Source of the DNA: Escherichia coli
GTDB lineage: Bacteria > Pseudomonadota > Gammaproteobacteria > Enterobacterales > Enterobacteriaceae
Strand: one strand, 5' to 3'
DNA: 27,210 nucleotides
Assembly (NCBI GenBank): GCA_005388305.1
Contig: GCA_005388305.1_4327.1
In this document: piece after piece, positions 1 through 27,210 of the stretch
How positions within the stretch are numbered: position 1 is the first letter of the stretch
How the letters are laid out: each line of letters begins with the position of its first letter
The notes under the pieces: model-generated
The model's input: only the letters and a program-made list of their open reading frames with translations
Database searches by the model: none
Told to the model about the DNA's origin: nothing
Program-made: the position numbers and the translations under genes

Positions 1-120
1 TGGTTAGCCATTGCGAGCGTGCTTCTCGTCAGGTACGGCTTGACAGGCTGGCGGACCTCAGAGACACGTACACGGAGATTGAATTTTGGCGATAATCCTG
101 CACTACACGCGAAACGCTGA
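1..120 (+). CDS. 3' end of an upstream gene cut by the window edge (partial CDS, product unknown, probably tail-module)
   Basis: Frame 1 is open from nt 1 to TGA at 118-120 (…WLAIASVLLVRYGLTGWRTSETRTRRLNFGDNPALHAKR*). Same strand as the downstream tail genes. No start codon visible because the 5' end lies outside the window. Confidence 0.3.
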   Translation, partial: WLAIASVLLVRYGLTGWRTSETRTRRLNFGDNPALHAKR

Positions 121-2641
121 TGGCGCTTTCGACCGTACAAAACACGTCGGGACGCCGATGGAGTTTGTCGTTAACCGTATCCCGGACGGCGTGCCGGTGC
201 GCGTCTACCTGGGCGAGATTGGCGATGATACTGATGTCACCGACGACTTCGACGCGCTTAAAGATGAGGACGCTGTGTACCACATTATTGAGGGTGCGGG
301 TAGCGGGGCGCTCGGTGCCGTTAGTAAGGTGTTCGGTTTTATCCTTAAGCCAATCGCTAAGTTGTTTGGTCTGAACATGTCCGCAAACGCCAACTATACG
401 GCGACTAACAACCAGACAACATCACCAAATAACAGCCTCACAGACCGCTCAAACAAGCCGCGTCCTTACGAGCGCTCTTATGACATCTGCGGGACTGTAC
501 AGACAATCCCTAACGACCTTATGCAGACGTATAAGGCGTTCAACTCCACGGGTGCTTTGCTGGAGTATTCGTATTATGACGCTGGGCGCGGGCATCTGCA
601 TATCGAGGCTGATGGCGTCACAGAGGTCGACACCCTGATAAGCGACATCACAGGTTCCTCTGTTGCCATATACGCGCCGTATACGTCACCGAACAATACC
701 ACATCTCCGCAACTACAAATCGGCGACATCATTGACCAGAAACTCTATGTGACATACTCCAACGACGACGTTGACGGTATTGTACTAAAAGCGCCAAACG
801 ACATTGGGGCCAACCCAAGCGCTGATGGTACCGCAAAACGTATTTCAAACACCGGCTACATCTATGACCCGTCAGGGGACTCTGCTTTTTCTGAGTTTCT
901 TAGCGTCGGTGATGCGGCAGTGCTGAGCAACTTTGACGTTGCTGATGTCACTAACCTGAACGGCTCGTTTGAGGTTTTATACGTTGACGACTTCGAAGTA
1001 AGATTAGCCGTAAACGGTGCGTCTAACTGGGCCGCGTTGACCAGCGGACAGACGTACACACTAACAGAGCGTTCAGATACGTTTATTGGCCCTAGCAACA
1101 CATATGACGTATCTCTTACGGACTGGTATTACATGGTTCGCGGAGAGGTCGACCGGGTGCTCGCGAACGTCGCAGGGCAGAATGGCCTCTACAAATACGG
1201 CGGCGGCTATAACCGCACCAGCGTAACGGTAGAACTCCAGTACCAGATGATTGACTCTCGGCGCAACCCATTGAGCGATATTTACACAGTACAGGCTACA
1301 ATTACCGGTAATAGCACGGATTACGTCGGTACGTCTATCTACGGGCAATTGCCTACTGCATCGCGTTTCCGCGCCCGTATGCGCCGTATAACGAATTTTG
1401 ATAAGGACTACAACGGTACAGTAAGCGACGAGATAACCTTCATCAACCTGTACGGGCAGTCGCTGGACACAACCCCACACTACGGCAACCGAACTACCGT
1501 GCATTGCGCACGTAAACAGACGCCGCGTGCCGCCAGTATCAACAACCCAGAACTGCGCATGATTGCTACCGAGATGTGCCACAAATACTTAGGTAATGGG
1601 GTATTCGATACAGTAATGACACCGAACACGCAAGCCGTACAATCTCTAATTCGACTGGCGCGCGACCCCGCAGTAGGCAATCTGGAACTGACAACGGCAA
1701 ACATGGACAAGTTACTTGCTGTGCAGGAAGAAATTGAGTCCTATTTCGGAAGTGAATTAGCAGGGCAATTCTGCTACACGTTCGACGACTACGACACGAC
1801 GATGCAGGACATTGTTCAGGCCATAGCTGAAGCCGTGTTCTGTACTGCGTACCGTAAAGGCGCGGACATTATGCTGCGTTTCGACCGTCCGGTTGCAGGG
1901 CCTGAAATGGTGTTCACCCACCGTAGTAAGACGACCGGTACGGAGAAATGGACACGCACGTTCAACGATTCGACAACCTACGATAGCCTGTCGTTCTCAT
2001 ACATCGACCCGGATACTAACGTACAGGAAACGATTTACATCCCGGAAGAACTGGGTGCAAATACGGAGGAATACGAATCAAAGGGCGTGCGTAACTACCA
2101 ACAGGCATATTGGCTGGCGTGGCGTCGCTATCAGCGCAATGCGTTAAGTAAAGTTGTTGTAGAGTTCGAAGCTACGGAAGAAGGTGCGCTCGCTACGCCC
2201 GGTGGGGTAATCAGCGTAGTTAAAGGTTCACGTATCGCGCCACAGGACGGCTATGTTGTTGCCGTTAACGGGCTTACACTTACGCTATCCCAGCCTGTTA
2301 CGTTTACTCCTGGCGACGACCACTCCATCATTCTTAAGAAGCGCGATGGCTCAGTGCAGAGTATCTCTGTCATCAAAGGAAGACACGACCGCGAAGTGAT
2401 TATGCTATCGGCGCCGGAGGAAGCAATCTACACGGGGAATAGCGCGCTAAAAACTGAGTTTTCATTCGGCAACGAAGCAAGGCATAATGCACAGAAGATA
2501 GTTGTTTCTTCAATCGACCCGGGCGACGACCGCACGGTCAAGATTACGGGCTACAACTATGACGACGGATTCTATAAATACGACGGCGTCGCGCCTTTCG
2601 GTCGCGGTTTCTCCGACGGATTCAGCAACGGTTTTAATTAA
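86..2641 (+). CDS. phage tail protein, putative tail-tip / host-specificity (gpJ-like) protein, 851 aa
   Basis: Long ORF directly upstream of the tailspike on the same strand. ORF-track start is TTG at 86, preceded by GGAGA at 74-78; an in-frame ATG at 158 is an alternative start. Product is assigned from size and position in the tail module, not from a recognised catalytic motif. Confidence 0.5.
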   Translation: MAIILHYTRNADGAFDRTKHVGTPMEFVVNRIPDGVPVRVYLGEIGDDTDVTDDFDALKDEDAVYHIIEGAGSGALGAVSKVFGFILKPIAKLFGLNMSANANYTATNNQTTSPNNSLTDRSNKPRPYERSYDICGTVQTIPNDLMQTYKAFNSTGALLEYSYYDAGRGHLHIEADGVTEVDTLISDITGSSVAIYAPYTSPNNTTSPQLQIGDIIDQKLYVTYSNDDVDGIVLKAPNDIGANPSADGTAKRISNTGYIYDPSGDSAFSEFLSVGDAAVLSNFDVADVTNLNGSFEVLYVDDFEVRLAVNGASNWAALTSGQTYTLTERSDTFIGPSNTYDVSLTDWYYMVRGEVDRVLANVAGQNGLYKYGGGYNRTSVTVELQYQMIDSRRNPLSDIYTVQATITGNSTDYVGTSIYGQLPTASRFRARMRRITNFDKDYNGTVSDEITFINLYGQSLDTTPHYGNRTTVHCARKQTPRAASINNPELRMIATEMCHKYLGNGVFDTVMTPNTQAVQSLIRLARDPAVGNLELTTANMDKLLAVQEEIESYFGSELAGQFCYTFDDYDTTMQDIVQAIAEAVFCTAYRKGADIMLRFDRPVAGPEMVFTHRSKTTGTEKWTRTFNDSTTYDSLSFSYIDPDTNVQETIYIPEELGANTEEYESKGVRNYQQAYWLAWRRYQRNALSKVVVEFEATEEGALATPGGVISVVKGSRIAPQDGYVVAVNGLTLTLSQPVTFTPGDDHSIILKKRDGSVQSISVIKGRHDREVIMLSAPEEAIYTGNSALKTEFSFGNEARHNAQKIVVSSIDPGDDRTVKITGYNYDDGFYKYDGVAPFGRGFSDGFSNGFN

Positions 2642-2653
2642 AGAGGACTCTAT

Positions 2654-5608
2654 ATGTCAAGCGGATGCGGTGACGTTTTAAGCCTGGCGGATTTACAAAC
2701 CGCCAAGAAACATCAGATTTTCGAGGCCGAGGTTATCACTGGCAAATCCGGCGGTGTCGCCGGTGGTGCCGATATTGATTACGCGACAAATCGGGTTACT
2801 GGACAGACCCAGAAGACGTTACCTGCCGTGTTGCGTGATGCTGGTTTTAAACTGGCAGATTTTGATTTCACGTCAGGCGGTACACTATCCGCTAACGACC
2901 GAAACACCGCAGTTTTGTGGCCGTCGTCCTCTGGCGGTGACGGGGATTGGTACTATTGGTTGGGTGCTCTGCCAAAAATTATCCCGGCGTCATCTTCTCC
3001 GCAGTCCACCGGTGGCGTGGCAGATGGGGCATGGCAGCCCGTCGGGTCGGTCATACTGCGGCAGCAAATATCTGATGTAAACGGTGCAATTCTGTACCCA
3101 GATTTACATATGGCGCGATGGAAGGACGAATACGACCCACGTGCATGGGGCGCCGTGGGCGACGGTGTAACTGATGATACTCAATCTATTTTTAATGTAT
3201 TAGCGGCTTCTCCCAACAATTGGATTATAGACGGCAGGGGTTTGACTTATAAAGTTTCCCAATTACCTGACATTAGTAAATTTAAGAATGCTGCATTCGT
3301 TTACGAGCGCGTAGCCGGGCAACCGCTTACTTATGTAGCTGATGGCTTCTTTAACAGCTCACTAACTAAGGTGACGGACACCCCGTTCTACAACGCATGG
3401 ACGCAGGATAAAACTTTCGTCTACGACCATGTTATTTACGCCCCGTTTATGGCGGGCGAACGACATGGCGTTCAAAACTTACATGTAGCTTGGGTTCGCT
3501 CTGGTGACGACGGTCAGACTTGGTCAATGCCTGAGTGGTTGACTCCAATCCATGCTGACTATAATGCTAGTGTTTCTACGGACAGAGTTAACTACCACTG
3601 CATGAGCATGGGTACATGCGGCAACCGATTATATGCAGTTATAGAAACCCGCTACTTATCTGATATGCGGATGAAGAAGGCAGAACTTTGGTCACGCCCA
3701 ATGCCGTATTTTAGACACCCAACCGGCGGAATAACTATTAGTTCTGGCTCCACTACTGCTACCATTGTTATAGAAAATCATGGCCTAAAAGCAGGAGATG
3801 CGGTTAACTTCTCTAATACATCGGCAACTGGCGTATCGGGTAATATGACGGTTGCGTCTATAATTAACCGAAATACGTTCACTGTTACGCTCTCAAGCCC
3901 TGCGAGTTCCACCATAAACAATGCGGGGGTTACCTGGAACTTCGCAACGCGATTCTGGGACAGCCCATGGGAAATTACCGAATTGCCGGGGGTGGCATAC
4001 TCCACTAACGCTGATTTGTGTGTCACGGAGACACATAGTTTTGCGGTTATAGATGATGCTAACTACACTATCGCTGTCGGCTATCACAACGGCGATGTGT
4101 CCCCTCGGCGTCTCGGCGTCTTGTATTTTAGTAACGTGTATGACAATCCAGGCGTATTCGTTCGTCGCACTGTCGCTCAGGCATACGCTGATAACGCTTC
4201 TGAGCCGTGCGTGAAAAGTTATGGAGGTGCGCTCTACCTTACCACACGCGGCACATTACCTACTTCCCCTGGCTCTACACTGGCGATGAGCACCGATTCA
4301 GGGCAAAACTGGAGCTACTTGCGATTTCCGAACAATGTACATCACTCCAATCTTCCGTTCGCTAAAGTAGGTGACTATCTCTACATCTTTGGTACAGAAC
4401 GTGCCTTTGGCGAGTGGGAAGGAGGCGAGCCGGACAGCAGCTATGAAGGTTCGTATCCACGGACCTTTATGTGCAAAGTTAATGTGTCGTCATGGCCTTC
4501 ATCTTTAGATGATGTTCAGTGGTTTAATATTACCGACCAAATATACCAGGGCCATATTGTTAACTCTGCTGTCGGCGTCGGCTCTGTCTGTGTTAAAGAT
4601 GGCTGGTTGTACTATATCTTTGGTGGGGAAGACTTCTTCTCTCCCTGGAGCATAGGGGATAACAGTGCGAAGTTATGGTACAAACATGATGGGCATCCGG
4701 CTGACTTATATAGCTACCGGATAAAGATTGAAGACCACCCGTACGTATCACGTGATTTCAAATACGGAGCAACTCCTAACCGTACACTACCTGTCGCAAT
4801 GGGTGTAGATGGTGTCCGTCATGTAGAAGCACCTTTGACGTTTGACAATGATATAAGCGTGTACTCCCTGCGTGTAACGGGGTTGGAATACGATGGCACA
4901 CAACAGTCTGCCGTGCGTGCACGGTTTGATGGTGATTACGGGCTGATTTCAAAAACAGTCCCCACTAAAACCCCATCGGTTCAAAGACTTATTGTTAGCG
5001 GCGGTGACGGCGCATCCCGCTCCGATGGTGCGTTGCTGCAACTGTACGGGGCAAACCATGCAACGCCTAACAGGGCTATTATGTATGCGTCAGGAGGCTT
5101 CTACTCATACAACAATTTCCTTCCTTACTTAGACTCGCGAGTGTCTTTAGGTTCGGCAAGTAATAGGTGGACTACGGTGTACGCGGTCACCGGTACGATA
5201 AACACGTCTGATGGTACACTTAAGACGAACAAAGAGGAAATTGAGGGACAACTCCTTACCGCATGGGAGGATATACATGTAATATCTTTTAAGTGGCTTG
5301 AAAGCCTAGCAATCAAGGGTGACACTGCAAGGATACACTTCGGTGTGATAGCCCAAGATGTGCGAGACATCTTGGTCAACCATGGGCTTATGGAGAAAGA
5401 TTCTACCGATTGTAAATATGCTTTCTTGTGCTACGACTCAATTGAAGCTGCGTATGATATTGATGAAGATGGCCAGACTGTACAAGTATCCCCTCCCGGC
5501 GGCAGATGGGGGGTTAGGGCGGACCAGATGTTCTTCATAGAGATTGCCTATCAGCGTAAGAAGATGCGCGAGTTCGAGAAGAGGCTGGCAGCACTAGAAG
5601 ATAAATAA
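2654..5608 (+). CDS. tailspike: sialidase-like (putative endosialidase, capsule depolymerase) with C-terminal intramolecular chaperone (peptidase S74-type) domain, 984 aa
   Basis: RBS AAGAGGA 7 nt before ATG 2654. Two Asp-box motifs (SxDxGxTW): SGDDGQTW at nt ~3500-3523 and STDSGQNW at nt 4289-4312. C-terminal ~130 aa (…SDGTLKTNKEEIEG…GVIAQDVRDIL…FIEIAYQRKKMREFEKRLAALEDK) has the Ser-x4-Lys dyad and layout of autoproteolytic chaperone domains of endosialidases and T5-type tail fibres. The N-proximal segment GGDGDWYYWLGALPKIIPASSSPQSTGG resembles the corresponding endoNF region as recalled from memory. Confidence 0.75.
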   Translation: MSSGCGDVLSLADLQTAKKHQIFEAEVITGKSGGVAGGADIDYATNRVTGQTQKTLPAVLRDAGFKLADFDFTSGGTLSANDRNTAVLWPSSSGGDGDWYYWLGALPKIIPASSSPQSTGGVADGAWQPVGSVILRQQISDVNGAILYPDLHMARWKDEYDPRAWGAVGDGVTDDTQSIFNVLAASPNNWIIDGRGLTYKVSQLPDISKFKNAAFVYERVAGQPLTYVADGFFNSSLTKVTDTPFYNAWTQDKTFVYDHVIYAPFMAGERHGVQNLHVAWVRSGDDGQTWSMPEWLTPIHADYNASVSTDRVNYHCMSMGTCGNRLYAVIETRYLSDMRMKKAELWSRPMPYFRHPTGGITISSGSTTATIVIENHGLKAGDAVNFSNTSATGVSGNMTVASIINRNTFTVTLSSPASSTINNAGVTWNFATRFWDSPWEITELPGVAYSTNADLCVTETHSFAVIDDANYTIAVGYHNGDVSPRRLGVLYFSNVYDNPGVFVRRTVAQAYADNASEPCVKSYGGALYLTTRGTLPTSPGSTLAMSTDSGQNWSYLRFPNNVHHSNLPFAKVGDYLYIFGTERAFGEWEGGEPDSSYEGSYPRTFMCKVNVSSWPSSLDDVQWFNITDQIYQGHIVNSAVGVGSVCVKDGWLYYIFGGEDFFSPWSIGDNSAKLWYKHDGHPADLYSYRIKIEDHPYVSRDFKYGATPNRTLPVAMGVDGVRHVEAPLTFDNDISVYSLRVTGLEYDGTQQSAVRARFDGDYGLISKTVPTKTPSVQRLIVSGGDGASRSDGALLQLYGANHATPNRAIMYASGGFYSYNNFLPYLDSRVSLGSASNRWTTVYAVTGTINTSDGTLKTNKEEIEGQLLTAWEDIHVISFKWLESLAIKGDTARIHFGVIAQDVRDILVNHGLMEKDSTDCKYAFLCYDSIEAAYDIDEDGQTVQVSPPGGRWGVRADQMFFIEIAYQRKKMREFEKRLAALEDK

Positions 5609-5612
5609 AACT

Positions 5613-5634
5613 AAGGCCCCAAACGGGGCCTTTT
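5613..5634. terminator. bidirectional rho-independent terminator between convergent tailspike and helicase transcription units
   Basis: Hairpin AAGGCCCC-AAAC-GGGGCCTT followed by TTTT on the + strand and preceded by an A-rich tract (T-run on the - strand); lies just after the tailspike stop. Confidence 0.6.
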
Positions 5635-5637
5635 CTC

Positions 5638-5774
5638 TACTCTTCGGATAACTTTTCCAGTACAAACGCCAGTTGCGCATTAGCGGCGTCTCTTTGCTGC
5701 CGTAGTCGCAGAACCTCTTCTTCTAGTTCCTTGATACGTTTTTGCAATGCGGGAATCGGGGCTATGATGTTCAT
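5638..5774 (-). CDS. small coiled-coil protein, 45 aa (below ORF-track cutoff)
   Basis: ATG at 5774-5772 overlaps the helicase TGA stop in an ATGA arrangement, with GAGGT RBS-like sequence upstream. Translation MNIIAPIPALQKRIKELEEEVLRLRQQRDAANAQLAFVLEKLSEE. Ends just before the terminator. Confidence 0.3.
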
Positions 5775-7195
5775 TTCTTACCTCTTCTCTTCATATAATT
5801 AAGCAACTCTTCCTGTACCGATTTCTTCTCGTCCGTACGCGCGGCAACAACCTCGTCAAGAGTGTCTTTAGCGACTATGTGATAAAGGAACACCGGGCGC
5901 TCGTGGCCTGCCTGCTTCTGGCGTACTGGACCTATACGCTCGACGACCTGCAAATAGTGCTCAAGGTTCCAGCCTTGTGAAATGAATGCCAGATGATGCC
6001 CGCCGTCCTGTAAATTCAAACCATGCCCGGCTGACGCGGGATGCACGCACAAAATCTCGATTTCGCCTCGGTTCCACGCCTCCATCTGCTTATTACCCTT
6101 CGCGCCTTTAGAAAATGCCTGCGCCTGTGGGAACCGCTTAAGGATACGCTCAAGTTCGTGCTTAAACTGATAGGCCACAAGTAACGGTGCGCCCTGTAAC
6201 TCCTCGACAATGGACTCGAGCGCATCCAGTTTCGTATCGTGCACTTTCTCCCAGTCTTTCGTTGCCTCACCGTCCGGCCCTGACACATATACGGCGCCGG
6301 ATGCAATCTGCAAACACTTTGACGTCTTCGCTGCGGCGTTAGCCGCTTCTACTTCCCCGCTCTCCAGTTCCGCGAATAACTTCTCCTCCATATCGATGTA
6401 CGCCTGGCGTGCTTTCTTCGGCAGGTCTATTTCAACTGGTACGATAATCGGCGCTTCGCAACCGAACCACTCGGCAGCGTCAATCGTGAGACTAATGTCC
6501 TTCATCTTCTGATGAATCTCGGTATCCGCACCCGGGCGGGCGTGATACTCACGCGCCATCGCCGATTTGCCTTTCTGTACAGAGTTGAACCAGCGGTCGG
6601 TGAACGCAGTGTACGATGAGCCGAGGCGCTCGCCAGCGTCGATAAACCAGTTCTGGCCCCACAGGTCTTTGAGGCCGTTAGGCGACGGTGTGCCCGTCAG
6701 ATTGATGAAACGCTTAACTTTACCGAACGCCACTTTGCTGAGCGCCTTTGCCCGCTTGCTACCACCAGAACGGCTACGGAATGACTTCAGTTTCGTACTC
6801 TCATCTGCAACGATAACCGTAAAAGGCCAGTCGTCTTTGCCGTAGTAGTCAATCAGCCACTCGATAACTTCGTAGTTGGTACACACCACGTTAACATCTG
6901 ACTCCAGCGCCGCGATGCGGCGCTTTTCTGAACCAGTTGCATCGACGACGCTCAGACATGGGAATTGCCATTTCTCTTGTTCTGCGGGCCACGTACCCGA
7001 CGCAACGCGCAGCGGGGCGAGGATTAACACGCGGTCGTCATCATTAAGTTGACCGTTGCGGAACAGTCTGTTTAACGCCCACAGTACGCTGCCAGTCTTC
7101 CCGGCGCCCATGCTCGCCCATATGTTGCAGCGATGGTGCTGCAACATGAACGAAGTCATGAGCTTCTGGTATTCGCGCCTTTGAAACTTACTCAT
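5771..7195 (-). CDS. SNF2-family (superfamily 2) DNA helicase, 474 aa
   Basis: Walker A ASMGAGKTG, motif II VIVADEST, motif III LTGTP, C-terminal motif VI-like QVVERIGPVRQKQAG. Start overlaps the methyltransferase stop by 8 nt. Confidence 0.8.
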   Translation of the reverse strand: MSKFQRREYQKLMTSFMLQHHRCNIWASMGAGKTGSVLWALNRLFRNGQLNDDDRVLILAPLRVASGTWPAEQEKWQFPCLSVVDATGSEKRRIAALESDVNVVCTNYEVIEWLIDYYGKDDWPFTVIVADESTKLKSFRSRSGGSKRAKALSKVAFGKVKRFINLTGTPSPNGLKDLWGQNWFIDAGERLGSSYTAFTDRWFNSVQKGKSAMAREYHARPGADTEIHQKMKDISLTIDAAEWFGCEAPIIVPVEIDLPKKARQAYIDMEEKLFAELESGEVEAANAAAKTSKCLQIASGAVYVSGPDGEATKDWEKVHDTKLDALESIVEELQGAPLLVAYQFKHELERILKRFPQAQAFSKGAKGNKQMEAWNRGEIEILCVHPASAGHGLNLQDGGHHLAFISQGWNLEHYLQVVERIGPVRQKQAGHERPVFLYHIVAKDTLDEVVAARTDEKKSVQEELLNYMKRRGKK

Positions 7196-8111
7196 TTACG
7201 GCCCCCATAAACGCCTTTATAAATTCGGCGGCTACTTGCGGGACGATGGCATTGCCGTAACCGCGCAATCGTCCCACTCTTGCGGGTATCCCATTAGCCA
7301 GCGGGAATGTGCCGGGTTCAACTGGCCTGAATTTTCCATCCCGGCATCCGAGCCAGTCAGCATCTGACCAGTAGCCGTGATGCGGATTGGTTGATTCACC
7401 AAATATTGTGCGTGCGTCGCCAGATTGCAATTCGCATTCGGCCTGTTGAATCTCTTTTCCGCATATGCTTGCGGGTCTTTCGCTCGGCTGTTGTTGTCGT
7501 CTGCAACTGATGGCGCTGGCCATGCAGCTAAATGGCGGGCTTGTCCGGCAAGCGTCTGCAAACCGCGTTTCGTATCTGGTTGCGGATTGGTGTTCGCGGT
7601 CGGCGTGTACCATTCTTTTTGCACCAAAAAAGAGTCGCTCTCTTTTGTGCGGTGCGCCGACGCTACAAGCTGGGAGTACGGCAAACCCGACGGCGTAGTC
7701 TTCTCCTTCCAGGTGAGTTTGTAAATCGCACATCCACGATTTTGCAATTGCTGGCGCAACCTGCTCCCCAAAGAGGACTGGAGGTCGGCACTCGCTGATA
7801 AGGTCGAGGAACACAGGTGCGAGGTGTCTCGGGTCGAACTGTCCGAGTTGCTTTCCCGCCGCGCTAAACGGTTGGCAAGGCGGGCTTCCCGTCCAGAGAG
7901 GCGTATCCTCCGAAACTCCCGCAAGTCTGAGCGCGAGAGGCCAGCCGCCGATACCAGCGAAAAAATGACACTGGGTGAACCCGTCAAGGTCTTCTGGCTT
8001 AACTTCGGTAATGCTTCTTTCATCTACAACTCCAAAAGGTATGTGACCATGTTTTATTAATTCACGCAGCCACGCGGCTGCGCCTTTATCCCATTCGTTG
8101 TAATAGTTCAT
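7188..8111 (-). CDS. DNA (cytosine-5)-methyltransferase, 307 aa
   Basis: Motif I HFFAGIGG (FxGxGG), motif IV GSPPCQPFSAAGK (catalytic PCQ), motif VIII-like PHKRERLFF, motif X-like LRGYGNAIVPQVA. Confidence 0.8.
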   Translation of the reverse strand: MNYYNEWDKGAAAWLRELIKHGHIPFGVVDERSITEVKPEDLDGFTQCHFFAGIGGWPLALRLAGVSEDTPLWTGSPPCQPFSAAGKQLGQFDPRHLAPVFLDLISECRPPVLFGEQVAPAIAKSWMCDLQTHLEGEDYAVGFAVLPACSVGAPHKRERLFFGAKRMVHADREHQSATRYETRFADACRTSPPFSCMASAISCRRQQQPSERPASICGKEIQQAECELQSGDARTIFGESTNPHHGYWSDADWLGCRDGKFRPVEPGTFPLANGIPARVGRLRGYGNAIVPQVAAEFIKAFMGAVNE

Positions 8112-8299
8112 TTCGCCACCAGCACCAGCTCTTTACGCCCGAACGCCGTAACGTTACCCGTTACATCTTCGATAACCAGTTTACCGTTCGACTCGACGAA
8201 CACCGTATCAACGGCAACAGGTTGACGTGTCTTAACGTTGAAAATCATGTCACCCGGTACGATGTCACGTGCTGGTTTGCGGTCGTATTCGTGTTTCAT
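8108..8299 (-). CDS. hypothetical protein, 63 aa
   Basis: ORF overlapping the methyltransferase start by 4 nt (translational coupling); a sigma70-like promoter lies immediately upstream. No recognisable motif. Confidence 0.5.
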   Translation of the reverse strand: MKHEYDRKPARDIVPGDMIFNVKTRQPVAVDTVFVESNGKLVIEDVTGNVTAFGRKELVLVAK

Positions 8300-8329
8300 T
8301 TCTCAATTCCTTATATTGTTGGTGTATGA

Positions 8330-8617
8330 CTAACTATAATAGTTCGCTATTAGGTCGTCAACCTGTTTAAACGAACCAACGACAAAAACATTCGCACCAC
8401 GTTTACGCATACGCTCGTGCTCACGTAACTGGTGTGGGTCTGGCTTCGTGTTTTCGTCTTTCTTAACCTCGACGAACAAGACGATGCCGCCGGGTAGAAT
8501 TACCAGCAGGTCGGGAGCGCCGGAGCGCCCCTCATAGGAAAGTTTACGAACGAGGCCGCCGATAGCCTCGAATCGCTCTTTTGCGTATTTCTGCACGCGC
8601 CCCTCAGGCGTACTCAT
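8330..8617 (-). CDS. VRR-NUC domain nuclease, 95 aa
   Basis: Small PD-(D/E)xK-type protein with GAPDLLV…VEVKK acidic/Lys catalytic pattern typical of VRR-NUC; GGGAGGGG RBS upstream of the ATG at 8617. Confidence 0.7.
   Translation of the reverse strand: MSTPEGRVQKYAKERFEAIGGLVRKLSYEGRSGAPDLLVILPGGIVLFVEVKKDENTKPDPHQLREHERMRKRGANVFVVGSFKQVDDLIANYYS
8333..8361 (-). promoter_or_regulatory. sigma70-like promoter (TTGACG-17-TATAGT on the - strand) inside a copy of the conserved 30-bp element
   Basis: + strand reads AACTATAATAGTTCGCTATTAGGTCGTCAAC; reverse complement gives -35 TTGACG (8361-8356), 17-bp spacer, -10 TATAGT (8338-8333). Overlaps the 3' end of the VRR-NUC CDS and sits ~35 nt upstream of the 63-aa gene. 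Confidence 0.5.
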
Positions 8618-8698
8618 CTATACACCCCTCCCGTTTCGTATGCGCGATACCGCAGCGAGGGCAGATTCGACAGTCTTCTTCATATAACCAGTAAATTT

Positions 8699-8830
8699 TC
8701 ATTCCAGCACCCACAGATAAATTGCGATGAATATACCCAATACGGCAACCATCATGCCGTATTGGCCTTCGCGACAGTAGACACCGGCAGCAAATCCCGT
8801 CAGTACCGCGATAATCAGTTTACTTAGCAT
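8699..8830 (-). CDS. putative small hydrophobic membrane peptide, 43 aa (below ORF-track cutoff)
   Basis: ATG at 8830 overlaps the 3' end of the polymerase gene by 11 nt. Translation MLSKLIIAVLTGFAAGVYCREGQYGMMVAVLGIFIAIYLWVLE has two hydrophobic stretches. No independent support. Confidence 0.2.
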   Translation of the reverse strand: MLSKLIIAVLTGFAAGVYCREGQYGMMVAVLGIFIAIYLWVLE

Positions 8831-11099
8831 AACGGTGCACCTCTTCCCCGGCCCATGTTAGCGGGAATCCTTCAGCCCATTCAGGTAATGAGCATAACAG
8901 GTCACCCATCTCTTTAACCGTGTACTCCGGCGTGTCTGGCGTTTCGGCGACACATTCATCGTGTACGTGGAGTACAATTGGGTAGCCCGCTGCCTCGACC
9001 GTCAGGAGTCCGTTAACCAGTAAATCACGGCACAACGCCTGGATGATGTTTTCACACAATTTTCCGCCGTGTGTGTACAAAGTTGTCCACTGGCGGGTGG
9101 TCTGATTTTCGCCCTGGTATTTAATGCGAACGTTAGTTGTTACGCGCCCGTCCTCGTCAGTCTCTTTAGTGACGCTTAAACCTATACCAGGGTAGGACAT
9201 AATGCGCCCGGACGGCAACTCCACGCACAACCACCAACCCGGCACAAAGTTACCCTGTCTGTCTTTCTCTTTAGTACGCCATATGCGAATAGCTCTGTCG
9301 CCGTTAAGGCGGACTCTGGCCCCCGCCCAAAACTCTCGTCCCGGATTTCTGATTGCGGCAATTACCGAATCCTTAAGGTCGTTCCAGAATTTCACTGTTT
9401 CCGGATGGGCCTCCCGCCACATGCGCTTGATAGCATCGCAGGTGCGCCAGACTTCCTTTGGCAGCACATAGGAGGCCCGTTCGTCTTTTTTACCGGGTTT
9501 TGGGGGTCGCTTAGCCTCCTGAATCCGCGCCCATTCATAACCTCTGGCAGTAGCCGCCCATATATGATCAGGGAATGTCCCCCGCATTGTCTCCGTCATT
9601 TTAAANNNNNNNNNNNNNNNNNNNNNNNNNNNNNNNNNNNNNNNNNNNNNNNNNNNGCCGCCCTCATAGCCGAGGCCAAGCTCGCAACATTTCCCGACCT
9701 GTCGTAGGTCTTTACGGGTGGCTTTCAGTTCTATGGGGTCCATACCAAACATCTTACCAGCTGTGGCGCAATAAATATCAATCCCCGCGCGGAACGTATC
9801 AAGGGCGGACGTCTCCCCCGCCGTCCAGGCTAACCCACGCCCTTCCACGTTCGAGTAGTCGGCAACGAGCAACTTATTGCCTTTTTCCGGGATAATGCAA
9901 CTGCGGACAGTTGAGGCTGTTAGTTTAGATACGTCGAAACGGCGATGCGCCCGACCTTTTAACAGCAAATTGATGCCGAACGATAAGGGGTTAAGCCTGC
10001 GGTTCCAGTCTTCGTCGGACTCCCACGGCTGGCGTACAAGTTTCTTTTCCTCGTTAGTCGGGTCGTCATGGTAGTACCCGCGCGACAGGTTCTGCGGTTG
10101 GAACCCTTTACCCGCAAATCGTAAAGTGCGCTTTGCCCCACCGTACTGGATGCAACCGCGACGGCGTCCGTCTTTGGACCGTCCTAGCAGTAGCGGTTTG
10201 TATTTTGTTGACGCCGTGGAGGCCGCGCCGAGGCGCATCTCAATGATTGTGCGTGCATCGTCCGGTAAGTCGTCGTCCTCTAGCAAGCCTTCGAGCGTTG
10301 CTTTCTGCGCATTATAAATATTGTAGGCCGGTGCCAGTTCCCGGAGGATTGGCAGAAAATCTTTGCCAGTTAGTTTCCCTCCGAATTTCGCGCGGGCCTC
10401 GTTTTTTAGCTCTTGCTTGTGGCGTTCCACTGCCGCTACCGCCGCCTCAGCAAGAGCCGTGTCAACAAAGAAGCCTCGGTCGTTAATTAACTGGTCCAGT
10501 TCCAGTACACGGTCTTCGAACTCGGAGTTACCCCAACGCGGCAACTTATGGAACACTTCACGCATCGCGGTGATGTCGCTAACGGCGTACTTGATGAACA
10601 GCGCCCACTCATCCGGGTGCGTTTCAGCAGTGTAGCGGCGAATTTTGTAGTTCTTCGGCGTCGGTTTAGAGAAACGCTGAATAAGCGCTTTGCCTCGTTT
10701 GTCTTTCGCGTTGTCTGCAGACACGCCAAGCACTTCGCACAATGCGTCGAGTGAACCCGGCAGCGCGTGACGAAACGCCCAAATCATCGTATCAATGGTG
10801 TTGCTTACCGGAATATCAAAGCCCCAGCAGTGTTTCATGATGAGCCTGTCGAACATTGAGCCGTTGTGCCACACCATCTTGATGCGACTGTTTGGCTTAA
10901 CCAGGCGGCGCAGTGCGCGGTGCAAATCTCCCGGCATGTCGCTGCCGTCGGTGCAATCCCATACCTGTACAGGCTCGTCGTCAAAAGCGTATGTGCAGAT
11001 AAGCACTTCGGTAGTTGGATGTTCGGCGTAAGCGTAGGAGCCGACTTTCTTCAAATCGGCTTCGGAGAATGTTTCAAAGTCTAAGAACAGGTAACTCAT
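8820..11099 (-). CDS. family A DNA polymerase with 3'-5' exonuclease domain, 759 aa (interrupted by an assembly gap)
   Basis: Exo I LFLDFETFS, Exo II WHNGSMFDRL, Exo III YAVSDITAM, pol motif A LLVADYSNVEGRGLAW, motif B RKDLRQVGKCCELGLGYEGG, motif C VLHVHDECV. A run of 17 X residues in the translation corresponds to the N run. Confidence 0.9.
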   Translation of the reverse strand: MSYLFLDFETFSEADLKKVGSYAYAEHPTTEVLICTYAFDDEPVQVWDCTDGSDMPGDLHRALRRLVKPNSRIKMVWHNGSMFDRLIMKHCWGFDIPVSNTIDTMIWAFRHALPGSLDALCEVLGVSADNAKDKRGKALIQRFSKPTPKNYKIRRYTAETHPDEWALFIKYAVSDITAMREVFHKLPRWGNSEFEDRVLELDQLINDRGFFVDTALAEAAVAAVERHKQELKNEARAKFGGKLTGKDFLPILRELAPAYNIYNAQKATLEGLLEDDDLPDDARTIIEMRLGAASTASTKYKPLLLGRSKDGRRRGCIQYGGAKRTLRFAGKGFQPQNLSRGYYHDDPTNEEKKLVRQPWESDEDWNRRLNPLSFGINLLLKGRAHRRFDVSKLTASTVRSCIIPEKGNKLLVADYSNVEGRGLAWTAGETSALDTFRAGIDIYCATAGKMFGMDPIELKATRKDLRQVGKCCELGLGYEGGXXXXXXXXXXXXXXXXXFKMTETMRGTFPDHIWAATARGYEWARIQEAKRPPKPGKKDERASYVLPKEVWRTCDAIKRMWREAHPETVKFWNDLKDSVIAAIRNPGREFWAGARVRLNGDRAIRIWRTKEKDRQGNFVPGWWLCVELPSGRIMSYPGIGLSVTKETDEDGRVTTNVRIKYQGENQTTRQWTTLYTHGGKLCENIIQALCRDLLVNGLLTVEAAGYPIVLHVHDECVAETPDTPEYTVKEMGDLLCSLPEWAEGFPLTWAGEEVHRYAK
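9606..9656. other. assembly gap (51 consecutive N) inside the DNA polymerase gene
   Basis: Directly visible run of n characters; its length is a multiple of 3 so the frame is formally preserved, but the true length and sequence are unknown. Confidence 0.95.
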
Positions 11100-11119
11100 T
11101 ATTTTCGACCCTTAGTAAA

Positions 11120-11139
11120 AAGGCCCAATGAAGGGCCTT
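11120..11139 (-). terminator. intra-operon hairpin (putative partial terminator/attenuator) between the SSB-like gene and the polymerase
   Basis: AAGGCCC-AATGAA-GGGCCTT stem-loop in the 60-nt gap between the two genes; same stem sequence as the terminators at 5613 and 26948; only a short T-run follows on the - strand. Confidence 0.35.
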
Positions 11140-11158
11140 AGTTAAATTGATTCAGATA

Positions 11159-11785
11159 TTAGCGGCGACGACGCTCGCGGCGCGGTGCTTCATCTTCTTC
11201 GTCGTCTTCCAGGTCGTTGACGCTTGCAGCGACTTTAGAACCACCGAACGCTTTACCTTCGCCTACGTATTTAATCGCCAGCAGGTTAACCCCGAGAACT
11301 TTATATTTCTGGCTGAACCAGATTTCGACGCTTACGTTAGCGACGCAGCCGCTGTAAACCTGTTCACCTTCAATCTGTTCGCCGTCTACATTGAAGTCCT
11401 GTTCTACCTGAGTCTCGCCTTTTTTAGAGGTTACAATCAGTGGCTGTTTCTGTGCCTTCGCCTTGAAGTAGAAGCCTTCCGGGAAGTCTTCAAACGGATT
11501 GTCGCGCTCGGCAATGTCTTTAATCGCACATTTATCCATGTGCTTACCTTCGCCATAGTTGGACTTCATCCACTTCTCAGCGGCAGCTGCGCCCAACGCT
11601 TCTTCAACCACAGCGTAAACGGTGTCGTAGAGCGCGTCGATTTGTGCGTGGTCAGACGGCAGGATGATAGTCGCGCTGTACTGGCCTTTAGTGATTGAGC
11701 CATCATCGTTTTCACGGTCTTTTTCGCGTTCGAATACGTTAACCCATGCAGTGTTTACTTTACGCAGATTCAGTTTAATACCCAT
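11159..11785 (-). CDS. putative single-stranded DNA-binding protein (DUF2815-like), 208 aa
   Basis: Sits between the DUF2800 nuclease and the DNA polymerase, which is the conserved DUF2800-DUF2815-PolA gene order in phage replication modules; highly charged C-terminal tail (DLEDDEEDEAPRRERRRR); its own strong promoter immediately upstream. Confidence 0.45.
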   Translation of the reverse strand: MGIKLNLRKVNTAWVNVFEREKDRENDDGSITKGQYSATIILPSDHAQIDALYDTVYAVVEEALGAAAAEKWMKSNYGEGKHMDKCAIKDIAERDNPFEDFPEGFYFKAKAQKQPLIVTSKKGETQVEQDFNVDGEQIEGEQVYSGCVANVSVEIWFSQKYKVLGVNLLAIKYVGEGKAFGGSKVAASVNDLEDDEEDEAPRRERRRR

Positions 11786-11838
11786 CGTGATTTCTCGCTT
11801 TTCAGTTTACTCCGGGAACTGCCCGGCCAGTGATTAGA

Positions 11839-11867
11839 ACTATAATAGCTAACTATTCAGGTGTCAA
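11839..11867 (-). promoter_or_regulatory. sigma70-like promoter (TTGACA-17-TATAGT on the - strand) inside a copy of the conserved 30-bp element
   Basis: + strand GAACTATAATAGCTAACTATTCAGGTGTCAACAC; - strand -35 TTGACA (11867-11862), 17-bp spacer, -10 TATAGT (11844-11839); ~50 nt upstream of the SSB-like ATG. Confidence 0.55.
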
Positions 11868-11871
11868 CACT

Positions 11872-13122
11872 TTATTCCAAATCTTCTTCACTAACCTGAT
11901 TCCACTCAGGACGTTTGTCGTCTGCCGTTGCGACACATGGTGCGCCTGGCTTACGGGTAATAAACGGCTCAAGCGCCGCCATCTCATCCGCAGAAAGAAC
12001 TTTTGCTGCCTCCGTAGGGGACATCAATACCTCTTTTTTGAGAATGTCGCCGTGTGACACTTCAATCGCATCGGCATCTTTCCACGCACGATTACCCGGG
12101 CGGCCTTCTACCAGTTTGTACCCTGGCACTTTCTTACCGGAATGCAATGTGGCGGACATCGCTTTCTCAACCTTGTCGATGTGCTGGCGTAACAGCGGCA
12201 ACTTCTCATACTCAACTACGAGTTGCTCCGTCGTCAGTTCCAGCACAAAGTCGTCTTCAAGTTCTTCCGCCAGTACAGAATTAACCGTCTTTGTACGCGC
12301 GGCACACTGTTCAGAGAACCGGCACCACTGGCAACCATCGACCGACGGCCTGAAGTCAGACGCTTTCAGGTTCTTTTTACCACGGAAATACGCATCAAGA
12401 GCTAACAGTGCACGTTTCTGCGCAAACTTAGCGAACAGTTCCAGACCTTCAACCGAGATGTCCCACTCCGACGCACCGCCAGCATACGGCTGGAATATTA
12501 CCAGGCGAACAACAGTGATGTTATATCGTCTCTTGAGTCGGCGATAAACACCGAGAGCATAAAGCATAAGCTGCTTGTTTTCTTTCGCTTCGACGCGATG
12601 CCGTCCAGTTTTAAGGTCGCCAATAATGAGCATGTGCTCGTCGGTGTTCGCCAGTTCCTGAACGGCAACAATGTCGGCGGTTCCGAATGTCTCAACGCCT
12701 TCGTAGCCTGGATGCAATACCTCACTAAGATTGACACGCATCTCGAGTTTGGCGTAAGTCGCTACATCGATAACAGCTTTGCAGTGGTCGGTGTACTTGC
12801 GCACCTGCTCAATCATGTCAGCCGTAATCAGTACCGCGCCTTTCATCGGGCTGATTAGCGCCTTAATCTGGCCTTTACCCTCATCCAGCACGTAAGCACC
12901 TACTTCGCGCCCTAACGGCAACGCAGTGCCTTTGATGTACTGGTTTAAGTGCATCTCAGCTATGGTGTGCATAGCCGTTCCTAATACGGCGGCTTTACCT
13001 GACGTGTTAGGAATATCTTTTTCACAGGCCAGTGATGCACTGCACGCCAGCCACTTTTTAGCACCAGACGGCGACAGCAGGGCGTGTACGTCATTATTGC
13101 CACCACGTTCTTTTAGTTTCAT
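11872..13122 (-). CDS. PD-(D/E)xK exonuclease, DUF2800 / Cas4-RecB-like, probably with Fe-S cluster, ~416 aa
   Basis: N-terminal HALLSPSGAKKWLACSASLAC, nuclease core GTADIVAV…IIGDLKTG, C-terminal cysteine cluster CQWCRFSEQC (one N-terminal plus three C-terminal Cys, as in Cas4/AddB Fe-S nucleases). Start set at ATG 13122 (MKLKERGG…) because it forms an ATGA overlap with the upstream small ORF; the ORF-track start is 13143. Confidence 0.75.
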   Translation of the reverse strand: MKLKERGGNNDVHALLSPSGAKKWLACSASLACEKDIPNTSGKAAVLGTAMHTIAEMHLNQYIKGTALPLGREVGAYVLDEGKGQIKALISPMKGAVLITADMIEQVRKYTDHCKAVIDVATYAKLEMRVNLSEVLHPGYEGVETFGTADIVAVQELANTDEHMLIIGDLKTGRHRVEAKENKQLMLYALGVYRRLKRRYNITVVRLVIFQPYAGGASEWDISVEGLELFAKFAQKRALLALDAYFRGKKNLKASDFRPSVDGCQWCRFSEQCAARTKTVNSVLAEELEDDFVLELTTEQLVVEYEKLPLLRQHIDKVEKAMSATLHSGKKVPGYKLVEGRPGNRAWKDADAIEVSHGDILKKEVLMSPTEAAKVLSADEMAALEPFITRKPGAPCVATADDKRPEWNQVSEEDLE

Positions 13123-13277
13123 GCTCTTAACCCCACACCCCATTTAGCTTTACGCGTTTTACGTTTGCAGGCGCACGTGTCGCCACTACGGTTGAAGATG
13201 ACCAGCCAAGTTGAGTTACTCACTCGAAAAGGCTGGTGACGTCTAACAAATAGAAGTCGCGCTTTACGGTTCGTCAT
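13119..13277 (-). CDS. small basic protein, 52 aa (below ORF-track cutoff)
   Basis: ATG 13277-13275 overlaps the TGA of the 90-aa gene (ATGA), and its own TGA overlaps the ATG at 13122 of the nuclease (ATGA). Translation MTNRKARLLFVRRHQPFRVSNSTWLVIFNRSGDTCACKRKTRKAKWGVGLRA. Confidence 0.3.
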   Translation of the reverse strand: MTNRKARLLFVRRHQPFRVSNSTWLVIFNRSGDTCACKRKTRKAKWGVGLRA

Positions 13278-13546
13278 ACCCTGACCTCCCACTGGTCGAT
13301 TAAATGCCGCGTCTTATGGTCGCAATGCATAGCCCAGCTATACATCGACTCGAAGACATAAAAGTCACTTTTAACGAAAGTCGTGCGCTTAATCTGCGAC
13401 AGGTGACGGCCTATATCTTTCGGCTTCGGTATTTTTCCAAGGTAGGCCATCTCTTCCATCTGGTGTGCACCGGACGGCGCACGCAATAACCATAGCGCCT
13501 CTGTGTTATCCCGCCTGTCAACGGCGCGGTATAGTTGGTAAATCAT
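13274..13546 (-). CDS. hypothetical protein, 90 aa
   Basis: ORF with GAGGG RBS-like sequence upstream of ATG 13546; part of the leftward operon; no recognisable motif. Confidence 0.5.
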   Translation of the reverse strand: MIYQLYRAVDRRDNTEALWLLRAPSGAHQMEEMAYLGKIPKPKDIGRHLSQIKRTTFVKSDFYVFESMYSWAMHCDHKTRHLIDQWEVRV

Positions 13547-13566
13547 AATCCCGACCCTCAGTTAAA

Positions 13567-13582
13567 GCGGCCCGAAGGCCGC
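13567..13582 (-). other. GC-rich hairpin between the acidic-protein gene and the 90-aa gene
   Basis: GCGGCC-CGAA-GGCCGC stem-loop in the 43-nt intergenic gap; possible attenuator or RNA-stability element. Confidence 0.3.
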
Positions 13583-13589
13583 GGGATAG

Positions 13590-14111
13590 TTATTCTTCTT
13601 CGAAATACTTGTTCTTGATTGCTGTCAGGCGCTCCAGATACTCAGCCAGGTCTTCGTCTTTAATCGCTGCAATCTTCATCTTCTTACCGGTGAACTCTTC
13701 CAGCAGTTCGTCAGAATCGTCGCACGCGGCCTCGCTTGGGCCTTCGTTAATCGCATCGTCGATAGCCTGAATCTGGTCGCGCAGAGACTGGTAATCGACT
13801 TCTTCTTTCTCTTCTTCCGGCTCTGGCGTTGGTTCCTCTACTTTGTCCTTACGCGGCTTGCGCTTCGGCTTCTCTTCTTCTGCGGGTTTAGCGTCAACGG
13901 TGTCTTCACCTTCTACCGGGATTTCTTTCGCCTTCTCGACTTCTTCAAGTGCTTTAGCCAGCTCTTTTTTAACTGTTTCTACCCCCGTGACCGCGACGTC
14001 AACAGTCAATTCACCTACAGATTTGCTAGTCGGTTGTTTCACACTGTTTGCAGCAATCAGTTCGTGGGCGACTACGAAACGTTCCAGTAATACTAAGAAT
14101 TTCTCTAACAT
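13590..14111 (-). CDS. highly acidic hypothetical protein, 173 aa
   Basis: First gene downstream of the promoter at 14143-14171; GAGAGGAGA RBS; extremely D/E-rich with one Lys/Arg patch (KPKRKPRKDK). Confidence 0.6.
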   Translation of the reverse strand: MLEKFLVLLERFVVAHELIAANSVKQPTSKSVGELTVDVAVTGVETVKKELAKALEEVEKAKEIPVEGEDTVDAKPAEEEKPKRKPRKDKVEEPTPEPEEEKEEVDYQSLRDQIQAIDDAINEGPSEAACDDSDELLEEFTGKKMKIAAIKDEDLAEYLERLTAIKNKYFEEE

Positions 14112-14142
14112 TATTTATTCTCCTCTCGTTTGGTATGGGCTA

Positions 14143-14171
14143 ACTATAATAGTGAACTATTCACTTGTCAA
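14143..14171 (-). promoter_or_regulatory. sigma70-like promoter (TTGACA-17-TATAGT on the - strand) inside a copy of the conserved 30-bp element, in a divergent intergenic region
   Basis: + strand TAACTATAATAGTGAACTATTCACTTGTCAATGG; - strand -35 TTGACA (14171-14166), 17-bp spacer, -10 TATAGT (14148-14143). A second partial copy of the element (GGTACTATTCACATATCAA, 14197-14215) lies just before the rightward XRE gene. Confidence 0.55.
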
Positions 14172-14235
14172 TGGGCTTTTCTAAAATAATTAATATGGTA
14201 CTATTCACATATCAACTGACTAAGGAGTAATTGAC

Positions 14236-14451
14236 ATGCAACCATCTGAACTAGGCATCCGTGTAGAACAGCGCCGTAAAGAACTCAGTATTTCCCAGCG
14301 CCGTCTGGCTGTCCTGACCGGCGTTTCCCAGGGTGCAATTAACCAGCTTGCACTCGGGGTAACGCGGGACGTCCGCCCAGCAACGCTGTTTAAACTGGCG
14401 GAAGTGCTAGAGGTAGACGCCAAGTGGCTGGCGTTCGGTGAAGGGGCTTAA
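14236..14451 (+). CDS. XRE-family helix-turn-helix transcriptional regulator (Cro/CI-like), 71 aa
   Basis: HTH signature QRRLAVLTGVSQGAINQLALG; AAGGAG RBS before ATG 14236; followed immediately by a terminator; the only rightward gene inside the leftward operon. Confidence 0.8.
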   Translation: MQPSELGIRVEQRRKELSISQRRLAVLTGVSQGAINQLALGVTRDVRPATLFKLAEVLEVDAKWLAFGEGA

Positions 14452-14467
14452 CGCCCCTTTCTTTTTA
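14441..14467. terminator. rho-independent terminator after the XRE gene (between convergent genes)
   Basis: AAGGGGC-TTAAC-GCCCCTT hairpin containing the XRE stop codon, followed by TCTTTTTATT. Confidence 0.55.
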
Positions 14468-14662
14468 TTGCACCTTTATCGGGTATCTTTTGCGAAACTT
14501 ACCTAACCCGCAGTATACGCTGTAAGCCTCTGTGTAACTGTACACAACATGATACCCGCGCCCGTAAGGAACTACGTTAAGAACTTCCACTACTTCGCCT
14601 CTGTGGTTGGTGCATTTATTACCTTTAAGTTCGTCGCTTACTTCTTTAAATTTACCGCTCAT
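14465..14662 (-). CDS. hypothetical protein, 65 aa
   Basis: ATG at 14662 forms an ATGA overlap with the primase-helicase stop (14659-14661); no recognisable motif. Confidence 0.45.
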   Translation of the reverse strand: MSGKFKEVSDELKGNKCTNHRGEVVEVLNVVPYGRGYHVVYSYTEAYSVYCGLGKFRKRYPIKVQ

Positions 14663-16926
14663 TCCAAATCCTCCTCTGTCACTGTCAGCATCTCATTCGG
14701 TTCATATATTGTCTTCGGAATCTTGTTATCAGTTATCCGGGTGTTCAGCCTGTAACGGCAAGGGATTATCTGATTGTTTTCGTCAGTCCCCGGAACAAGA
14801 TACCCAGCCTCAACCATTTTCTTAATCTTCCCGCGTTCTATGGCTTCTTTGGAGTTAAACGCCTTTGCATTGGGGTCAGACTGTGCGAGCTTATTAGCGG
14901 CGGCGACTGTGATGCCTTCGTTGCCGTTGTAGGTTCCTTCCGCCAGTTCAAACGCCGCCAGTATCGTGGCTTCCGAACTGTTGACGGCGTTCTCCATGGT
15001 TCTACGTACGTTTTCTTTACCTTCCTTAGTCAGTCCTTCTTCCCGCTCTTTCTCCTCGTCAGTCTTGAACGGCTCGAAACCCCACGGCATTAACACAAGT
15101 GCCTTATGCGGCTCCGGCAGGTCGAGGTTTACGATTGTGCCGTATTCCTCCGTGCTACCGAGGAACTCAACCGCACGGTACTCTTTCGGCGGCGGCGCTT
15201 CACGGAACTGTACAGACTCCAGCACCATACCAACCGTCTTCTGTTGAGGCCCGTGCTTGAATTTCGAGTGGTATACATTTATCTGGCGGTCGGTAGCTCG
15301 TTCGATTGTCAGTTCCACGTCGACGCCAGCATACAGCGCCCCACTGCCACGGGCTTTCTTTCCGCCCTTCGGCGTATGGTGGACAACGCCTACCGCAGCT
15401 TTAGTCGCGTCACGTACTTCTTTCAGGATGGCGATAACCTTACCCATGCCGATTGCCGTTGATGAACTGTTCTCGTCGAACTTATCAATCGTCAGGGCTA
15501 GCGTCTGGTTGAGGGTGTCGAACGCAACCATGCCGATGGGTTCGTCACCCGCAGTTTCACGCATCAACTTAATCAGGCTTTTCAGTTTTCCGACTTCGCC
15601 CATGTCGATGACATGTACATAATCTTTACCTTCCTCGCCATATTTAGCCGCGAGCGCATCGATACGGGTGCGGGTAGCTGCGCCGCCTTCACCGTCGATA
15701 TAGAAATGGTGGCAACGCTGCGTATCTGCCCCCGCAAACCGGTATCCGGCGGCGCTCAGGTACGCCATCCCCAGCGTATAGAACGATTTGTACGTGCCGG
15801 ATTCCCCGACAATATCCCAGATACAATCTGACGGCATGTACCCTTCAACGACGAAATCCGCCTTTACCGGTTCCGGTAACTCGTCATCCTCTGAGTCCTC
15901 GTCATCTTCCAGGTCGTCGAGGCTGCATGAAACAGATTCACGTGCACCCCATCCGATGGCCTCTGCGACTTCACTGAACGGCAGCCCCGTCGCATCGCAC
16001 GCATACTTCCACACCTCTTTCGGTGACATGCCTTCGGTCGCCGTAATGTCGGTGTCGTGAATCATTGTTACGTTCGGCGCCTCATATCCCTCTCGCGGGA
16101 AGCACAGCAGGAAGTCATCCGGGCGCGGCGTCGGGTCGCTGTAGTTTTCTGCGTGTTCTGGCGTAGCTGGCATCTTAAGGCCTCGTGGCGTCATGATACC
16201 GCCATACTCGAACGCCAGTGCCTCGAACGCGTCGGTAAACGCGGTGCGCAGTTCTTCCGGTATCTGGTAATCCGATGCGCTGCTAACGTCAACGGCGGGG
16301 ATGCCTTCCAGTAACTCGTCCGGGTCAATCAGGTCGTTGCGGCGTGACCAGATAACGGTAGAGCCAACCGGAGGCAGGTACATCGGTTGCGAAAGAGTGA
16401 ACCCGCTGCGGTCAGCACCCATGCTTTTGAAGAAGTGTTCCAGCAATCCATGGCGAACACGGATGATGTCACCACCTTCGACCGGACGGGCCAGCGGCAT
16501 GACGACGCGAAAGCGCGGGGACTCGTCGGTATGTGATGCCGTGGTATAGAGGCACATGGCCTGGCGGCTACGCTTAACCAGGCGTACAGCTTCCTGATAC
16601 TCTTCCGGCGTTGCACTGTCGAAGTCCAGATACGCCAGCGACGATTTGCTTACAGACGCATCACAGCGATAGAAGAAACCCTTACGCGCTTGCTTAAAGT
16701 CGCCGGTTTTCGGGTCTTTTACAGTGCTGTGCGTCGAGTCGCACGCGGCGGTGATATAACCGGGCGCGGTCTTCGGGTTAATTCCGTCACGGACAGCATC
16801 AAGCGGCTGGATTAACTCTTTCAGGTCGTCCAGTGTTGCCGTGTGTGTGGTTCTGACGTTTATATCCTTTTTCTCTGCCCGCGCGTTGCGACGTGACCAC
16901 GAGTAGGATAAAATTACATCGGACAT
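14659..16926 (-). CDS. replicative primase-helicase (N-terminal primase-polymerase-like region plus C-terminal RecA/RepA-like AAA_25 ATPase), 755 aa
   Basis: Walker A GESGTYKS, Walker B MVAFDTL, VVHHTPKGG motif typical of RepA-like ATPases; N-terminal half has an acidic LAYLDFD motif reminiscent of prim-pol catalytic sites. Confidence 0.75.
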   Translation of the reverse strand: MSDVILSYSWSRRNARAEKKDINVRTTHTATLDDLKELIQPLDAVRDGINPKTAPGYITAACDSTHSTVKDPKTGDFKQARKGFFYRCDASVSKSSLAYLDFDSATPEEYQEAVRLVKRSRQAMCLYTTASHTDESPRFRVVMPLARPVEGGDIIRVRHGLLEHFFKSMGADRSGFTLSQPMYLPPVGSTVIWSRRNDLIDPDELLEGIPAVDVSSASDYQIPEELRTAFTDAFEALAFEYGGIMTPRGLKMPATPEHAENYSDPTPRPDDFLLCFPREGYEAPNVTMIHDTDITATEGMSPKEVWKYACDATGLPFSEVAEAIGWGARESVSCSLDDLEDDEDSEDDELPEPVKADFVVEGYMPSDCIWDIVGESGTYKSFYTLGMAYLSAAGYRFAGADTQRCHHFYIDGEGGAATRTRIDALAAKYGEEGKDYVHVIDMGEVGKLKSLIKLMRETAGDEPIGMVAFDTLNQTLALTIDKFDENSSSTAIGMGKVIAILKEVRDATKAAVGVVHHTPKGGKKARGSGALYAGVDVELTIERATDRQINVYHSKFKHGPQQKTVGMVLESVQFREAPPPKEYRAVEFLGSTEEYGTIVNLDLPEPHKALVLMPWGFEPFKTDEEKEREEGLTKEGKENVRRTMENAVNSSEATILAAFELAEGTYNGNEGITVAAANKLAQSDPNAKAFNSKEAIERGKIKKMVEAGYLVPGTDENNQIIPCRYRLNTRITDNKIPKTIYEPNEMLTVTEEDLE

Positions 16927-16984
16927 GTTGTATTTCCTTCAGCAAGTAATTTGGCCTCGGCGTTCACCGCGTCGGGGCTTTCTT

Positions 16985-17260
16985 TTATTCCAGGTCGCGG
17001 GAGATATTACCCTCGGGCACCAACACTTTTCCAATACTTCTCGCTTTCTCTGTAATCGGCGTTGCTCTTTTTGCCCGATAAAACTTTCCTTTATTAAGAA
17101 CCTCTCCGTGTTGCTCGAGAACATCCAAAGCATGTTTAATCGGATTTACACCGTAATTATCTAACCGGTATCTCCGAAGCCCGTCTACCGTAAAAGCGCC
17201 GTTCGCCTCGGTCAGTCTGCGTGCACACATTAATATGTGTTTCTGGAATTTAGTTAGCAT
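16985..17260 (-). CDS. hypothetical protein, 91 aa
   Basis: ORF overlapping the upstream HTH gene by 11 nt; second gene of the leftward operon; no confident motif. Confidence 0.5.
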   Translation of the reverse strand: MLTKFQKHILMCARRLTEANGAFTVDGLRRYRLDNYGVNPIKHALDVLEQHGEVLNKGKFYRAKRATPITEKARSIGKVLVPEGNISRDLE

Positions 17261-17429
17261 CTTTCACGTTCTCCTTAATCCACGCCTCCACGGTAGCTCG
17301 GTCAAACGTACCTGGCTGCCGGTAGCCGTTAATAACACGACAACACTCCGGGAACTTACCGGACCGAAGCCAGCGATTAAGAGTCATAGGGGAAACTCCG
17401 ATTAAGTCTGCTACTTCTTTCTGTGTCAT
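17250..17429 (-). CDS. AlpA/excisionase-like helix-turn-helix DNA-binding protein, ~59 aa
   Basis: MTQKEVADLIGVSPMTLNRWLRSGKFP is a typical HTH_17/AlpA-type motif. Start set at the internal ATG 17429 (AGAGGG RBS 7 nt upstream); the ORF-track start 17459 would lie inside the putative promoter. Confidence 0.6.
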   Translation of the reverse strand: MTQKEVADLIGVSPMTLNRWLRSGKFPECCRVINGYRQPGTFDRATVEAWIKENVKDAN

Positions 17430-17458
17430 TTTACGCACCCTCTTTACCAAGTGAAACA

Positions 17459-17487
17459 ACTATAACACCTACAATAACTAAACACAA
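17459..17487 (-). promoter_or_regulatory. putative sigma70-like promoter of the leftward operon (TTGTGT-17-TATAGT on the - strand) within a degenerate copy of the conserved element
   Basis: + strand CAACTATAACACCTACAATAACTAAACACAACC; - strand -10 TATAGT (17464-17459), -35 TTGTGT (17487-17482). Confidence 0.35.
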
Positions 17488-17492
17488 CCTAT

Positions 17493-17519
17493 TGACAAAA
17501 TAAAATGTAGCTGTAAAAT
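17493..17519 (+). promoter_or_regulatory. putative rightward sigma70-like promoter (TTGACA-15-TAAAAT), back-to-back with the leftward promoter
   Basis: TTGACA at 17493-17498, TAAAAT at 17514-17519; the 15-bp spacer is shorter than optimal. Confidence 0.35.
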
Positions 17520-17752
17520 CAACGTATCGAAGGACCTTAGTTCAGAATTACTTAGAAACATTATTCTTAAGTCTCGGGTACTTAAAGCCCCGCCTTAAAG
17601 CGGGGCGCTAAACAGTACTCTTGGTAACGTTAGTATCTAAGTTTCCTCAAAGTAACAGCAAGTGGCAAGAAAGCCCCCGTCTATTTAAATTTTACCCTCC
17701 TTCATAAGTACCTGATAATTAAAAGTTTCTATAGTTGCCGTGAGTGAGGTAG

Positions 17753-17811
17753 AGAGTACTTCACTCCGCTGGGGTGGGCTAACGCCCACCCACTGCGTTG
17801 CGTACTCTTTT
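17753..17811 (+). terminator. compound hairpin followed by a T-tract (putative terminator or structured RNA element) in the non-coding control region
   Basis: Outer stem AGAGTAC (17753-17759) / GTACTCT (17802-17808) enclosing inner stem GGGTGGGC-TAAC-GCCCACCC (17772-17791), followed by TTTT (17808-17811). Confidence 0.4.
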
Positions 17812-17850
17812 AAGAAACGAAAGAATCACAACGGCAACGTAACTATTTTC

Positions 17851-17879
17851 TTGCACACCCAAACATAATAGGGTACTAT
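17851..17879 (+). promoter_or_regulatory. sigma70-like promoter (TTGCAC-17-TACTAT) inside a copy of the conserved element, driving the rightward small-gene block
   Basis: -35 TTGCAC 17851-17856, spacer containing CATAATAG, -10 TACTAT 17874-17879, then AGGAG RBS and ATG 17914. Confidence 0.5.
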
Positions 17880-17913
17880 TCACTTATCGAAACGAGACAG
17901 AGGAGTGAGGGTT

Positions 17914-18102
17914 ATGTTTAAGAATGGTCAGTTGGTTAAAGCTGTAAATAGCTATTATTGTGTTGTTGAAAGAGAGTCTGTCGTTTTTCTCGGAACTTAT
18001 AGGGTGCGTTTTCTCGGGAAAAGATTAGGCGCGGTAGATTGGTTCCGTGAAGACGAGCTAACACTCATCGGCAACAATTTTAAATTCAAAGGGGCGAAGT
18101 GA
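17914..18102 (+). CDS. hypothetical protein, 62 aa
   Basis: ATG 17914 with AGGAG RBS (the ORF track begins at an upstream GTG); first gene after the promoter. Confidence 0.55.
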   Translation: MFKNGQLVKAVNSYYCVVERESVVFLGTYRVRFLGKRLGAVDWFREDELTLIGNNFKFKGAK

Positions 18103-18302
18103 TGGAAGAATTATTTGAAGAACTGAAACATCATGATTTCGAGGAAATATATTTCGTAGCTGAACGCTACGAGGTGCATTTATCGGACGGGATTACAATT
18201 ATTACGATGGATAGCCAGCAAATGCTAAATAGCTTACAGGCAATCAAAACGGCATCGAATCGTGATGCTTGTGCCGACGACTCTGAGGGAGGTTGCCGTT
18301 AA
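18102..18302 (+). CDS. hypothetical acidic protein, 66 aa
   Basis: ATG 18102 overlaps the upstream TGA by 1 nt (TGATG). Confidence 0.55.
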   Translation: MEELFEELKHHDFEEIYFVAERYEVHLSDGITIITMDSQQMLNSLQAIKTASNRDACADDSEGGCR

Positions 18303-18502
18303 TGCGAATCCGTATAACTGACCGCAGGCTTATAGATTTCGGTATCTCGGTAGGTGATGTTTTTCCGGCGTTCAGCAGCAACCATTATGGTTTTATGATT
18401 GAGTACAAAGGGTCGTTATTGTTCGTGTATCGGGATGAATGCGAGGTTCTGGTATGGGTCCCTATAACCGGTTTCGTCTGGAGCGTCTACGTCGCGGATT
18501 AA
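18302..18502 (+). CDS. hypothetical protein, 66 aa
   Basis: ATG 18302 overlaps the upstream TAA (TAATG). Confidence 0.55.
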   Translation: MRIRITDRRLIDFGISVGDVFPAFSSNHYGFMIEYKGSLLFVYRDECEVLVWVPITGFVWSVYVAD

Positions 18503-18648
18503 GTAACGCTAAATTAGCTCTCGATATATGGGAGAGTACGCCATATTCTTCCTCGAAGGCATGGTTTGTAGCCCGTGCTAAAGCGTCCGTACAGTATCGC
18601 GAGTACAAGTTAAATAGTTTCCTTAGACACCACGGGGTTGAGTTATGA
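18454..18648 (+). CDS. hypothetical basic protein, ~64 aa (start uncertain)
   Basis: ORF in another frame overlapping the previous gene by ~50 nt; candidate starts ATG 18439 or 18454; Arg-rich N-terminus. Confidence 0.3.
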   Translation: MGPYNRFRLERLRRGLSNAKLALDIWESTPYSSSKAWFVARAKASVQYREYKLNSFLRHHGVEL

Positions 18649-18788
18649 GAGAAGCATTCGAACGGTGGGCCTTCGTCGAGGGTCTGCCGGTTAATAAGGG
18701 TTCAAAGAAAGAGTACCTGAACGTAAAGACGCGTCTCGCATGGCGGGCGTGGAAAGCTGGTGTGTTGTTTATCGCGAATCAGAGGTGA
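18645..18788 (+). CDS. hypothetical protein, 47 aa (below ORF-track cutoff)
   Basis: ATG 18645 in ATGA overlap with the upstream stop; translation MREAFERWAFVEGLPVNKGSKKEYLNVKTRLAWRAWKAGVLFIANQR. Confidence 0.35.
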   Translation: MREAFERWAFVEGLPVNKGSKKEYLNVKTRLAWRAWKAGVLFIANQR

Positions 18789-18791
18789 TTT

Positions 18792-18992
18792 ATGGGTGAG
18801 TGGATTAAGTGTAGTGAGATGCTGCCGGGTAATGGGTATACGGATAAAGAGTTCCTGGTGTATGAAACGTTAAATAACGCAGTTCAGCACGATTATTACA
18901 TAGTTCCTGATGACGGGAGAAAGCCCTTCTGGAATCACTACGATAAGTACGTGACGCACTGGATGCCGTTACCAGAGCCGCCGGAAGTGTGA
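18792..18992 (+). CDS. DUF551-like phage protein, 66 aa
   Basis: C-terminal THWMPLPEPPE is the signature I recall for DUF551 proteins of enterobacterial phages; AGAGG RBS 6 nt before ATG. Confidence 0.55.
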   Translation: MGEWIKCSEMLPGNGYTDKEFLVYETLNNAVQHDYYIVPDDGRKPFWNHYDKYVTHWMPLPEPPEV

Positions 18993-19126
18993 TGTTCAAT
19001 AGTTTGGGATTTTACTGAGTGACTTACGCTGCTACACAGCAGCGTACAACTTTAACTTAGTGTCGTCAAAAGGCGACACTTTCATCAAACGCAACAATCG
19101 AAGCGACTATTGCAGGAGATGCAACA

Positions 19127-19300
19127 ATGATTACTAAAGAACAGGCTGAACGACTACTCACGTTAATCGACACGATGATTGACGTAAAAACCGATTTAGC
19201 AACGGCAACAGAGGAATCCGCTACCTGGTCGCTTGAAGAAAGAGAAGCAGAAGCGGAAAGGGAGTTACTGGCGTTCATCGGCTCTATAACACACCAATAA
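19127..19300 (+). CDS. hypothetical protein, 57 aa (below ORF-track cutoff)
   Basis: ATG 19127 with AGGAG RBS; same strand as neighbours; replaces the antisense ORF-track call 19066..19278 (-). Confidence 0.4.
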   Translation: MITKEQAERLLTLIDTMIDVKTDLATATEESATWSLEEREAEAERELLAFIGSITHQ

Positions 19301-19307
19301 AATTTAC

Positions 19308-19336
19308 TTGCACACTAAGATATAATAGGCTACTAT
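19308..19336 (+). promoter_or_regulatory. sigma70-like promoter (TTGCAC-17-TACTAT) inside a copy of the conserved element
   Basis: -35 TTGCAC 19308-19313, spacer containing TATAATAG, -10 TACTAT 19331-19336; RBS GAGAGGAGAG and ATG 19368 follow. Confidence 0.5.
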
Positions 19337-19367
19337 TCATTTACACGAGCGAGAGGAGAGACAGAAT

Positions 19368-19496
19368 ATGAAAGATTATAGCGAAGTAACTTTAGGTGAG
19401 TTGCAGGACGAGTACGAAGATATGCGCTACCCGTTCATCTGCGACGGGGACTACAACGGCGTCTATAACGGGGTGAGCGAAGAATATGAACACTAA
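19368..19496 (+). CDS. hypothetical acidic protein, 42 aa (below ORF-track cutoff)
   Basis: ATG 19368 with strong RBS directly after the promoter; overlaps the next gene by 11 nt. Confidence 0.4.
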   Translation: MKDYSEVTLGELQDEYEDMRYPFICDGDYNGVYNGVSEEYEH

Positions 19497-19965
19497 AAAC
19501 GAAATATTCGAGTACCTGATCGACCAGCTACGGCAGCAGGTAAATAACAGCCGGAGCGAAGACCTGGCGCATGAGGTGCAGTCACTTAAGAATCAGTTAC
19601 GTGATGCGTCGGCGCAGATTAAGGAGTTGCATAAGGCGTTGGCTACGGCTACAGGTGACATAGGTGCTTATATAGCAGCAGAGCAATCTGGTTGCCGTAA
19701 GGAAGATACTCAGTACAACGCCTGGAGGCCGCATTATGGTGCACGACAACCTGTGCCGGATGGGACTATGGTATTTATCCGGTATCGCAACGGGGTGGAG
19801 CCGAAACACAGTGTAGCAGCAGAAAAGCGGTCGTGGATTTGGGATGGAACATACGCAGACATAGTGGAATACAAGATTGACACACAGGAATGTGAACATG
19901 ACTATCGTTTGGTTCTGTGGTGTAGCGACTTACAGCAGTGCTCTAAATGCGGGGTGATCAAATGA
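19486..19965 (+). CDS. hypothetical protein with N-terminal coiled coil and C-terminal Cys/His cluster, 159 aa
   Basis: Largest gene of the early block; C-terminus CEHDYRLVLWCSDLQQCSKCG suggests a zinc-binding module. Confidence 0.6.
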   Translation: MNTKNEIFEYLIDQLRQQVNNSRSEDLAHEVQSLKNQLRDASAQIKELHKALATATGDIGAYIAAEQSGCRKEDTQYNAWRPHYGARQPVPDGTMVFIRYRNGVEPKHSVAAEKRSWIWDGTYADIVEYKIDTQECEHDYRLVLWCSDLQQCSKCGVIK

Positions 19966-20165
19966 CCAGCATATTATTTATCTGGGTACTGTCGGCGGGC
20001 CAGATGCAACTAGCGGCATCGGAAACGTTTTATTCGACGGAGGCGTGCCAGTCCGCGGCACGCGCCGCAGAGAACGCGCACTTCCTGTTTCAGGGCGACA
20101 AGCCCAACGATTCAGAGGTACGCGCTATCTGCTCACCTAAGCGACTTGGTAAACAGGAGAAATAA
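19962..20165 (+). CDS. small protein with N-terminal hydrophobic signal/anchor sequence, 67 aa
   Basis: ATG 19962 in ATGA overlap with the upstream stop; N-terminus MTSILFIWVLSAGQMQLAAS is signal-peptide-like. Confidence 0.5.
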   Translation: MTSILFIWVLSAGQMQLAASETFYSTEACQSAARAAENAHFLFQGDKPNDSEVRAICSPKRLGKQEK

Positions 20166-20166
20166 C

Positions 20167-20352
20167 ATGGTACAGAAACTATATGTTCCGTATACAGAAG
20201 AATCCGCGTCAGATTGGTCACCGAATTGTGTAGTTATGTATGAAGACTACGCGGAACTGGAACGCAAACTTCGTAACTTCGCCGACCAGGTATTGTATGT
20301 ACCTTGTTCGAAAGTTACCGAAGAAATGGCGATGGAGATTCTCGGCATATGA
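20167..20352 (+). CDS. hypothetical protein, 61 aa
   Basis: ATG 20167 with AGGAGA RBS. Confidence 0.5.
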   Translation: MVQKLYVPYTEESASDWSPNCVVMYEDYAELERKLRNFADQVLYVPCSKVTEEMAMEILGI

Positions 20353-20630
20353 GCCTTGCAACTGACATCCTGAAACGAAGCGGCCTTGCGCCGCTGTCAC
20401 CAAAAGTTAAGACGCGAGCGCGTAACGCAACTTACCGCGAACTGGCAGAACGGCGCAAAGCTATCCGCGCCTGTGGATTCCAGAACGGGAAGGCTGTTAA
20501 TCTCGGTGAGTTCAAGACAAAGGAACGCGCCGATATCGCTAATAGGCTATTTAATTACTGGAAATCGCTGGGGTACGATGATATTCCAACGAAACCGCAG
20601 AGACGACAATACATCTGGCGCCATAAATAA
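20349..20630 (+). CDS. hypothetical basic protein, possibly DNA-binding (AP2-like segment), 93 aa
   Basis: ATG 20349 in ATGA overlap; the segment NGKAVNLGEFKTKERADIANRLFNYW loosely resembles the second half of an AP2-type DNA-binding domain (weak). Confidence 0.45.
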   Translation: MSLATDILKRSGLAPLSPKVKTRARNATYRELAERRKAIRACGFQNGKAVNLGEFKTKERADIANRLFNYWKSLGYDDIPTKPQRRQYIWRHK

Positions 20631-20660
20631 ACCGTTATTAGGATAATTCCTACCCGTGGT

Positions 20661-20700
20661 ATCCTCCAGTTACTGCATACTTAATACGCACCTGGAGGAT
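20661..20700 (+). promoter_or_regulatory. stem-loop sequestering the holin ribosome-binding site
   Basis: 9-bp inverted repeat ATCCTCCAG (20661-20669) / CTGGAGGAT (20692-20700); the 3' arm contains the GGAGGA RBS of the holin (TTG start at 20706). Confidence 0.4.
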
Positions 20701-20705
20701 TCATC

Positions 20706-21014
20706 TTGGATAAATTTACTGAAACAGTGACAGGCTGGCTTCTGGCTGCCGCACTAGCTGGCGGGGTAATAGGCCTACGGCAACACAAAGCCACTATTAC
20801 TGGTCCTGTCGATGCTCTCTGTTTTCTCGCCACTGGATTTGCGTGCGCCGTATTCGGTGCACCTCTTGCCGCTCAATGGTTCGGTATCGCAGGTGAACGC
20901 GAAATAGCGGGCCTTGGGTTCATCATTGCTATTCTCTGGATGCCGATTTATTCCCGTCTCTCTGGCATTGTCGCCGGAGAATACATCGCACGTCGCGGAG
21001 GTGGCAATGAATGA
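20706..21014 (+). CDS. holin, 102 aa (TTG start)
   Basis: Small protein with three hydrophobic segments and a charged C-terminus (ARRGGGNE), directly upstream of and overlapping the other lysis genes; GGAGGA RBS 8 nt before TTG. Confidence 0.6.
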   Translation: MDKFTETVTGWLLAAALAGGVIGLRQHKATITGPVDALCFLATGFACAVFGAPLAAQWFGIAGEREIAGLGFIIAILWMPIYSRLSGIVAGEYIARRGGGNE

Positions 21015-21279
21015 GTTATTCTGGTTTGGCGGTATGCTGGCAATTGGGGGCACATCGCTGTTTAATGTGTATCACCTGAGTGTTGACGACGGGCTTTTCG
21101 GTCGGGTGCTCTATATCCTGACCGCTATCGTCTGCGCCGCTGGATGTATCCACCTGTTACAGGGCAGCATGTCACCGACGCTGCCTGAGACATTAATCAC
21201 ATTAGTTGCGCTGCGACAGATTCGCCAGTCGTGGCTGCTATACGGAGGATATAAGCGTGTCTCGAAATATTTCAGATAA
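21007..21279 (+). CDS. lysis-associated membrane protein (putative second holin/antiholin), 90 aa
   Basis: ATG 21007 overlaps the holin 3' end by 8 nt; two hydrophobic segments (FWFGGMLAIGGTSLF, VLYILTAIVCAAGCIHLL). Confidence 0.5.
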   Translation: MNELFWFGGMLAIGGTSLFNVYHLSVDDGLFGRVLYILTAIVCAAGCIHLLQGSMSPTLPETLITLVALRQIRQSWLLYGGYKRVSKYFR

Positions 21280-21745
21280 TGGATTGCATTTCACCGCCGC
21301 GTTCGAGGGATTCCGCGGAACTGCGTATCGCGCTACGCCGGACGAGAAGTACCTGACTATTGGGTACGGAAGTTATGGCACACACGTTAAAGCGGGGCAG
21401 ACCATCACGCCAGGGCAAGGCCTCCTGTTACTGAATCGCGATATGGCTAAGGCTGTAGCTGCTGTTGACGCAGCAGCACACCATTCGCTTACACAGGCAC
21501 AGTTCGATGCGGTGTGTGACCTGGTGTATAACGCAGGTGCTGGCGTGATTGCGTCTACTACGGGCACAGGCAAGGCACTGCGTTCTGGTGATACCGCAAC
21601 ACTGCGGGCTAAGCTGGCGCTGTTCATCAACCAGAACGGCAAACCACTACTTGGCCTGCGTCGCCGTACAGCCGGGCGTCTGGCGCTGTTCGATGGTAAA
21701 CCGTGGCAAGAGGCAGAGGCTATTGGGCGTGCGGTGAAAGGTTGA
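21257..21745 (+). CDS. endolysin, lysozyme (GH24-like), ~162 aa
   Basis: N-terminal catalytic region FEGFRGTAYRATPDEKYLTIGYG (Glu…Asp…Thr spacing as in T4/lambda-type lysozymes); GTG start at 21257 preceded by GGAGGA; a strong terminator follows. Confidence 0.75.
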   Translation: MSRNISDNGLHFTAAFEGFRGTAYRATPDEKYLTIGYGSYGTHVKAGQTITPGQGLLLLNRDMAKAVAAVDAAAHHSLTQAQFDAVCDLVYNAGAGVIASTTGTGKALRSGDTATLRAKLALFINQNGKPLLGLRRRTAGRLALFDGKPWQEAEAIGRAVKG

Positions 21746-21810
21746 CACCTAAGATTAATCCGACGATACTTAAATCACCTCCTGCTCCATCCCTCTGCTC
21801 TCCAGTTTTA

Positions 21811-21842
21811 TCCCGGCCCTGACCCAGCCGGGATTTTTTTTT
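21811..21842 (+). terminator. rho-independent terminator after the lysis cassette
   Basis: Stem TCCCGGC / GCCGGGA with 10-nt loop, followed by a run of 9 T. Confidence 0.75.
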
Positions 21843-21864
21843 ATCTATTTTCTGCAATGACTAG

Positions 21865-21893
21865 TTGACTATTACCATCGACCCTATTATATT
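21865..21893 (+). promoter_or_regulatory. sigma70-like promoter (TTGACT-17-TATATT) within a variant of the conserved element
   Basis: -35 TTGACT 21865-21870, -10 TATATT 21888-21893; flanked by duplicated CCATCGAC (21875-21882 and 21897-21904) and CTATTA motifs; RBS GGAG and ATG 21927 follow. Confidence 0.5.
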
Positions 21894-21926
21894 TACTCCA
21901 TCGACAACGAGAACGGAGTAGAGAAG

Positions 21927-22067
21927 ATGAAAATCACAGATATCGAGGCATTCAAAGACGCACAACTGATGGCACGCATCGCCGTTAGTAACCTGAGCAA
22001 CAGCATTCCAGCGGACGCGTTCTGGTTCGCTGCGATGCAGACACTTAAAGCAGCTTATGCAGGAGAG
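21927..22067 (+). CDS. hypothetical protein, 46 aa (below ORF-track cutoff)
   Basis: ATG 21927 after promoter and RBS; stop overlaps the next ATG (ATGA). Confidence 0.4.
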
Positions 22068-22231
22068 AAGAAATGAGCGAACAAGGTGAAGTAAGCCAAC
22101 CATTACGAGTAGGCCGTAAAGTCAGTCACACCCCGTTCCCGACACGCGAGGAACTGATGAAACGCAACAGTTTCCCGGGGCCGGACAAGAACAAGTATCT
22201 CAATCGCATGTGGGGAGAGCGTAAAGAATGA
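22064..22231 (+). CDS. hypothetical protein, 55 aa (below ORF-track cutoff)
   Basis: ATGA-coupled at both ends; translation MSEQGEVSQPLRVGRKVSHTPFPTREELMKRNSFPGPDKNKYLNRMWGERKE. Confidence 0.4.
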   Translation, partial: REEMSEQGEVSQPLRVGRKVSHTPFPTREELMKRNSFPGPDKNKYLNRMWGERKE

Positions 22232-22413
22232 CTGACCGTGAATACGAAAAGATGATGGTAGAGGCTGTTAACGGCGGCGTAGACATCGGTCACGTGATGC
22301 ACGTCCTGAATACTAAAATCGCAGTAGCTGAGCAGATGGTTGAGTCGCTTTACGAGACACGCCGTGAACTGATTAACCGCTTCAACCTGAACAAAGGTGA
22401 CAACAATGCCTAA
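22228..22413 (+). CDS. hypothetical protein, 61 aa
   Basis: ORF-track ORF; ATGA overlap with the upstream gene. Confidence 0.5.
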   Translation: MTDREYEKMMVEAVNGGVDIGHVMHVLNTKIAVAEQMVESLYETRRELINRFNLNKGDNNA

Positions 22414-22591
22414 AATCACAATAGCATCACTTGAGCGCCGTATTCTGGTGCTTGAGTCTGAGAAACAGACGCTAGGCGGGCAACTGTCGATTAACGGAGA
22501 GTTTCAACTGGAGGCGTTTAAGTTGTTACTCGAACGTATGAAGGATGAGGAAGATTGGGCGCATTCCTTGCAAGACCTATGGCAATACTAA
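22406..22591 (+). CDS. hypothetical protein, 61 aa
   Basis: ATG 22406 with AGGTGA RBS (the ORF track starts at an upstream GTG). Confidence 0.5.
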   Translation: MPKITIASLERRILVLESEKQTLGGQLSINGEFQLEAFKLLLERMKDEEDWAHSLQDLWQY

Positions 22592-22593
22592 AC

Positions 22594-22776
22594 ATGAAAG
22601 CGCCTGAGCCAGTAGTTATCGATGGCGTCCTGTGGAAACCTTACTCGGTTAACCATATCGACGCCGACGGGAAGAAGTTCAGCTTCTACATTTTTGCAAT
22701 TAGCCGTGAGCACGCCGCTTGTGTGGTAGATGATATACGAGAAACAGCGTGGCTCGGTGATGAGATAGTGGGGTGA
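22594..22776 (+). CDS. hypothetical protein, 60 aa
   Basis: ATG 22594 two nt after the upstream stop. Confidence 0.5.
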   Translation: MKAPEPVVIDGVLWKPYSVNHIDADGKKFSFYIFAISREHAACVVDDIRETAWLGDEIVG

Positions 22777-22780
22777 GAGT

Positions 22781-22864
22781 ATGAGTCTCGAGGTGGTTAG
22801 CGGTCTGGTGGGTCTTAGTTACTTCATTGGGGTGTTGGTTGGGTTTCTGTGGGGTAGATACTAA
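22781..22864 (+). CDS. putative hydrophobic micropeptide, 27 aa
   Basis: ATG 22781 with GGTGAG RBS; translation MSLEVVSGLVGLSYFIGVLVGFLWGRY (single TM-like helix); stop overlaps the next ATG (TAATG). Confidence 0.25.
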   Translation: MSLEVVSGLVGLSYFIGVLVGFLWGRY

Positions 22865-23034
22865 TGTTTAACGACATTAATGCAGCAATCGAAGAAGCAA
22901 TCTGGCGTCGTTACAACGGTGAGCAACAACGGCACTTCTGCCTCGTGCAACGCGGTAACATGATTGCCGTAGTGCAGGACCGCGATAATAAATATACGAA
23001 TGCGATGTGGACAACGAGGAATTTCTTAGGATGA
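22864..23034 (+). CDS. hypothetical protein, 56 aa (below ORF-track cutoff)
   Basis: ATG 22864; stop overlaps the next ATG (ATGA). Confidence 0.4.
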   Translation: MFNDINAAIEEAIWRRYNGEQQRHFCLVQRGNMIAVVQDRDNKYTNAMWTTRNFLG

Positions 23035-23267
23035 TTACCAGCATTCCGAACCTGATTAAAGAATTTGGCACGATGGCGGAGACATGCCGACAAACCGGCA
23101 TCAACGAAATGACGATTGCGAAGTACAGCAAAGACGTCGATTGTGAACGCCATGTAATTTATAACAATCGTCTGATGACGCACGTTAAGACAAGCCCGGT
23201 GTTATTCACGCGCCGGGGTATTACTAAAACAGAGCAACGTATTGCTAAAGAGGAGAGTGGGGAATGA
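23031..23267 (+). CDS. hypothetical protein with HTH-like segment, 78 aa
   Basis: ATG 23031 (ATGA overlap); the segment ETCRQTGINEMTIAKYSKD looks like a helix-turn-helix. Confidence 0.5.
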   Translation: MITSIPNLIKEFGTMAETCRQTGINEMTIAKYSKDVDCERHVIYNNRLMTHVKTSPVLFTRRGITKTEQRIAKEESGE

Positions 23268-23422
23268 TTAGTATTCTGGAGTTCATCAACAACCAAGTTT
23301 GGTACGAGCCAGAGTTAAATAAGTATTCAGTTAATGGGAAAATATTTCGGCGCAAAGGCCAGGCAGAGCGTTACGCAGCTAAACTATACCGCCAGCTTGT
23401 CAAGGATGGTTTCTTCAAATGA
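23264..23422 (+). CDS. hypothetical protein, 52 aa (below ORF-track cutoff)
   Basis: ATG 23264 (ATGA overlap); last gene before the terminator. Confidence 0.4.
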   Translation: MISILEFINNQVWYEPELNKYSVNGKIFRRKGQAERYAAKLYRQLVKDGFFK

Positions 23423-23524
23423 GACTACTAATCATCCCTAACGCCTGGGCCATTCCCGTAGCTAACGACCATTACGGCGGCGATGGTAAAAGAGCACCAC
23501 GACACGGCCTATACAACTGATACA

Positions 23525-23546
23525 AGCCCTCTACGGAGGGCTTTTC
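23525..23546 (+). terminator. rho-independent terminator upstream of the packaging genes
   Basis: AGCCCTC-TACG-GAGGGCT hairpin followed by TTTT. Confidence 0.6.
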
Positions 23547-23641
23547 TGTACATCCCGCCCAATCCCCTTATATAATCCCTTTAGACGCGTAGGGCGCGTC
23601 TGGTTCGCTCTGATGGTCAGACGCATATGCAAGGGGATTCT

Positions 23642-24190
23642 ATGAAGCTGAAACTCAAGCAGCCATCGCCAGAGGTGGTGCAAGCTGCACATGAAGAAGC
23701 TGTTAGCGCAAACCGCCGCCGCCGTAAACGACCGCGCGGTAAACAGAGCCTTTATCAATCGTCCCGTAATTCCGCAGCGTTGTGGGACCCGGACTATTGC
23801 GACGCGTTAATCGAGTTCTTCGACCGCACGTCGTGGGAACTCGTGCCTACGTCTAAGGGTGACGAACGCCCACTGATTCAGGATAAACCTCCGTCACTGG
23901 CCCGCTTCGCCCGGCACATAGGCGTCACTATCCCGATTATTAAGCTGTGGCTGCGCGAGATTCCCGCATTTGCAGAAGCATACGAGACAGCACAGGCACT
24001 GGAAGAGGCGTACTTCACTGAGACAGGGGCCGCTGGCATCTCTGCTACGTTTGCTGCCGCTAAGCTGGGCCTTAGCAAAGAGAAACCAGTTGAATCGACC
24101 GAAGAAACAGCACCTACCGAGATTATTTTCAGTGTTGCAGAGCCTGTAGGTAAAATCGTAACAACGAACATGGGCGAGGTAGAGGAATGA
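23642..24190 (+). CDS. terminase small subunit, ~182 aa
   Basis: Directly upstream of and ATGA-coupled to the large terminase subunit; basic N-terminal patch (RRRRKRPRGK) and HTH-like segment (SLARFARHIGVTIPIIKLWLRE). Start ATG 23642 with AAGGGGA RBS (the ORF track uses ATG 23627). Confidence 0.55.
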   Translation: MKLKLKQPSPEVVQAAHEEAVSANRRRRKRPRGKQSLYQSSRNSAALWDPDYCDALIEFFDRTSWELVPTSKGDERPLIQDKPPSLARFARHIGVTIPIIKLWLREIPAFAEAYETAQALEEAYFTETGAAGISATFAAAKLGLSKEKPVESTEETAPTEIIFSVAEPVGKIVTTNMGEVEE

Positions 24191-25437
24191 GTATTCAGCT
24201 ATCGGCCCCTCAGGCATTGTTTCTGAATTGCGATAACAAATACAAAGCCTATGTCGGCGGTTTCGGCAGCGGCAAGACATTTGTCGGCTGCCTTGACCTG
24301 CTTACGTTTATGCTCAAGCATCCAGGTACGCGCCTGGGTTACTTCGGCCCGACATACCCGGCTATCCGTGACATCTTCTACCCGACATTTGAGGAAGCCG
24401 CTAACCTGCTCGGCCTCGATGTGCTGGTTAAATCTGGCGACAAAGAAGTCGTGGTTACTCGCGGTAAGACGGTGCTCGGTACAGTTATCTGCCGTTCTAT
24501 GGATAACCCTGGTTCGATTGTGGGCTTCAAAATCGCCGCAGCGTGCGTGGATGAGCTCGATGTATTGAGCCGCGAGAAAGCTGAGCTGGCGTGGAACAAA
24601 ATTGTAGCCCGTATGCGACTTGTAATCCCCGGCGTAACTAACCACATCTCTGTCACCACGACGCCAGAAGGGTTCAAGTTCGTCTACGCCAAGTTCAAAG
24701 AGAACCCGACGCCGAGTTACTCGATGGTGCAGGCATCCACACACGAGAATGCGCGGTTCCTGCCGCCGGATTACATCAGCTCGCTGACCGAGACTTATCC
24801 GGCGCAGTTGATTAACGCGTATCTGAATGGTGAGTTCGTCAACCTTACCTCCGGCAGCGTGTATTACGCATATGACCGCCGTAAGCACCGCAGCAAAGAG
24901 GTAATTCAACCGGGCGACACGTTGTACATCGGGCAGGACTTCAACGTTACGAAGAACGCAAGCGCCGTGTATGTGCAACGTAAAGACGGCTGGCACGCGG
25001 TGGCAGAACTGAAAGGTCTGTTTGATACGCCGGACACCGTGCGTGTAATTACTGAGAAGTGGAAGTCGCAGGGCCACCGCATAGTCGTTTACCCGGACGC
25101 CAGCGGCAAGAACCGCAAGACCAACTCGGCGTCAATCTCAGATATTGCGTTACTCCAGCAGGCCGGTTTCGATGTTCGCGCTAAATCCGCCAACCCTCCG
25201 GTTAAAGACCGTGTTTTAGCCGTGAATACCGCACTAGAAAAAGGTAAGCTGTGGGTTAATGACCACTTATGCCCCGAGATAGCGAAGACGCTGGAGCAGC
25301 AGGCATACGATGATAACGGAGAGCCAGCTAAAGATGGCATCATTGACCATATGGCGGATGCTCTCGGCTATCCTGTAGTTTACGAGATGCCGGTGGTTAA
25401 ACCAGTAATCAACATCCCGGTGACTTTCGCACTTTAA
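24187..25437 (+). CDS. terminase large subunit (ATPase plus nuclease), 416 aa
   Basis: Walker A YVGGFGSGKT, Walker B-like AAACVDELD, C-terminal acidic nuclease-type residues (LYIGQDFN, IIDHMADALG). Confidence 0.85.
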   Translation: MSIQLSAPQALFLNCDNKYKAYVGGFGSGKTFVGCLDLLTFMLKHPGTRLGYFGPTYPAIRDIFYPTFEEAANLLGLDVLVKSGDKEVVVTRGKTVLGTVICRSMDNPGSIVGFKIAAACVDELDVLSREKAELAWNKIVARMRLVIPGVTNHISVTTTPEGFKFVYAKFKENPTPSYSMVQASTHENARFLPPDYISSLTETYPAQLINAYLNGEFVNLTSGSVYYAYDRRKHRSKEVIQPGDTLYIGQDFNVTKNASAVYVQRKDGWHAVAELKGLFDTPDTVRVITEKWKSQGHRIVVYPDASGKNRKTNSASISDIALLQQAGFDVRAKSANPPVKDRVLAVNTALEKGKLWVNDHLCPEIAKTLEQQAYDDNGEPAKDGIIDHMADALGYPVVYEMPVVKPVINIPVTFAL

Positions 25438-25448
25438 GAGGACAACAA

Positions 25449-26933
25449 ATGGTTTCCGCAAACATTAACGCAGGGCAAGGGCAGAACGTTAAAACCCGCC
25501 ACCGCCAGTACGAAGAGTATTTCCCTAAGTGGCAGAAGGTGCGACATGCGCTTTCTGGCGACCTGACATCGTATCTACGTGACGTCAGTAGGAACGAGCC
25601 GGACCCGGTTTACGGTCGCCAGCGTCAGGCTGAATACGAAGCGGGGGCAATTTGCTACAACTTCACCAAGCGAACGCTTTCAGGCATGGTCGGCAGCGTA
25701 ATGCGCAAAGACCCCGAGATGATTATTCCGTCTCAGATGGAATACCTGACCACTAACTGTGACGGGTCGGGCGTTGGCCTGTGGCAGCACGCACAGGATA
25801 CTCTGTATGAGATTGATGCTGTTGGTCGCGGTGGCTTGCTGGTTGACGCCCCCGCGGTAGAAGTAGCTACCATGGCAGAGCAAAACGAGGGTTTACTAAA
25901 CCCAACAATCGCTTTCTACACCGCAGAGAATATCATCAACTGGCGTCTCCAGCGCGTCGGGTCTGTTAATCGTGTGGTTATGGTTGTATTGCGTGAGGAA
26001 TACGAGTACACCGATGGCGCGGATGAGTTCAGCCCCAACTACGGCGAGCAATACCGCGTCCTTGATATTTTCGAAGGCCAGTATCGCCAGCGTCTGTACC
26101 GCTTTAACCAGAAAGGTGCACTGATGGAAGGTGGCTATATCGAAATATTCCCGAAACTCGGTAATATTCCGGTCGGGGTGATTCCGTTCACATTCATTGG
26201 TGCAGGGAATAACGACTCAACCCCTGACGATGCACCTTTGCTGCCGTTGGCTGAACTTAATATCGGGCATTTCCGTAACAGCGCGGACAATGAGGAGTCC
26301 AGCTTCGTTGTGGGCCAGCCAACCTTGTTCATTGCGCCGGGTGAGAACATGAGCATGGCTCAGTGGAAAGAAGCTAACCCTCACGGAGTGCGCATGGGGT
26401 CGCGTTCAGGCCATAACATCGGTTACGGCGGCAATGCGTTTCTGGTCCAGGCCGGTGAGAACAACCTAGCCAAGCAGAACATGTTGGATAAAGAGAACCA
26501 GGCAATCCAGATTGGTGCACAGCTTATTACCCCGACGCAGCAAATCACCGCGGAATCGGCACGCCTGCAACGCGGCGCTGATACGTCCGTTATGGCAACA
26601 ATCGCACGTAACGTAAGCATGGCGTATACCGATGCGTTGCGCTGGGTCGCGGGTATGCTTGGGATTAGCGACAGCACTGAAATTGAGTTCAAACTGAACA
26701 TGGAGTTCTTCCTGCAACCAATGACCGCCCAGGACCGCGCTCAGTGGATGGCGGACATTAACGCGGGCCTGTTACCGGCTACCGCTTACTATGCTGCGTT
26801 GCGTAAGGCGGGGGTAACTGACTGGACAGACGAGGACATTCAGAACGCTATCGAGGATGCGCCGCTGCCGTTAGATGCTGCCGCTCCGGTAGCAGGAGAG
26901 ATTCCGCAGTCGGCGCGGCAACAACAGGAGTAA
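25449..26933 (+). CDS. portal protein (putative), 494 aa
   Basis: Size and position immediately downstream of the large terminase subunit; AAGAGGA RBS identical to the tailspike's; no motif-level confirmation. Confidence 0.6.
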   Translation: MVSANINAGQGQNVKTRHRQYEEYFPKWQKVRHALSGDLTSYLRDVSRNEPDPVYGRQRQAEYEAGAICYNFTKRTLSGMVGSVMRKDPEMIIPSQMEYLTTNCDGSGVGLWQHAQDTLYEIDAVGRGGLLVDAPAVEVATMAEQNEGLLNPTIAFYTAENIINWRLQRVGSVNRVVMVVLREEYEYTDGADEFSPNYGEQYRVLDIFEGQYRQRLYRFNQKGALMEGGYIEIFPKLGNIPVGVIPFTFIGAGNNDSTPDDAPLLPLAELNIGHFRNSADNEESSFVVGQPTLFIAPGENMSMAQWKEANPHGVRMGSRSGHNIGYGGNAFLVQAGENNLAKQNMLDKENQAIQIGAQLITPTQQITAESARLQRGADTSVMATIARNVSMAYTDALRWVAGMLGISDSTEIEFKLNMEFFLQPMTAQDRAQWMADINAGLLPATAYYAALRKAGVTDWTDEDIQNAIEDAPLPLDAAAPVAGEIPQSARQQQE

Positions 26934-26947
26934 GTAAAAAAAAAACT

Positions 26948-26975
26948 AAGGCCCCATAACAGGGCCTTAGTTTTT
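26948..26975. terminator. bidirectional rho-independent terminator between the portal gene and the convergent small gene
   Basis: AAGGCCC-CATAACA-GGGCCTT hairpin with an A-run upstream and TTTTT downstream. Confidence 0.6.
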
Positions 26976-27165
26976 AGTTAAGGTACGCTGCTCGCCCCGC
27001 CATATACCCCGCGAGATACATTTTAAACCATTCGTTGCATTCACCGTTCTCATAGTACGCACCAATTTTCCACATTTCTTTTGTTTCACGATCAAAGCGG
27101 AAGCGCCCCTTGCAGTTCTTCTCAAATAATTCCATGATTTCATACCATTCTTTAGAATATAACAT
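26974..27165 (-). CDS. hypothetical protein, 63 aa, AT-rich leftward gene (moron-like)
   Basis: ORF on the strand opposite the packaging genes; GGAGA RBS; copy of the conserved promoter element upstream; terminator downstream; visibly more AT-rich than its neighbours. Confidence 0.5.
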   Translation of the reverse strand: MLYSKEWYEIMELFEKNCKGRFRFDRETKEMWKIGAYYENGECNEWFKMYLAGYMAGRAAYLN

Positions 27166-27181
27166 TTTTGTATCTCCTCGT

Positions 27182-27210
27182 TTCGATAACTGAATAGTAC
27201 ACTATTATAT
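27182..27210 (-). promoter_or_regulatory. copy of the conserved promoter element on the - strand (partial, cut by the window end)
   Basis: Reverse complement reads ATATAATAGTGTACTATTCAGTTATCGAAA, near-identical to the copy at 17864-17893; -10 TACTAT would be 27200-27195; the -35 lies beyond the window. Confidence 0.35.

Follow-up and report, generated by a model that had tools for sequence, protein, structure and literature searches.

An endo-α-2,8-sialidase-type tailspike gene in a genome segment of a K1G-like Kagunavirus

The closest described relatives of the protein studied here are the tailspikes of Kagunavirus phages isolated on Escherichia coli K1. The 'tailspike 63D sialidase' of phages K1G and K1H was reportedly described by Bull et al. 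in 2010. It shares with the 63D enzyme (Machida et al. 2000) and with the protein studied here the same domain order, a Kagunavirus background and a gene position after that of the J-like tail protein. Endosialidase activity of the 63D enzyme was reported by Machida et al. (2000, as cited in PMC5380687). For phage JSSK01, an isolate separate from the phage analysed here, recombinant ORF40, which is not known to differ functionally from the protein studied here, removed the capsule of K1 E. coli and agglutinated K1 strains only, and immunogold labelling located ORF40 at the tail ends (PMC11641727).

The window, i.e., the whole stretch of 27,210 nucleotides that was analysed, is, judging by its sequence, a segment of a K1G-like siphovirus genome of the genus Kagunavirus. 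It is syntenic with K1G, to which about 93% identity was found over 87% of its first 25 kb, with small cassette differences. An ORF check and translation revealed positions 2654..5608 of the + strand to be a genuine open reading frame with an ATG start, encoding 984 aa plus stop. The gene is 96.8% identical at the DNA level to the endo-N-acetylneuraminidase gene of phage 63D (AB015437) and 96.3% identical, across the whole gene, to that of JSSK01 ORF40; annotated relatives in the phage collection reach about 97% DNA identity. Protein identity to ORF40 is 97.8% over the catalytic part. Across its full length, the window protein shares 97.6% of its residues with 63D BAA32990 and 98.2% with K1G ADA82273, both of which also have 984 aa and align without gaps; the 18–24 substitutions are scattered, none of them affecting a mapped catalytic or cleavage residue. 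We conclude that the gene almost certainly encodes the endo-α-2,8-sialidase (endo-N-acetylneuraminidase) tailspike of this phage, acting by the mechanism proposed below; the enzyme is one which we take to belong to glycoside hydrolase family 58 (GH58). The features of the locus are as follows.

2640..2647, + strand: ribosome-binding site AAAGAGGA, Shine-Dalgarno-like, with the ATG six bases further on (read directly)
2654..5608, + strand: endosialidase tailspike gene, 63D/K1G type (ORF, Pfam, PDB and phage sequence matches)
2654..3067, + strand: N-terminal module, aa 1–138, common to other Guernseyvirinae tailspikes, with a putative role in virion attachment (tblastn)
3068..3151, + strand: linker or neck, aa 139–166, which together with aa 88–138 matches the Tail_spike_N type domain of many tailspikes
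3152..3352, + strand: endosialidase N-terminal extension, aa 167–233 (Pfam PF12218, E 7.7e-38)
3353..4732, + strand: six-bladed β-propeller catalytic domain, aa 234–693 (Pfam PF12217, E 3e-222, entire profile 1–367/367)
3500..3523, + strand: Asp-box 1, SGDDGQTW, aa 283–290 (aligned to the endoNF Asp-box at aa 362)
3704..3952, + strand: β-barrel (lectin-like) domain inserted in the propeller, aa 351–433 (Pfam PF12195, E 1.8e-41)
4289..4312, + strand: Asp-box 2, STDSGQNW, aa 546–553 (aligned to endoNF SRDIGQTW at aa 610)
4733..5206, + strand: stalk or tailspike domain, aa 694–851, with Thr851 as last residue and including R838 (endoNF R897) (Pfam PF12219, E 2.5e-72)
5207..5605, + strand: intramolecular chaperone/autoprotease domain, aa 852–984, with the S852 and K857 dyad (Pfam PF13884, PDB matches, residue mapping)
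5613..5632, no strand assigned: GC-rich hairpin AAGGCCCC-AAAC-GGGGCCTT, five bases past the stop codon (consensus match only)

The original prediction had named two Asp-boxes of the kind found in sialidase β-propellers and had suggested a comparison with endoNF, the endosialidase of phage K1F; the motifs and a sialidase-type fold were both borne out. Besides the full-length propeller profile, PDB sequence matches were obtained to the phi92 endosialidase 4hiz (E = 0) and to endoNF 1v0e/3gvl (E about 1e-227); with 4hiz and 1v0e, the alignment ran unbroken through propeller, barrel and stalk. The composition of the protein would let 0.015 matches to S.D.G..W be expected, and two matches arose in only 2 of 20,000 shuffles. 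From these matches, the central domain can firmly be assigned to the sialidase-type six-bladed propellers of the phage endosialidase family. That it is instead a non-sialidase depolymerase, e.g., a pectate-lyase β-helix carrying coincidental Asp-boxes, found no support, even if in the K1-independent Kagunavirus phages K1ind1–3 a pectate-lyase-type spike follows a similar N-terminus (PMC11641727). Such a fold is vanishingly improbable and was ruled out on the propeller profile and the PDB endosialidase matches; furthermore, coincidence is at variance with the alignment of both Asp-boxes to those of endoNF.

By alignment, the propeller residues H271, R485, E517, R532 and R583 correspond to H350, R549, E581, R596 and R647 of endoNF, and all key endoNF residues, among them ten of the active site and its network, are kept (Q330, D331, H350, H527, S528, R549, E581, K585, R596, R647, N699). 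The importance of Glu581, Arg596, Arg647, His350 and Arg549 for endoNF is documented (PMC2955717, PMC12632334). Endosialidase variants rendered inactive by active-site point mutations can still bind their substrate (Jakobsson et al. 2007, cited in PMC5380687), so a catalytically dead tailspike that binds polysialic acid without cleaving it was considered. Such an inactive, lectin-only spike is very improbable and was rejected, as every mapped catalytic and supporting residue is intact and the reading frame is of full length without gaps versus active homologues; a pseudogene was likewise rejected. Hydrolysis of polysialic acid by the window variant would be expected by analogy with its assayed relatives.

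In the stalk, the residues R837, S848 and Q853 of endoNF reportedly bind polysialic acid (attributed to Stummeyer et al. in 2005). These are partly kept in the window protein, in which R837 is retained while S848 and Q853 are replaced by R789 and L794, respectively, according to the alignment. At these stalk positions, the proteins of 63D and K1G, which are active, likewise differ from endoNF.

A C-terminal chaperone domain of about 130 aa with an SDGTLK dyad had likewise been anticipated, and was recovered. Pfam PF13884 (Peptidase_S74) matched aa 852–912 with E 7.2e-13, SDGTLK being located at the exact start of the match, and PDB matches of the domain were 3gw6 (the endoNF chaperone; E 5.6e-55), 3gud (E 1.5e-10) and T5 pb1 4uw8 (E 3.3e-8). 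By itself, the S-x4-K pattern is weak evidence, because the protein contains three copies of it; the SDGTLK copy is the one aligned to endoNF Ser911/Lys916. S852, K857, R838 and G897 correspond to endoNF S911, K916, R897 and G956, and T910 is also kept as Thr851; N912 of endoNF is D853 in the window protein. At the latter position, the eukaryotic MYRF also has an Asp (D579) (PMC3742443). Autocleavage in this family involves a Ser-Lys dyad, an Arg of the neighbouring chain and an essential Gly (PMC3742443, PMC4690869). The scissile bond of the window protein is predicted to be T851|S852, in line with the Thr1263-Ser1264 bond of T5 pb1, and a cut ahead of SDGTLK, which begins at aa 852, would split the protein into a mature part of 93.0 kDa and a released piece of 15.2 kDa comprising the last 133 aa. 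Autoproteolytic release of the 15.2 kDa domain would be expected by analogy.

T5 pb1, the GA-1 neck appendage, K5 lyase and MYRF belong to the same Peptidase_S74/ICA family and share the Ser-x4-Lys dyad as well as the upstream Arg 14 residues ahead of the Ser, but their chaperone is joined to other cargo domains, and identity is only about 18–40%. The endoNF chaperone domain is longer, at 154 aa; its 'tentacle' loop is extended, and this region is 21 residues shorter in the window protein.

Among structurally characterised endosialidases, phi92 gp143 (4hiz) is similar to the window protein in its architecture of propeller, barrel and stalk, with 78.9% identity over aa 166–851. The 4hiz alignment stops exactly at aa 851; the phi92 structure ends at ...GTINT before the cleavage serine, at the same point as in the window protein. 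Phage phi92 is a myovirus, however, and its N-terminal attachment region is unlike that of the window protein. The endosialidases of K1F (endoNF), K1E, K1-5 and CUS-3 are about 50–58% identical in the catalytic part and have both Asp-boxes, the catalytic residues and the Ser/Lys dyad for autocleavage in common with the window protein, but these phages are podoviruses or P22-like, with adaptors of the T7 gp17-like, adapter-peptide and P22-like types.

The structures 4hiz (phi92) and 1v0e (K1F) are trimers, and homotrimeric assembly would be expected for the window protein by analogy. For 63D, Machida et al. (2000, via PMC5380687) reported a homotetrameric enzyme, which is at odds with the trimers crystallised for phi92 and K1F. 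The phi92 enzyme is described as bifunctional, acting on α-2,8- and α-2,9-linked polysialic acid (PMC13450770). Since the catalytic part of the window protein is much nearer to phi92-type enzymes (78.9% for 4hiz, about 79% for those of ESCO5-like myoviruses) than to K1F/K1E (about 50%), a family member of broadened or shifted linkage specificity is conceivable, cutting α-2,9 bonds of the alternating α-2,8/2,9 K92 polymer in addition to K1, or else differing in its tolerance of O-acetylated K1. This is nevertheless unlikely, as all close relatives whose host is on record came from K1 strains and agglutination by JSSK01 ORF40 was K1-specific. It is unlikely that the window enzyme is bifunctional (α-2,9 and α-2,8) or, alternatively, tetrameric as Machida et al. 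reported. If it were bifunctional, the host range of the phage would be widened to K92 E. coli, or the enzyme would be usable against α-2,9 polysialic acid capsules. We retain a K1-directed endo-α-2,8-sialidase as the preferred assignment.

The N-terminal 138 residues are 69–72% identical to the N-termini of tailspikes of Salmonella Jersey-like phages in tblastn, with the similarity ending at aa 138, and those tailspikes bear other catalytic domains. K1F gp17 matched aa 6–166 with 37.9% identity (tblastn), Pfam PF18668 matched aa 97–131, and PDB entry 9vvr aligned to aa 88–166 with E 1.2e-22, so that the likeness to other tailspikes ends between aa 138 and 166, which fits the boundary of the N-terminal adaptor of about 140 aa originally proposed. 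The GC content is 55.1% in the N-terminal module versus 48.1% in the catalytic part. Because the module recurs in tailspikes with other catalytic domains, the sharing supports the view that aa 1–138 form a separate module that would act as attachment adaptor. As is characteristic of Guernseyvirinae tailspikes, the N-terminal module is kept and the gene is the last of the tail module, directly after that of the J-like tail protein (ORF 86..2641; phrog_469, phrog_31).

Regarding expression, the 63D record AB015437 has an annotated ribosome-binding site at the position equivalent to AAAGAGGA. A promoter scan yielded sites no more numerous than in shuffled sequence, and no promoter was assigned to the tailspike gene for this reason; most likely, the gene is co-transcribed with the tail module. 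The hairpin past the stop codon is likely to terminate transcription in both directions, between the tail and replication modules, which are convergent. Scans of the window for tRNA genes and Rfam families gave no matches.

Taken as a whole, we propose that three chains would fold jointly, guided by the 133-aa chaperone domain. After formation of the triple β-helix stalk, Ser852 and Lys857, together with Arg838 of the neighbouring chain, would cut Thr851-Ser852, thereby freeing the chaperone of roughly 15 kDa and leaving a mature subunit of 93 kDa. The N-terminal ~138 residues would fix the trimer to the tail tip, beside the J-like tail protein, whose gene lies immediately before that of the tailspike. 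Propeller, inserted barrel and stalk would bind the capsular polysialic acid of E. coli K1, and Glu517, Arg532 and Arg583 would act alongside His271 and Arg485 in the hydrolysis of internal α-2,8 bonds. The phage would thus be able to tunnel across the capsule and reach the outer membrane. What has been established here is how the protein is built from its domains, that its key residues are conserved, that it is nearly identical to characterised enzymes, and in which genomic context its gene lies.

The host prediction of E. coli K1 agrees with the isolation host of the closest relatives, K1G, K1H, JSSK01 and the Smith-Huggins collection all having been isolated on E. coli K1, and the closest phages on O18:K1. 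The original prediction is right, yet the finding is an ordinary one, because the protein is about 98% identical to published enzymes; the gene is of an already described and assayed type, with activity known for near-identical proteins. It adds one further natural variant to a well-studied enzyme family already in use as a polysialic-acid reagent, and poses no new question. For the biology of the phage, the analysis confirms it as a K1-capsule-dependent Kagunavirus whose host receptor is readable from the tailspike gene, which is of use for host prediction and for selecting phages or enzymes to combat those E. coli K1 that are avian pathogens or cause neonatal meningitis or urinary-tract infection.

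The open reading frame at 2654..5608 was confirmed as originally predicted, with a length of 984 aa and with both Asp-boxes and the SDGTLK motif present. The gene and its flanking signals in the window are as follows:

86..2641, J-like tail protein gene, upstream of the tailspike gene
2640-2647, AAAGAGGA, upstream of the tailspike ATG, as read from the sequence
2654..5608, plus strand, tailspike ORF with ATG start, 984 aa
5613-5632, GC-rich hairpin, five bases 3' of the tailspike stop codon

Megablast revealed the gene to be 97.9% identical to the tailspike gene of phage UTI-CM001, 97.0% to that of K1G ('tailspike 63D sialidase') and 96.8% to the 63D endo-N-acetylneuraminidase gene (GenBank AB015437), with gap-free protein alignments giving 98.2% identity to K1G and 97.6% to 63D. 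PMC5380687, citing Machida et al. 2000, lists the 63D protein among characterised endo-N-acetylneuraminidases. Over the catalytic part, ORF40 of phage JSSK01 is 97.8% identical; recombinant ORF40 was assigned to the distal tail by immunogold labelling, stripped the capsule of K1 E. coli and agglutinated K1 strains only (PMC11641727). We conclude that the tailspike is an already known protein type from an already known phage genus, and that its interpretation as a polysialic acid (K1-type) capsule depolymerase is correct, the finding as such being ordinary.

A Pfam profile search divided the protein into six domains:

aa 97-131, Tail_spike_N-type segment (E 1e-13)
aa 167-233, endosialidase N-terminal extension (E 7.7e-38)
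aa 234-693, endosialidase beta-propeller, profile matched in full (E 3e-222)
aa 351-433, endosialidase beta-barrel, inserted in the propeller (E 1.8e-41)
aa 694-851, endosialidase stalk (E 2.5e-72)
aa 852-912, Peptidase_S74, 'chaperone of endosialidase' (E 7.2e-13)

Searching the PDB sequences retrieved two endosialidases, that of phi92 (4hiz; aa 166-851, E = 0, 78.9% identity in the alignment) and endoNF of K1F (1v0e/3gvl; E about 1e-227). It also retrieved a structure of the endoNF stalk with its chaperone (3gw6; E 5.6e-55), the chaperone of the GA-1 neck appendage (3gud; E 1.5e-10) and the L-shaped fibre of T5 (4uw8; E 3.3e-8). A non-sialidase fold of the central domain, which would have contradicted the original prediction, is ruled out by the Pfam endosialidase domains and the endosialidase matches in the PDB. 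Separately, the neck of a recently solved 843-aa 'Tail spike protein' (9vvr, chain A) was found to closely resemble aa 88-166 (E 1.2e-22); with the full-length query, this chain matched in two stretches (E 3.2e-51).

Both predicted Asp-boxes were located, SGDDGQTW at aa 283-290 and STDSGQNW at aa 546-553. From the composition of the protein, 0.015 matches to S.D.G..W are expected, and two matches were reached in only 2 of 20,000 shuffles. Alignment with full-length endoNF from the K1F genome placed H350, R549, E581, R596 and R647 of endoNF at H271, R485, E517, R532 and R583, all conserved, with the supporting-network residues Q330, D331, H527, S528, K585 and N699 also being kept. The five mapped endoNF positions comprise the active-site triad described in PMC2955717 and the catalytic residues that PMC12632334 describes as intolerant of mutation.

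The proposed C-terminal chaperone with a Ser/Lys dyad was likewise borne out, by the Peptidase_S74 match and by the alignment of S852/K857 with endoNF S911/K916. R838 is equivalent to the arginine 14 residues upstream of the serine (endoNF R897, T5 R1250), the essential glycine (endoNF G956) is G897, and Thr851 precedes the serine, as do T910 in endoNF and Thr1263 in T5 pb1. Since SDGTLK starts at aa 852, cleavage is predicted to release the last 133 aa (15.2 kDa), with a mature chain of 93.0 kDa remaining. Relative to endoNF, 21 residues are missing from the 'tentacle' loop of the chaperone domain.

The N-terminal module (aa 1-138) is 69-72% identical to tailspike N-termini of Salmonella Jersey-like phages, where similarity ends at that point; for KMB35, another E. 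coli spike of the Kagunavirus type, the match extends to aa 163, and residues 85-245 of K1F gp17 match aa 6-166 at 38%. The catalytic part was found in 139 records of the phage collection, with identities of 95-99% in K1G-like siphoviruses, about 79% in phi92/ESCO5-like myoviruses, 58% in CUS-3, about 50% in K1F, K1E and K1-5 types and 37% in Mannheimia haemolytica A2 phages. The chaperone domain is spread more widely than the other parts, including a lyase-annotated tailspike and Klebsiella spikes. GC content drops along the gene, from 55.1% (N-terminal module) through 48.1% (catalytic part) to 46.1% (chaperone domain), and the step falls where the modules join (aa 138-166). This drop would fit cassette exchange at about this junction. 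Together with the distinct distributions of the three parts, it lends support to the predicted N-terminal adaptor of ~140 aa, whose virion-attachment function is putative.

In the Mannheimia phages 587AP1 and 1127AP1 (serotype A2), the tail fibres match aa 60-569 of the catalytic-part query, approximately aa 225-734 of the protein. The A2 capsule of M. haemolytica is also polysialic acid; because of this, these fibres are probably endosialidases from phages of a host other than E. coli.

Over its first 25 kb, the window is 93.5% identical to K1G (Guernseyvirinae, Kagunavirus), with 87% of this stretch matched and the gene order the same. Helicase, C5-methylase, DNA polymerase, exonuclease and helicase-primase genes lie downstream of the tailspike gene on the opposite strand, followed by lysis genes and then terminase and portal genes. 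A 45-aa coiled-coil-like ORF, MNIIAPIPALQKRIKELEEEVLRLRQQRDAANAQLAFVLEKLSEE, was observed at 5637..5774 (minus strand), its ATG overlapping the helicase stop codon (ATGA, 5771-5774); its DNA is kept in K1G without annotation, and a Pfam search gave sub-threshold matches only (DUF1192, DUF4140). Between the helicase gene and this small ORF, K1G (5771-5965) carries an extra 182-nt cassette (ORF28, 61 aa), whereas the window (5770-5783) does not. A ~14-nt repeat of the stop/start coupling junction flanks the break, suggesting that a small gene was gained or lost through recombination at repeated junctions.

A candidate overlapping gene of 263 aa (7232..8023, minus strand) lies in another frame wholly inside the C5 cytosine methyltransferase gene (7188..8111, minus strand). 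Both are annotated in K1G, the embedded one as 'Mte8-like protein', and a Pfam search with it gave no match. A mosaic segment (8623-10062) spans part of the DNA polymerase gene (8820..11099, minus strand), with 8623-9243 being only 78% identical to K1G, 9244-10062 giving no blastn match to K1G and the flanks being 92-95% identical; the polymerase ORF has 759 aa, versus 726 aa in the K1G annotation. No match to K1G was found at DNA level for 19371-19959, where an ORF of 159 aa (19486..19965, plus strand) stands in place of K1G ORF42; a family search with its protein gave nothing above threshold.

As to oligomeric state, the crystallised homologues are trimers, whereas the 63D enzyme was reported as a tetramer (Machida et al. 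2000, as cited in PMC5380687). As to linkage specificity, gp143 of phi92, the nearest structural relative of the tailspike subfamily, was reported to be bifunctional, acting on alpha-2,8 and alpha-2,9 polysialic acid (PMC13450770). By analogy with the homologues, three chains would assemble under guidance of the C-terminal domain, upon which the T851-S852 bond would be cleaved and the chaperone would depart. The mature spike would then bind polysialic acid, with the propeller active site cutting internal alpha-2,8 bonds, which may let the virion reach the outer membrane.

Follow-up and report, generated by a model that had tools for sequence, protein, structure and literature searches.

A conserved second reading frame nested in the C5-cytosine methyltransferase gene of a K1G-like Escherichia coli phage replication block

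Positions 5771-17459 of the window, the whole 27,210-nt stretch of E. coli DNA that was analysed, hold the DNA-replication genes of a K1G-like E. coli phage, an ordinary block that had been sequenced before; its one unusual and previously missed point is a second conserved gene in another frame of its methyltransferase (MTase) gene, as in M.EcoHK31I. The explanation that we favour, with a probability of roughly 0.7, is a Kagunavirus module with a distal orphan C5-cytosine MTase, probably built of two polypeptides like M.EcoHK31I, that would methylate the phage's own DNA. The first-pass annotation had taken the MTase for a single canonical enzyme, a view that the nested-frame architecture of the locus does not bear out, and had overlooked the second complete ORF.

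The block is 93.4% identical at the nucleotide level to Escherichia phage K1G (Kagunavirus) over 90% of its 11,689 nt and collinear with it from the helicase-primase to the exonuclease, DUF2815 SSB, PolA, resolvase, MTase (two ORFs) and helicase, and because of this match and the identical gene order the module counts as already known and not new. Across K1G, K1H and K1ind1-3 (Kagunavirus, Guernseyvirinae) 87-90% of the block can be aligned, with nucleotide identities of 92-93%; from helicase-primase to SNF2 the genes follow one another as they do here, and K1G carries annotations for both MTase frames, as ORF31 and ORF30, the latter being the nested frame. The neighbouring tailspike is an endosialidase, the same as in the K1 phages, and the hairpin at the left end of the block is convergent with its gene. 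The differences lie in the central cassette of the MTase gene, which is unlike every K1-phage version and leaves the MTase proteins only 72-78% identical when the helicases are 92-99% identical, in PolA, which has 759 aa here and 726 in K1G, and in the small ORF28 downstream of the K1G helicase, for which no counterpart was found among ORFs of at least 50 aa. In content the block is the early/middle replication and recombination module that is standard for a K1-specific Kagunavirus (Guernseyvirinae), with an HTH regulator, helicase-primase, PD-(D/E)XK exonuclease, gp2.5/Enc34-type SSB, PolA, VRR-NUC resolvase and SNF2 helicase.

Table 1. Genes and candidate signals of the replication block, listed from right to left in window coordinates.
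Feature	Coordinates	Strand	Match or remark
HTH_17/excisionase-like regulator, 69 aa from TTG start	17250..17459	-	PF12728 E=4.8e-9; phrog_66 E=1.8e-11
91-aa conserved phage protein, function unknown	16985..17260	-	phrog_5169 E=5e-37; ORF41 in K1G
Replicative helicase-primase (AAA_25)	14659..16926	-	PF13481 E=5e-18; phrog_3228 E=3.7e-287, full length
65-aa conserved ORF, 4-nt overlap with helicase-primase gene	14465..14662	-	phrog_36357 E=1e-47
Terminator-like hairpin after Xre-type HTH gene	14440-14460
Xre/Cro-type HTH regulator	14236..14451	+	PF01381 E=1.2e-11
Promoter-like site just upstream of acidic 173-aa gene	14171->14143		TTGACA-17-TATAGT, 11/12
Acidic 173-aa protein, function unknown, pI 4.5	13590..14111	-	phrog_3127 E=7.5e-68
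90-aa conserved ORF	13274..13546	-	phrog_4965 E=3e-42
DUF2800/PD-(D/E)XK exonuclease, Cas4-like Cys pattern	11872..13143	-	PF10926 E=6e-67; PF12705 E=4e-9
Promoter-like site upstream of SSB gene	11867->11839		TTGACA-17-TATAGT, 11/12
Enc34/gp2.5-type ssDNA-binding protein	11159..11785	-	PF10991 E=7e-16; phrog_112
Family A DNA polymerase (PolA) with 3'-5' exonuclease domain	8820..11099	-	PF00476, PF01612; phrog_17 E=9e-124
Candidate sigma-70-like promoter ahead of 63-aa ORF, MTase and SNF2	8333..8361	-	TTGACG-17-TATAGT, 10/12, consensus match only
VRR-NUC nuclease/Holliday junction resolvase-like	8330..8617	-	phrog_93 E=5.7e-33; phrog_5702
63-aa ORF, stop overlapping MTase start (ATGA, 4 nt)	8108..8299	-	phrog_4879 E=1.3e-46
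Large polypeptide (alpha) of the C5-cytosine MTase, 307 aa, frame A	7188..8111	-	PF00145 E=1.7e-16; phrog_363, full length
Nested ORF, frame B (beta), 263 aa, pI 9.9, +1 frame of MTase gene	7232..8023	-	phrog_1008 E=2.9e-51
Hypervariable cassette of MTase gene (gene nt 496-740)	7372..7616	-	Conservation profile, mosaic comparison
SNF2-family helicase of 474 aa, limited to the core ATPase lobes	5771..7195	-	PF00176 E=1e-12; phrog_62 E=3.6e-168
Terminator-like hairpin closing leftward genes	5613..5632	-	8-bp stem, 6 GC pairs, T tract

Pfam and PHROG profile assignments were obtained for every gene of the block (Table 1), and the profile searches of each protein that the first-pass annotation had proposed uphold the ten genes it had listed, all of them on the minus strand where it had placed them. 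The VRR-NUC protein scores 21.3 bits against PF08774, under the cut-off of 23.8, the DUF2800 nuclease has its cysteines at Cys34/40 and in C271-x2-C274-x5-C280, and the PolA gene contains a masked run of N of 51 nt (9606-9656). The list is genuine but incomplete, as three conserved minus-strand ORFs (65, 90 and 91 aa) had been left off, and its AlpA-like regulator corresponds to an HTH_17/excisionase-like gene that is present, but the ATG at 17429 given as its start is internal to the ORF. Nor is the module purely one-stranded as had been supposed, for a conserved Xre-type HTH gene, with tblastn matches in 495 phage records, several of them annotated CRO or HTH, lies inside the block on the plus strand. 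Since three or more strong sigma-70-like sites lie within it, the block is not obviously one operon.

Frame B lies wholly inside frame A and is open in all 49 (45+4) full-length homologous loci, down to 41% identity of A. The test of the +1 frame used the full-length members of a set of 65 viral loci in which A is 41-97% identical, and in every one of them it has an open stretch of 203-453 codons with tblastn similarity to B; the nested frame is also open and B-similar in epsilon15, a Rhodobacter Casjensviridae phage, Seunavirus and phiKX1. When the codons of 45 full-length loci were shuffled synonymously with respect to A, 200 times per locus, the longest +1 ORF had a mean of about 78-171 codons, compared with 203-329 observed, and the observed length was reached in 0/200 shuffles at 38 of the 45 loci and in 1/200 at the other seven, while the number of stops in the +2 frame is roughly that expected from the shuffles. 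A-synonymous shuffles lead one to expect about 5.9 stops in B and B-synonymous shuffles about 8.6 in A; none is observed in either, and this absence extends to the poorly conserved parts of both frames. Selection acts on the two frames simultaneously over some 260 codons. B also appears to be initiated separately, as judged from its start signals: GGAG stands 6 nt ahead of the ATG at 8023, an SD motif lies 5-14 nt ahead of the first ATG of B in 14 of 26 distinct contexts compared with 12% of control ATGs (p=3e-7), and where the start has shifted from one lineage to another, an SD-like motif precedes it in most cases.

Judged by codon-position variability, the dominant constraint switches back and forth between A and B along the gene, and in the middle region the conserved residues are found solely in frame B. 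The conserved motifs of this frame are LTWK..TP.G....L.AS..RT, WPTP, which occurs twice, and the motif IX-like QLNPAHSRWLMGYPQEW; residues 1-74 are poorly conserved and predicted to be disordered, and AlphaFold modelled most of B with low confidence (mean pLDDT 54.7). The N-terminal third of B is rich in Ser, Arg and Leu and resembles out-of-frame sequence. Gene callers and PGAP usually annotate frame A alone.

Frame A contains motifs I (FAGIGGW), IV (PPCQ), VI (GEQV), VIII (HKRERLFF) and X (GNAIVPQVA), and its alignments with M.HhaI cover motifs I and IV-VIII, with the N-terminal YYNEWD aligning to M.HhaI motif II from a position ahead of the FAGIGG motif. At its C-terminus G286, N287, A288 and I289 are invariant, and GNAI(V)P..AA was aligned to motif X of Dcm, an alignment that is weak on its own (score reached by 20/300 shuffles). 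Residues 165-245 are unconserved, a weak motif IX-like stretch of its own, RPVEPGTFPLANGIP, is present, and the AlphaFold model, with a pLDDT of 36.6, is too poor for structural use. A canonical monomeric C5-MTase, with full-length matches to PF00145 and TIGR00675 and the standard motif order, was considered and set aside, as the profile matches are partial: PF00145 is restricted to aa 73-167 (profile positions 65-163 of 324), and TIGR00675, whose cut-off is 100.65, gives 40.4 bits in an alignment that begins at profile position 25.

Motif IX may be supplied by B. Its QLNPAHSRWLMGY was aligned locally to motif IX of Dcm, RLTPRECARLMGF (score reached by 70/300 shuffles), and residues 212-250 align to the end of the TRD and motif IX of an approximate M.HhaI sequence (2/300 shuffles). 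Since the hhalign comparison of the B profile with Dcm was not significant and a PDB profile search with B found nothing, this assignment draws on a short, statistically weak local alignment and on analogy. The analogy is with M.EcoHK31I, in which the beta gene lies entirely within alpha in another frame, motifs I-VIII and X reside in alpha and motif IX in beta, and neither chain suffices alone (PMC2836561), and in which deletion of the N-terminal 41-42 aa or so of beta causes a progressive loss of association with alpha and a near-complete loss of activity in vitro (PMC2836561; PMC3404938). By this published description the E. coli HK31 enzyme (YGGCCR) resembles the present locus in having a small ORF wholly inside the gene of the large one in another frame, in an apparently similar split of motifs between alpha (I, IV-VIII and X here) and beta (a weakly aligned IX-like segment here), and in a beta N-terminus that is partly dispensable there and poorly conserved and disordered here. 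It differs in being a member of an R-M system, whereas the present MTase is an orphan in a lytic phage, and in that its TRD is placed in alpha, whereas here the middle of alpha is unconserved and the conserved WPTP is in the beta frame. M.AquI (CYCGRG) is likewise a natural heterodimeric C5-MTase made as two separately translated polypeptides, but its chains are consecutive halves (I-VIII and IX-X), with no nesting and no return of motif X to the large chain. The most likely mode of action of the MTase is that of M.EcoHK31I, with two polypeptides forming the enzyme.

The strongest competitor, which we regard as unlikely, is that beta is a real overprinted protein with a function of its own, such as a basic DNA-binding or anti-defence factor, and frame A a self-sufficient monomeric MTase. 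The motifs of A, including its own weak IX-like stretch, would allow this, as would the basic character and mostly predicted disorder of B, its lack of any match in Pfam, NCBIfam, PADLOC or the PDB, and the in-frame fusion of B-frame ORFs in other phages to Endonuclease VII, HNH, Dam or DUF2800 domains. Against it, the best-conserved C-terminal segment of B aligns, if with weak statistics, to motif IX of Dcm and M.HhaI and is correctly placed relative to motif X, the unconserved middle of A is unexpected for a self-sufficient TRD, and the sole experimentally studied gene with a nested-frame architecture needs both chains (PMC2836561). We think it improbable that programmed frameshifting produces a single canonical MTase, with ribosomes reading A as far as motif VIII, moving by +1 to B for the TRD and motif IX and returning to A for motif X, even though the canonical order I-VIII, WPTP-TRD-IX, X arises solely from such an A, B, A reading. 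Two shifts would be required, the openness of the first 95 or so codons of B and of the middle of A (about 3.1 and 3.8 stops expected, none seen) is something this model does not call for, B owns an SD and ATG that are replaced by new ones when the start moves, and no single-frame version occurs among 10 long B-family proteins.

On the two-polypeptide reading, the distal, translationally chained unit of 63-aa ORF, MTase and SNF2 would carry an orphan C5-cytosine MTase. Its AdoMet-binding and catalytic motifs (I, IV-VIII and X) would come from alpha, and the basic, separately initiated beta would contribute the motif IX segment and, probably, some of the surface that recognises DNA. Both chains would be made and associate into an active enzyme that methylates phage DNA during replication, and the methylated progeny DNA would be protected from host restriction. 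As no endonuclease gene adjoins the MTase among the window ORFs or in the K1G comparison, anti-restriction self-methylation, already suggested in the first-pass annotation, appears to be the most plausible role, and the mosaic make-up of the central cassette also counts in its favour; orphan MTases of mobile elements are covered by a general review (PMC12707154). In transcriptomics of a related phage the MTase genes fall into the late class, which fits poorly with a strictly replication-coupled early role. The cassette at 7372-7616, unconserved in frame A and with the WPTP motifs in frame B, is exchanged between lineages: it is unrelated to other Kagunavirus loci, to which its flanks are 95-98% identical, and gene nt 591-740 are 96% identical to locus L009 of a different lineage. 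Swapped between phages in this way, it probably sets the target sequence of the enzyme.

The MTase stop and the SNF2 start do share ATGAGTAA, an 8-nt overlap noted previously, which is kept in all 12 Kagunavirus-like loci having an MTase/SNF2 overlap and is confined to such loci. Co-expression, deduced earlier from this overlap, is reasonable in the present phage, since the 63-aa ORF, MTase and SNF2 genes are chained by overlaps of 4 and 8 nt behind a promoter-like site, but the pairing itself is not borne out as meaningful. In three loci (L009, L020 and L021) SNF2 precedes the MTase gene on its upstream side; it follows without overlap in two (L013 and L014), and is absent within 3 kb of the MTase in about 28 more distant ones, so the pairing is local operon packing and not a functional unit; moreover, the two genes evolve independently, since the helicase is 92-99% conserved whereas the MTase is 69-78% conserved and mosaic. 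The resemblance to DISARM raised in the first-pass annotation comes down to generic shared domains. In DISARM, as here, an SNF2-family ATPase (DrmD) adjoins a DNA methyltransferase (DrmMI/MII), but DrmA helicase, DrmB (DUF1998) and DrmC (PLD) were not found among the scanned proteins of the block by domain and defence-model searches, and the adjacency is not conserved beyond Kagunavirus-like phages. The weak model matches (DrmD 31.6 bits against a cut-off of 950; DrmMII about 25 bits, far under threshold) and the overlap in 12 of 12 loci are what speaks for a functional DISARM-like or anti-DISARM modification-helicase pair, which is very improbable given the missing components, the reversed order or loss of the helicase in other lineages with the same MTase and the independent evolution of the two genes, and as the ZorD and DpdE models score equal to or above DrmD, a generic SNF2 core is indicated.

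Least credible of all is the view that the nested ORF codes for nothing and arose through composition or by chance, as its usual omission from annotation and out-of-frame look might suggest, for a chance origin is effectively refuted by the synonymous shuffles together with the normal +2 frame, and the ORF is kept down to 41% identity of A across unrelated phage families, with SD enrichment ahead of its start and invariant residues specific to frame B. Beta is matched by 5,698 clusters at 50% identity (E<=1e-10), with members in Guernseyvirinae, epsilon15, Casjensviridae, Seunavirus and Burkholderia, Xanthomonas and Klebsiella phages. To our knowledge, nested-beta C5-methyltransferases of the M.EcoHK31I type count as rarities in the literature; we raise, tentatively, the possibility that they are a very large, ancient and mainly phage-borne family whose target-recognition determinants may lie in the beta frame, in the swapped cassette. 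If so, the alpha frame within the horizontally swapped cassette would be a read-through linker only. In the GenBank record of K1ind2 the two ORFs are labelled 'C-specific methylase' and, for beta, 'putative Mte8-like protein', Mte8 being, we assume, a Swiss-Prot-style name for the M.EcoHK31I methylase.

The C5-cytosine methyltransferase (MTase) gene of the window (frame A, alpha; 307 aa) wholly contains a second ORF of 263 aa (frame B, beta), shifted by one nucleotide, which the first-pass annotation had missed. The same nested architecture has been published for M.EcoHK31I, a two-polypeptide C5-MTase, the likeness being drawn from its description rather than from its sequence. There, the alpha chain carries motifs I–VIII, motif X and the predicted TRD, the beta chain carries motif IX, and activity needs both chains; beta lacking its first ~41–42 residues associates more weakly with alpha and shows almost no activity in vitro, and larger deletions abolish activity (PMC2836561; PMC3404938). 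Sharing this architecture, the window MTase would belong, as a phage representative, to an enzyme type already known; very probably it has two chains, the second concealed in the +1 frame.

Several independent tests agree that the second frame is under selection. When synonymous codons were permuted within frame A, leaving protein and codon usage unchanged (200 shuffles per locus), the longest +1 ORF averaged about 78–171 codons, compared with 203–329 observed. The observed length was reached by 0 of 200 shuffles in 38 of 45 full-length loci and by 1 of 200 in the other seven, while the stop count of the +2 frame was about as expected. The same shuffles predict 1.5, 1.6, 0.8, 0.7 and 1.2 stops in successive fifths of B, and the reciprocal shuffle of B predicts 1.6–2.1 stops per fifth of frame A; none is observed in either. 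Each frame is thus maintained as an open frame, also across stretches of weak amino acid conservation. This argues against the MTase being made as a frameshift hybrid of frames A and B and favors two full-length translated products. A single-frame version, with the B region fused in frame to the MTase N-domain, was sought among ten long B-family proteins, none of which contained PF00145. Codon-position variability is A-dominant at codons 1–120, 141–160 and 281–307, B-dominant at 121–140 and 261–270, and hypervariable at 161–240. Of 26 distinct contexts of the first ATG of B, which comes after a stop, 14 have GGAG or AGGAG ahead of it; among control ATGs the rate of such a Shine-Dalgarno (SD) motif is 12% (p=3e-7). 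The position of the start differs among lineages (nt 62, 71, 77, 83, 89 or 107 of the A gene), and an SD-like motif accompanies the majority of the relocated starts. The MTase gene has seven +1-frame stops in total, every one of them in the short stretches flanking the nested ORF (29 codons ahead of it, 8024–8111, and 14 behind it, 7188–7231; minus strand). Stops are far denser there than over the gene as a whole, which may serve to mark off the ends of beta more sharply or may be due to chance.

The conserved motifs are divided between the frames. Frame A can be aligned to M.HhaI over motif I and motifs IV–VIII, and its C-terminus contains an invariant GNAI(V)P..AA aligned to motif X of E. 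coli Dcm. Its middle (aa 165–245), at 5–13% column identity, looks like a hydrophilic linker, in which a recurrent LADT/VADS is the shadow of WPTP in frame B. Frame B starts with a basic (pI 11.5), poorly conserved N-terminus predicted to be disordered, followed by a conserved helix and hairpin (LQSSL.SRL...GS.LY.LTWK...TP.GR....L.AS.RRT), two WPTP...D motifs and a highly conserved C-terminus (RLTASG.MLTGS.AGM.SGGQLNPAHSRWLMG.P.EWDDC). Whereas the TRD of M.EcoHK31I is predicted in alpha, the variable region of the window MTase has conserved residues in the beta frame only. The best local alignments of the B C-terminus fall on motif IX of Dcm (RLTPRECARLMGF) and on the TRD end and motif IX of M.HhaI, with weak statistics (scores reached by 70 of 300 and 2 of 300 shuffles, respectively), and hhalign of frame B against E. 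coli Dcm gave no significant match. AlphaFold2 was confident only for helix 76–95 and hairpin 101–123 of frame B, and for frame A with 43 close homologues it gave no usable model (mean pLDDT 36.6). The stretch 7271–7321 (minus strand) reads as VEPGTFPLANGIP in frame A and as LNPAHSRWLMGYP in frame B; CCC(G) and GGG runs give Pro and Gly in each frame, so that both peptides fit the motif IX-like pattern x-P-(x4-5)-L-x-x-G-(I/Y)-P. At the N-terminus of the MTase (7975–8111, minus strand; aa 1–61), the motif order appears permuted: YYNEWD..A (aa 3–12) and G.VD.RSI, which align to motif II and the motif III region of M.HhaI, precede the motif I FAGIGGW, itself just ~20 aa ahead of PPCQ, and the TIGR00675, DruM and MTase_II models align colinearly from about profile position 25–33, past motif I.

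Frame B matches phrog_1008 (E=2.9e-51) and had no match in Pfam, NCBIfam, PADLOC or, by profile search, the PDB; it is annotated as ORF30 in Escherichia phage K1G and as "putative Mte8-like protein" in the GenBank record of K1ind2. Relatives of the window MTase were collected from 65 viral loci; at every full-length one, the +1 frame is open over 203–453 codons and similar to B by tblastn, at frame A identities from 41% to 97%. The same arrangement occurs in epsilon15, Rhodobacter phage RcPacific, Seunavirus NINP13076 and Komagataeibacter phage phiKX1. Whereas two-polypeptide C5-MTases have been termed exceptions (PMC3404938), 5,698 clusters (50% identity) match beta at E<=1e-10 in a whole-library search, and the beta family is very large and mostly phage-borne. 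The literature searched (Mte8, overlapping genes, Guernseyvirinae methyltransferases) yielded no description of the nested ORF in phages, and the phage papers in the open literature searched no mention of EcoHK31I; PGAP-style annotation omits the beta chain in most phage and plasmid records. Nested beta is a known architecture, under-annotated and apparently far commoner in phages than published work would indicate. The beta-frame ORF of some phages extends beyond the alpha gene end and is fused in frame to other domains (see table), representing either real fusion proteins or read-through ORF calls. In phiKX1, the alpha-frame ORF is 549 aa long and its C-terminal motif X region recurs ~400 nt downstream; its beta frame is annotated as a fragment only (hypothetical protein) and its MTase frame is unannotated.

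The MTase gene is also mosaic. Nucleotides 1–495 and 741–921 are 95–98% identical to other Kagunavirus loci and nucleotides 496–740 (window 7372–7616) are unrelated to them, with nucleotides 591–740 being 96% identical to L009, a viral locus of a different lineage and gene order. This pattern looks like exchange of a specificity module, which would fit diversifying anti-restriction pressure. From translation of both chains onward, we infer that alpha would be made by ribosomes arriving from the coupled 63-aa ORF and beta by independent initiation at 8023, that the two would associate into an active C5-MTase, and that this enzyme would methylate replicating phage DNA and so shield progeny from restriction in the next host. 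Protective anti-restriction methylation is a general role of orphan MTases (PMC12707154). Expression of the two methylase-annotated genes and of PolA reaches its maximum late in the related phage vB_Eco_K1B4 (PMC12645636).

Judged by nucleotide identity and gene order, the surrounding block (5771–17459) is a phage replication module already known. It is matched by 508 phage records, best by K1G (Kagunavirus, Guernseyvirinae; 93.4% identity over 90% of the block), followed by K1H and K1ind1-3 (92–93%). The K1G annotation is collinear: helicase-primase, small ORFs, exonuclease, DUF2815 protein, DNA polymerase, Holliday junction resolvase, small ORF, two overlapping "DNA methyltransferase" CDSs and DNA helicase. 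Every gene listed in the first-pass annotation is present and backed by profile searches, and three further conserved minus-strand ORFs (65, 90 and 91 aa) were absent from that list. The complete endosialidase tailspike next to the block, whose C-terminus is an intramolecular chaperone domain, marks the phage as K1-capsule specific.

Features of the replication block, the adjacent tailspike gene and beta-frame ORFs of other phages
Feature	Coordinates	Strand	Match or remark
HTH_17 regulator	17250-17459	-	PF12728
Helicase-primase	14659-16926	-	AAA_25; phrog_3228 across full length
Xre/Cro-type HTH gene	14236-14451	+	
Acidic protein	13590-14111	-	pI 4.5
DUF2800/PD-(D/E)XK nuclease	11872-13143	-	Cas4-like Cys...CxxCx5C pattern
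Enc34/gp2.5-type SSB	11159-11785	-	PF10991
PolA	8820-11099	-	PF00476, phrog_17
VRR-NUC	8330-8617	-	phrog_93
63-aa ORF	8108-8299	-	phrog_4879
C5-MTase (frame A)	7188-8111	-	PF00145
Nested ORF (frame B)	7232-8023	-	
SNF2 helicase	5771-7195	-	PF00176, phrog_62
Endosialidase tailspike	2654-5608	+	End_N_terminal, End_beta_propel, End_beta_barrel, End_tail_spike, Peptidase_S74
phiKX1 alpha-frame ORF	L070:1098-2747	+	
Beta-frame fusion, viral locus L027	L027:3068-4429	+	Endonuclease VII
Beta-frame fusion, P0138			Dam
Beta-frame fusion, P0264			HNH
Beta-frame fusion, P0169			DUF2800 nuclease

The 8-nt overlap that had been taken to couple the MTase to the SNF2 helicase is real, stop and start sharing ATGAGTAA. 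Among the 65 loci it measures 8 nt in all 12 Kagunavirus-like loci having it (11 with an MTase at 72–77% identity, and L015 at 69%). In three loci (L009, L020, L021) the SNF2 gene precedes the MTase, in two (L013, L014) it follows without overlap, and no SNF2, VRR-NUC or 63-aa homologue was found within 3 kb of the MTase in about 28 more distant loci. Among Kagunavirus loci, helicase identity is 92–99% whereas MTase identity is just 69–78%, and overlapping of genes by 4 to 11 nt is frequent in the rest of the block. On this survey the pairing is lineage-specific operon compaction, an ordinary packing; the earlier interpretation stands in part, and helicase and methylase as a meaningful pair do not, since gene order varies across lineages. 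Nor did the suggested resemblance to DISARM hold: the DrmD model scored 31.6 bits against a curated cut-off of 950 and DrmMII about 25 bits, and no DrmA, DrmB or DrmC domain was found in the proteins scanned from the window. The ZorD and DpdE models scored equal to or above DrmD, which points to a generic SNF2 core, and membership in DISARM, Druantia or Zorya is rejected on PADLOC and NCBIfam scores. As a known module with an ordinary overlap, the original finding carries little weight; the useful outcome is an annotation correction, a very probable second methylase chain in the +1 frame that is worth recording. Expressing, deleting or retargeting such phage methylases requires both frames, which bears on forecasts of the hosts a phage can infect in the face of restriction systems and on the design of therapeutic K1 phages. 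The nested-beta family is among the longest well-supported same-strand dual-coding regions in tailed phages and a natural test bed for the co-evolution of two proteins in one DNA stretch.

The description of the block as a one-strand module has to be amended, as the Xre/Cro-type HTH gene, located midway among the leftward genes, is encoded on the other strand. It is flanked by promoter-like and terminator-like sites, including its own terminator-like hairpin, and is kept in 495 phage records (Guernseyvirinae-type), although unannotated in K1G. Strong sigma-70-like sites, as consensus matches only, lie 5' of the acidic-protein gene, the SSB gene and the 63-aa ORF, and the block probably comprises several transcription units. 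A masked run of 51 N at 9606–9656 inside the PolA gene appears as 17 X residues in the translation.

Follow-up and report, generated by a model that had tools for sequence, protein, structure and literature searches.

The repeated ~30-bp element of the 27,210-nucleotide stretch of DNA analysed here (the window) has as its conserved core a 14-bp palindrome, AATAG-N4-CTATT, eight copies of which each overlap a sigma-70-type promoter. Judged from sequence, these copies probably mark a Cro-like, autoregulated repressor regulon, in which a phage-encoded 71-amino acid XRE protein would bind AATAG-N4-CTATT and repress the associated promoters. The window is ~93% identical to Escherichia phage K1G and represents a Kagunavirus-like siphophage of the Guernseyvirinae.

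Sites and promoter context of the palindrome

Six exact copies of AATAG-N4-CTATT were found in the window, against 0.01 expected from shuffled sequences. When up to one mismatch was allowed, nine copies were observed (0.70 expected), all but one of which lie at promoters. The remaining match, at 1732-1745 within a tail gene, is probably due to chance. A search with the longer core originally described, allowing up to three mismatches, returned five matches (0.01 expected). The eight promoter-associated copies (six exact and two with one mismatch) and the candidate regulator gene are as follows.

8333-8361, minus strand: leftward sigma-70-type promoter (TTGACG, 17-bp spacer, TATAGT) with the exact palindrome AATAGTTCGCTATT at 8338-8351; predicted to drive 63-aa, methylase and SNF2-helicase genes
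11839-11867, minus strand: leftward promoter (TTGACA, 17-bp spacer, TATAGT; 11/12 consensus positions) with an exact palindrome at 11844-11857; predicted to drive the Enc34-type ssDNA-binding protein, DNA polymerase and VRR-NUC genes
14143-14171, minus strand: leftward promoter (TTGACA, 17-bp spacer, TATAGT; 11/12) with an exact palindrome at 14148-14161, divergent from the XRE gene; predicted to drive 173-aa, 90-aa and DUF2800/PD-(D/E)XK exonuclease genes
14176-14205, plus strand: predicted promoter of the XRE gene itself (weak -35 CTTTTC; extended -10 TGgTACTAT at 14196-14204) with the one-mismatch palindrome AATATGGTACTATT at 14192-14205
14236-14451, plus strand: XRE/HTH_3 gene, 71 aa, candidate operator-binding repressor
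17851-17880, plus strand: rightward promoter (TTGCAC, 17-bp spacer, TACTAT at 17851-17879) with an exact palindrome at 17867-17880; predicted to drive a small-gene block that starts at 17905
19308-19337, plus strand: rightward promoter (TTGCAC, 17-bp spacer, TACTAT at 19308-19336) with an exact palindrome at 19324-19337; predicted to drive the small genes that start at 19368, up to and including the holin/endolysin region
21860-21893, plus strand: rightward promoter (TTGACT, 17-bp spacer, TATATT at 21865-21893) with the one-mismatch palindrome ACTAGTTGACTATT at 21860-21873; predicted to drive small genes followed by the terminase and portal genes
27193-27210, minus strand: leftward promoter (-10 TACTAT at 27194-27199) with an exact palindrome at 27193-27206, serving the small ORF at 26967-27165; its -35 would fall past the end of the window

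These sites and their promoter context, like the conservation and the protein family described below, are direct observations. The six copies that the original prediction called near-identical are real, with coordinates right to within a few bases, and its reading of the hexamers held on both strands: TTGACA or TTGACG, a 17-bp spacer and TATAGT at the three leftward sites, and TTGCAC, a 17-bp spacer and TACTAT at 17851-17879 and 19308-19336. The 8333-8361 promoter lies, as had been noted, within the VRR-NUC ORF (8330-8617), in its last codons. What had been taken for a half-copy at 14197-14215 does mark a site, but a full palindrome with one mismatch, at 14192-14205. Of the two copies described as degenerate, that at 21865-21905 contains the one-mismatch palindrome overlapping the -35, whereas that at 17458-17490 lacks the palindrome and has only a TATAGT -10 region in common with the others. 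Nor are two ACTAT half-sites the conserved feature: all copies have the inverted repeat AATAG/CTATT, and the first ACTAT is confined to the leftward promoters, being their -10 hexamer read on the other strand.

The palindrome-bearing elements are, from their hexamers, best described as ordinary host sigma-70 promoters. The promoter scan assigned 10-11 of 12 consensus hexamer positions to three sites and 10/12 to the site at 21865-21893, which directly follows a terminator-like T-run. The promoters at 17851-17879 and 19308-19336 fell below the scan threshold, and their hexamers, which were read directly, match 7/12 consensus positions; these two promoters also have a common leader, ATCGA(A/C)AACGAG...GGAG. 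Each of the eight predicted promoters lies ~25-60 nt upstream of an ORF bearing a Shine-Dalgarno sequence on the matching strand.

The position of the palindrome relative to the predicted transcription start is variable. Its centre falls at approximately -18.5 in three promoters (8333-8361 among them), at -12.5 in four (including those of the XRE gene and at 17851-17880) and at -33.5 in one (21860-21893), such that it covers, depending on the promoter, the spacer and first base of the -10, the -10 itself or the -35. The claim that the element overlaps the -10 is thus correct for some promoters only. The flanks of the palindrome are inverted with respect to transcription, both orientations being present. 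Variability in register and orientation suits steric occlusion rather than recognition by the polymerase or an activator bound at a fixed position, and the arrangement fits a palindrome that would act as an occluding operator and not as a promoter-recognition element.

Conservation of the palindrome and the XRE protein as candidate binder

Phage K1G carries six exact and three one-mismatch palindromes, at promoters. In Jersey, TAATAG-N4-CTATTA is kept at the orthologous promoters despite a helicase-primase identity of 58%. The one-mismatch palindrome overlapping the -10 of the XRE promoter is near-invariant across 36 distinct Kagunavirus sequences and is the presumed autoregulatory site. The Cornellvirus-like phage St162, which also has an XRE gene, carries a variant, AATAS-N4-MTAAT, at five promoters (0.36 expected); the fifth of these sites was left out when the pattern was defined.

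The XRE protein belongs to the HTH_3 family (E = 1e-11). Among solved structures its best relative is phage 434 Cro, likewise of 71 aa (E = 9e-7), ahead of the 434 repressor and P22 C2. A fold search placed the same proteins at the top, though weakly. The XRE gene forms a unit of its own, with a terminator-like hairpin after it at 14440-14461. The 14-bp operators of 434 Cro have conserved outer arms and a variable centre, and annotated phage D3 operators have an identical 5-N4-5 layout.

Covariation between the protein and the motif was assessed in 32 loci from outside the Guernseyvirinae that contain XRE homologues (about 166 kb). Exact AWTAG-N4-CTAWT sites numbered 11 in these loci, against about 0.6 expected from base counts, and lie at most 100 bp upstream of the homologue gene. 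They were confined to loci whose homologue has the helix-turn-helix signature G[VI][ST]Q[GS]x[IV]x[QH] (6/9, versus 0/23 for the others), although these loci form a related subfamily and are not fully independent. In the three other signature loci (L055, L086 and L091) exact AWTAG-N4-CTAWT was not found. Two loci have a second operator cluster just downstream of the gene, resembling an OR/OL layout. The signature is present in the XRE proteins of the window, where the recognition helix reads GVSQGAINQ, of Jersey and of St162. The XRE protein is the best fit of the three regulators originally proposed.

Proposed mechanism and alternative explanations

What we infer from these observations concerns the XRE protein as the binder, its repression of the promoters and the timing of its action. 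Each copy of the element would consist of a promoter for host sigma-70 RNA polymerase and one 14-bp dyad-symmetric operator, to which the Cro-like XRE protein most likely binds as a dimer. Since the spacer, the -10 or the -35 is overlapped by the operator in every case, RNA polymerase would be shut out by the bound dimer, and almost all phage transcription units, that of the XRE gene included, would be turned down, much like lambdoid early promoters under Cro. The operators at the replication-gene and small-gene promoters are exact, and the single mismatches at the XRE and terminase-operon promoters may give graded repression. A repressor site at nearly every promoter, lysis and packaging included, is odd for a virulent phage. 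It is a tentative possibility that Guernseyvirinae run their whole transcription program through one 71-aa Cro-like protein, with one operator at essentially each promoter. The order in which genes are expressed, and how strongly, would then depend on whether the operator is exact or has one mismatch and on its register (-12.5, -18.5 or -33.5). Such a minimal "Cro-only" temporal circuit would be a remnant of a lambdoid switch or would have converged on one. The Guernseyvirinae would on that reading be strictly virulent phages without their own polymerase, sigma factor or known antiterminator.

An operator for a single phage-encoded regulator, serving promoters of either orientation, as first suggested, is the best-supported reading of the element, but the regulator might be another phage protein, namely the AlpA-like HTH_17 protein (17250-17429), the 91-aa protein or a NinH-like protein. 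The HTH_17 protein is ~70% identical between Kagunavirus and Jerseyvirus, whereas the XRE protein is only 48% identical, with 4/7 recognition-helix positions differing (SQGAINQ versus SQSLITH), though the operator core is the same. The HTH_17 gene also opens an operon, the promoter of which (~17458-17498) is without the palindrome, as expected for a first-expressed regulator, and an RNA-seq study of a relative, which gives gene-level timing only, classes one HTH-domain gene as early, its identity with HTH_17 being assigned from gene order. Such a binder is nevertheless unlikely. St162 has the variant motif at five promoters despite having no HTH_17 homologue detectable by tblastn or Pfam, which disfavours the AlpA-like candidate, and the HTH_17 protein, unlike the XRE family, shows no covariation with the motif. 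Its nearest solved relative is a BldC-type protein, and proteins of this type bind direct repeats, not dyads. Were the XRE protein the binder but an activator or dual regulator, it would fire the weak TTGCAC...TACTAT promoters and repress the strong leftward ones; that these rightward promoters match only 7/12 consensus positions yet have conserved hexamers suggests that help may be needed. The rightward operator, however, spans approximately -19 to -6, directly over the -10, where no known activator class works, and MerR-type activators need spacers of 19-20 bp rather than the 17 bp present, making this role quite unlikely.

Three further explanations were considered. Promoter cassettes duplicated or exchanged at module boundaries, as with T4 PeSL, would account for copies located at gene-block boundaries and for rightward promoters that share their -35 TTGCAC, -10 and leader beyond the palindrome. 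Such an origin is very unlikely given that one dyad occurs in three registers relative to the hexamers, that its arms survive at orthologous sites between genera with 58% protein identity, and that the same dyad adjoins homologous regulators in unrelated prophages. Moreover, among 72 distinct leftward-promoter sites from Kagunavirus and Jerseyvirus loci, chosen for exact palindrome arms, the central N4 and the bases adjoining the -35 vary. It is highly improbable that the palindrome is a host transcription factor site exploited by the phage: the motif varies with the phage XRE variant (AATAG...CTATT in the window versus AATAS...MTAAT in St162), and we know of no E. coli regulator with an AATAG-N4-CTATT consensus. 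No observation spoke directly for a host factor; the hosts, E. coli and Salmonella, differ but are closely related. Least credible is a phage-specific promoter class recognized by an RNA polymerase or sigma factor of the phage itself; a phage-specific promoter class had also been offered in the original prediction. PHIRE does detect the motif, of ~20 bp, genome-wide, and its entry in the published table is "Phage RNAP promoter" (PMC9825357). Against this label, no RNA polymerase or sigma factor gene was found in the large ORFs of the window or in the annotated K1G, Jersey, fTaEco01 and St162 genomes, the copies have sigma-70 hexamers at 17-bp spacing, and the orientation and register of the motif change relative to the predicted start.

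Prior reports and comparison with known systems

The motif itself was already known, and its novelty had been overrated in the original prediction: in Kagunavirus fBC-Eco01 it was reported by PHIRE and tabulated as "phage promoters" (Table S2 of PMC9825357), with a consensus, tgAATAGTa-ccTATTat-T, that is the reverse complement of the window element. In the Jersey GenBank record (KF148055) the orthologous sites are annotated as sigma-70 promoters resembling TTGACA(N15-18)TATAAT. Neither source gives an operator or regulator interpretation, and the former attributes the sites to an RNA polymerase of the phage, which is a mislabelling. The present analysis adds the dyad symmetry, the variation in register and the connection with the XRE protein. 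Where phages are isolated for therapy or for biocontrol in food, with E. coli K1/UPEC and Salmonella as targets, Kagunaviruses and Jerseyviruses are among the most frequent, and how they regulate their genes has hardly been studied. In genome papers the sites are called plain promoters or, wrongly, phage RNA polymerase promoters, and genes of the Cro type are said to be missing (PMC9825357, PMC5217580). Should the XRE protein prove to be a global Cro-like repressor, this would explain regulation by host polymerase alone, provide a compact and directly testable repressor-operator pair and correct the annotation. The conceptual gain would be modest because the kind of mechanism is classical.

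Among known systems, the T4 PeSL cassettes, each an early promoter with a stem-loop, are thought to drive recombination. They resemble the present case in placing repeated promoter sequences at the boundaries of small-gene blocks, but here a short dyad is kept at orthologous positions across genera. In mycobacteriophage L5, one repressor, gp71, has many sites genome-wide; these stoperators are asymmetric and orientation-dependent, lie within transcribed regions and block elongation. One phage repressor (here a candidate) with many dispersed sites is common to both systems, but the sites in the window are symmetric and overlap promoters, and stoperators of the L5 type were rejected.

Lambdoid-type immunity regions in IMG/VR contigs and prophages (L062, L063/L089, L069, L088 and L090) encode CI-like and Cro-like proteins with the same recognition-helix signature and have A(A/T)TAG-N4-CTA(A/T)T operators. 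They differ in being classical temperate switches, in which CI possesses a C-terminal domain, cro is divergent and operator clusters flank the repressor gene. A CI-type repressor, an integrase or a lysogeny module is not annotated in K1G, Jersey or fTaEco01, and a lambdoid lysis-lysogeny switch was rejected, the operators being single and the relatives having no annotated CI partner or integrase. The best match in sequence and fold is to phage 434 Cro and the 434 and P22 repressors, with which the XRE protein shares a small, single-domain HTH_3 architecture (71 aa). The half-site differs, being AATAG here, where binding is predicted, and ACAA in the 434 system. As in the 434 Cro system, the window has a 14-bp dyad whose outer arms are conserved and whose centre varies, operators that overlap core promoters and a site at the regulator's own promoter; unlike that system, with its tripartite OR/OL clusters, a single operator is present at each of at least eight dispersed promoters.

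Copies of the Repeated Dyad in a K1G-like Phage

Across 84% of the query, bases 8000-20000 were ~93% identical to Escherichia phage K1G and related phages (Kagunavirus, Guernseyvirinae), and hundreds of Salmonella Jerseyvirus records matched the same bases at lower identity. The gene order of the window agrees with that of annotated K1G. The tailspike (2654-5608, 984 aa) is a complete K1 endosialidase comprising beta-propeller, beta-barrel, tail-spike, and S74 chaperone domains, so the phage shares K1G's specificity for the K1 capsule. Neither an RNA polymerase nor a sigma factor gene was found in the window or in annotated relatives.

Gene blocks of the window
Tail and K1 endosialidase genes: rightward; gene order as in annotated K1G
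Replication block: leftward; SNF2 helicase, C5 methylase, VRR-NUC, family A DNA polymerase, Enc34-type ssDNA-binding protein, DUF2800 nuclease, helicase-primase
Remaining blocks: small rightward genes, lysis genes, terminase, portal; order as in K1G

The original prediction described a repeated element containing two ACTAT half-sites. Its 21-nt core gave five matches (≤3 mismatches) against 0.01 expected. When the copies were read side by side, a direct-repeat reading failed: the first ACTAT proved to be missing from the rightward copies, and the inverted repeat AATAG-N4-CTATT was common to all. Exact palindromes start at 8338, 11844, 14148, 17867, 19324, and 27193 and nowhere else in the 27 kb (0.01 expected); allowing one mismatch gave nine matches against 0.70 expected. 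A supposed half-copy is a true element, at 14192-14205, but a full palindrome with one mismatch. Similarly, a copy described as degenerate (21865-21905) has a one-mismatch palindrome at 21860-21873, which we place inside that copy, but another (17458-17490) contains no palindrome even at one mismatch. The ninth match (1732-1745, AATTGAGTCCTATT) lies inside an 851-aa tail gene with no promoter context and is probably due to chance. Eight real sites thus stand, each at the start of a transcription unit as had been proposed. The element is not a generic AT-rich sequence, and the feature is real and statistically overwhelming. An Rfam scan of the window returned zero matches.

Promoter Registers and Conservation in Relatives

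The position of the palindrome relative to the core promoter elements was as follows.

Promoters bearing the dyad
Three leftward sites, - strand: TTGACA/G, 17-bp spacer, TATAGT (10-11/12 consensus); palindrome occupies the spacer and reaches the -10, centre ~-18.5
17851-17879 and 19308-19336: TTGCAC, 17-bp spacer, TACTAT; palindrome over the -10, centre ~-12.5
Window-end copy, opposite strand: same type as 17851-17879 and 19308-19336; palindrome over the -10, centre ~-12.5
XRE gene promoter: extended -10 TGgTACTAT; register as in the TTGCAC/TACTAT promoters
Terminase-operon promoter: TTGACT, 17-bp spacer, TATATT; palindrome over the -35, centre ~-33.5

A single dyad is therefore found in three registers and two orientations, overlapping core promoter elements every time, and the flanking asymmetry ATAATAG...CTATTCA runs in opposite senses in the leftward and rightward promoter classes. 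This is what a steric operator looks like, rather than an element recognised by polymerase or an activator site at a fixed position. The operator proposed in the original prediction is largely right as such, once corrected to the dyad.

Several leaders (17884-17905, 21899-21918, 27170-27187 (-), and 14115-14135 (-)) have in common ATCGA(A/C)AACGAG...GGAG or CCAAACGAGAGGAG right ahead of the start codon, which could reflect a common ribosome-binding context or duplication of a promoter cassette. A small leftward ORF (26967-27165; 58 or 63 aa) with its own operator-bearing promoter lies between portal and the next structural gene, accompanied by a long bidirectional terminator-like hairpin (26941-26975); K1G lacks a gene at the corresponding position.

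K1G contains nine copies, six exact and three with one mismatch; every one is at a promoter, including one before the head-gene block and one before the superinfection-immunity operon. Within Kagunavirus the entire intergenic region is too conserved for footprinting to discriminate, so comparison was made across genera. Jersey (Jerseyvirus), with helicase-primase identity of only 58%, retains the dyad at orthologous promoters as TAATAG-N4-CTATTA, and its GenBank record already marks these sites as sigma-70 promoters. Variation among 72 distinct leftward-promoter sites, drawn from IMG/VR contigs and from genomes of Kagunavirus and Jerseyvirus, affects the N4 centre and the positions beside the -35, and spacer length differs by one base; the set was picked for exact arms and so informs on variation of the centre and flanks, not on arm conservation. 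AATAG-N4-CTATT is absent from St162, a Cornellvirus-like relative. Reading of the orthologous intergenic regions there revealed AATA(C/G)-N4-(C/A)TAAT; a search with this pattern returned five sites where 0.36 were expected, and one of the five, located in an intergenic promoter region, had played no part in defining the pattern. A de novo repeat search on St162 gave nothing useful.

Outside the window, K1G (14752-14765) and Jersey (16957-16970) each have an operator between the leftward superinfection-immunity and rightward tail operons. Across this dyad both strands show weak promoter-like hexamers (e.g. TTGGTG, 16-bp spacer, TATTAT rightward in K1G), and a single site might therefore control two divergent promoters.

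The XRE Protein as Candidate Regulator

Two clear helix-turn-helix proteins are encoded in the window, a 71-aa XRE/HTH_3 protein (14236-14451) and a 59-aa HTH_17 AlpA/excisionase-like protein (17250-17429). The best solved relative of the XRE protein is phage 434 Cro, also of 71 aa (E 9e-7), with 434 repressor and P22 C2 next. Dimers of these relatives bind 14-bp operators in which the outer arms are conserved and the centre is variable. A single-sequence AlphaFold model, in which helices 1 and 2 are fused, placed the same Cro/repressor proteins on top with weak Foldseek E-values (0.017 or worse), a result that is only consistent with the sequence match. The annotated cI/cro operators of phage D3 have the same 5-N4-5 form, but operator sequence and recognition helix are unlike those of the window, and this comparison supports family geometry only.

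The XRE gene forms a unit by itself and diverges from an operator-bearing promoter, with an operator over its own -10 and a terminator-like hairpin after it. The HTH_17 protein resembles BldC-type proteins and is the better conserved between Kagunavirus and Jerseyvirus (~70%, vs 48% for the XRE protein); no homologue is present in St162. As for a host factor, we know of no E. coli regulator with the consensus AATAG-N4-CTATT.

The strongest evidence for the XRE protein as binder comes from its relatives. Loci encoding XRE homologues were gathered from IMG/VR and bacterial genomes, the contigs of the latter being scanned with a four-sequence alignment. In 32 loci outside Guernseyvirinae (~166 kb), exact A(A/T)TAG-N4-CTA(A/T)T occurred at 11 sites, against ~0.6 expected from base counts. 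Sites were restricted to loci with the recognition-helix signature G[VI][ST]Q[GS]x[IV]x[QH] (six of nine, vs none of 23 others; three signature loci had no exact site), although the loci compared form one related subfamily. These sites were always ≤100 bp upstream of the XRE-homologue gene, and in two loci, which also have a Cro-like gene encoding the same helix in divergent orientation, a second cluster was found immediately downstream, giving the classical OR/OL layout. The signature is present in the proteins of the window (GVSQGAINQ), Jersey (GVSQSLITH), and St162 (GVTQSAISH). The most likely regulator is the 434-Cro-like XRE protein.

Three unrelated prophage/viral contigs carry complete CI/Cro-type immunity regions with A(A/T)TAG-N4-CTAAT operators (L062, 2909-3772; L069, 2936-3662; L088, 1421-1471). 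In L062 and L069 operators are found on either side of the repressor gene; in L088 all sites found within the 3.2 kb examined are upstream. Judged by sequence, these regions and the Guernseyvirinae protein appear to be of one operator specificity class.

Proposed Mechanism and Relation to Known Systems

From promoter anatomy and comparison we infer the following mechanism. Host sigma-70 RNA polymerase would read all operator-bearing promoters; as the Cro-like XRE protein builds up, it would bind the lone operator in each and occlude polymerase, which would turn down its own gene as well as the replication and small-gene operons. Of the eight operators, the two with a mismatch belong to the XRE and terminase-operon promoters. 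The orthologous Jersey late-promoter site likewise departs by one mismatch, though in the opposite arm, which hints that weaker binding there is selected. Promoters at ~17471-17519, which drive the HTH_17/helicase-primase operon and a non-coding rightward stretch of 340 nt, would be exempt from XRE control because no operator is present there. An RNA-seq study of Kagunavirus K1B4 offers a weak hint only, its timing classes being coarse (5-120 min) and its gene numbers unmapped to sequences.

The best sigma-70 consensus match in the region 17471-17860 (17492-17519 (+); TTGACA, 16-bp spacer, TAAAAT, 11/12) is operator-free, as is the divergent leftward HTH_17/helicase-primase operon promoter that overlaps it. 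The ~340 nt into which this match points contain no ORF >42 aa; they have two GC-rich hairpins (17585-17610 and 17771-17792) and an RNA fold z-score of -4.6, with no Rfam match. Candidate roles for this stretch are immediate-early leader, small RNA, or origin region.

The element itself is already known. In the fBC-Eco01 paper (PMC9825357), seven copies found by PHIRE, with the consensus tgAATAGTa-ccTATTat-T, are labelled "Phage RNAP promoters"; the Golestan paper likewise lists seven PHIRE promoters, and promoters are annotated in the Jersey and PVP-SE2 records. The published label is wrong. According to another paper, Jerseyviruses lack Cro-like genes. In our literature search, neither an operator reading of the motif nor a link to the XRE protein turned up. 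The proposed mechanism is of a classical kind, and the only new element is that an already described type of system is assigned to phages that are isolated often but studied little.

Follow-up and report, generated by a model that had tools for sequence, protein, structure and literature searches.

The window analysed here, a stretch of 27,210 bases, shares 93.5% identity with phage K1G over 87% of its positions 1–25000 (megablast), and the gene order of the two is alike. Phages of the K1G-like Kagunavirus type are siphophages of K1-capsulated E. coli. The window is a K1G-like Kagunavirus (Guernseyvirinae), of whose genome of about 43 kb it represents a 27-kb part. Its genes are arranged in the order helicase, C5 methylase, VRR-NUC, polymerase, Enc34-type ssDNA-binding protein, DUF2800/PD-(D/E)XK nuclease and helicase-primase; the methylase, the VRR-NUC, the ssDNA-binding protein and the nuclease were checked with Pfam.

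The C5 cytosine methylase ORF encodes 307 aa at 7188–8111 on the minus strand (PF00145, E 1.7e-16). Wholly within it, in another frame of the same strand, is an ORF of 263 aa (7232–8023) that has no Pfam match. In the RefSeq record of K1G both of the frames in this region are labelled 'DNA methyltransferase'. The 263-aa ORF may be a genuine overlapping gene or else a long alternative frame that is free of stops.

The polymerase gene (Table 1) belongs to family A, as the original prediction had proposed: PF00476 matches aa 395–478 of its ORF with 45.3 bits (E 7.5e-12), above the gathering threshold of 34.3. Motifs A (DYSxxE), B (RxxxKxxxxxxxYG) and C (HDE) are present in the expected order, and residues K470, L474 and Y478 correspond to K663, F667 and Y671 of Taq (Taq numbering of the full-length chain). 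The VHDE of the window is aligned with that of Taq solely in the second HMMER domain, which at -0.4 bits is below threshold; the motif C call therefore rests on the shared VHDE and its place after motifs A and B. In addition to the N-terminal exonuclease-like region listed in the table, the ORF has a weak match to PF13482 (19.6 bits, cut-off 22), and the GenBank record of the related phage fPoEco01 notes a match to the DnaQ_like_exo superfamily at aa 60–185.

Table 1. Features of the polymerase gene, with positions in the window
Feature	Position	Strand	Remarks
Family A DNA polymerase gene	8820..11099	-	759 codons as written, 17 of them X; 757 expected
Polymerase motif C, VHDE, aa 712-715	8955..8966	-	Shared VHDE and order
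Conserved anchor FPDHIW, aa 509-514	9558..9575	-	Paired with motif B for the segment measurement
N run, technical gap	9606..9656	.	On the coding (minus) side, polymerase codons 482-498
Polymerase motif B (O-helix), RQVGKCCELGLGYEGG, aa 466-481	9657..9704	-	Aligned with Taq RRAAKTINFGV(LYG)
Empty insert site, aa 471/472, GKC|CELG	9686..9687	-	30 nt from the N run; intact in the window
Polymerase motif A, DYSNVE, aa 414-419	9843..9860	-	Aligned with Taq DYSQIE
3'-5' exonuclease-like region, N-terminal, aa 59-186	10542..10925	-	Weak match to PF01612, 22.3 bits, cut-off 23.6

The coding sequence of the polymerase is interrupted by a run of 51 Ns. These are the sole non-ACGT bases in the whole window, and in this the earlier reading was right. 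The run occupies coding nucleotides 1444–1494, is aligned with the codons and gives rise to 17 X in the translation of the ORF. Base composition beside it is normal, with a GC content of 0.52–0.54 against 0.51 for the window as a whole. The run had been placed between the exonuclease and the polymerase domains. It actually falls inside the polymerase domain, where motif B (RQVGKCCELGLGYEGG) comes first and ends exactly at the Ns. Since the run starts at aa 482, 3 residues past the O-helix tyrosine Y478, the gap lies in the fingers, between motifs B and C and about 215 residues ahead of the latter.

Bacterial Pol I enzymes of the Taq and Klenow type, the structures of which are solved (1TAQ, 1KLN), can be aligned with the window polymerase from motif A through motif B (E ~1e-5). 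Apart from this stretch and motif C no similarity to them is detectable, and the phage enzyme is about 100 residues longer between motifs B and C. In Pol I structures the region after the O-helix is presumably that of the short helices O1 and O2 of the Klentaq nomenclature. A search of PDB sequences with the fragment that follows motif B returned only spurious protease matches (E>0.4). For the closest complete homologue AlphaFold2, given a shallow alignment of 24 sequences, reached a mean pLDDT of 37, which made the model unfit for a fold search. The model gives no more than a faint indication of two helices with a short loop between them over residues 480–503.

The polymerase is an ordinary member of its Kagunavirus/Guernseyvirinae family. 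The nearest class comprises proteins of 757 aa from E. coli and Salmonella phages (SGP007, GZMU_E2010, LSPA1), with identities of about 93% in nucleotides and 96–97% in protein. The Pol I alleles of vB_EcoS_GZMU_E2010 (XYO05418.1), of SGP007 (XUJ02763.1) and of the P0001/P0126 type are about 93% identical to that of the window in nucleotides and 97–99.3% identical in amino acids over the full length, and motifs A, B and C are shared with GZMU_E2010, SGP007 and P0126. The neighbouring genes of the GZMU_E2010/SGP007 type are likewise those of the window: a DUF2815/Enc34 ssDNA-binding protein and a DUF2800 nuclease upstream, and a 43-aa ORF and VRR-NUC downstream. The proteins of GZMU_E2010, SGP007 and P0126 differ from that of the window in having 757 aa, with a full stretch of 15 residues where the window has 17 X.

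Every allele in the databases differs from that of the window in about 7% of nucleotides, mostly at synonymous positions. The window polymerase is 99.3% identical in amino acids yet about 93% identical in nucleotides to P0126 and to the alleles L092–L094, so that in this comparison the differences are almost all synonymous. None of the collections searched held a closer nucleotide allele. There was no exact match to the flanks of the N run among viral contigs (both flanks) or among metagenome and genome contigs (right flank), nor any exact protein match for the polymerase or the neighbouring methylase.

How many residues does the N run stand for? DNA and protein alignments place 45 nt, or 15 codons, of the relatives opposite the 51 Ns, and both flanks are in frame and collinear with the relatives up to the N boundary, each being 92–95% identical to the same set of relatives. 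We measured the length of the segment as the number of residues between GLGY.GG and FPDHIW in about 80 loci and 134 proteins with 61–99% identity. It was 25 aa in all 75 of the automatically matched loci (IMG/VR and GenBank), and again in each of 134 proteins from a search of 5.8 billion proteins and from the cluster members of its matches. Five loci escaped the pattern. Read by eye, four of them show the same segment; frameshift errors, an anchor in the variant form FPGHI or a limit of the search script had kept them from being matched. The fifth, L061, stops inside the intein-like insert described below, and its segment is carried by L077, which is the opposite end of that contig. In the window the segment as written is 27 aa, made up of the 17 X and 10 further residues. 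The original prediction had allowed that the true length may differ from the number of Ns, and this is borne out by every homologue having 45 nt against the 51 Ns. The check that it had proposed, an alignment of the flanks with related polymerases, returns 15 missing residues against the 17 that the N count implies.

The closest alleles also point to what the missing residues are. The six closest in DNA all have 45 nt in the gap segment. P0126 (Logan runs ERR2029892, ERR15143234 and ERR2029819) is the nearest protein allele, with 99.3% amino acid identity outside the gap, and alleles of its class have no indel relative to the window outside the gap. All 15 sampled members of P0126's cluster, which numbers 279, encode VGAFMTMAKTYGLDL in the gap, and the peptide of SGP007 has Ala in the first position. 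Judged from these sequences, the hidden stretch would almost certainly be 45 nt encoding the 15 residues VGAFMTMAKTYGLDL. The exact bases are not something that the databases can supply, because the nearest DNA relatives are just about 93% identical.

Do the Ns then mask 51 real bases one for one, for example because a pipeline or a data handler masked low coverage or a contaminant, in an allele with two extra codons? The exact codon alignment and the divisibility of the run by three would fit any real in-frame sequence of 51 nt, and 51 differs from the customary fixed gap sizes of 10 or 100. None of the roughly 209 homologues at 61–99% identity deviates from 25 aa, however, and an insertion of two codons precisely at this point would be a coincidence when the alleles that are 99.3% identical are free of indels outside the gap. 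We regard such a masked allele as improbable.

The original prediction had also raised the possibility of a hidden intein or homing endonuclease, and some relatives of this polymerase do carry inserts. An in-frame, intein-like insert of 299 aa (CLHRH...TEDH...VAHN|C) is found within motif B, after the equivalent of window residue 471, in at least 11 loci of three host-gene lineages that are 66–84% identical to the window polymerase. Carriers include L003:1404-4502 (fPoEco01, MT711526), L059, L060, L064, L065, L068, L069, L072, L073 and L074, and Salmonella phage FSL SP-101 is among the phages with the insert. Alleles of this kind, those of vB_EcoS_fPoEco01 (QNO11827.1) and FSL SP-101, are 83% identical in amino acids to that of the window outside the insert. 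The alleles of fPoEco01 and FSL SP-101 have the insert inside motif B, and the window is without it; the segment after motif B is of 25 aa in these alleles as in the other relatives.

One distant relative, L067 (IMGVR_UViG_3300027985_000085), has another insert just before motif C, of about 300 aa and unrelated to the first (CISGD...TPDH...VIAHN|CT); the equivalent place in the window is at about aa 684–686, about nt 9042–9050. This would be a second intein-like site in the same polymerase family. Neither of the polymerase inserts was recognised by Pfam or NCBIfam, which revealed no splicing or endonuclease domain in the 299-aa insert and, for that of L067, only a faint NCBIfam hint to an intein-containing radical SAM model (E 0.058). 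With the profiles silent, we call the inserts intein-like on their Cys1, TxxH and HN|Cys motifs and the precise boundaries between presence and absence.

Inteins are already on record in Guernseyvirinae, where the genes concerned are those of the capsid or of head morphogenesis (PMC8425127, PMC11162368). According to one of these papers no inteins had previously been reported in coliphages (PMC11162368), a statement with which the intein-like insert of fPoEco01, an E. coli phage, contrasts. Homing-endonuclease ORFs of the HNH type (HNH_3, sometimes with AP2) are also seen in several relatives (L087:6682-7155, L091:10117-10614, L093:11336-11833 and L002:148-645), either directly upstream of the polymerase or in the interval from the VRR-NUC cluster to the helicase. 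The window has none at the matching positions around its polymerase. Mobile elements have a hotspot in the replication module.

Against this background the gap might conceal a larger insertion that broke the assembly; this could be a repeat, a homing endonuclease, whether free-standing or in frame, or an intein in a new position. The polymerase family is itself a hotspot, with inserts near aa 471 and aa 686 in relatives and HNH endonuclease ORFs adjoining the polymerase or the helicase, and gap lengths written as Ns can mislead. Yet no relative has an insert at the position of the gap, and at the known intein-like site 10 codons upstream the window is fully read and has no insert; on both counts the expectation of a hidden intein or endonuclease finds no support. 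A minimal intein, which has an N-terminal Cys or Ser, TxxH in block B and a C-terminal HN followed by Cys, Ser or Thr, runs to about 130 aa or more and cannot be accommodated by the 17 codons of the gap as written. The figure of 51, not far from the expected 45, has the look of a measured estimate and not of a placeholder. A larger insertion is accordingly the barest of possibilities; if true, it would be a third site for an intein or homing endonuclease in this polymerase family. That the Ns hide either two extra codons in a segment of invariant length or a larger mobile insertion that broke the assembly is, in our assessment, very improbable.

Nothing in the homologous sequence accounts for a break at this point. 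There was no second copy of a homologous 27-mer in the window, allowing for up to 3 mismatches, and neither the window nor L092 has meaningful direct or inverted repeats near the site. No unusual folding of the homologous stretch was found (DNA fold z-score 0.09). A hidden repeat, which had been suggested, is thus not borne out. The same is true of a hidden frameshift, the flanks being in the same frame and collinear with the relatives to the N boundary. A break without a repeat, a hairpin or an anomaly of composition to account for it also speaks against the reading of the run as an assembly gap.

The gene and its surroundings are mosaic in relation to the nearest relative of the backbone, the Logan contig L081 (DRR747907). 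Just upstream of the polymerase, over 11100–13200, the window and L081 are 99% identical, and identity is 95.3% over 10063–14718, which includes the first third of the polymerase. It is 73% at 9658–9959 and 84% at 7592–9590. This pattern of identity points to partial exchange of the polymerase gene by recombination between Kagunavirus lineages. The neighbouring nuclease of 423 aa was found in one Logan contig only, this same L081, which carries a different polymerase allele of 726 aa.

With a mosaic gene, and with metagenomes often holding mixtures of such strains, the Ns could be a chimeric join between two co-occurring Kagunavirus strains, and the polymerase as written a hybrid with no natural counterpart. 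The boundaries of the mosaic, however, lie away from the Ns, and over its whole length the gene has 99.3% amino acid identity to single natural alleles. L001, L002, L008 and L020 are the top relatives on both sides, at 93.4–94.8% identity on the left and 93.4–94.3% on the right. Since the flanks share their best relatives at similar identity, the Ns are most unlikely to represent a chimeric join, and this reading was rejected.

The N run is very probably a technical assembly gap in an ordinary phage polymerase, with an in-frame stretch of 45 nt as its real content; it is not a biological feature. No N runs are present in 96 related loci (639 kb), and the run is therefore a peculiarity of one assembly and not of the locus. 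The count of 51, near but not equal to the invariant 45, makes the Ns look like the product of a gap-size estimate. Two collinear pieces of one phage genome may have been joined by a scaffolding or gap-estimating step, which would have written the estimated distance of 51 as Ns and overshot by 6 nt. As 51 and 45 are both multiples of three, the frame would survive the overshoot. The run is like other scaffold gaps of estimated length in that its Ns join flanks collinear with intact homologues while the count is off. It differs from a typical scaffold gap in that 51 is not one of the conventional placeholders and in that the run is codon-aligned and in frame.

The original prediction had taken the run for scaffold filler because its length is a multiple of three. 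The run does behave as filler, with 51 Ns in place of 45 nt; the divisibility of the count by three is probably a coincidence. The run starts at codon position 1, its count is divisible by three and so are the homologous 45 nt, a three-fold coincidence that has a chance of about 1 in 27 if the contig ends and the estimate are random. This is mildly surprising and tells somewhat against the assembly-gap reading.

The significance of the N run is thus one of annotation quality only. The polymerase is to be annotated as an intact enzyme of 757 aa with a predictable stretch of 15 residues; labels such as pseudogene, split gene or intein host should not be applied to it.

Follow-up and report, generated by a model that had tools for sequence, protein, structure and literature searches.

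A conserved acidic protein at the head of the K1G-like replication operon is a candidate tethered replication adaptor and very unlikely to be an Ocr-like anti-restriction factor

The 173-aa acidic protein encoded at positions 13590..14111 on the minus strand of the 27,210-nucleotide stretch of DNA analysed here (the window) is the product of an already catalogued but uncharacterised core phage gene. Its modular architecture and its genomic context suggest that it may be an abundant, stoichiometric, tethered adaptor of a T7-like replication/recombination module, a reading to which we assign a probability of roughly one in three. An earlier reading of the window, made from its sequence only, had proposed an Ocr-like DNA mimic with an anti-restriction role or, as a second option, an acidic scaffold for replication proteins. 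The first of these proposals found no match in homology or fold to Ocr, and it also sits poorly with a chain that contains 15% K+R, is about 45% disordered by prediction and is encoded by a core gene of a replication operon. The second lies near to the explanation preferred here.

The window is a fragment of a K1G-like Kagunavirus (Guernseyvirinae) genome. Between positions 13000 and 15000 its DNA is 95% identical to that of Escherichia phage K1G (Kagunavirus, Guernseyvirinae), and the gene for the acidic protein can therefore be assigned to a virulent K1G-like siphovirus; the same region also has hundreds of weaker DNA matches among Salmonella Jerseyvirus phages. The reading frame starts with ATG and ends at the stop codon 13590-13592, and its translation contains all of the strings that had been singled out from the sequence (EEPTPEPEEEKEE, DDSDELLEEF, the C-terminal YFEEE and the basic KPKRKPRKDK). 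The protein is the orthologue of K1G ORF38 (ADA82284.1, annotated ‘hypothetical protein’), to which it is 98% identical, and it matches the phrog_3127 profile over its full length (residues 1-173 on profile positions 1-177/178, E 7.5e-68). Homologues were detected by tblastn in 478 phage records.

The gene is under purifying selection, as estimated from 72 homologous genes with pS of approximately 0.4-0.57: pN/pS was 0.17 for codons 1-25, 0.48 for codons 26-104 and 0.37 for codons 105-173. This pattern is that of a real protein whose N-terminal conservation acts at the protein level. A 113-aa plus-strand ORF that overlaps the gene (13843-14184) was rejected as spurious, as it lies antisense to a gene with purifying selection at the codon level.

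Pfam and NCBIfam scans of the protein returned no family, and the PHROG scan gave phrog_3127 alone. With the Pfam-A scan relaxed to E <= 0.1, only DUF719 and PH_35 appeared, both below threshold, and PF10991, the OB-fold ssDNA-binding family of T7 gp2.5/Enc34-type SSBs, was absent from the protein in the Pfam scan. In a profile search against 1.84 billion representative proteins the family amounted to only 57 clusters, all of which shared the same architecture or were fragments of it, and none was an informative relative; it is a narrow family, restricted to phages. An ACP-like reading of the string ‘GDSDE...LLEEF’ was also considered and discarded, as distant members do not keep the Ser and neither a fold nor a sequence match to ACP was obtained.

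Calculation of pI and charge bore out the description of the protein as highly acidic: it has a mass of 19.5 kDa, a pI of 4.50, 47 Asp/Glu residues (27%), 26 Lys/Arg residues (15%) and a net charge of -21, and it is the most acidic product among the 18 major ORFs of the window. The sequence-only reading had further described it as dominated by Asp/Glu runs, which is true of the protein in the window but is not a conserved feature of the family, given the near-neutral linker described below. Among 37 representative members nearly all have a pI of 4.4-4.9, and consistent acidity is confined to the C-terminal 66 residues (net charge between -8 and -21 for typical members, with a mean of -11). The linker, instead, is a polyampholyte (approximately 23% D/E and 21% K/R, with a mean net charge of -1.7 and a range of -12 to +6 across the 37 members). 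Similarly, the ‘single basic patch’ noted from the sequence is the densest one, but lysines are spread through the linker and the C-terminal domain.

A three-part anatomy was agreed upon by the alignments of close (A1) and distant (A2) relatives and by two AlphaFold2 (AF2) runs. The first part is a hydrophobic N-terminal helix (LEKFLVLLERFVVAHELIAAN, residues 2-22; 14046..14108, minus strand), which is the best-conserved part of the family and coincides with the codons of lowest pN/pS (0.17). Arg11, Ala15, Glu17 and Ala20 are invariant over 29 diverse sequences, the helix was modelled with a pLDDT of 84-88 in the AF2 run with the deeper alignment, and it combines high hydrophobicity with a low hydrophobic moment. 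The third part, residues 105-173 (13593..13799, minus strand), is an acidic three-helix bundle (pLDDT 86-96) with a net charge of -12 and a pI of 4.2. Its helices were predicted by AF2 at residues 107-123, 127-141 and 152-171, and it ends in an aromatic and acidic KYFEEE. In several homologues this C-terminal domain is tandemly duplicated. A fold search with the AF2 model gave only non-specific three-helix-bundle matches, and a PDB sequence profile search returned nothing relevant and no Ocr.

Between the two helical parts lies a mixed-charge linker (residues 24-104; 13800..14042, minus strand) that is predicted to be disordered, with an AF2 pLDDT of about 50-60 and an indel-rich alignment, so that predicted disorder covers about 45% of the chain. 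Linker length is strongly variable, from about 40 residues in the 123-aa member P0251 (a second short-linker member, P0252, has 130 aa) up to about 100, and protein length ranges from 123 to 219 aa across the family. Guernseyvirinae linkers carry two conserved short motifs, PVEGEDxxDxKP and EEKPKRKPR. In the window, the first corresponds to PVEGEDTVDAKP (residues 65-76; 13884..13919, minus strand), which is nearly invariant in Guernseyvirinae, with Glu67, Gly68, Glu69, Asp73, Lys75 and Pro76 conserved at 90-100%. The second lies in the basic patch EEKPKRKPRK (residues 79-88; 13848..13877, minus strand), in which Glu79, Lys81, Pro82, Lys83 and Lys85 are invariant in alignment A1; distant members have AKKPAKK- or RGR-type repeats in its place.

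The gene had been described as the first after a strong promoter copy, and this proved correct. A sigma-70-type promoter, TTGACA-17-TATAGT, matching 11 of 12 consensus positions, lies directly ahead of it (14143..14171, minus strand), and a motif scan located the palindrome AATAG-N4-CTATT, a candidate operator, in its spacer. A weaker, distal copy of the promoter/operator, TTGATA-18-AATTAT (14186..14215, minus strand), has one degenerate half-site. The window holds seven copies of the promoter motif TGAATAGTnnnCTATTAT, where chance alone predicts 0.01, and copies also precede the helicase-primase block and the SSB gene. Other lineages have a related promoter, TTGCA-N-TATTATAGT, approximately 45-50 nt upstream of the gene for the acidic protein, and in a few genomes another small ORF comes first.

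Translation is served by a strong Shine-Dalgarno sequence, AGGAG (14120..14124, minus strand), 8 nt upstream of the ATG. Eight nucleotides past the stop codon begins a GC hairpin, GCGGCC-UUCG-GGCCGC (13567..13582, minus strand), which is followed by UUUAAC and fails a simple terminator consensus; it is a candidate leaky terminator or 3' mRNA-stabilising stem-loop. Kagunavirus and Jerseyvirus loci retain this hairpin no matter which gene comes next, and a different GC-rich hairpin occupies the same site downstream of the gene in other lineages. These signals make it plausible that the promoter-proximal protein is among the earliest and most abundant products of the operon, as the sequence-only reading had supposed, and the combination of tandem promoters, strong Shine-Dalgarno sequence and 3' hairpin would be in keeping with a stoichiometric role more than with a catalytic one.

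The divergent neighbour of the gene encodes a 71-aa Cro/CI-type HTH regulator (14236..14451, plus strand; PF01381, E 1.2e-11) that is DicA-like, is conserved at this position in relatives and is the likely binder of the AATAG-N4-CTATT palindromes. On the other side, the rest of the leftward operon (5771..13546, minus strand) was delineated by domain matches and by synteny in relatives. It comprises, in the order of transcription, a 90-aa ORF (13274-13546), a DUF2800 PD-(D/E)XK exonuclease (11872-13143), a 208-aa Enc34/T7 gp2.5-type SSB (11159-11785; PF10991), PolA (8820-11099), a VRR-NUC protein (8330-8617), a C5-cytosine methylase of the phage's own (7188-8111) and an SNF2 helicase (5771-7195). 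With its gp2.5-type SSB, PolA and helicase-primase (14659-16926), the module is T7-like.

The order of small HTH regulator, divergent promoter region and acidic protein is kept in K1G, in the Jerseyvirus SLMP1 and in the Cornellvirus FSL SP-031, and also in 17 of the 18 distant IMG/VR loci that were mapped. The acidic protein is then followed by zero to five variable small ORFs or HNH genes and by the DUF2800 exonuclease, SSB, PolA, VRR-NUC and SNF2 genes in turn. The gene is first or nearly first in the operon in Kagunavirus, Jerseyvirus and Cornellvirus-like phages, at 30-40% identity, and in Dhillonvirus, where the BASEL phage GeorgBuechner shows this arrangement around an unmistakable member of the family, gp48 (its annotated start is probably 60 codons too early). 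This replication module accompanied each family member whose genomic context was examined. Within Guernseyvirinae, records with the acidic gene match those with the SSB gene closely in number, at 348 against 354 for Salmonella phages, 11 against 11 for ‘Kagunavirus’ and 5 against 5 for Serratia phages. The fixed synteny and the matching counts together indicate that this is a core gene of the T7-like replication/recombination module, whereas the small ORFs adjacent to it are variable.

Guernseyvirinae and Dhillonvirus are among the most frequently isolated siphoviruses of Salmonella and E. coli and are used in phage therapy and biocontrol. The gene for the acidic protein, which heads their replication operon, is one of their few universally conserved genes to which no function has been assigned, and identifying its partner would help to complete the picture of a T7-like replication module that is widespread and built from DUF2800 nuclease, gp2.5-type SSB and PolA.

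An explanation that accommodates the core-gene status, the position at the operon head, the expression signals and the two-ended modular build is that the protein acts as an adaptor for that module. The anatomy itself is of the adaptor type, with an invariant N-terminal helix (pN/pS 0.17), a near-neutral linker that varies in length and a folded acidic bundle that is sometimes duplicated. The hydrophobic helix would anchor the protein to a conserved partner, or would drive self-association, and the disordered mixed-charge linker would serve as a flexible spacer of variable length, within which PVEGEDxxDxKP and the basic KPKRKPR might make further weak contacts to protein or DNA. The acidic bundle could then dock on a basic surface of some other part of the module, for example polymerase, SSB, exonuclease or helicase-primase, a task analogous to that of the acidic C-terminal tails in the T7 replisome. 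The suggestion of an acidic scaffold for replication proteins, made from the sequence alongside the Ocr-like one, thus fits the evidence better than the latter; what it retains of conjecture is the role itself, to which context and architecture point.

It is through acidic tails that T7 gp2.5 makes contact with the polymerase and the primase-helicase (PMC5686142), and an acidic module in a T7-like system could likewise dock on basic patches of its partners. The acidic C-terminal tails of T7 gp2.5 and gp4 differ from the present case in that they are disordered tails ending in an aromatic residue, whereas here a folded three-helix bundle belongs to a polypeptide of its own, which also bears an anchoring helix. 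Among the closest systems is also the C-terminal domain of lambda Red-beta, a three-helix bundle that binds lambda Exo and the tail of the host SSB.

Two considerations weigh against an adaptor. Position alone is no proof of function, as the T7 inhibitors gp2, gp5.5 and gp5.9 are scattered among replication genes; and the name ‘late protein’, given to the homologue from phage MB78, fits an early replication role poorly, if it is accurate. In the only Guernseyvirinae RNA-seq paper that was found, on phage K1B4, the orthologue vB_Eco_K1B4_003 goes unmentioned in the text and its temporal class is not given. A genome-reduction study of phage seszw was set aside as irrelevant, seszw being a Skatevirus.

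The habit of T7 of setting inhibitors among its replication genes lends itself to a different reading, in which the protein is a decoy or DNA mimic directed against some host DNA-binding protein that is not a type I restriction enzyme, with RecBCD, RNA polymerase and nucleoid proteins such as H-NS as examples. The bundle would occupy the DNA-binding groove of the target, and the N-terminal helix and linker would add avidity. This is possible, though we regard it as unlikely. In its favour, the C-terminal domain, at -0.17 per residue and a pI of 4.2, is in the range of T7 gp5.9 (-0.15) and approaches Ocr (-0.24). The general marks of DNA mimics (small size, a pI below 5 and at least 20% D+E) are likewise present, with 173 aa, pI 4.50 and 27% for the whole protein and pI 4.2 for the C-terminal domain, and the gene is promoter-proximal with strong expression signals. 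A DNA mimic would also be expected to bear a rigid array of negative surface charges with the spacing of DNA phosphates and to bind a DNA-binding protein; the C-terminal domain was modelled as a generic three-helix bundle. DNA mimics have diverse folds, and a missing fold match does not exclude mimicry; in hhalign comparisons, the family alignment matched T7 gp5.9, gp2 and gp5.5 with probabilities of only 0.09%, 0.13% and 0.45%, respectively.

Two further observations speak for a decoy. A small ORF annotated ‘Ral’ lies immediately upstream of the acidic gene in one Kagunavirus. The Old system responds to RecBCD inhibition. Sensitivity of Kagunavirus isolates to the Old system of P2 is reported as variable in the BASEL study. 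Against a decoy, the gene is universal although Old sensitivity varies. A counter-defence gene would also not usually be a strict core gene that keeps its synteny with the replication module in different phage genera. Moreover, the best-conserved element of the protein is the hydrophobic helix rather than the acidic surface, and the linker shows no conservation of charge and often contains basic repeats.

A third reading is that of a self-assembling hub or condensate scaffold which would concentrate phage DNA and replication proteins in a focus, by analogy with PopZ. Caulobacter PopZ, which is acidic and approximately 170-180 aa long, begins with a short conserved helix, continues through a disordered linker rich in Pro and Glu and ends in a helical region, and the acidic protein parallels it in its short N-terminal helix, charged Pro-rich disordered region, C-terminal helices, size of about 170 aa and acidity. 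The N-terminal helix would recruit clients, the polyampholyte region would make multivalent weak contacts (those of its basic blocks with DNA), and the C-terminal domain would oligomerise. H1-like AKKPAKK and RGRGR repeats in the linkers of distant members, the greater valency conferred by tandem duplication of the C-terminal domain and the signals for high expression are all consistent with this.

We nevertheless consider a PopZ-like hub doubtful. The argument for it is an architectural analogy throughout: the protein has no sequence relation to PopZ or to any Pfam family, its linker is a polyampholyte with basic blocks in which it differs from PopZ, and a linker that can shrink to about 40 residues weakens a mechanism driven by disorder. 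A related reading, in which the N-terminal helix, disordered tether and sometimes duplicated bundle of an abundant protein would make up a new kind of phage hub that gathers exonuclease, SSB, polymerase and phage DNA in a membrane-less replication/recombination focus in small siphoviruses, or in which a tethered DNA mimic would regulate the replication proteins of the phage itself, is a little more doubtful again.

A regulatory function is less probable still. It would make the protein an anti-repressor or co-factor of the divergent HTH protein, or would have it modulate host RNA polymerase and so set the timing of the leftward operon, and it can draw on the small HTH regulator that is divergent from the gene in Guernseyvirinae-like relatives, on a different HTH-bearing protein in Dhillonvirus and on the palindromic candidate operator in the promoter copies. 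However, the HTH partners of Guernseyvirinae and Dhillonvirus are not homologous to each other, whereas the acidic proteins are, and comparisons with Pfam, with PHROG and, by hhalign, with T7 gp2 gave no resemblance to known anti-repressors or sigma-binding proteins.

An Ocr-like role for the protein, as a DNA mimic that inhibits type I restriction-modification enzymes, is highly improbable, despite a likeness that is easily listed. It shares with T7 Ocr a small size, acidity (pI 4-4.5, 27-29% D/E) and the position of first gene behind strong host-type promoters, and its C-terminus is superficially Ocr-like in acidity. Ocr is a compact, fully folded helical body that displays carboxylates in the manner of bent B-DNA. 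The acidic protein has no such body: nearly half of it is predicted to be disordered, it has three times more basic residues (15% K+R against 5% in Ocr), and its net charge per residue is -0.12 for the whole protein against -0.24. The family alignment A2 matched Ocr (gp0.3) with an hhalign probability of 0.2%, fold and PDB sequence searches gave no match to Ocr or ArdA, and the Pfam scan at E <= 0.1 was equally without a match to Ocr.

The biology of the carriers points the same way. The phage encodes a C5-cytosine methylase of its own, and the acidic gene, far from being a sporadic accessory, belongs to the syntenic core of the replication operon. In the BASEL study, Kagunavirus and Dhillonvirus isolates were highly or considerably sensitive to restriction-modification systems, EcoKI being among the panel members for those phages that were typed with the delta-RM host. 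Such restriction sensitivity would hardly be expected if an Ocr-like protein were universal in the carrier genera and highly expressed, and an ‘anti-restriction / Ocr-like’ label for phrog_3127 would be unjustified.

Least probable of all is a late or morphogenetic function such as that of a scaffolding protein, for which there is the name ‘13.88 kDa late protein’ and the fact that helical, charged proteins can be scaffolds, and against which stand a location in the replication operon far from the terminase and head region (which begins at about 23.6 kb), a promoter/operator type in common with the helicase-primase and SSB genes, and the lack of traceable data behind the label ‘late’ in a literature search that did not reach the primary papers on MB78. 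The name, which is often given automatically to members of phrog_3127, originates from UniProt entry Q9T1Z8 of Salmonella phage MB78. This 123-aa entry belongs to the same family and is 83% identical to part of the acidic protein, yet it covers only part of it; the name has been carried over and is uninformative as an annotation. A late protein of MB78 made by ribosomal frameshifting is reportedly the subject of a paper from 2000. A Foldseek search of BFVD recovers Q9T1Z8 itself, together with St162 and Gp46 of Edwardsiella phage eiAU.

The promoter/operator motif TGAATAGTnnnCTATTAT occurs seven times in the window, where 0.01 copies would be expected by chance. It is found on the (-) strand at 11842-11859, 14146-14163, 14190-14207, 17865-17882 and 19322-19339, and on the (+) strand at 21858-21875 and 27191-27208. 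The palindrome within the motif, AATAG-N4-CTATT, sits inside a TTGACA-17-TATAGT promoter. The motif probably marks where the early and middle promoters of the phage lie, and also where the 71-aa HTH protein, the product of 14236-14451 (+), binds.

Immediately 3' of the acidic ORF (13590-14111 (-)) there is a conserved UUCG-looped GC hairpin, at 13567-13582 (-) in the window and at the corresponding position in loci L003-L056 of relatives that carry homologues of the acidic gene. The hairpin is retained even in loci with a different downstream gene, and in the distant lineages L008, L014 and L053 unrelated GC hairpins are found at the same site. Possible roles for the element at 13567-13582 are leaky termination, or stabilisation of the mRNA so as to boost expression of the acidic gene alone.

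The acidic protein of the window, a Kagunavirus, shares 86-90% identity with the copies of some Salmonella Jerseyvirus phages but only 73-80% with many of those from other Kagunavirus genomes. By contrast, the SSB encoded next to it retains at least 95% identity within Kagunavirus and has ~77% identity to Jerseyvirus. These contrasting patterns of sequence identity point to mosaic exchange, or to fast evolution of the linker, at the acidic-gene locus.

Several members of the acidic-protein family depart from the form seen in the window. In Cornellvirus-like phages, the C-terminal three-helix domain is duplicated in tandem, in homologues that are ~210-220 aa long (P0144, P0164, P0185, P0233, P0244, P0248 and P0249). 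Dhillonvirus gp48 (Escherichia phage GeorgBuechner, NC_073066.1, L077, 4052-4750) also belongs to the family; it is annotated as 232 aa, with the family N-terminus MFEQIVNLITRGVVALE beginning at residue 61, and the annotated start is probably 60 codons too early. In L075 (IMGVR_UViG_3300037587_000427, from 8001), the N-terminal helix of the family (MLEKILALLERFVIAHE) is joined to an unrelated Q/P/A-rich protein of ~270 aa that includes the motif 'RPWDKRIHGSGHRF', which suggests that the helix is a portable module. The PolA of this genome is only 28% identical to that of the window.

The gp2.5/Enc34-type SSB (11159-11785 (-)) has the C-terminus ...DLEDDEEDEAPRRERRRR, in which an Arg-rich tip comes after an acidic stretch, in place of the usual acidic-aromatic end. 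The tblastn matches to the SSB end near residue ~190/208, which may simply be due to low-complexity filtering.

Accessory genes insert preferentially on either side of the acidic gene. Some Kagunavirus genomes have a Ral-annotated ORF of 59 aa separating the acidic gene from the promoter region (in Escherichia phage vB_EcoS_GZMU_E2010, at 2828-3007 of L004, annotated 'putative restriction alleviation Ral protein'), and an HNH gene comes next.

Many Salmonella enterica assemblies include complete Cornellvirus-like phage genomes of ~42-44 kb as contigs of their own (proteins P0121-P0240), and the window too is a phage contig within an 'E. coli' assembly. Such contigs come from virulent phages that are either in the carrier state or contaminants in isolate sequencing.

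Follow-up and report, generated by a model that had tools for sequence, protein, structure and literature searches.

A Cro-type HTH gene and operator-like dyads recurring at the promoters of a virulent Kagunavirus genome

The window analysed here, a stretch of 27,210 nucleotides from an Escherichia coli assembly (GCA_005388305.1), derives from a phage of the genus Kagunavirus (Guernseyvirinae), with Escherichia phage K1G as its nearest relative. Positions 13500-15000 are 97% identical to K1G and matched 448 phage records, and for positions 1-25000 the top records were K1G and K1H (93% identity, 87% coverage). Tail genes on the + strand are followed by a leftward replication and recombination block (5.8-17.4 kb) and then by a rightward part made up of small genes, lysis genes, terminase and portal. 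Within 5771-17429, all family-supported genes lie on the - strand, apart from a single helix-turn-helix (HTH) gene that we refer to as xre. The original prediction had singled this gene out as the sole + strand gene between 5.8 and 17.4 kb, and our analysis bears this out: its product is an HTH_3 protein, and no PHROG family was matched by any of the seven further + strand ORFs that reach 100 aa in this interval or by the ORF antisense to xre. A Rfam scan of the whole window returned no family. The features of the locus, together with related sites elsewhere in the window, are collected in Table 1.

Table 1. Positions of xre, its control signals, the dyad-bearing promoters and other genes referred to in the text (window coordinates).
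Feature	Position	Strand	Remarks
methyltransferase gene	7188-8111	-	only one in the window; without an endonuclease partner
class I promoter	8333-8361	-	perfect dyad TAATAGttcgCTATTA at 8337-8352
class I promoter	11839-11867	-	dyad TAATAGctaaCTATTC at 11843-11858; 5' of the DUF2815/ssDNA-binding gene and the DNA polymerase gene
acidic-protein gene	13590-14111	-	173 aa, pI 4.5, phrog_3127; divergent from xre
divergent control region, acidic-protein gene/xre	14112-14235		124 bp; two dyads, starts 44 bp apart
class I promoter, TTGACA-17-TATAGT (11/12)	14143-14171	-	for the acidic-protein gene and downstream genes
dyad O1, TAATAGtgaaCTATTC	14147-14162		in spacer/-10 of the leftward promoter, ~-26 to -11
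alternative xre promoter, TTCACT-16-TAAAAT	14160-14187	+	
dyad O2, TAATATggtaCTATTC	14191-14206		overlaps the presumed -10 of the xre promoter
presumed xre -10, extended TG (TGgTACTAT)	14196-14204	+	without a good -35; read from the sequence
ribosome-binding site of xre, AAGGAG	14222-14227	+	8 nt 5' of the ATG
xre gene	14236-14451	+	71-aa single-domain HTH_3 protein, resembles 434 Cro, pI 9.7
intrinsic terminator of xre	14440-14469	+	8-bp stem 14440-14460, loop TTAAC, T-run
HTH_17 gene	17250-17429	-	59 aa; leads the leftward helicase-primase operon; rival candidate regulator
class II promoter, TTGCAC-17-TACTAT	17851-17881	+	dyad TAATAGggtaCTATTC at 17866-17881
class II promoter	19308-19338	+	dyad TAATAGgctaCTATTC at 19323-19338
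63-aa ORF	26974-27165	-	downstream of the class II cassette at the window edge
class II cassette, GAATAGtacaCTATTA	27192-27207	-	cut by the window end; 5' of the 63-aa ORF

The xre product (MQPSELGIRVEQRRKELSISQRRLAVLTGVSQGAINQLALGVTRDVRPATLFKLAEVLEVDAKWLAFGEGA) matched the Pfam HTH_3 profile (PF01381) over positions 2-55 of 55, with an E-value of 1.2e-11 and 44.8 bits (cut-off 23); it also scored above the cut-off of HTH_19 and matched PHROG families of transcription regulators. Its putative recognition helix spans approximately S31-Q37 (VSQGAINQ). The top match among PDB sequences was the Cro protein of phage 434 (E 8.9e-7), with query residues 6-68 aligned to Cro residues 4-64, followed by the 434 repressor and P22 C2. 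Like 434 Cro (2CRO/3CRO), the xre protein is a single HTH_3 domain of 71 aa; the two are ~38% identical over nearly their full length, and a C-terminal D-x-x-W-L-x-x-G motif is common to the xre protein and the Cro proteins of 434 and other lambdoid phages. The HTH_3 fold is a compact bundle of five helices in which the HTH consists of helices 2 and 3; an AF2 model, built from close homologues only, reached a pLDDT of 76.6 and displayed four helices, the first two being fused. Foldseek, run with this mediocre model, ranked 434 Cro (2CRO) first, then P22 C2 and the 434 repressor, all at non-significant E-values (0.05-0.3), and likewise returned the controller proteins C.AhdI and C.BclI among its non-significant matches; we therefore assign the protein class by sequence homology and not by the structure model.

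A further homologue, 44% identical, comes from an IMG/VR contig (L052). It stands back to back with the gene of a CI-type HTH-S24 repressor, and cII-like, O-like and DnaC-like genes come after it, an arrangement typical of a lambdoid immunity region. Since this homologue occupies the cro position of such a region, we regard it as a genuine Cro, and it follows from this context and from the 434 Cro match that the xre protein is, by homology, a Cro-type HTH protein, retained in a virulent lineage. The original prediction had described the arrangement as Cro-like and the genome as apparently virulent; the first point is supported by these two matches and the second by a check for lysogeny genes in the complete genome of K1G, the closest relative, where no integrase or CI is annotated.

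Upstream of xre, the control region that it shares with the acidic-protein gene (whose product holds 47 D+E against 26 K+R and lacks an HTH) carries two copies of a conserved element, as had been predicted for this 124-bp interval. Of the two dyads at the core of these copies, O1 falls within the promoter of the leftward, acidic-protein gene and O2 within the presumed promoter of xre. O2 is a relative of a promoter class found elsewhere in the window (class II, see below), and its Jerseyvirus counterpart has the full TTGCAC-N9-dyad form of that class; in the window, the xre promoter appears from its sequence to have lost this -35, and a TG now precedes the -10. At the other end of the gene, the prediction of an immediate hairpin terminator containing the stop codon was likewise correct: the loop includes the TAA (14449-14451), and the stem is followed by TTTCTTTTTATT (-13.3 kcal/mol). 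Read on the - strand, the hairpin has no U-tract and is thus one-directional, so that leftward helicase-primase transcripts are not expected to stop at it. The xre terminator of Jerseyvirus follows the same stop-in-loop design (with TGA) in a different stem sequence.

The core of the conserved element is a 16-bp dyad, TAATAG-N4-CTATTM, with half-site centres 10 bp apart. Allowing up to two mismatches, we counted eight matches in the window, where 0.90 were expected and none of 100 shuffles reached eight. Seven of the eight belong to two classes of promoter cassette. The class I cassette, which is leftward, reads TTGACA-N3-GAATAG-N4-CTATTA-TAGT and thereby contains a near-consensus promoter, TTGACA-17-TATAGT, in which the dyad occupies about -26 to -11. 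The class II cassette reads TTGCAC-N9-TAATAG-N4-CTATTC, i.e., TTGCAC-17-TACTAT, and places the dyad at about -20 to -5; cassettes of this class then share a leader and a ribosome-binding site, the leader AAACGAGAGGAG being repeated along with the cassette. Each of the six repeat-family copies sits at a promoter-like site, and so does the additional copy at 27192. The remaining match (21859), a degenerate dyad, follows the endolysin terminator in a region that is likewise promoter-like, and it is conserved in Jerseyvirus and St162. Dyads were also enriched in relatives: seven matches against 0.51 expected in a Jerseyvirus locus and, with a relaxed motif, nine against 1.0 in the St162 genome, all of them intergenic, although in St162-like phages the motif is merely pseudo-symmetric. 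The genome of Serratia phage Tsm2 holds four dyad promoter sites. Judged by these sequences, the conserved element is a putative sigma-70 promoter and dyad cassette that comes in two classes.

Comparison with relatives also accounts for the solitary position of xre. In several relatives, St162 and Tsm2 among them (loci L005, L007, L043, L046, L047 and L051), helicase-primase is encoded on the + strand 3' of xre; in Jerseyvirus, L073 and the window its gene is found on the - strand. Under the + strand arrangement, transcription of the genome diverges at a single point, the control region, and the rightward arm opens with xre; in St162- and Tsm2-like relatives xre leads a rightward replication operon, with a terminator-like hairpin between xre and the helicase-primase gene in both St162 and Tsm2. 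In the window, the inverted block runs from a 65-aa ORF to the HTH_17 gene and has a promoter region of its own at ~17.47 kb. It is thus the inversion of the helicase-primase block, compared with the gene order of the St162- and Tsm2-like relatives, that isolates xre and makes it monocistronic and convergent with helicase-primase.

Homologues of xre were found by tblastn in 557 phage records, including Kagunavirus, Jerseyvirus and others, from phages of Escherichia, Salmonella, Serratia and Raoultella. Protein identity fell from 93-99% within Kagunavirus to ~48% for Jerseyvirus and to 39-41% for Tsm2 and the St162-like phages. Against five relatives, dN/dS was 0.04-0.19, with dS of up to 0.88, and the segment G29-T43, which includes the presumed recognition helix, was near-invariant among homologues of 75-94% identity. 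The ribosome-binding site, promoter cassette and terminator were kept across genera that share only 48% protein identity. xre is therefore a core gene of the Guernseyvirinae under purifying selection.

In GenBank, orthologues are variously named "transcriptional regulator Cro", "transcriptional repressor", "DicA" and "DNA-binding HTH protein", and in the K1G record the gene is unannotated. CPT_Snoke_050 of Escherichia phage Snoke (96% identity) is entered as "transcriptional regulator Cro" with its terminator annotated, and the record of Salmonella phage PVP-SE2 annotates divergent promoters and a terminator around ORF_17 (49% identity). The gene, its position, the divergent promoters and the terminator are the same in these two phages as in the window; the records give names and predicted signals only, and mention neither the dyad and its distribution nor the inversion. 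Genome papers name the gene, and some still claim that a repressor is absent. In the literature we found genome announcements that name the gene and no experiments on the binding or expression of its product. Hence, public annotation of relatives already includes the gene together with its promoters and terminator, and we could not find a description of the dyad regulon, the two cassette classes or the helicase-primase inversion.

How far does xre conform to a lambdoid Cro? Beyond its homology to bona fide Cro proteins (434 Cro and the L052 homologue), it shares with them a divergent control region with several dyads that overlap both promoters (in the operator role that we infer for them), in which the outer half-sites are conserved and the centre is variable. 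In St162-like relatives the likeness extends to gene order, as xre there comes first in the replication-gene operon, with a terminator in between; it also leads into replication genes in Tsm2, L043 and L046, and does not do so in the window. Unlike a lambdoid cro, xre has no CI partner, no integrase and no lysogeny to serve, and the divergent gene, which in lambdoid phages is cI with shared operators, here encodes the acidic protein. The operators also differ in sequence, ACAA-N6-TTGT in 434 versus TAATAG-N4-CTATTM here, and in distribution, as lambdoid operators cluster at OR and OL whereas the dyads of this phage are spread over at least seven promoters in 27 kb. Given that the CI partner is absent and that the replication operon is not headed by xre, the most fitting description of the protein is that of a Cro-type repressor belonging to a virulent phage.

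Two other classes of small XRE-type regulators were considered. The controller proteins C.AhdI and C.BclI are likewise small dimers that autoregulate via paired dyads over their own promoter. However, C proteins are encoded directly 5' of a restriction gene and are co-transcribed with it, whereas xre is monocistronic and the methyltransferase gene is 6 kb away; with no endonuclease neighbour, and with the methyltransferase gene on the other strand, we rejected a role in restriction-modification. An antitoxin of the HigA, HipB or MqsA type was rejected as well, in view of the lack of a co-directional neighbour, the terminator directly at the stop codon and the opposite orientation of the flanking genes; matches to MqsA and HipB were weak.

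Whether the dyad is an operator or simply part of the promoter is central to any reading of this locus. Among 23 distinct versions of O1 from Kagunavirus loci, we found no substitution in either half-site, whereas changes occur in the N4 centre and in the 3-4 nt linker to the -35, which differs in length as well as in sequence. In class I, the right half-site occupies -26 to -21, a part of the spacer for which RNA polymerase has no sequence requirement. Moreover, the gap between the -35 and the dyad measures 3 nt for class I promoters and 9 nt for those of class II, and St162-like and L046-like phages have one of 6 nt; the class I promoters of Jerseyvirus present the asymmetric core TAATAGagtaCGATTA in both orientations. 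Because the half-sites are invariant, the register relative to the promoter hexamers varies, both orientations occur and the enrichment extends to distant relatives, the dyad looks like an operator-like protein-binding site that is separate from promoter function. That said, the half-sites resemble -10 hexamers (TATAAT, TACTAT) and the left half overlaps TATAAT/TATAGT, so that their conservation is partly due to promoter function.

As for a candidate binder, the XRE protein alone among recognisable sequence-specific regulators accompanies the dyad throughout the subfamily. From what is known of the 434 and P22 operators, a dimer of the 434 Cro type suits a 16-bp dyad whose outer hexamers are conserved and whose centre is free, and two dyads in a gene's own promoter region are the usual mark of autoregulation. 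This co-occurrence and geometry make the xre protein the most likely dyad binder, acting as a repressor. Covariation of helix and half-site across clades points the same way, albeit as a weak signal that amounts to essentially one evolutionary event: at the inner dyad base, phages with an SQG..N. helix (Kagunavirus and Tsm2) have G/G, and the clades with the helices SQGRVSH, TQGGIGH and TQSAISH have a combination that contains C.

The chief competitor to this reading, which we consider doubtful though well worth weighing, holds that the dyad is not an XRE operator at all: it would be an intrinsic feature of a sigma-70 cassette or the site of a host factor or of the HTH_17 protein, with the XRE protein a mere member of the regulon that binds elsewhere or only locally. 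In its simplest form, the dyad would be two -10-like hexamers 10 bp apart that were copied together with the shared leader and ribosome-binding site, and it is true that the half-sites are -10-like and that entire cassettes, leader included, are repeated. The invariance of the class I right half-site within a spacer whose neighbouring positions vary, the shift of 3-6 bp in register to the -35 between classes and clades, and the occurrence of the core in both orientations all speak against an intrinsic feature. More troublesome is Tsm2, in which the region upstream of xre is without the dyad and holds another inverted repeat instead (TAGTGGGT..ACCCACTA), despite the four dyad promoters elsewhere in that genome. 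The proposed action of xre on the conserved element thus gains support insofar as the element is dyad-symmetric, operator-like and recurrent at other promoters, and falters at the xre gene of Tsm2. In addition, the TAATAG half-site is near-identical in Kagunavirus, Jerseyvirus and Tsm2 in spite of their different recognition helices (SQGAINQ, SQSLITH and SQGMLNH, respectively). A host factor finds little backing, as we know of no fit between the dyad and the consensus of CRP, ArgR, Fur, Fis, IHF, LexA or a MarA-type regulator. The HTH_17 protein has expression timing in its favour: in the RNA-seq of Kagunavirus vB_Eco_K1B4, an HTH gene (008), probably the HTH_17 gene, is classed as early. Nevertheless, the HTH_17 gene is confined to K1G-like and Jersey-like phages, and we set it aside as the dyad binder on the grounds that the complete genomes of Tsm2 and St162 keep their dyads and contain no HTH_17 homologue. 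The presence in the phage of this second small HTH gene does mean that the epithet "master" regulator, suggested in the original prediction, is not established for xre.

The remaining alternatives accept the protein as Cro-like and dispute its targets or its role. One is that, during infection, it acts mainly on host genes or on the operators of resident lambdoid prophages, perhaps blocking or setting off prophage functions, the local dyads being unrelated. Lambdoid prophages are common in the hosts of this phage group, and beyond the subfamily the protein is most closely related to Cro and CI proteins from temperate phages of enterobacteria; yet its recognition helix is unlike that of 434 Cro, the gene is monocistronic with the usual autoregulatory signature of two dyads in its own promoter region, and it is kept in phages of Escherichia, Salmonella, Serratia and Raoultella, hosts whose prophage content differs, all of which renders such external targets improbable. 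Less probable still is that xre is a leftover from the immunity region of a temperate ancestor, with no role in the lytic cycle. A Cro-like layout without CI and integrase, and a gene left unannotated in the K1G record, might be expected of a relic, but its occurrence in 557 records, its low dN/dS at dS values of up to 0.88 and the conservation of its ribosome-binding site, promoter cassette and terminator across genera would not.

Taken together, we favour, with a probability of roughly 0.55, a 434 Cro-type protein that binds the 16-bp dyads as a dimer and represses its own promoter along with the other dyad promoters. Repression rather than activation is expected because every dyad overlaps a core promoter. 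We infer the binding of the dyads by the xre protein, the sign of the regulation and its timing along the following lines. The protein would build up from its own weak promoter and then occupy O1 and O2. Occupancy of O1 would repress the strong leftward promoter of the acidic-protein operon, and occupancy of O2, over the xre -10, would result in negative autoregulation. As the same dyad lies within at least five further promoters (at 8.3, 11.8, 17.87, 19.32 and 27.19 kb), the effect may be a genome-wide turn-down of early and middle promoters read by the host RNA polymerase, similar to the action of Cro at PL and PR during lambdoid lytic growth; it would be a Cro-like turn-down without the lysogenic alternative. 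The terminator would make xre a self-contained unit, its transcript being kept from running antisense into the convergent helicase-primase gene. With respect to timing, the RNA-seq of vB_Eco_K1B4 places a "specific DNA binding" gene (004), the neighbour of an AAA-domain gene (005), in the middle class. This gene probably corresponds to xre, and its middle rather than early timing counts against the reading that we favour.

A bolder version, which we put forward only tentatively and regard as rather unlikely, is that one Cro-type repressor, with a 16-bp dyad in essentially every early and middle cassette (at least seven in 27 kb, in both orientations), might constitute the whole temporal programme. 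The inversion in the K1G and Jersey lineages would then have insulated xre, and leftward read-through could delay the repressor and thereby set the timing of the switch. Such a delay would be a case of transcriptional interference, a - strand terminator being absent across xre. The phages concerned form a strictly virulent subfamily of siphoviruses without an RNA polymerase of their own, and we know of no description of how Guernseyvirinae time their gene expression with the host polymerase alone.

Members of the Guernseyvirinae (Kagunavirus, Jerseyvirus) rank with the phages most frequently put forward for therapy and food biocontrol and serve as small engineering chassis. In itself, xre is a sensible but fairly ordinary regulator. 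Should the Cro-type switch prove true, the "repressor" label that worries safety screens would denote a regulator of the lytic cycle and not a marker of lysogeny, and engineers would have, in the promoter-operator cassettes, ready-made parts under the control of the phage. It would also be one more instance in which a virulent lineage has retained and redeployed a component of a temperate-phage switch, a useful if not surprising addition.

The junction around xre, the Cro-type regulator gene, is, judging from sequence comparison, a hot spot at which small genes are gained and lost. K1G-like phages carry a 65-aa ORF here; Jerseyvirus and L073 (a relative with a similarly inverted helicase-primase block) have none, and in both the helicase-primase gene ends directly at the xre terminator. 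In fEg-Eco06 and Snoke, additional small ORFs lie between the acidic-protein gene and xre.

Features near xre, the helicase-primase start, the endolysin gene and the window end, with the K1G cassette
Feature	Coordinates	Strand	Remarks
65-aa ORF, phrog_36357	14465-14662		between xre and helicase-primase
Promoter-like TTGCGA-17-TAAAAT	16886-16914	+	precedes terminator at 16953-16979
Predicted strong terminator, 11-bp stem and T-run	stem 16953-16979	+	-22 kcal/mol, z -3.2
Promoter-like TTGTCA-16-TATTGT	17498-17471	-	would drive HTH_17/91-aa/helicase-primase operon
Promoter-like TTGACA-16-TAAAAT	17492-17519	+	11/12 match
Predicted terminator CCCGGC..GCCGGG, T9	within 21820-21900		follows endolysin gene
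Degenerate dyad GACTAGttgaCTATTA	21859-21874		downstream of endolysin terminator
Hairpin with A-run and T-run flanks	about 26940-26975		bidirectional terminator-like; 3' end of 63-aa ORF
63-aa ORF	26974-27165	-	after portal gene
Class II dyad cassette, leftward	dyad 27192-27207	-	upstream of 63-aa ORF
K1G class II dyad cassette	L076 14751-14766	leftward	ahead of small leftward operon

Upstream of the helicase-primase gene, a short distance from its start codon (16926, - strand), sits the strong rightward terminator, whose hairpin and T-run are kept in both L073 and Jerseyvirus. Either this terminator and that of xre flank the helicase-primase gene and shield it against antisense transcription, or it could delimit, within 16886-16990, an antisense RNA of ~65 nt across the helicase-primase translation start.

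At 17471-17519, leftward and rightward promoter-like sites are arranged back-to-back with overlapping -35 boxes. Since both lack the dyad (the putative operator TAATAG-N4-CTATTM), the pair may represent unregulated immediate-early promoters. Downstream of the rightward site, no convincing ORF was found in the ~330 bp of 17520-17850, nor did Rfam return a match for this stretch. It contains a pair of GC-rich hairpins, one at about 17586-17609 and the other at about 17771-17793, and could be an origin region or a non-coding early transcript.

Beyond the endolysin terminator lie the degenerate dyad and CCCTATTATATTTA, and this layout of terminator, dyad and CCCTATTATATTTA is kept in both Jerseyvirus and St162. 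This region (21820-21900) may be the promoter region of the small-gene/terminase (late) operon.

A second lone unit on the opposite strand occupies 26935-27210, and at the corresponding place the K1G sequence differs. The hairpin of this unit looks like a bidirectional terminator. The small leftward operon of K1G, which encodes superinfection immunity, an exonuclease, a polynucleotide kinase and an ATP-binding protein, lies inside the tail-gene region. Because this operon is fronted by a class II cassette (TTGCAC-N9-dyad), and every embedded leftward unit of St162 has a dyad ahead of it (24246, 25359, 26798 and 33415 in L077), the dyad cassette seems to go along with inserted, moron-like units.

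What the first reader, a model, noticed from the sequence alone, without database searches (positions are those of the whole stretch)
17430..17913. ~450-bp structured non-coding control region with back-to-back promoters and a compound hairpin: candidate small RNA or replication origin
This is the longest stretch without any ORF of 60 aa or more on either strand. It contains a leftward promoter (-10 at 17459-17464) and a rightward promoter (17493-17519) back-to-back. A GC hairpin CCCCGC-CTTAAA-GCGGGG lies at about 17587-17604, and a nested hairpin with T-tract at 17753-17811 looks like an intrinsic terminator. The conserved promoter element follows at 17851-17893. A transcript from 17493 to about 17811 would be a ~290-nt non-coding RNA. 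Alternatively the region could be the replication origin, given the adjacent primase-helicase operon.
Basis: inference. Interest (0 to 1): 0.5.

Follow-up and report, generated by a model that had tools for sequence, protein, structure and literature searches.

The report
Non-coding early control region of a Kagunavirus
This 484-bp gap is the genuinely non-coding main control region of a K1G-like E. coli phage: two back-to-back promoters, a roughly 285-base untranslated hairpin-rich transcript unit, then the phage family's invariant early promoter; it resembles a known lactococcal phage replication origin, but nothing here shows what it does.

Summary
Positions 17460-17904 are the longest ORF-free stretch in the window. 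All four short ORFs tested there fail: three are broken by stop codons in close relatives, and the fourth lies over a conserved hairpin and is frameshifted in one relative.

The window comes from a Kagunavirus (K1G/K1H-like, Guernseyvirinae). The region separates the leftward HTH/primase-helicase replication operon from the long rightward operon.

**Elements:**
- Back-to-back sigma-70 promoters: PL (-10 at 17464-17459) and PR' (17492-17519, 11 of 12 consensus bases).
- A predicted untranslated RNA of about 285 nt (17526 to about 17811) with hairpins SL-a, H1 and H2.
- A 33-bp upstream block that is invariant across the subfamily.
- The main early promoter P2 (17851-17879).

In relatives, the H1 and H2 stems almost never vary while loops and spacers do (1 of 72 versus 49 of 221 columns). 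H2 carries only 3-4 U, so it is not a canonical terminator.

Other Guernseyvirinae fill the same slot with at least three unrelated sequences of the same length and layout. One of them is a covariation-supported structured RNA.

I found no iterons, DnaA boxes or Rfam match. The closest analogue is the transcribed, multi-type origin of lactococcal Ceduovirus (c2). The most likely reading is a cis-acting non-coding early transcription unit; whether it serves as an origin is open.

The parts
17250..17429 (-). HTH_17 / excisionase-like DNA-binding protein gene. It is the first gene of the leftward replication operon, followed by a 91-aa ORF and then the primase-helicase at 16926-14659.
   Evidence: PHROG 66 and Pfam HTH_17. 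The start ATG at 17429 is set by homologues. The HTH gene is one of only 4 early genes in Kagunavirus K1B4 RNA-seq (PMC12645636).
17459..17487 (-). PL, the leftward sigma-70-type promoter: -35 TTGTGT (17487-17482), 17-bp spacer, -10 TATAGT (17464-17459).
   Evidence: Read from the sequence. The TATA core is invariant in six divergent relatives, and the -35/-10 pattern TTGnnT-17-TATAST holds in every sequence type. Function is inferred.
17492..17519 (+). PR', the rightward promoter TTGACA-16-TAAAAT. The predicted start is A17526, giving a transcript that begins AUCGAA, the same first six bases predicted for the P2 transcript.
   Evidence: 11 of 12 consensus bases. Invariant in 8 relatives. The -10 and initial transcribed sequence resemble P2 (19 nt, 74% identity, repeat D1).
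17526..17811 (+). Predicted untranslated transcription unit of about 285 nt, running from the PR' start to the T-tract after H2.
   Evidence: No ORF is conserved: stops or frameshifts appear in close relatives. Fold z = -4.0. The 3' end is inferred and not shown.
17545..17575 (+). SL-a, a small AU-rich hairpin (core 17550-17572).
   Evidence: RNAalifold consensus. The stems are invariant and the variable columns lie in the loop.
17576..17620 (+). H1, a compound hairpin: lower stem GGGUACU/AGUACUC, internal loops, upper stem GCCCCGC/GCGGGGC, loop CUUAAA.
   Evidence: dG -23.7 kcal/mol, z -3.1. No variable paired column in 8 relatives, while the loop and internal loops vary.
17583..17610 (.). 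A 28-mer that is identical to the terminal hairpin of the conserved 'unit 1' leader upstream of the spanin and capsid genes in related phages. Here it sits in the opposite orientation relative to the promoter.
17623..17646 (+). Small predicted hairpin with weak support.
   Evidence: RNAalifold consensus, with one broken pair in one relative.
17679..17741 (.). AT-rich stretch (35-38% GC). It carries the only short motifs shared by all sequence types: GTCTATT (17679-17685), AAGTnnCTGAT (17706-17716) and GCCGT (17737-17741). The four bases inside AAG-NNNN-TGAT are hypervariable among close relatives.
17689..17718 (-). Candidate leftward promoter TTATCA-18-TAAAAT. Transcripts from it would run into H1, which on the minus strand reads hairpin + UUUAAGU. 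Speculative.
   Evidence: 9 of 12 consensus bases. Hexamers are invariant and the spacer hypervariable in the 8 same-type relatives. It is absent from the other sequence types.
17751..17811 (+). H2, a long compound hairpin followed by UUUU. It could be an attenuator or weak terminator, or an RNA processing or stability element.
   Evidence: dG -32.6 kcal/mol, z -4.7. In 16 distinct sequences from 21 loci, every substitution between GAGAGTAC and GTACTC falls in a loop, a bulge or an internal loop. The T-tract is 3-4 T, and the terminator scan does not call it.
17818..17850 (.). Upstream block conserved across the subfamily (core AAGAATCACAACGGCAACGTAAC, 17821-17843). It occurs once per genome. 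It is probably an upstream promoter element or a protein-binding site for P2.
   Evidence: Invariant across Kagunavirus and Jerseyvirus. One exact copy per contig in 39 viral contigs. None of the other copies of the promoter element in the window has it. Three loci carry a 10-bp insertion between the block and the -35.
17851..17893 (+). P2, the main early rightward promoter: TTGCAC-17-TACTAT, predicted start A17886. It overlaps the palindromic element TAATAG-GGTA-CTATT (17866-17880).
   Evidence: The same motif is reported as the repeated 'phage promoter' consensus in fBC-Eco01 (PMC9825357).
17900..17916 (+). Ribosome-binding site (GAGGAG) and ATG of the first rightward gene (PHROG 12538).

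Best explanation
This is the central, truly non-coding control region of a virulent Kagunavirus-like phage. I think it acts in cis, through its own transcription and its folded hairpins. It does not act through a protein or a conserved trans-acting RNA.

**Proposed sequence of events**
1. Host RNA polymerase with sigma-70 binds two back-to-back promoters whose -35 hexamers lie 4 bp apart.
2. PL fires leftward into the HTH / 91-aa ORF / primase-helicase replication operon.
3. PR' fires rightward from about A17526 and makes an untranslated RNA. That RNA folds into SL-a, the compound hairpin H1 and, about 225 nt downstream, the long compound hairpin H2 followed by 3-4 U.
4. At H2 a fraction of transcripts probably stops or is processed, giving an RNA of about 285 nt. 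The rest continue across the invariant 33-bp block and join transcripts from the main early promoter P2. P2 starts 360 bp downstream with the same AUCGAA start.

**Modularity.** The PR'-to-H2 interval is an exchangeable module. Sister phages carry unrelated sequences with the same order of parts and nearly the same length between the same conserved flanks.

**Shown:** non-coding status; promoter-grade sequences and their conservation; selection on the H1 and H2 stems; the modular multi-type slot.

**Inferred:** the transcription start sites; termination or processing at H2; regulation of the overlapping promoters by the adjacent HTH protein; what the unit is for.

Within this cis-acting reading, I put about 0.35 on a regulatory leader, attenuator or insulator for the rightward operon. 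I put about 0.25 on a Ceduovirus-like transcribed origin, which is listed as the first rival.
For: - **Non-coding.** It is the longest ORF-free stretch in the window, and the short ORFs are broken or frameshifted in relatives that are 94% identical on average.
- **Promoters.** PR' matches 11 of 12 consensus bases and is invariant in relatives. The PL hexamers are conserved in all sequence types. PR' and P2 share their -10-to-start sequence.
- **Hairpins under selection.** One of 72 paired columns in H1 and H2 varies, against 49 of 221 other columns (Fisher p = 3e-6) and 9 of 33 unpaired columns inside the same hairpins (p = 1e-4). In 16 distinct H2 sequences, all substitutions fall in unpaired positions.
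- **Same slot, different sequences.** There are 8 sequence clusters. The distance from the HTH start to the conserved block falls within about 380-420 nt in 33 of the 35 complete distinct sequences. Every type has a rightward promoter, an early long hairpin and a late hairpin, with z between -2 and -6.
- **A sister module is a real structured RNA.** In the fFiEco02/RP180 type, 98.4% of cells are paired against 33-47% in slid controls. There are 22 double-change cells, and 0 of 500 shuffles reach the observed value. G-U pairs occur on the + strand.
- **Independent annotation.** The fBC-Eco01 GenBank record predicts promoter, then terminator, then promoter, with no gene between, in the same slot.
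- **Timing.** The HTH gene is one of only 4 early genes in Kagunavirus RNA-seq (PMC12645636).
Against: - No transcript data exist for the slot itself. The K1B4 RNA-seq paper has no hit for intergenic, non-coding or promoter.
- None of the 81 predicted pairs shows a compensatory change among the 8 same-type sequences, and the covariation term is unfavourable. The structural support is therefore 'stems do not vary', taken from closely related genomes.
- Identity to K1H in the slot (95-98%) is no higher than in the neighbouring primase-helicase gene.
- H2 fails a simple terminator criterion, and its U-tract length varies.
- The fold is equally stable on the minus strand, so strand assignment rests on promoter and T-tract orientation.
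- A purely regulatory leader does not obviously explain why unrelated modules keep the same length.
Confidence: 0.55

Rival explanations
1. Transcribed replication origin of the lactococcal Ceduovirus (c2) kind. The non-coding PR' transcript, or the act of making it, opens or primes the DNA next to the replication operon. The semi-conserved AT-rich stretch (17679-17741) and/or the invariant block (17818-17850) would be the sites seen by the conserved phage replication proteins.
For: **Match to the published description of Ceduovirus ori (PMC7150918).** That origin is a non-coding region between two divergently transcribed gene blocks. It is flanked by the first two early promoters (PE1, PE2) and has no ORF or ribosome-binding site. 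It comes in several types that are over 90% identical within a type and unrelated between types. The length and structure of the non-coding PE1-T transcript matter for function.

**The same features here.**
- Divergent gene blocks.
- Tandem promoters PR' and P2, 360 bp apart.
- No conserved ORF.
- Eight sequence clusters of near-constant length.
- The slot adjoins the primase-helicase, SSB and DNA polymerase A operon.
- GC content is lower, at 27-38% in parts.
- Short motifs are shared by all types.
Against: - The support is analogy only.
- There are no iterons or tandem repeats and no DnaA box in the region.
- The GC-skew minimum coincides with the switch in transcription direction and cannot be told apart from it.
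- One slot module is a paralogue of a leader that sits in front of late genes, which fits a transcriptional role more simply.
- No natural plasmid carries the region. The single plasmid-database hit is a whole phage genome.
Confidence: 0.25
2. A free-standing, trans-acting small RNA. One version is the ~285-nt + strand RNA, whose H1 28-mer is complementary to the terminal hairpin of the conserved late-operon leader ('unit 1'). Another is a ~100-nt minus-strand RNA from 17682 to 17583, starting at the candidate promoter TTATCA-18-TAAAAT and ending at H1.
For: - The unit is bounded by a promoter and a hairpin.
- The 28 nt at 17583-17610 are 100% identical, in inverted orientation, to the unit-1 hairpin. 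The two RNAs would therefore be complementary, including the loops CUUAAA and UUUAAG.
- The minus-strand candidate promoter has invariant hexamers and a hypervariable spacer.
- On the minus strand H1 reads as the same hairpin followed by UUUA, as it does at the end of unit 1.
Against: - Sister phages carry unrelated sequences in the slot, so no seed or target pairing is conserved.
- The H1 loop differs in K1H, K1G, EC3-1 and L031, while the K1H unit-1 loop stays TTTAAG. There is no matching change.
- The minus-strand promoter is absent from the other types.
- No Rfam family matches.
Confidence: 0.08
3. No function of its own. The interval between PR' and the conserved block is a recombination junction where promoter-and-hairpin fragments pile up between two conserved flanks. 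Only PL, the block and P2 matter.
For: - The organisation is strongly mosaic, with breakpoints inside the slot. For example, 17706-17850 is shared at 94-96% identity with phages whose upstream part is unrelated.
- Some Jerseyviruses carry extra tandem modules.
- Conservation against K1H is not above the local background.
Against: - The length is held within about 40 nt across unrelated modules.
- Substitutions avoid the paired positions of H1 and H2.
- Every module keeps a strong rightward promoter and two stable hairpins.
- One module type shows genuine covariation.
Confidence: 0.1
4. A classical protein-recognised origin, with iterons and/or DnaA boxes plus an AT-rich unwinding element, as in lambda, P4 or plasmids.
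For: It lies next to the primase-helicase operon, and parts of it are AT-rich.
Against: No direct-repeat family longer than chance pairs occurs in the region. There is no tandem repeat. No DnaA box occurs in the region; the window has 2 in total against 1.8 expected, both elsewhere. The invariant block is single-copy.
Confidence: 0.02

Closest known systems
Replication origin region of Lactococcus Ceduovirus (c2-type) phages, with its non-coding PE1-T transcript
   Same: [quoted passage not shown]
- The region is bounded by the first two tandem early promoters.
- There is no ORF or ribosome-binding site.
- Several sequence types are over 90% alike within a type and unrelated between types.
- Transcript length and structure are reported to matter (PMC7150918).
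   Different: - The host and phage lineage are different, and there is no sequence similarity.
- Ceduovirus ori has been shown to drive plasmid replication without phage proteins. Nothing has been tested here.
- This phage encodes its own primase-helicase and DNA polymerase A.
- Here an invariant 33-bp block precedes the second promoter.
Guernseyvirinae 'unit 1' / type-2 structured leader RNA
   Same: - In fFiEco02/RP180-type Kagunaviruses it occupies the same slot.
- It is likewise a sigma-70 promoter followed by a hairpin-rich untranslated RNA and a terminal hairpin.
- It shares the 28-nt GCCCCGC hairpin with H1.
   Different: - The window's sequence does not match the model.
- The shared hairpin is inverted and lies near the 5' end of the unit rather than at its 3' end.
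- Unit 1 lies upstream of the spanin, scaffold and capsid genes and falls outside this window.
Lambda PR' - 6S RNA - tR' late leader (Q antitermination) and HK022 putL/putR
   Same: A constitutive promoter is followed by an untranslated, structured RNA and a hairpin stop signal at the head of a very long operon that includes lysis and morphogenesis genes. In HK022, two paralogous promoter-proximal RNAs of about 70 nt, each with two stem-loops, make RNA polymerase resistant to terminators (PMC9378689). The lambda details come from my own knowledge.
   Different: - A strong second promoter (P2) sits just downstream of the hairpin.
- H2 has a weak U-tract.
- I looked for no Q-like protein or binding element.
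- The slot modules share no sequence, and model R1 finds no shared structure. That argues against a single RNA polymerase-binding RNA.
T7 early region (promoters A1-A3, untranslated leader, RNase III site R0.3) and T7/T4 promoter-associated origins
   Same: Tandem strong early promoters are followed by a few hundred untranslated bases and a long imperfect hairpin just before the first gene. Origins made of a promoter plus an AT-rich stretch are also known in these phages. This comparison rests on my own knowledge and was not checked here.
   Different: There is no sequence relationship. RNase III cleavage of H2 is untested. The T7 origins use the phage's own RNA polymerase.

Membership tests
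Ceduovirus (c2)-type transcribed origin | Non-coding region between two divergently transcribed gene blocks | tested here: met
   Genes from 5771 to 17429 lie on the minus strand and genes from 17914 to 26933 on the plus strand. The region is non-coding.
Ceduovirus (c2)-type transcribed origin | Region flanked by the first two tandem early promoters, with no ORF or ribosome-binding site after the first | tested here: met
   PR' lies at 17492-17519 and P2 at 17851-17879. No ORF is conserved. The promoters are predicted, not mapped.
Ceduovirus (c2)-type transcribed origin | Several sequence types that are highly similar within a type and unrelated between types | tested here: met
   There are 8 clusters. 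Mean column identity within the window's type is 94%. Outside that type the slot gives only short or partial BLAST matches, and the type-2 model does not hit the window.
Ceduovirus (c2)-type transcribed origin | The fragment supports autonomous replication, and the transcript is required for it | not testable with these tools
   This needs a cloning and replication assay, or marker-frequency analysis.
Intrinsic (Rho-independent) terminator, applied to H2 | Stable GC-rich stem-loop | tested here: met
   dG -32.6 kcal/mol, z -4.7. The stems are invariant in 16 distinct sequences.
Intrinsic (Rho-independent) terminator, applied to H2 | U-rich tract directly after the stem (5 or more T within 8 bases) | tested here: not met
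   The tract is TTTTAAGA here and has 3 T in K1H, EC3-1, L032 and L038. The scan does not report it.
Classical iteron / DnaA-box origin | Multiple direct repeats (iterons) for an initiator protein | tested here: not met
   Only short two-copy chance-level repeats occur in the region, and there is no tandem repeat.
Classical iteron / DnaA-box origin | DnaA boxes (TTWTNCACA) | tested here: not met
   None occur in 17430-17913. The window has 2 elsewhere, against 1.8 expected.
Any Rfam RNA family | Covariance-model match at or near the gathering score | tested here: not met
   The best hits score 11-16 bits against gathering thresholds of 35-75 bits, with E above 3. Sister loci also give no match.
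Guernseyvirinae unit-1 / type-2 structured leader (model R1, built here) | Match to the covariance model of the P1 hairpin plus the long irregular hairpin | tested here: not met
   With filters off, cmsearch finds no hit in 17430-17913. The best hit in the window scores 6.9 bits, elsewhere. Members of the family score 75-158 bits.
HK022 put-type antiterminator RNA | Two adjacent stem-loops (about 70 nt) close to the early promoter | tested here: inconclusive
   SL-a and H1 are predicted at about +20 to +95, but the resemblance is generic. I did not compare sequence or structure with put.
HK022 put-type antiterminator RNA | Paralogous copies at the heads of the long operons; binding to the RNA polymerase beta' zinc-binding domain | not testable with these tools
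   Only the 28-nt hairpin is shared with the unit ahead of the late genes. Binding to RNA polymerase needs biochemistry.

The most novel reading that the evidence does not exclude
Guernseyvirinae, a group of virulent enterobacterial phages that includes Kagunaviruses isolated against drug-resistant E. coli, may start DNA replication from a transcribed, RNA-dependent origin of the lactococcal c2 kind. That origin would consist of interchangeable promoter-plus-structured-RNA cassettes placed between conserved flanks. One such cassette is a paralogue of the ultraconserved leader RNA ahead of the late genes. In K1G-type phages the origin RNA would additionally be complementary to that leader's terminal hairpin, which could couple replication to late-gene expression.
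Probability: 0.2. Interest if true: 0.7.

Novelty: new variant of a known kind. Interest (0 to 1): 0.5.

Why it matters
Kagunaviruses and Jerseyviruses are widely isolated as candidate agents against drug-resistant E. coli and Salmonella. Even so, I found no published account of where their replication starts or how their early transcription is organised.

This slot is the point from which both halves of the genome are transcribed. It contains the most conserved non-coding sequence at this locus, next to its most exchangeable one.

- **If it is a transcribed origin,** it would extend a mechanism described in lactococcal phages to enterobacterial phages and give a handle for engineering.
- **If it is a regulatory leader,** it defines the early promoter architecture.
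- **Either way,** it shows that short ORFs annotated here in some deposited genomes are unlikely to be genes.

Tried and rejected
- **Rfam.** Scans of the region and of four sister loci found nothing near threshold.
- **tRNA and tmRNA.** None in the window.
- **Long-range MFE helix (17567-17584 with 17705-17722).** Rejected. The 3' arm contains a four-base patch with six different versions in eight relatives, while the 5' arm is invariant.
- **Small ORFs.** The ORFs at 17621-17707 (+), 17685-17789 (-) and 17478-17561 (-) carry stop codons, and the last also loses its ATG, in close relatives. The ORF at 17740-17868 (+) overlies H2, has a GTG start without a ribosome-binding site, and is frameshifted in EC3-1.
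- **Homology to the structured RNA of sister phages.** Covariance model R1 does not find the window's sequence.
- **Kissing-loop pairing between H1 and the unit-1 hairpin.** Not supported by co-variation. The H1 loop varies while the K1H unit-1 loop does not.
- **Iterons, tandem repeats and DnaA boxes.** Absent from the region.
- **GC skew.** The turn coincides with the change in gene orientation, so it is uninformative.
- **Excess conservation.** Identity to K1H is no higher than in the adjacent primase-helicase gene.
- **Host or plasmid origin.** There is no match in 5,426 E. coli genomes.
- **Literature.** Searches on Guernseyvirinae promoters, origins and transcriptomes found nothing about this slot. 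The original c2 origin papers are not held in the library.
- **My fixed-window hairpin scan.** It was too crude and missed H1, so I replaced it with targeted folds.
Full report
**What the window is.** The 1-kb stretch around the finding matches 448 phage records. The best are Escherichia phages K1H, K1G and K1ind at about 88% identity, all in Kagunavirus, subfamily Guernseyvirinae.
- To the left, on the minus strand, lie an HTH_17/excisionase-like gene (17429-17250), a 91-aa ORF and a replicative primase-helicase (16926-14659).
- Further left come an Enc34-type SSB, a PD-(D/E)XK nuclease, DNA polymerase A, a cytosine methylase and an SNF2 helicase.
- To the right, on the plus strand, small early genes start at ATG 17914. 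Homologous positions in K1H show that the lysis and packaging genes follow.
- The finding is therefore the divergent junction from which both halves of the genome are transcribed.

**Checking the observation.** 17460-17904 (445 bp) is the longest stretch in the window without an ORF of 60 aa or more; the next longest is 263 bp.
- *Short ORFs.* Three are interrupted by stop codons in relatives that average 94% identity. The fourth overlies a conserved hairpin and is frameshifted in one relative. The region is non-coding.
- *Rightward promoter.* TTGACA-16-TAAAAT (17492-17519) matches 11 of 12 consensus bases. It ties for the best match in 13.7 kb and is invariant in eight relatives.
The hexamer pair is kept in every sequence type of the subfamily. 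The scanner itself preferred another site.
- *Spacing.* The two -35 hexamers are 4 bp apart.
- *H1.* The GC hairpin (17587-17606) is the upper stem of a compound hairpin, H1, spanning 17576-17620.
- *H2.* The nested hairpin, H2, spans 17751-17810. Both hairpins fold much better than shuffled sequence.
- *Terminator claim.* The one weak point is the terminator. The T-tract is four T here and three in several relatives, and the scan does not call it.

**Conservation among close relatives.** I aligned eight distinct K1G-type sequences.
- No predicted pair shows a compensatory change, so there is no positive covariation.
- The substitutions are far from evenly spread. One of 72 paired columns in H1 and H2 varies, against 49 of 221 other columns (p = 3e-6). 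Inside the same hairpins, 9 of 33 unpaired columns vary (p = 1e-4).
- H2 also occurs in phages whose upstream part is unrelated. In 16 distinct sequences from 21 loci, every change between GAGAGTAC and GTACTC lies in the loop, a bulge or an internal loop.
- The long-range helix that dominates the single-sequence fold is contradicted. Its 3' arm includes a four-base patch with six versions in eight sequences, opposite an invariant 5' arm.
- Identity to K1H in the slot (95-98%) is no higher than in the neighbouring primase-helicase gene. The case for selection therefore rests on where the changes fall, not on how few there are.

**The wider family.** I anchored on the invariant 17-mer CACAACGGCAACGTAAC, which occurs once per contig in 39 viral contigs.
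- I extracted the interval from the HTH start to the anchor in 39 loci, giving 36 distinct sequences, one of them cut short at a locus end.
- The sequences fall into eight clusters. These are built from at least four unrelated left modules (promoter plus first hairpin domain) and three unrelated right modules (terminal hairpin).
- The interval falls within about 380-420 nt in all but two of the 35 complete sequences.
- Every type keeps a good rightward sigma-70 promoter, a long stable hairpin early in the predicted transcript and another just before the conserved block.
- Only short motifs are common to all types: GTCTATT, AAGTnnCTGAT and GCCGT, which lie at 17679-17741 here.
- The block (17818-17850) and P2 (17851-17890) are essentially invariant across Kagunavirus and Jerseyvirus.
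- The block is not part of the general promoter element, because the other copies of that element in the window lack it.
- Three loci have exactly 10 bp inserted between the block and the -35. Since 10 bp is one helical turn, this fits a protein site that must face RNA polymerase. That reading is an inference.
- The deposited fBC-Eco01 record independently predicts promoter, terminator and promoter in this slot with no gene between them. The accompanying paper does not discuss this.

**A sister module is a genuine structured RNA.**
- In fFiEco02/RP180-type Kagunaviruses, the left module is 78-89% identical to a promoter-plus-leader unit that lies elsewhere in the genome. I call that unit 'unit 1'. 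It sits upstream of the spanin, scaffold and capsid genes.
- Unit 1 is 94-100% identical in 180 phage records across both genera.
- The paralogues give real covariation. 98.4% of cells are paired, against 33-47% when partners are slid. There are 22 double-change cells, and no shuffle out of 500 reaches the observed values. G-U pairs that work only on the + strand are also present.
- A covariance model of this RNA scores 75-158 bits on its members but finds nothing in the window's slot.
- The window's module is therefore not a detectable homologue. It shares with unit 1 only the 28-nt hairpin 17583-17610, and in the opposite orientation.

**What it most likely is.** The slot is a non-coding early transcription unit that acts in cis.
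- PR' starts an untranslated RNA at about 17526. The RNA folds into SL-a, H1 and H2.
- At H2 some transcripts probably end or are processed. The rest continue into the operon that P2 also serves.
- PR' and P2 have near-identical -10-to-start sequences and the same predicted first six bases.
- The adjacent HTH gene varies together with the left edge of the slot. It is one of only four early genes in a Kagunavirus RNA-seq study. It is therefore a plausible regulator of the overlapping promoters, although this is inferred.

**Origin or not.** Classical origin marks are absent, and GC skew cannot be separated from gene orientation. The literature does hold a close functional analogue, the origin of lactococcal Ceduovirus (c2) phages.
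- It is a non-coding region between divergent gene blocks, bounded by the tandem early promoters PE1 and PE2.
- It has no ORF or ribosome-binding site.
- It comes in three types that are over 90% alike within a type and unrelated between types.
- Its non-coding transcript PE1-T matters through its length and structure (PMC7150918).

Every sequence-level feature in that list is met here. The functional features cannot be tested with these tools. I give this reading about 0.25.

A trans-acting small RNA is unlikely (0.08), because nothing that could serve as a seed is conserved between types. In addition, the H1 loop drifts without a matching change in its possible target.

**Verdict.**
- This is a new variant of a known kind of element: a modular, transcribed, non-coding phage control region, and possibly an origin.
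- It is of moderate interest, and it can be tested directly with end-mapping RNA-seq and marker-frequency analysis.

Noticed in passing
window 16886-16989 (+ strand): This looks like a candidate antisense RNA of about 70 nt against the primase-helicase start. A promoter-like TTGCGA-17-TAAAAT (16886-16914) is followed by a hairpin (16953-16979) and TTCTTTTATT, all on the strand opposite the replication operon. The RNA would cover the gene's ribosome-binding site and ATG (16926). The hairpin and T-run are conserved in fFiEco02, SP-101 and fBC-Eco01. Their pairs are G-U-rich and work only on the + strand, and a few changes are compensatory. The fBC-Eco01 record annotates terminators at this position.
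   Followed up: partly
outside the window; K1H L051:905-1140, SETP13 L004:2481-2740 (minus strand): An ultraconserved promoter-plus-structured-leader unit lies upstream of the spanin, scaffold and capsid genes. It consists of TTGACT-17-TAAGCT, an RNA of about 230 nt, and a GCCCCGC hairpin. It is 94-100% identical in 180 Kagunavirus and Jerseyvirus records, and covariation with its paralogues supports its structure. Some records annotate it as a 38-aa protein (fBCEco01_09), but the paralogues break that reading frame.
   Followed up: partly
window 8332-8361, 11838-11867, 14142-14171, 14191-14213, 17861-17890, 19323-19345, 27177-27208: A palindromic element TGAATAGnnnnCTATTAT recurs at these sites. 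It lies in the promoter spacer of leftward promoters but over the -10 of rightward ones. That suggests an operator for a dimeric regulator rather than a promoter as such. The fBC-Eco01 paper lists the same motif as a promoter for a phage RNA polymerase (PMC9825357). I came across no polymerase gene in the parts of these genomes I looked at, but I did not search for one.
   Followed up: partly
L031, L036, L040 (between the conserved block and the -35 of P2; equivalent to window 17846-17850): Exactly 10 bp (TTTCAATGAA), one helical turn, is inserted between the invariant block and the promoter.
   Followed up: no
window 17418-17452 and 20144-20178: The 5' untranslated region and first codons of the HTH gene (minus strand) resemble those of a plus-strand gene starting at about 20168 (35 nt, 74% complementary, pair I3). 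The two genes may share a translation-initiation region or be paralogous.
   Followed up: no
plasmid record CP088689.1, 640-833: A 44-kb 'plasmid' from an E. coli blood isolate appears to be a whole Kagunavirus genome. It is the only hit in the plasmid database.
   Followed up: no
L008, L013, L041, L012 (Jerseyvirus-type loci, downstream of the conserved block): Some Jerseyviruses carry an extra non-coding module between the conserved block and the next P2-like promoter. It includes the hairpin CTTGCC-TTAC-GGCAAG and a repeated GAATAAAGGCAC. The slot can therefore hold tandem modules.
   Followed up: no
window 26930-27208: After the portal gene comes a bidirectional terminator (26941-26975). 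It is followed by a 63-aa minus-strand ORF with no family match and its own copy of the palindromic promoter element at the window's edge. This looks like a small inserted gene cassette.
   Followed up: no

Follow-up and report, generated by a model that had tools for sequence, protein, structure and literature searches.

An accessory small-gene array beside the lysis genes of a Kagunavirus: probable two-operon arrangement of conserved scaffold and exchangeable cassettes

Results and discussion

The block of small genes at positions 17914-20630 of the DNA analysed here (the whole stretch of 27,210 nucleotides, hereafter the window) is read by us, as probable but well short of certain, as an accessory small-gene array of Kagunavirus (K1G/K1H-like, Guernseyvirinae), organised in two operons in which conserved core genes are interspersed with exchangeable cassettes. 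The phage that carries it is a Kagunavirus. Its DNA and that of K1H or UTI-CM001 are about 90% identical, and the gene order HTH gene, small genes, holins, endolysin is common to all three. The initial annotation had seen here a small non-structural gene block in a virulent siphovirus, which holds, and had interpreted it as early-type genes that are candidate host-takeover or anti-defence cargo; overall, that interpretation is partly supported.

Twelve coupled genes

The block has the replication module on one side and a holin-holin-endolysin cassette on the other, and consists of 12 rightward genes of 42-159 aa (one fewer than the "about 13" counted initially), every one of them with a Shine-Dalgarno sequence. 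They fall into two groups, each preceded by one copy of a 53-nt promoter element:

17914..18102, + strand: g1, 62 aa, basic (pI 9.7), first gene after promoter P1; core, fast-evolving
18102..18302, + strand: g2, 66 aa, acidic (pI 4.4, net charge -10); variable cassette
18302..18502, + strand: g3, 66 aa, FeoA/SH3-like according to depositors of related genomes
18454..18648, + strand: g4, 64 aa, basic (pI 10.4); single-gene cassette exactly between g3 and g5
18645..18788, + strand: g5, 47 aa, basic (pI 10.6); Kagunavirus core gene
18792..18992, + strand: g6, 66-aa DUF551 protein
19127..19300, + strand: g7, 57 aa, acidic (pI 4.3), DUF7438; variable cassette
19368..19496, + strand: g8, 42 aa, very acidic (pI 4.1, net charge -10); variable
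19486..19965, + strand: g9, 159 aa, coiled coil, beta-rich middle and zinc-ribbon-like C-terminus
19962..20165, + strand: g10, 67 aa, hydrophobic N-terminus; most conserved protein of the block
20167..20352, + strand: g11, 61 aa, acidic (pI 4.3); variable cassette
20349..20630, + strand: g12, 93 aa, very basic (pI 10.7), conserved N-terminal MSLATDILKRSGL motif

The only real intergenic gaps in the block are 18993-19126 and 19301-19367. The packing by ATGA and TAATG overlaps described initially is confirmed, and the translational coupling is real: the junctions read TGATG at g1/g2, TAATG at g2/g3 and ATGA at g4/g5, g9/g10 and g11/g12, the overlaps at g3/g4 and g8/g9 are 49 and 11 nt long, and g5/g6 and g10/g11 are spaced by 1-3 nt. 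Also as stated at the outset, Pfam and PHROG searches gave no structural or replication likeness for any product.

One may consider that many of these small ORFs are chance frames in a long lysis-operon leader and not genes at all, as they are very short (42-67 aa) and the older annotations of K1G and K1H call only two genes in the stretch. We regard this as highly improbable, given that Shine-Dalgarno sequences and start/stop coupling are found on every ORF, that all 12 have protein-level relatives in other phages (tblastn; PHROG families), with PHROG or Pfam families for 11, and that the gene-sized g4 insertion keeps the reading frames. Moreover, pN was below pS in most comparisons of the six genes measured, with purifying selection on g1, g5, g6, the N-terminus of g9, g10 and g12. 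As far as can be judged from sequence, all 12 ORFs are confirmed as real genes.

Conserved scaffold and exchangeable cassettes

Sequence comparison with 14 relatives separates the block into two layers, a conserved scaffold and interspersed exchangeable cassettes, with about half of the genes in the core. Across the subfamily the core consists of g1, g5, g6, the N-terminus of g9, g10 and g12, while g2, g3, g4, g7, g8, g11 and the C-terminus of g9 are cassettes, four of which are strongly acidic proteins of 42-66 aa.

Within the core, g1 (phrog_12538, E 1e-14) is 37-100% identical in 13 of the 14 relatives, with pN/pS of about 0.5, and g5 (phrog_15836, E 1e-33) is 85-98% identical in 12. The DUF551-like protein noticed initially is g6, which matches PF04448 with an E-value of 6e-12 (46.6 bits, the cutoff being 22) and occurs in 13 relatives as two allelic types, 88-100% versus 27-39% identical. 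Conservation of g10 exceeds even that of the endolysin: it is 88-99% identical in all 14 relatives, Salmonella Jerseyvirus included, with pN of 0.006-0.06 and pN/pS of about 0.1. The g10 family is restricted to Guernseyvirinae and has two invariant cysteines (C29 and C57), and the hydrophobic N-terminus is a putative signal peptide or membrane anchor.

Both layers meet in g9, by its predicted features a hypervariable coiled-coil and zinc-ribbon protein. The coiled coil (residues 1-68) is conserved, the middle beta-rich domain is optional among relatives, and the C-terminal CxH...CxxC zinc-ribbon-like module is duplicated in some homologues; the Cys/His cluster recognised from the start is borne out here, with C136, H138, C152 and C155 invariant in 30 homologues. 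The family comprises 1334 protein clusters of 100-276 aa, among those listed mostly on 41-45 kb contigs.

As for the remaining cassettes, seven of the 14 relatives have the complete g2, and five of the other seven conserve residues 47-66 alone, the last ~17 codons of the gene being a conserved junction (DNA 18241-18304, 90-97% identical). g3 (phrog_30395, E 3e-40, residues 1-51 covered) is present in 50 phage records. Its FeoA label rests on an HHpred value of about 96% cited by the depositors, and a Pfam search of g3 gave no match. g4 is a 176-nt insertion that retains the ATGA coupling to g5; its DNA (18457-18632) is missing from all 14 relatives compared, whereas tblastn finds full-length 64-aa homologues, 55-91% identical, in 28 other Guernseyvirinae records, and phage vB_VIPECOTH07 has the same overlapping g3-g4 arrangement. 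g7 (PF24219, E 4e-11) occurs in 7 of the 14 relatives, and the 33 phage records that carry it are all Kagunavirus-type; g8 (phrog_35344, E 1e-33) is patchy among relatives (41-100% identity), and g11, with weak PHROG matches only, is 38-64% identical in five of the 14, its DNA at 20177-20254 being common to just one. Recombination at short conserved junctions would swap cassettes between related phages; identity is 90-98% at 18063-18116 and 18241-18304, beside gene bodies that are just 37-48% identical or replaced.

Such mosaicism can be taken as support for the view that all of the block is cargo for early host takeover or anti-defence, made up of inhibitors of restriction, CRISPR, abortive infection or host macromolecular synthesis. 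No phage record covers at least 80% of the block, several of its genes are limited to 28-50 of roughly 450 related records, g9 is hypervariable, and small, densely coupled genes of unknown function adjoin the control region; furthermore, four cassettes are very acidic, as are many DNA mimics and protein inhibitors. "Cargo" is thus a fair description of the variable part, but not of the half of the genes that form a conserved core under purifying selection, which is atypical of arms-race cargo. Moreover, searches matched no block product to a known family of anti-defence, defence or host-shutoff proteins or to a solved structure, nor did we find evidence for an action of any cassette on the host; the anti-defence content proposed initially is not supported. 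In BASEL phenotyping, Kagunavirus isolates are reported to be highly sensitive to restriction-modification and variably sensitive to Old (PMC11990801), which also argues against this view. We therefore consider it unlikely for the block as a whole.

Promoters and a shared palindrome

The two-operon arrangement that we favour depends on the following elements:

17845..17897, + strand: P1 promoter element (-35 TTGCAC at 17851-17856, 17-nt spacer, -10 TACTAT at 17874-17879), with the conserved leader ..TTATCGAAACGAGACAGAGGAG
17867-17880, + strand: P1 palindrome AATAGGGTACTATT
19025..19080, + strand: two hairpins in the g6-g7 spacer (19025-19046 and 19059-19080), fold z-score -2.8
19302..19354, + strand: P2 promoter element (-35 TTGCAC at 19308-19313, -10 TACTAT at 19331-19336)
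19324-19337, + strand: P2 palindrome AATAGGCTACTATT

That two promoter copies serve the block had been proposed before, and P1 and P2 indeed form a 53-nt direct repeat (77% identical); the window has two copies of its 32-nt core, where 0.00 would be expected. The P1 element lies 5' of the g1 homologue in 14/14 relatives, and two copies of this type flank the homologous block in all 14, including SETP3, in which the second is immediately 5' of the g10 homologue. Agreement with the sigma-70 consensus is at just 7 of 12 positions, which is why a generic promoter scan missed P1; the elements could be activator-dependent, or not promoters at all. As weak sigma-70-type promoters used by the host RNA polymerase, P1 would drive g1-g6, its transcript ending at the spacer hairpins before g7, and P2 would drive g8-g12. 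The spacer (18996-19128) can be aligned in all 14 relatives, in seven of which a T-rich run comes after the first hairpin, in the style of an intrinsic terminator; in the window, the second hairpin takes the T-rich position. The hairpins probably terminate or attenuate transcription of the P1 operon.

In both elements the -10 region falls inside a 14-bp palindrome, AATAG-N4-CTATT, of which the window has six exact copies (0.01 would be expected), all in promoter-like contexts: at 8338, 11844 and 14148 in leftward replication operons, at 17867 and 19324 in the block, and at 27193. The complete fPoEco01 genome has seven exact copies, each promoter-like and adjoining non-structural genes, and one-mismatch versions at a DicA-like gene and after the endolysin. 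At the replication-gene promoters, which are of a strong TTGACA..TATAGT type, the palindrome lies in the spacer, its placement relative to the -10 thus differing between the two promoter classes. That it is common to the block, replication and other non-structural promoters suggests one regulon, perhaps under a DicA/Cro-like repressor. We infer that the palindrome is the operator of a single phage-encoded dimeric HTH regulator, for which the DicA/Cro-like XRE protein encoded at 14237-14452, with a one-mismatch palindrome at its own promoter, would be the best candidate, and the HTH_17 protein at 17253-17429 an alternative. This would resemble Cro/CI control (lambda OR/OL; DicA), in which respect the perfect palindrome overlaps core promoters of several operons and a variant of it lies at the promoter of the XRE/DicA-like gene itself. 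In contrast to lambda OR/OL, the putative operator sites are single and not tripartite, and unlike Cro/CI systems the phage is virulent, no integrase being seen in the window or the annotated fPoEco01 genome.

On the operator reading, the block and DNA replication would share one early/middle regulon. A putative operator shared with replication promoters fits pre-late expression, a point in favour of the cargo explanation, and lends the label "early-type" indirect support. Against the label, the K1B4 transcriptome, the sole Kagunavirus time course, names only 4 of 57 genes early and 42 "middle", in coarse classes in which the block genes are not placed, the leftward HTH gene being the only early gene identified (PMC12645636).

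Continuity with the lysis genes

Downstream of g12 the features are:

20661..20700, + strand: 9-bp hairpin (20661-20669 pairs with 20692-20700), RNA fold z-score -3.2
20706-21014, + strand: holin, PHROG holin family
21007-21279, + strand: holin, PHROG holin family
21257-21745, + strand: endolysin, PHROG endolysin family, Pfam Phage_lysozyme
21810-21843, + strand: intrinsic terminator (hairpin, then U9), first canonical one after P2

Since the 75-nt spacer between g12 and the holins contains no recognisable intrinsic terminator or promoter, g8-g12 and the lysis genes probably share a transcript, which would run from P2 through holin-holin-endolysin up to the terminator at 21810-21843. Such a common transcript would speak against the cargo explanation. 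Twelve Kagunavirus relatives have this spacer with 95-100% identity, and in the predicted fold its hairpin sequesters the Shine-Dalgarno GGAGGA (20694-20699) of the first holin (TTG start at 20706), so that it may gate holin translation.

The last gene of the block, g12, is found in 14/14 relatives and directly precedes the lysis cassette in 12, one gene intervening in the other two (L009 and L013). The initial suggestion of a basic, AP2-like protein is supported by alignment and profile searches, which identify g12 as a divergent AP2-type predicted DNA-binding protein. Positions ~22-72 of its family profile align with canonical AP2 repeats with significant E-values, an exhaustive profile search led to Pfam-called AP2 proteins and to an HNH_3 protein in which the profile matches two AP2-like repeats, and a PDB profile search returned AP2/ERF domains only (E 0.4-0.9); the Pfam AP2 model gave no match with g12 itself. 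Longer Jersey-type homologues show the pattern GV..W.A....LG.F.T.E.A..AY. Structure prediction had been put forward initially as a check: the g12 model is a beta-hairpin plus helix, and a fold search with the predicted g9 model (pLDDT 71) gave no match. AP2/ERF domains (PF00847) are known from plant and apicomplexan transcription factors, and also fused to phage HNH homing endonucleases. g12 is like them in its profile alignment, the Jersey-type pattern and the predicted hairpin and helix, but it stands alone at 93 aa with a truncated or degenerate first strand, lacks a nuclease domain and bears an N-terminal motif specific to its own family.

One may also see in the block chiefly a module for internal control of the phage and for lysis timing, in which g12 regulates the downstream lysis and late genes, g10 is a lysis or superinfection-exclusion factor located in the envelope, g9 and others are regulators, and the cassettes are largely neutral hitch-hikers. 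The position of g12 before the lysis cassette, the extreme conservation of a g10 predicted to be exported or membrane-associated, the conserved spacer with its hairpin over the holin Shine-Dalgarno and the promoter copy directly before the g10 homologue of SETP3 all fit. However, no target site of g12 was identified, and its putative DNA binding could have a purpose other than regulation. In addition, annotations of related genomes place a putative spanin and an Imm-type superinfection-immunity gene at other loci, hence the roles proposed for g10 are already filled, and the cassettes are under protein-level selection (full-length homologues 55-91% identical). We regard this as a quite unlikely account of the block.

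Comparison with known systems

The closest counterparts of the array are in other Guernseyvirinae: K1H ORF40-41, UTI-CM001 UMW88018-88027, fPoEco01 gp52-gp65 and SETP3 gp47-gp52. They agree with it in position between the HTH gene and the holins, in the two promoter copies, in about 90% DNA identity over shared parts, and in having g1, g5, g6, the g9 N-terminus, g10 and g12 in common, whereas the combination of cassettes is the phage's own; in nearly all records the homologues are labelled "hypothetical".

T7 class I genes (Ocr, gp0.7) and T4/T5 pre-early genes form early blocks with anti-defence or host-shutoff proteins. The present block is similar in its small genes near a transcription start, putatively read by host RNA polymerase, and its several very acidic products, but these show no sequence or fold similarity to the T7, T4 or T5 early proteins. 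It further differs in that half of it is conserved core, the phage group is restriction-sensitive (PMC11990801), and the second operon seems continuous with lysis genes.

The ea/b2 and nin regions of lambdoid phages (lambda, P22) are likewise small, dispensable-looking, mosaic gene arrays with conserved junctions. DUF551 is also found in an Ea22 variant and in YfdS (PMC10834534, PMC4776307), g9 has the Ea22-like layout of conserved N-terminus, coiled coil and swappable C-terminal domain, and NinH- and NinZ-like genes lie just past the lysis cassette in relatives. g9 has no Ead_Ea22 Pfam match, hhalign found no similarity between its middle domain and DUF551, and the phage, unlike lambdoid ones, is virulent; we would treat the resemblance as architectural and make no claim of homology.

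Conclusions

The scaffold genes would most likely serve the phage's own programme, in regulation or in envelope- or lysis-related functions, although the roles of individual scaffold proteins are guesses, and g10, for instance, could equally be a superinfection-exclusion factor. It is the cassettes that would be plausible candidates for host interaction or counter-defence. The block itself is an ordinary, previously sequenced type of region, familiar in K1G/Jersey-type E. coli phages.

Position and composition of the block

A megablast search of a phage collection with the region 17400-21800 matched 327 records, nearly all of Escherichia Kagunavirus or Salmonella Jerseyvirus (Guernseyvirinae), the best matches being K1H (82% coverage, 90% identity) and UTI-CM001 (79%, 92%). 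High DNA identity, together with a position and gene order as in members of the genus, identifies the 17914-20630 block as a Kagunavirus/Guernseyvirinae accessory block. Its surroundings are as follows.

Surroundings of the block
14659-16926, minus strand: primase-helicase, at the end of the leftward replication module and followed by a 91-aa gene
17253-17429, minus strand: 59-aa HTH_17 gene, last of the module in this direction
About 450 nt: spacer between the HTH_17 gene and the rightward small genes
17914-20630, plus strand: the block, genes g1 to g12
20706-21745, plus strand: two holins and endolysin, downstream of the block
Thereafter: a second run of small genes, then the terminase, which starts at 23627

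The initial annotation had counted about 13 small rightward genes of 42-159 aa; size and orientation stand, but there are 12. Their overlapping packing is as described, since most junctions are TGATG, TAATG or ATGA, or gaps of 1-3 nt, and a Shine-Dalgarno sequence precedes all 12 genes, the only real spacers being 18993-19126 and 19301-19367. All 12 are backed by protein-level relatives; in the six genes for which pN and pS were measured, most comparisons give the lower value for pN.

Several features of the flanks were also recorded. The 59-aa HTH_17/MerR-like protein (17253-17429, minus strand) opens the leftward operon and is described by depositors as resembling RppC (redirecting phage packaging), a protein of PICI satellites. 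No convincing ORF was seen in the divergent spacer ahead of the block (17460-17850), which carries two GC-rich hairpins (about 17586-17609 and 17771-17792) and a near-consensus rightward sigma-70 promoter (TTGACA, 16 nt, TAAAAT; 17492-17519); a small RNA is one possible product, and tiny ORFs such as those annotated in UTI89UKE1 are another. This DNA is found at full length only in K1G and K1H, and fPoEco01 shares it from 17712. On the other side, between lysis cassette and terminase (21927-23422), some eight small rightward genes form another overlapping array, the equivalent of which in relatives holds genes resembling NinH, NinZ and DUF2737, as lambdoid nin regions typically do. L009 (4923-5363) and L013 (4209-4649) have an additional gene of about 146 aa, not present in the window, that separates the holins from the g12 homologue and is annotated as an 'HslV-family peptidase' in L009 and as hypothetical in L013.

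A conserved scaffold and exchangeable cassettes

The homologous regions of 12 Kagunavirus and two Jerseyvirus genomes were compared with the block at both the protein and the DNA level.

Genes of the block (all plus strand) and their occurrence in the 14 relatives
g1, 17914-18102: basic; in 13 relatives, fast-evolving
g2, 18102-18302: very acidic; patchy
g3, 18302-18502: patchy
g4, 18454-18648: basic; absent from all 14
g5, 18645-18788: basic; in 12
g6, 18792-18992: DUF551; in 13, as two allelic types
g7, 19127-19300: very acidic; patchy
g8, 19368-19496: very acidic; patchy
g9, 19486-19965: about 76 N-terminal residues conserved, C-terminal part swapped
g10, 19962-20165: in all 14, 88-99% identity
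g11, 20167-20352: very acidic; patchy
g12, 20349-20630: basic; in all 14, with 81-87% identity within Kagunavirus and 33-35% to Jerseyvirus
(Very acidic: pI 4.1-4.4, net charge -6 to -10.)

No phage record covers at least 80% of the block, which is therefore mosaic. Segments at gene junctions (e.g. 18063-18116 and 18241-18304) are 90-98% identical, with adjoining gene bodies at 37-48% identity or replaced altogether, and this is the pattern that one would expect if cassettes were exchanged via homologous recombination at conserved linkers, as has been described in lambdoid phages.

The DNA at 18457-18632, which holds most of g4, has no counterpart in any of the 14 relatives; in those that have a g3 homologue the flanks of g4 abut, and an ATGA overlap joins the end of the g3 homologue to g5. 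An overlapping ORF of this kind might be spurious, but full-length (64 aa) homologues with 55-91% identity are present in 28 other Guernseyvirinae records, which rules this out, and vB_VIPECOTH07 carries the same overlapping g3-g4 pair. g4 is therefore a single-gene cassette placed precisely at a gene junction.

g12, a divergent AP2-type protein

A basic, possibly AP2-like DNA-binding protein had been suspected in the block, and for g12 this is borne out by profile homology, although the Pfam AP2 model itself gives no match. No Pfam family matches g12 at E<=1, or any of 18 family members at E<=0.1, a word-indexed search returns Guernseyvirinae relatives only, and in a profile search of PDB sequences AP2/ERF domains are the sole matches, with non-significant E-values of 0.4-0.9. 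In longer, Jersey-type members of the family the AP2 signature GV..W.A....LG.F.T.E.A..AY is visible. An exhaustive HMMER search with the g12 family profile retrieves 185 proteins at E<=1e-3, many of them long and matched in 3-8 repeats. Among the matches are P0219 (E 9e-17), P0233, P0244 and P0268, all four of which Pfam calls AP2 (43-113 bits), and the stretches aligned to the g12 profile are the AP2 repeats; homology to bona fide AP2 domains is thus significant at the profile level. P0291 is matched as well, although Pfam sees only HNH_3 in it and its two AP2-like repeats come from the alignment to the g12 profile.

The AlphaFold model of g12 (pLDDT 70) has strands at 39-45 and 48-55 and a helix at 58-73, that is, a beta-hairpin plus helix; the AP2 fold is a three-stranded sheet on a helix. 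Foldseek gave no significant match to this model; AtERF1 (1gcc) stands in second place (probability 0.69, E 0.5), ahead of further AP2 domains. Taken together, and with Pfam's own AP2 model blind to it, g12 is classed as a divergent AP2-type, putatively DNA-binding protein.

g9, g10 and the remaining proteins

The Cys/His-cluster protein of the initial annotation is g9, and its cluster is real: C136, H138, C152 and C155 do not vary among 30 diverse homologues, some of which repeat the module. With four conserved putative metal ligands arranged as CxH...CxxC, the C-terminus of g9 is a putative zinc ribbon or zinc knuckle. The g9 family comprises 1334 clusters of 100-276 aa (among those listed, mostly on 41-45 kb contigs), and its members combine a conserved N-terminal coiled coil with at least one CxH...CxxC module and, optionally, a beta-rich domain. 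No family match was found for g9, and structure comparison, which had been suggested as a check, yielded a fold match for neither g9 nor g12. The middle domain of g9 is not a DUF551 relative (hhalign probability 0.2%), and there is no Pfam match to make g9 a DksA/TraR-like protein or a member of Ead/Ea22; it resembles Ea22 in layout only.

In g10 (67 aa) the N-terminus is hydrophobic and reads MTSILFIWVLSAGQMQLAAS/E, and the rest of the protein holds two invariant Cys. A signal peptide had been proposed. The N-terminus is unusually conserved and has no basic residue, so that a membrane anchor is as possible as a Sec-type signal peptide, which would have a small-x-small cleavage site after its hydrophobic core. 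In the 14 relatives pN is 0.006-0.06 and pN/pS about 0.1, a conservation exceeding that of the endolysin. Such conservation could also be due to a cis element at the DNA level, but this is contradicted by the synonymous divergence from SETP3, which is 0.56 (similar to that of the endolysin) at a pN of 0.06; it is thus the protein that is constrained. The possibility that g10 is the missing spanin or an Imm protein is not supported, as related genomes have a putative spanin and an Imm-type gene annotated at other places and g10 has no lipobox.

For the other proteins, the predicted DUF551 similarity is secure in g6, which matches PF04448 over profile positions 1-68 of 68 (46.6 bits, cutoff 22, E 6e-12), and g7 is a DUF7438 protein (PF24219, 43.5 bits, cutoff 25, E 4e-11). 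The FeoA/SH3-like label of g3 stems from depositors' HHpred notes on homologues; g3 itself has no Pfam match at E<=1. DUF551 has been described as a portable domain of lambdoid prophages, carried there by YfdS and by a variant of Ea22 (PMC10834534, PMC4776307).

Promoters and a putative common operator

The two conserved promoter copies that had been noted are a 53-nt direct repeat, P1 ahead of g1 (17845-17897) and P2 ahead of g8 (19302-19354), the 32-nt core of which occurs exactly twice in the window (0.00 expected). Each reads TTGCAC, 17 nt, TACTAT, and a generic sigma-70 scan misses both because they match at only 7 of 12 positions overall and TTGCAC at 3 of 6. In both, the -10 is enclosed by a palindrome of 14 bp, AATAG-N4-CTATT, which is perfect and has six exact copies in the window vs 0.01 expected. 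The sites outside the block are listed here.

Palindrome sites outside the block
8338-8351, 11844-11857 and 14148-14161, minus strand: replication module, in the spacer of three strong TTGACA, 17 nt, TATAGT promoters
27193-27206, minus strand: leftward promoter copy at the window end
14192-14205: one mismatch, ahead of a rightward XRE/DicA-like gene
Within 21865-21893: variant ACTAG-N4-CTATT (one mismatch), in a sigma-70 promoter

The homologous block is flanked by two copies in all 14 relatives, SETP3 included, and the complete annotated genome of fPoEco01 has seven exact palindromes, all in promoter-like contexts adjoining non-structural genes; one-mismatch versions are seen at its DicA-like gene and past the endolysin. 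We infer from this distribution that the palindrome serves a dimeric HTH protein of the phage as a common operator; it looks like a phage-wide operator of non-structural genes, and the block would accordingly be co-regulated with DNA replication. A candidate binder is the XRE HTH protein encoded at 14237-14452. This 71-aa gene of Cro/CI/DicA type (plus strand) sits inside the minus-strand replication module, is followed by a hairpin and T-run, and has homologues labeled 'transcriptional repressor DicA' in relatives.

Transcription units and temporal class

The spacer between g6 and g7, conserved in all 14 relatives, carries a 9-bp GC-rich hairpin. In seven of them a T-rich run comes next, as it would in an intrinsic terminator, and in the window a second hairpin stands there instead. 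The Shine-Dalgarno GGAG of g7 lies in the loop of another hairpin, TTGCA-GGAGA-TGCAA (19110-19124), which is kept even in Salmonella phages, regardless of the gene that follows.

No terminator-like site separates g12 from the first holin. The 75-nt spacer between them is 95-100% identical in the 12 Kagunavirus relatives and includes a highly conserved 9-bp RNA hairpin (20661-20700, z-score -3.2) that pairs the Shine-Dalgarno of the first holin (TTG start at 20706) and may gate translation and thereby the timing of lysis. After P2, the first canonical terminator (21810-21843, hairpin plus U9) lies beyond the endolysin. For this reason the block's second half is probably co-transcribed with the lysis genes, which fits poorly with a purely 'early' label. 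The terminator is directly followed by a good sigma-70 promoter (TTGACT, 17 nt, TATATT; 21865-21893) that opens the next unit. A search for known RNA families over 16900-23700 gave two sub-threshold matches only, both on this post-endolysin terminator.

A time-course transcriptome of the Kagunavirus vB_Eco_K1B4 assigns 4 early, 42 middle and 11 late genes; the only early gene that it names is the leftward HTH gene, the counterpart of 17253-17429, and by its gene map the block genes correspond to K1B4 _009 to _015 (PMC12645636). For an early class of the block genes the indication is indirect, the putative operator being shared with the promoters of the replication genes.

Is the block anti-defence cargo?

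The block had been put forward as a candidate for host-takeover or anti-defence cargo. The non-structural part of this claim stands, and some cassettes are reasonable host-directed candidates, but much of the block is conserved scaffold and nothing in the analysis speaks positively for anti-defence activity. The similarity to anti-defence or host-shutoff proteins (Ocr, ArdA, Acr, Gam-like) that one might look for is absent, with no sequence match and, for g9 and g12, no fold match to a characterised member. Pfam, PHROGs, NCBIfam, PADLOC and PDB sequences gave no link to anti-defence, defence or host shutoff for the products queried in each: PHROG matches are to 'unknown function' families throughout, NCBIfam and PADLOC returned nothing for ten block proteins (all but g8 and g11), and PDB sequence searches with g2, g6, g7, g9, g12 and the g10 profile nothing significant. 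In the extended BASEL collection, Kagunavirus isolates are reported to be highly sensitive to restriction-modification systems and variably so to Old (PMC11990801).

Overall the block is an accessory array, non-structural and probably pre-late, and the members of its scaffold look like proteins internal to the phage, with DNA-binding, regulatory or envelope roles. A bolder proposal combines three parts, which we consider rather unlikely to hold jointly: that g2, g7, g8, g11 and the hypervariable g9 are rotating inhibitors, that the non-structural genes form one regulon, and that g10 and g12 are new factors. If true, the five proteins would target host defence or machinery and be exchanged singly at conserved junctions, a DicA/Cro-like repressor would switch the whole Guernseyvirinae non-structural set through AATAG-N4-CTATT, the ultra-conserved g10, as an exported protein, would be a new kind of phage envelope factor, and g12, as a stand-alone AP2 protein, a new kind of lysis or late regulator.

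Implications

The region is already known, unannotated, from hundreds of sequenced Guernseyvirinae genomes, and the general picture of phage accessory regions is unchanged; what the analysis usefully adds is a map of core and cassettes, the placing of g12 among AP2-type proteins and a hypothesis on the operator. Kagunavirus and Jerseyvirus are common candidates for therapy and biocontrol, and their 41-45 kb genomes serve as engineering chassis, about one fifth of the genes falling in the block and its twin past the lysis cassette, almost all of them 'hypothetical'. The map (core g1, g5, g6, the g9 N-terminus, g10 and g12) points to likely safe sites for insertion or deletion and to genes worth screening for host activity. 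A conserved gene ahead of the lysis cassette gains a testable identity as an AP2-type DNA binder, and for these phages a simple and testable regulatory code is proposed, with one palindrome at promoter-like sites beside non-structural operons.
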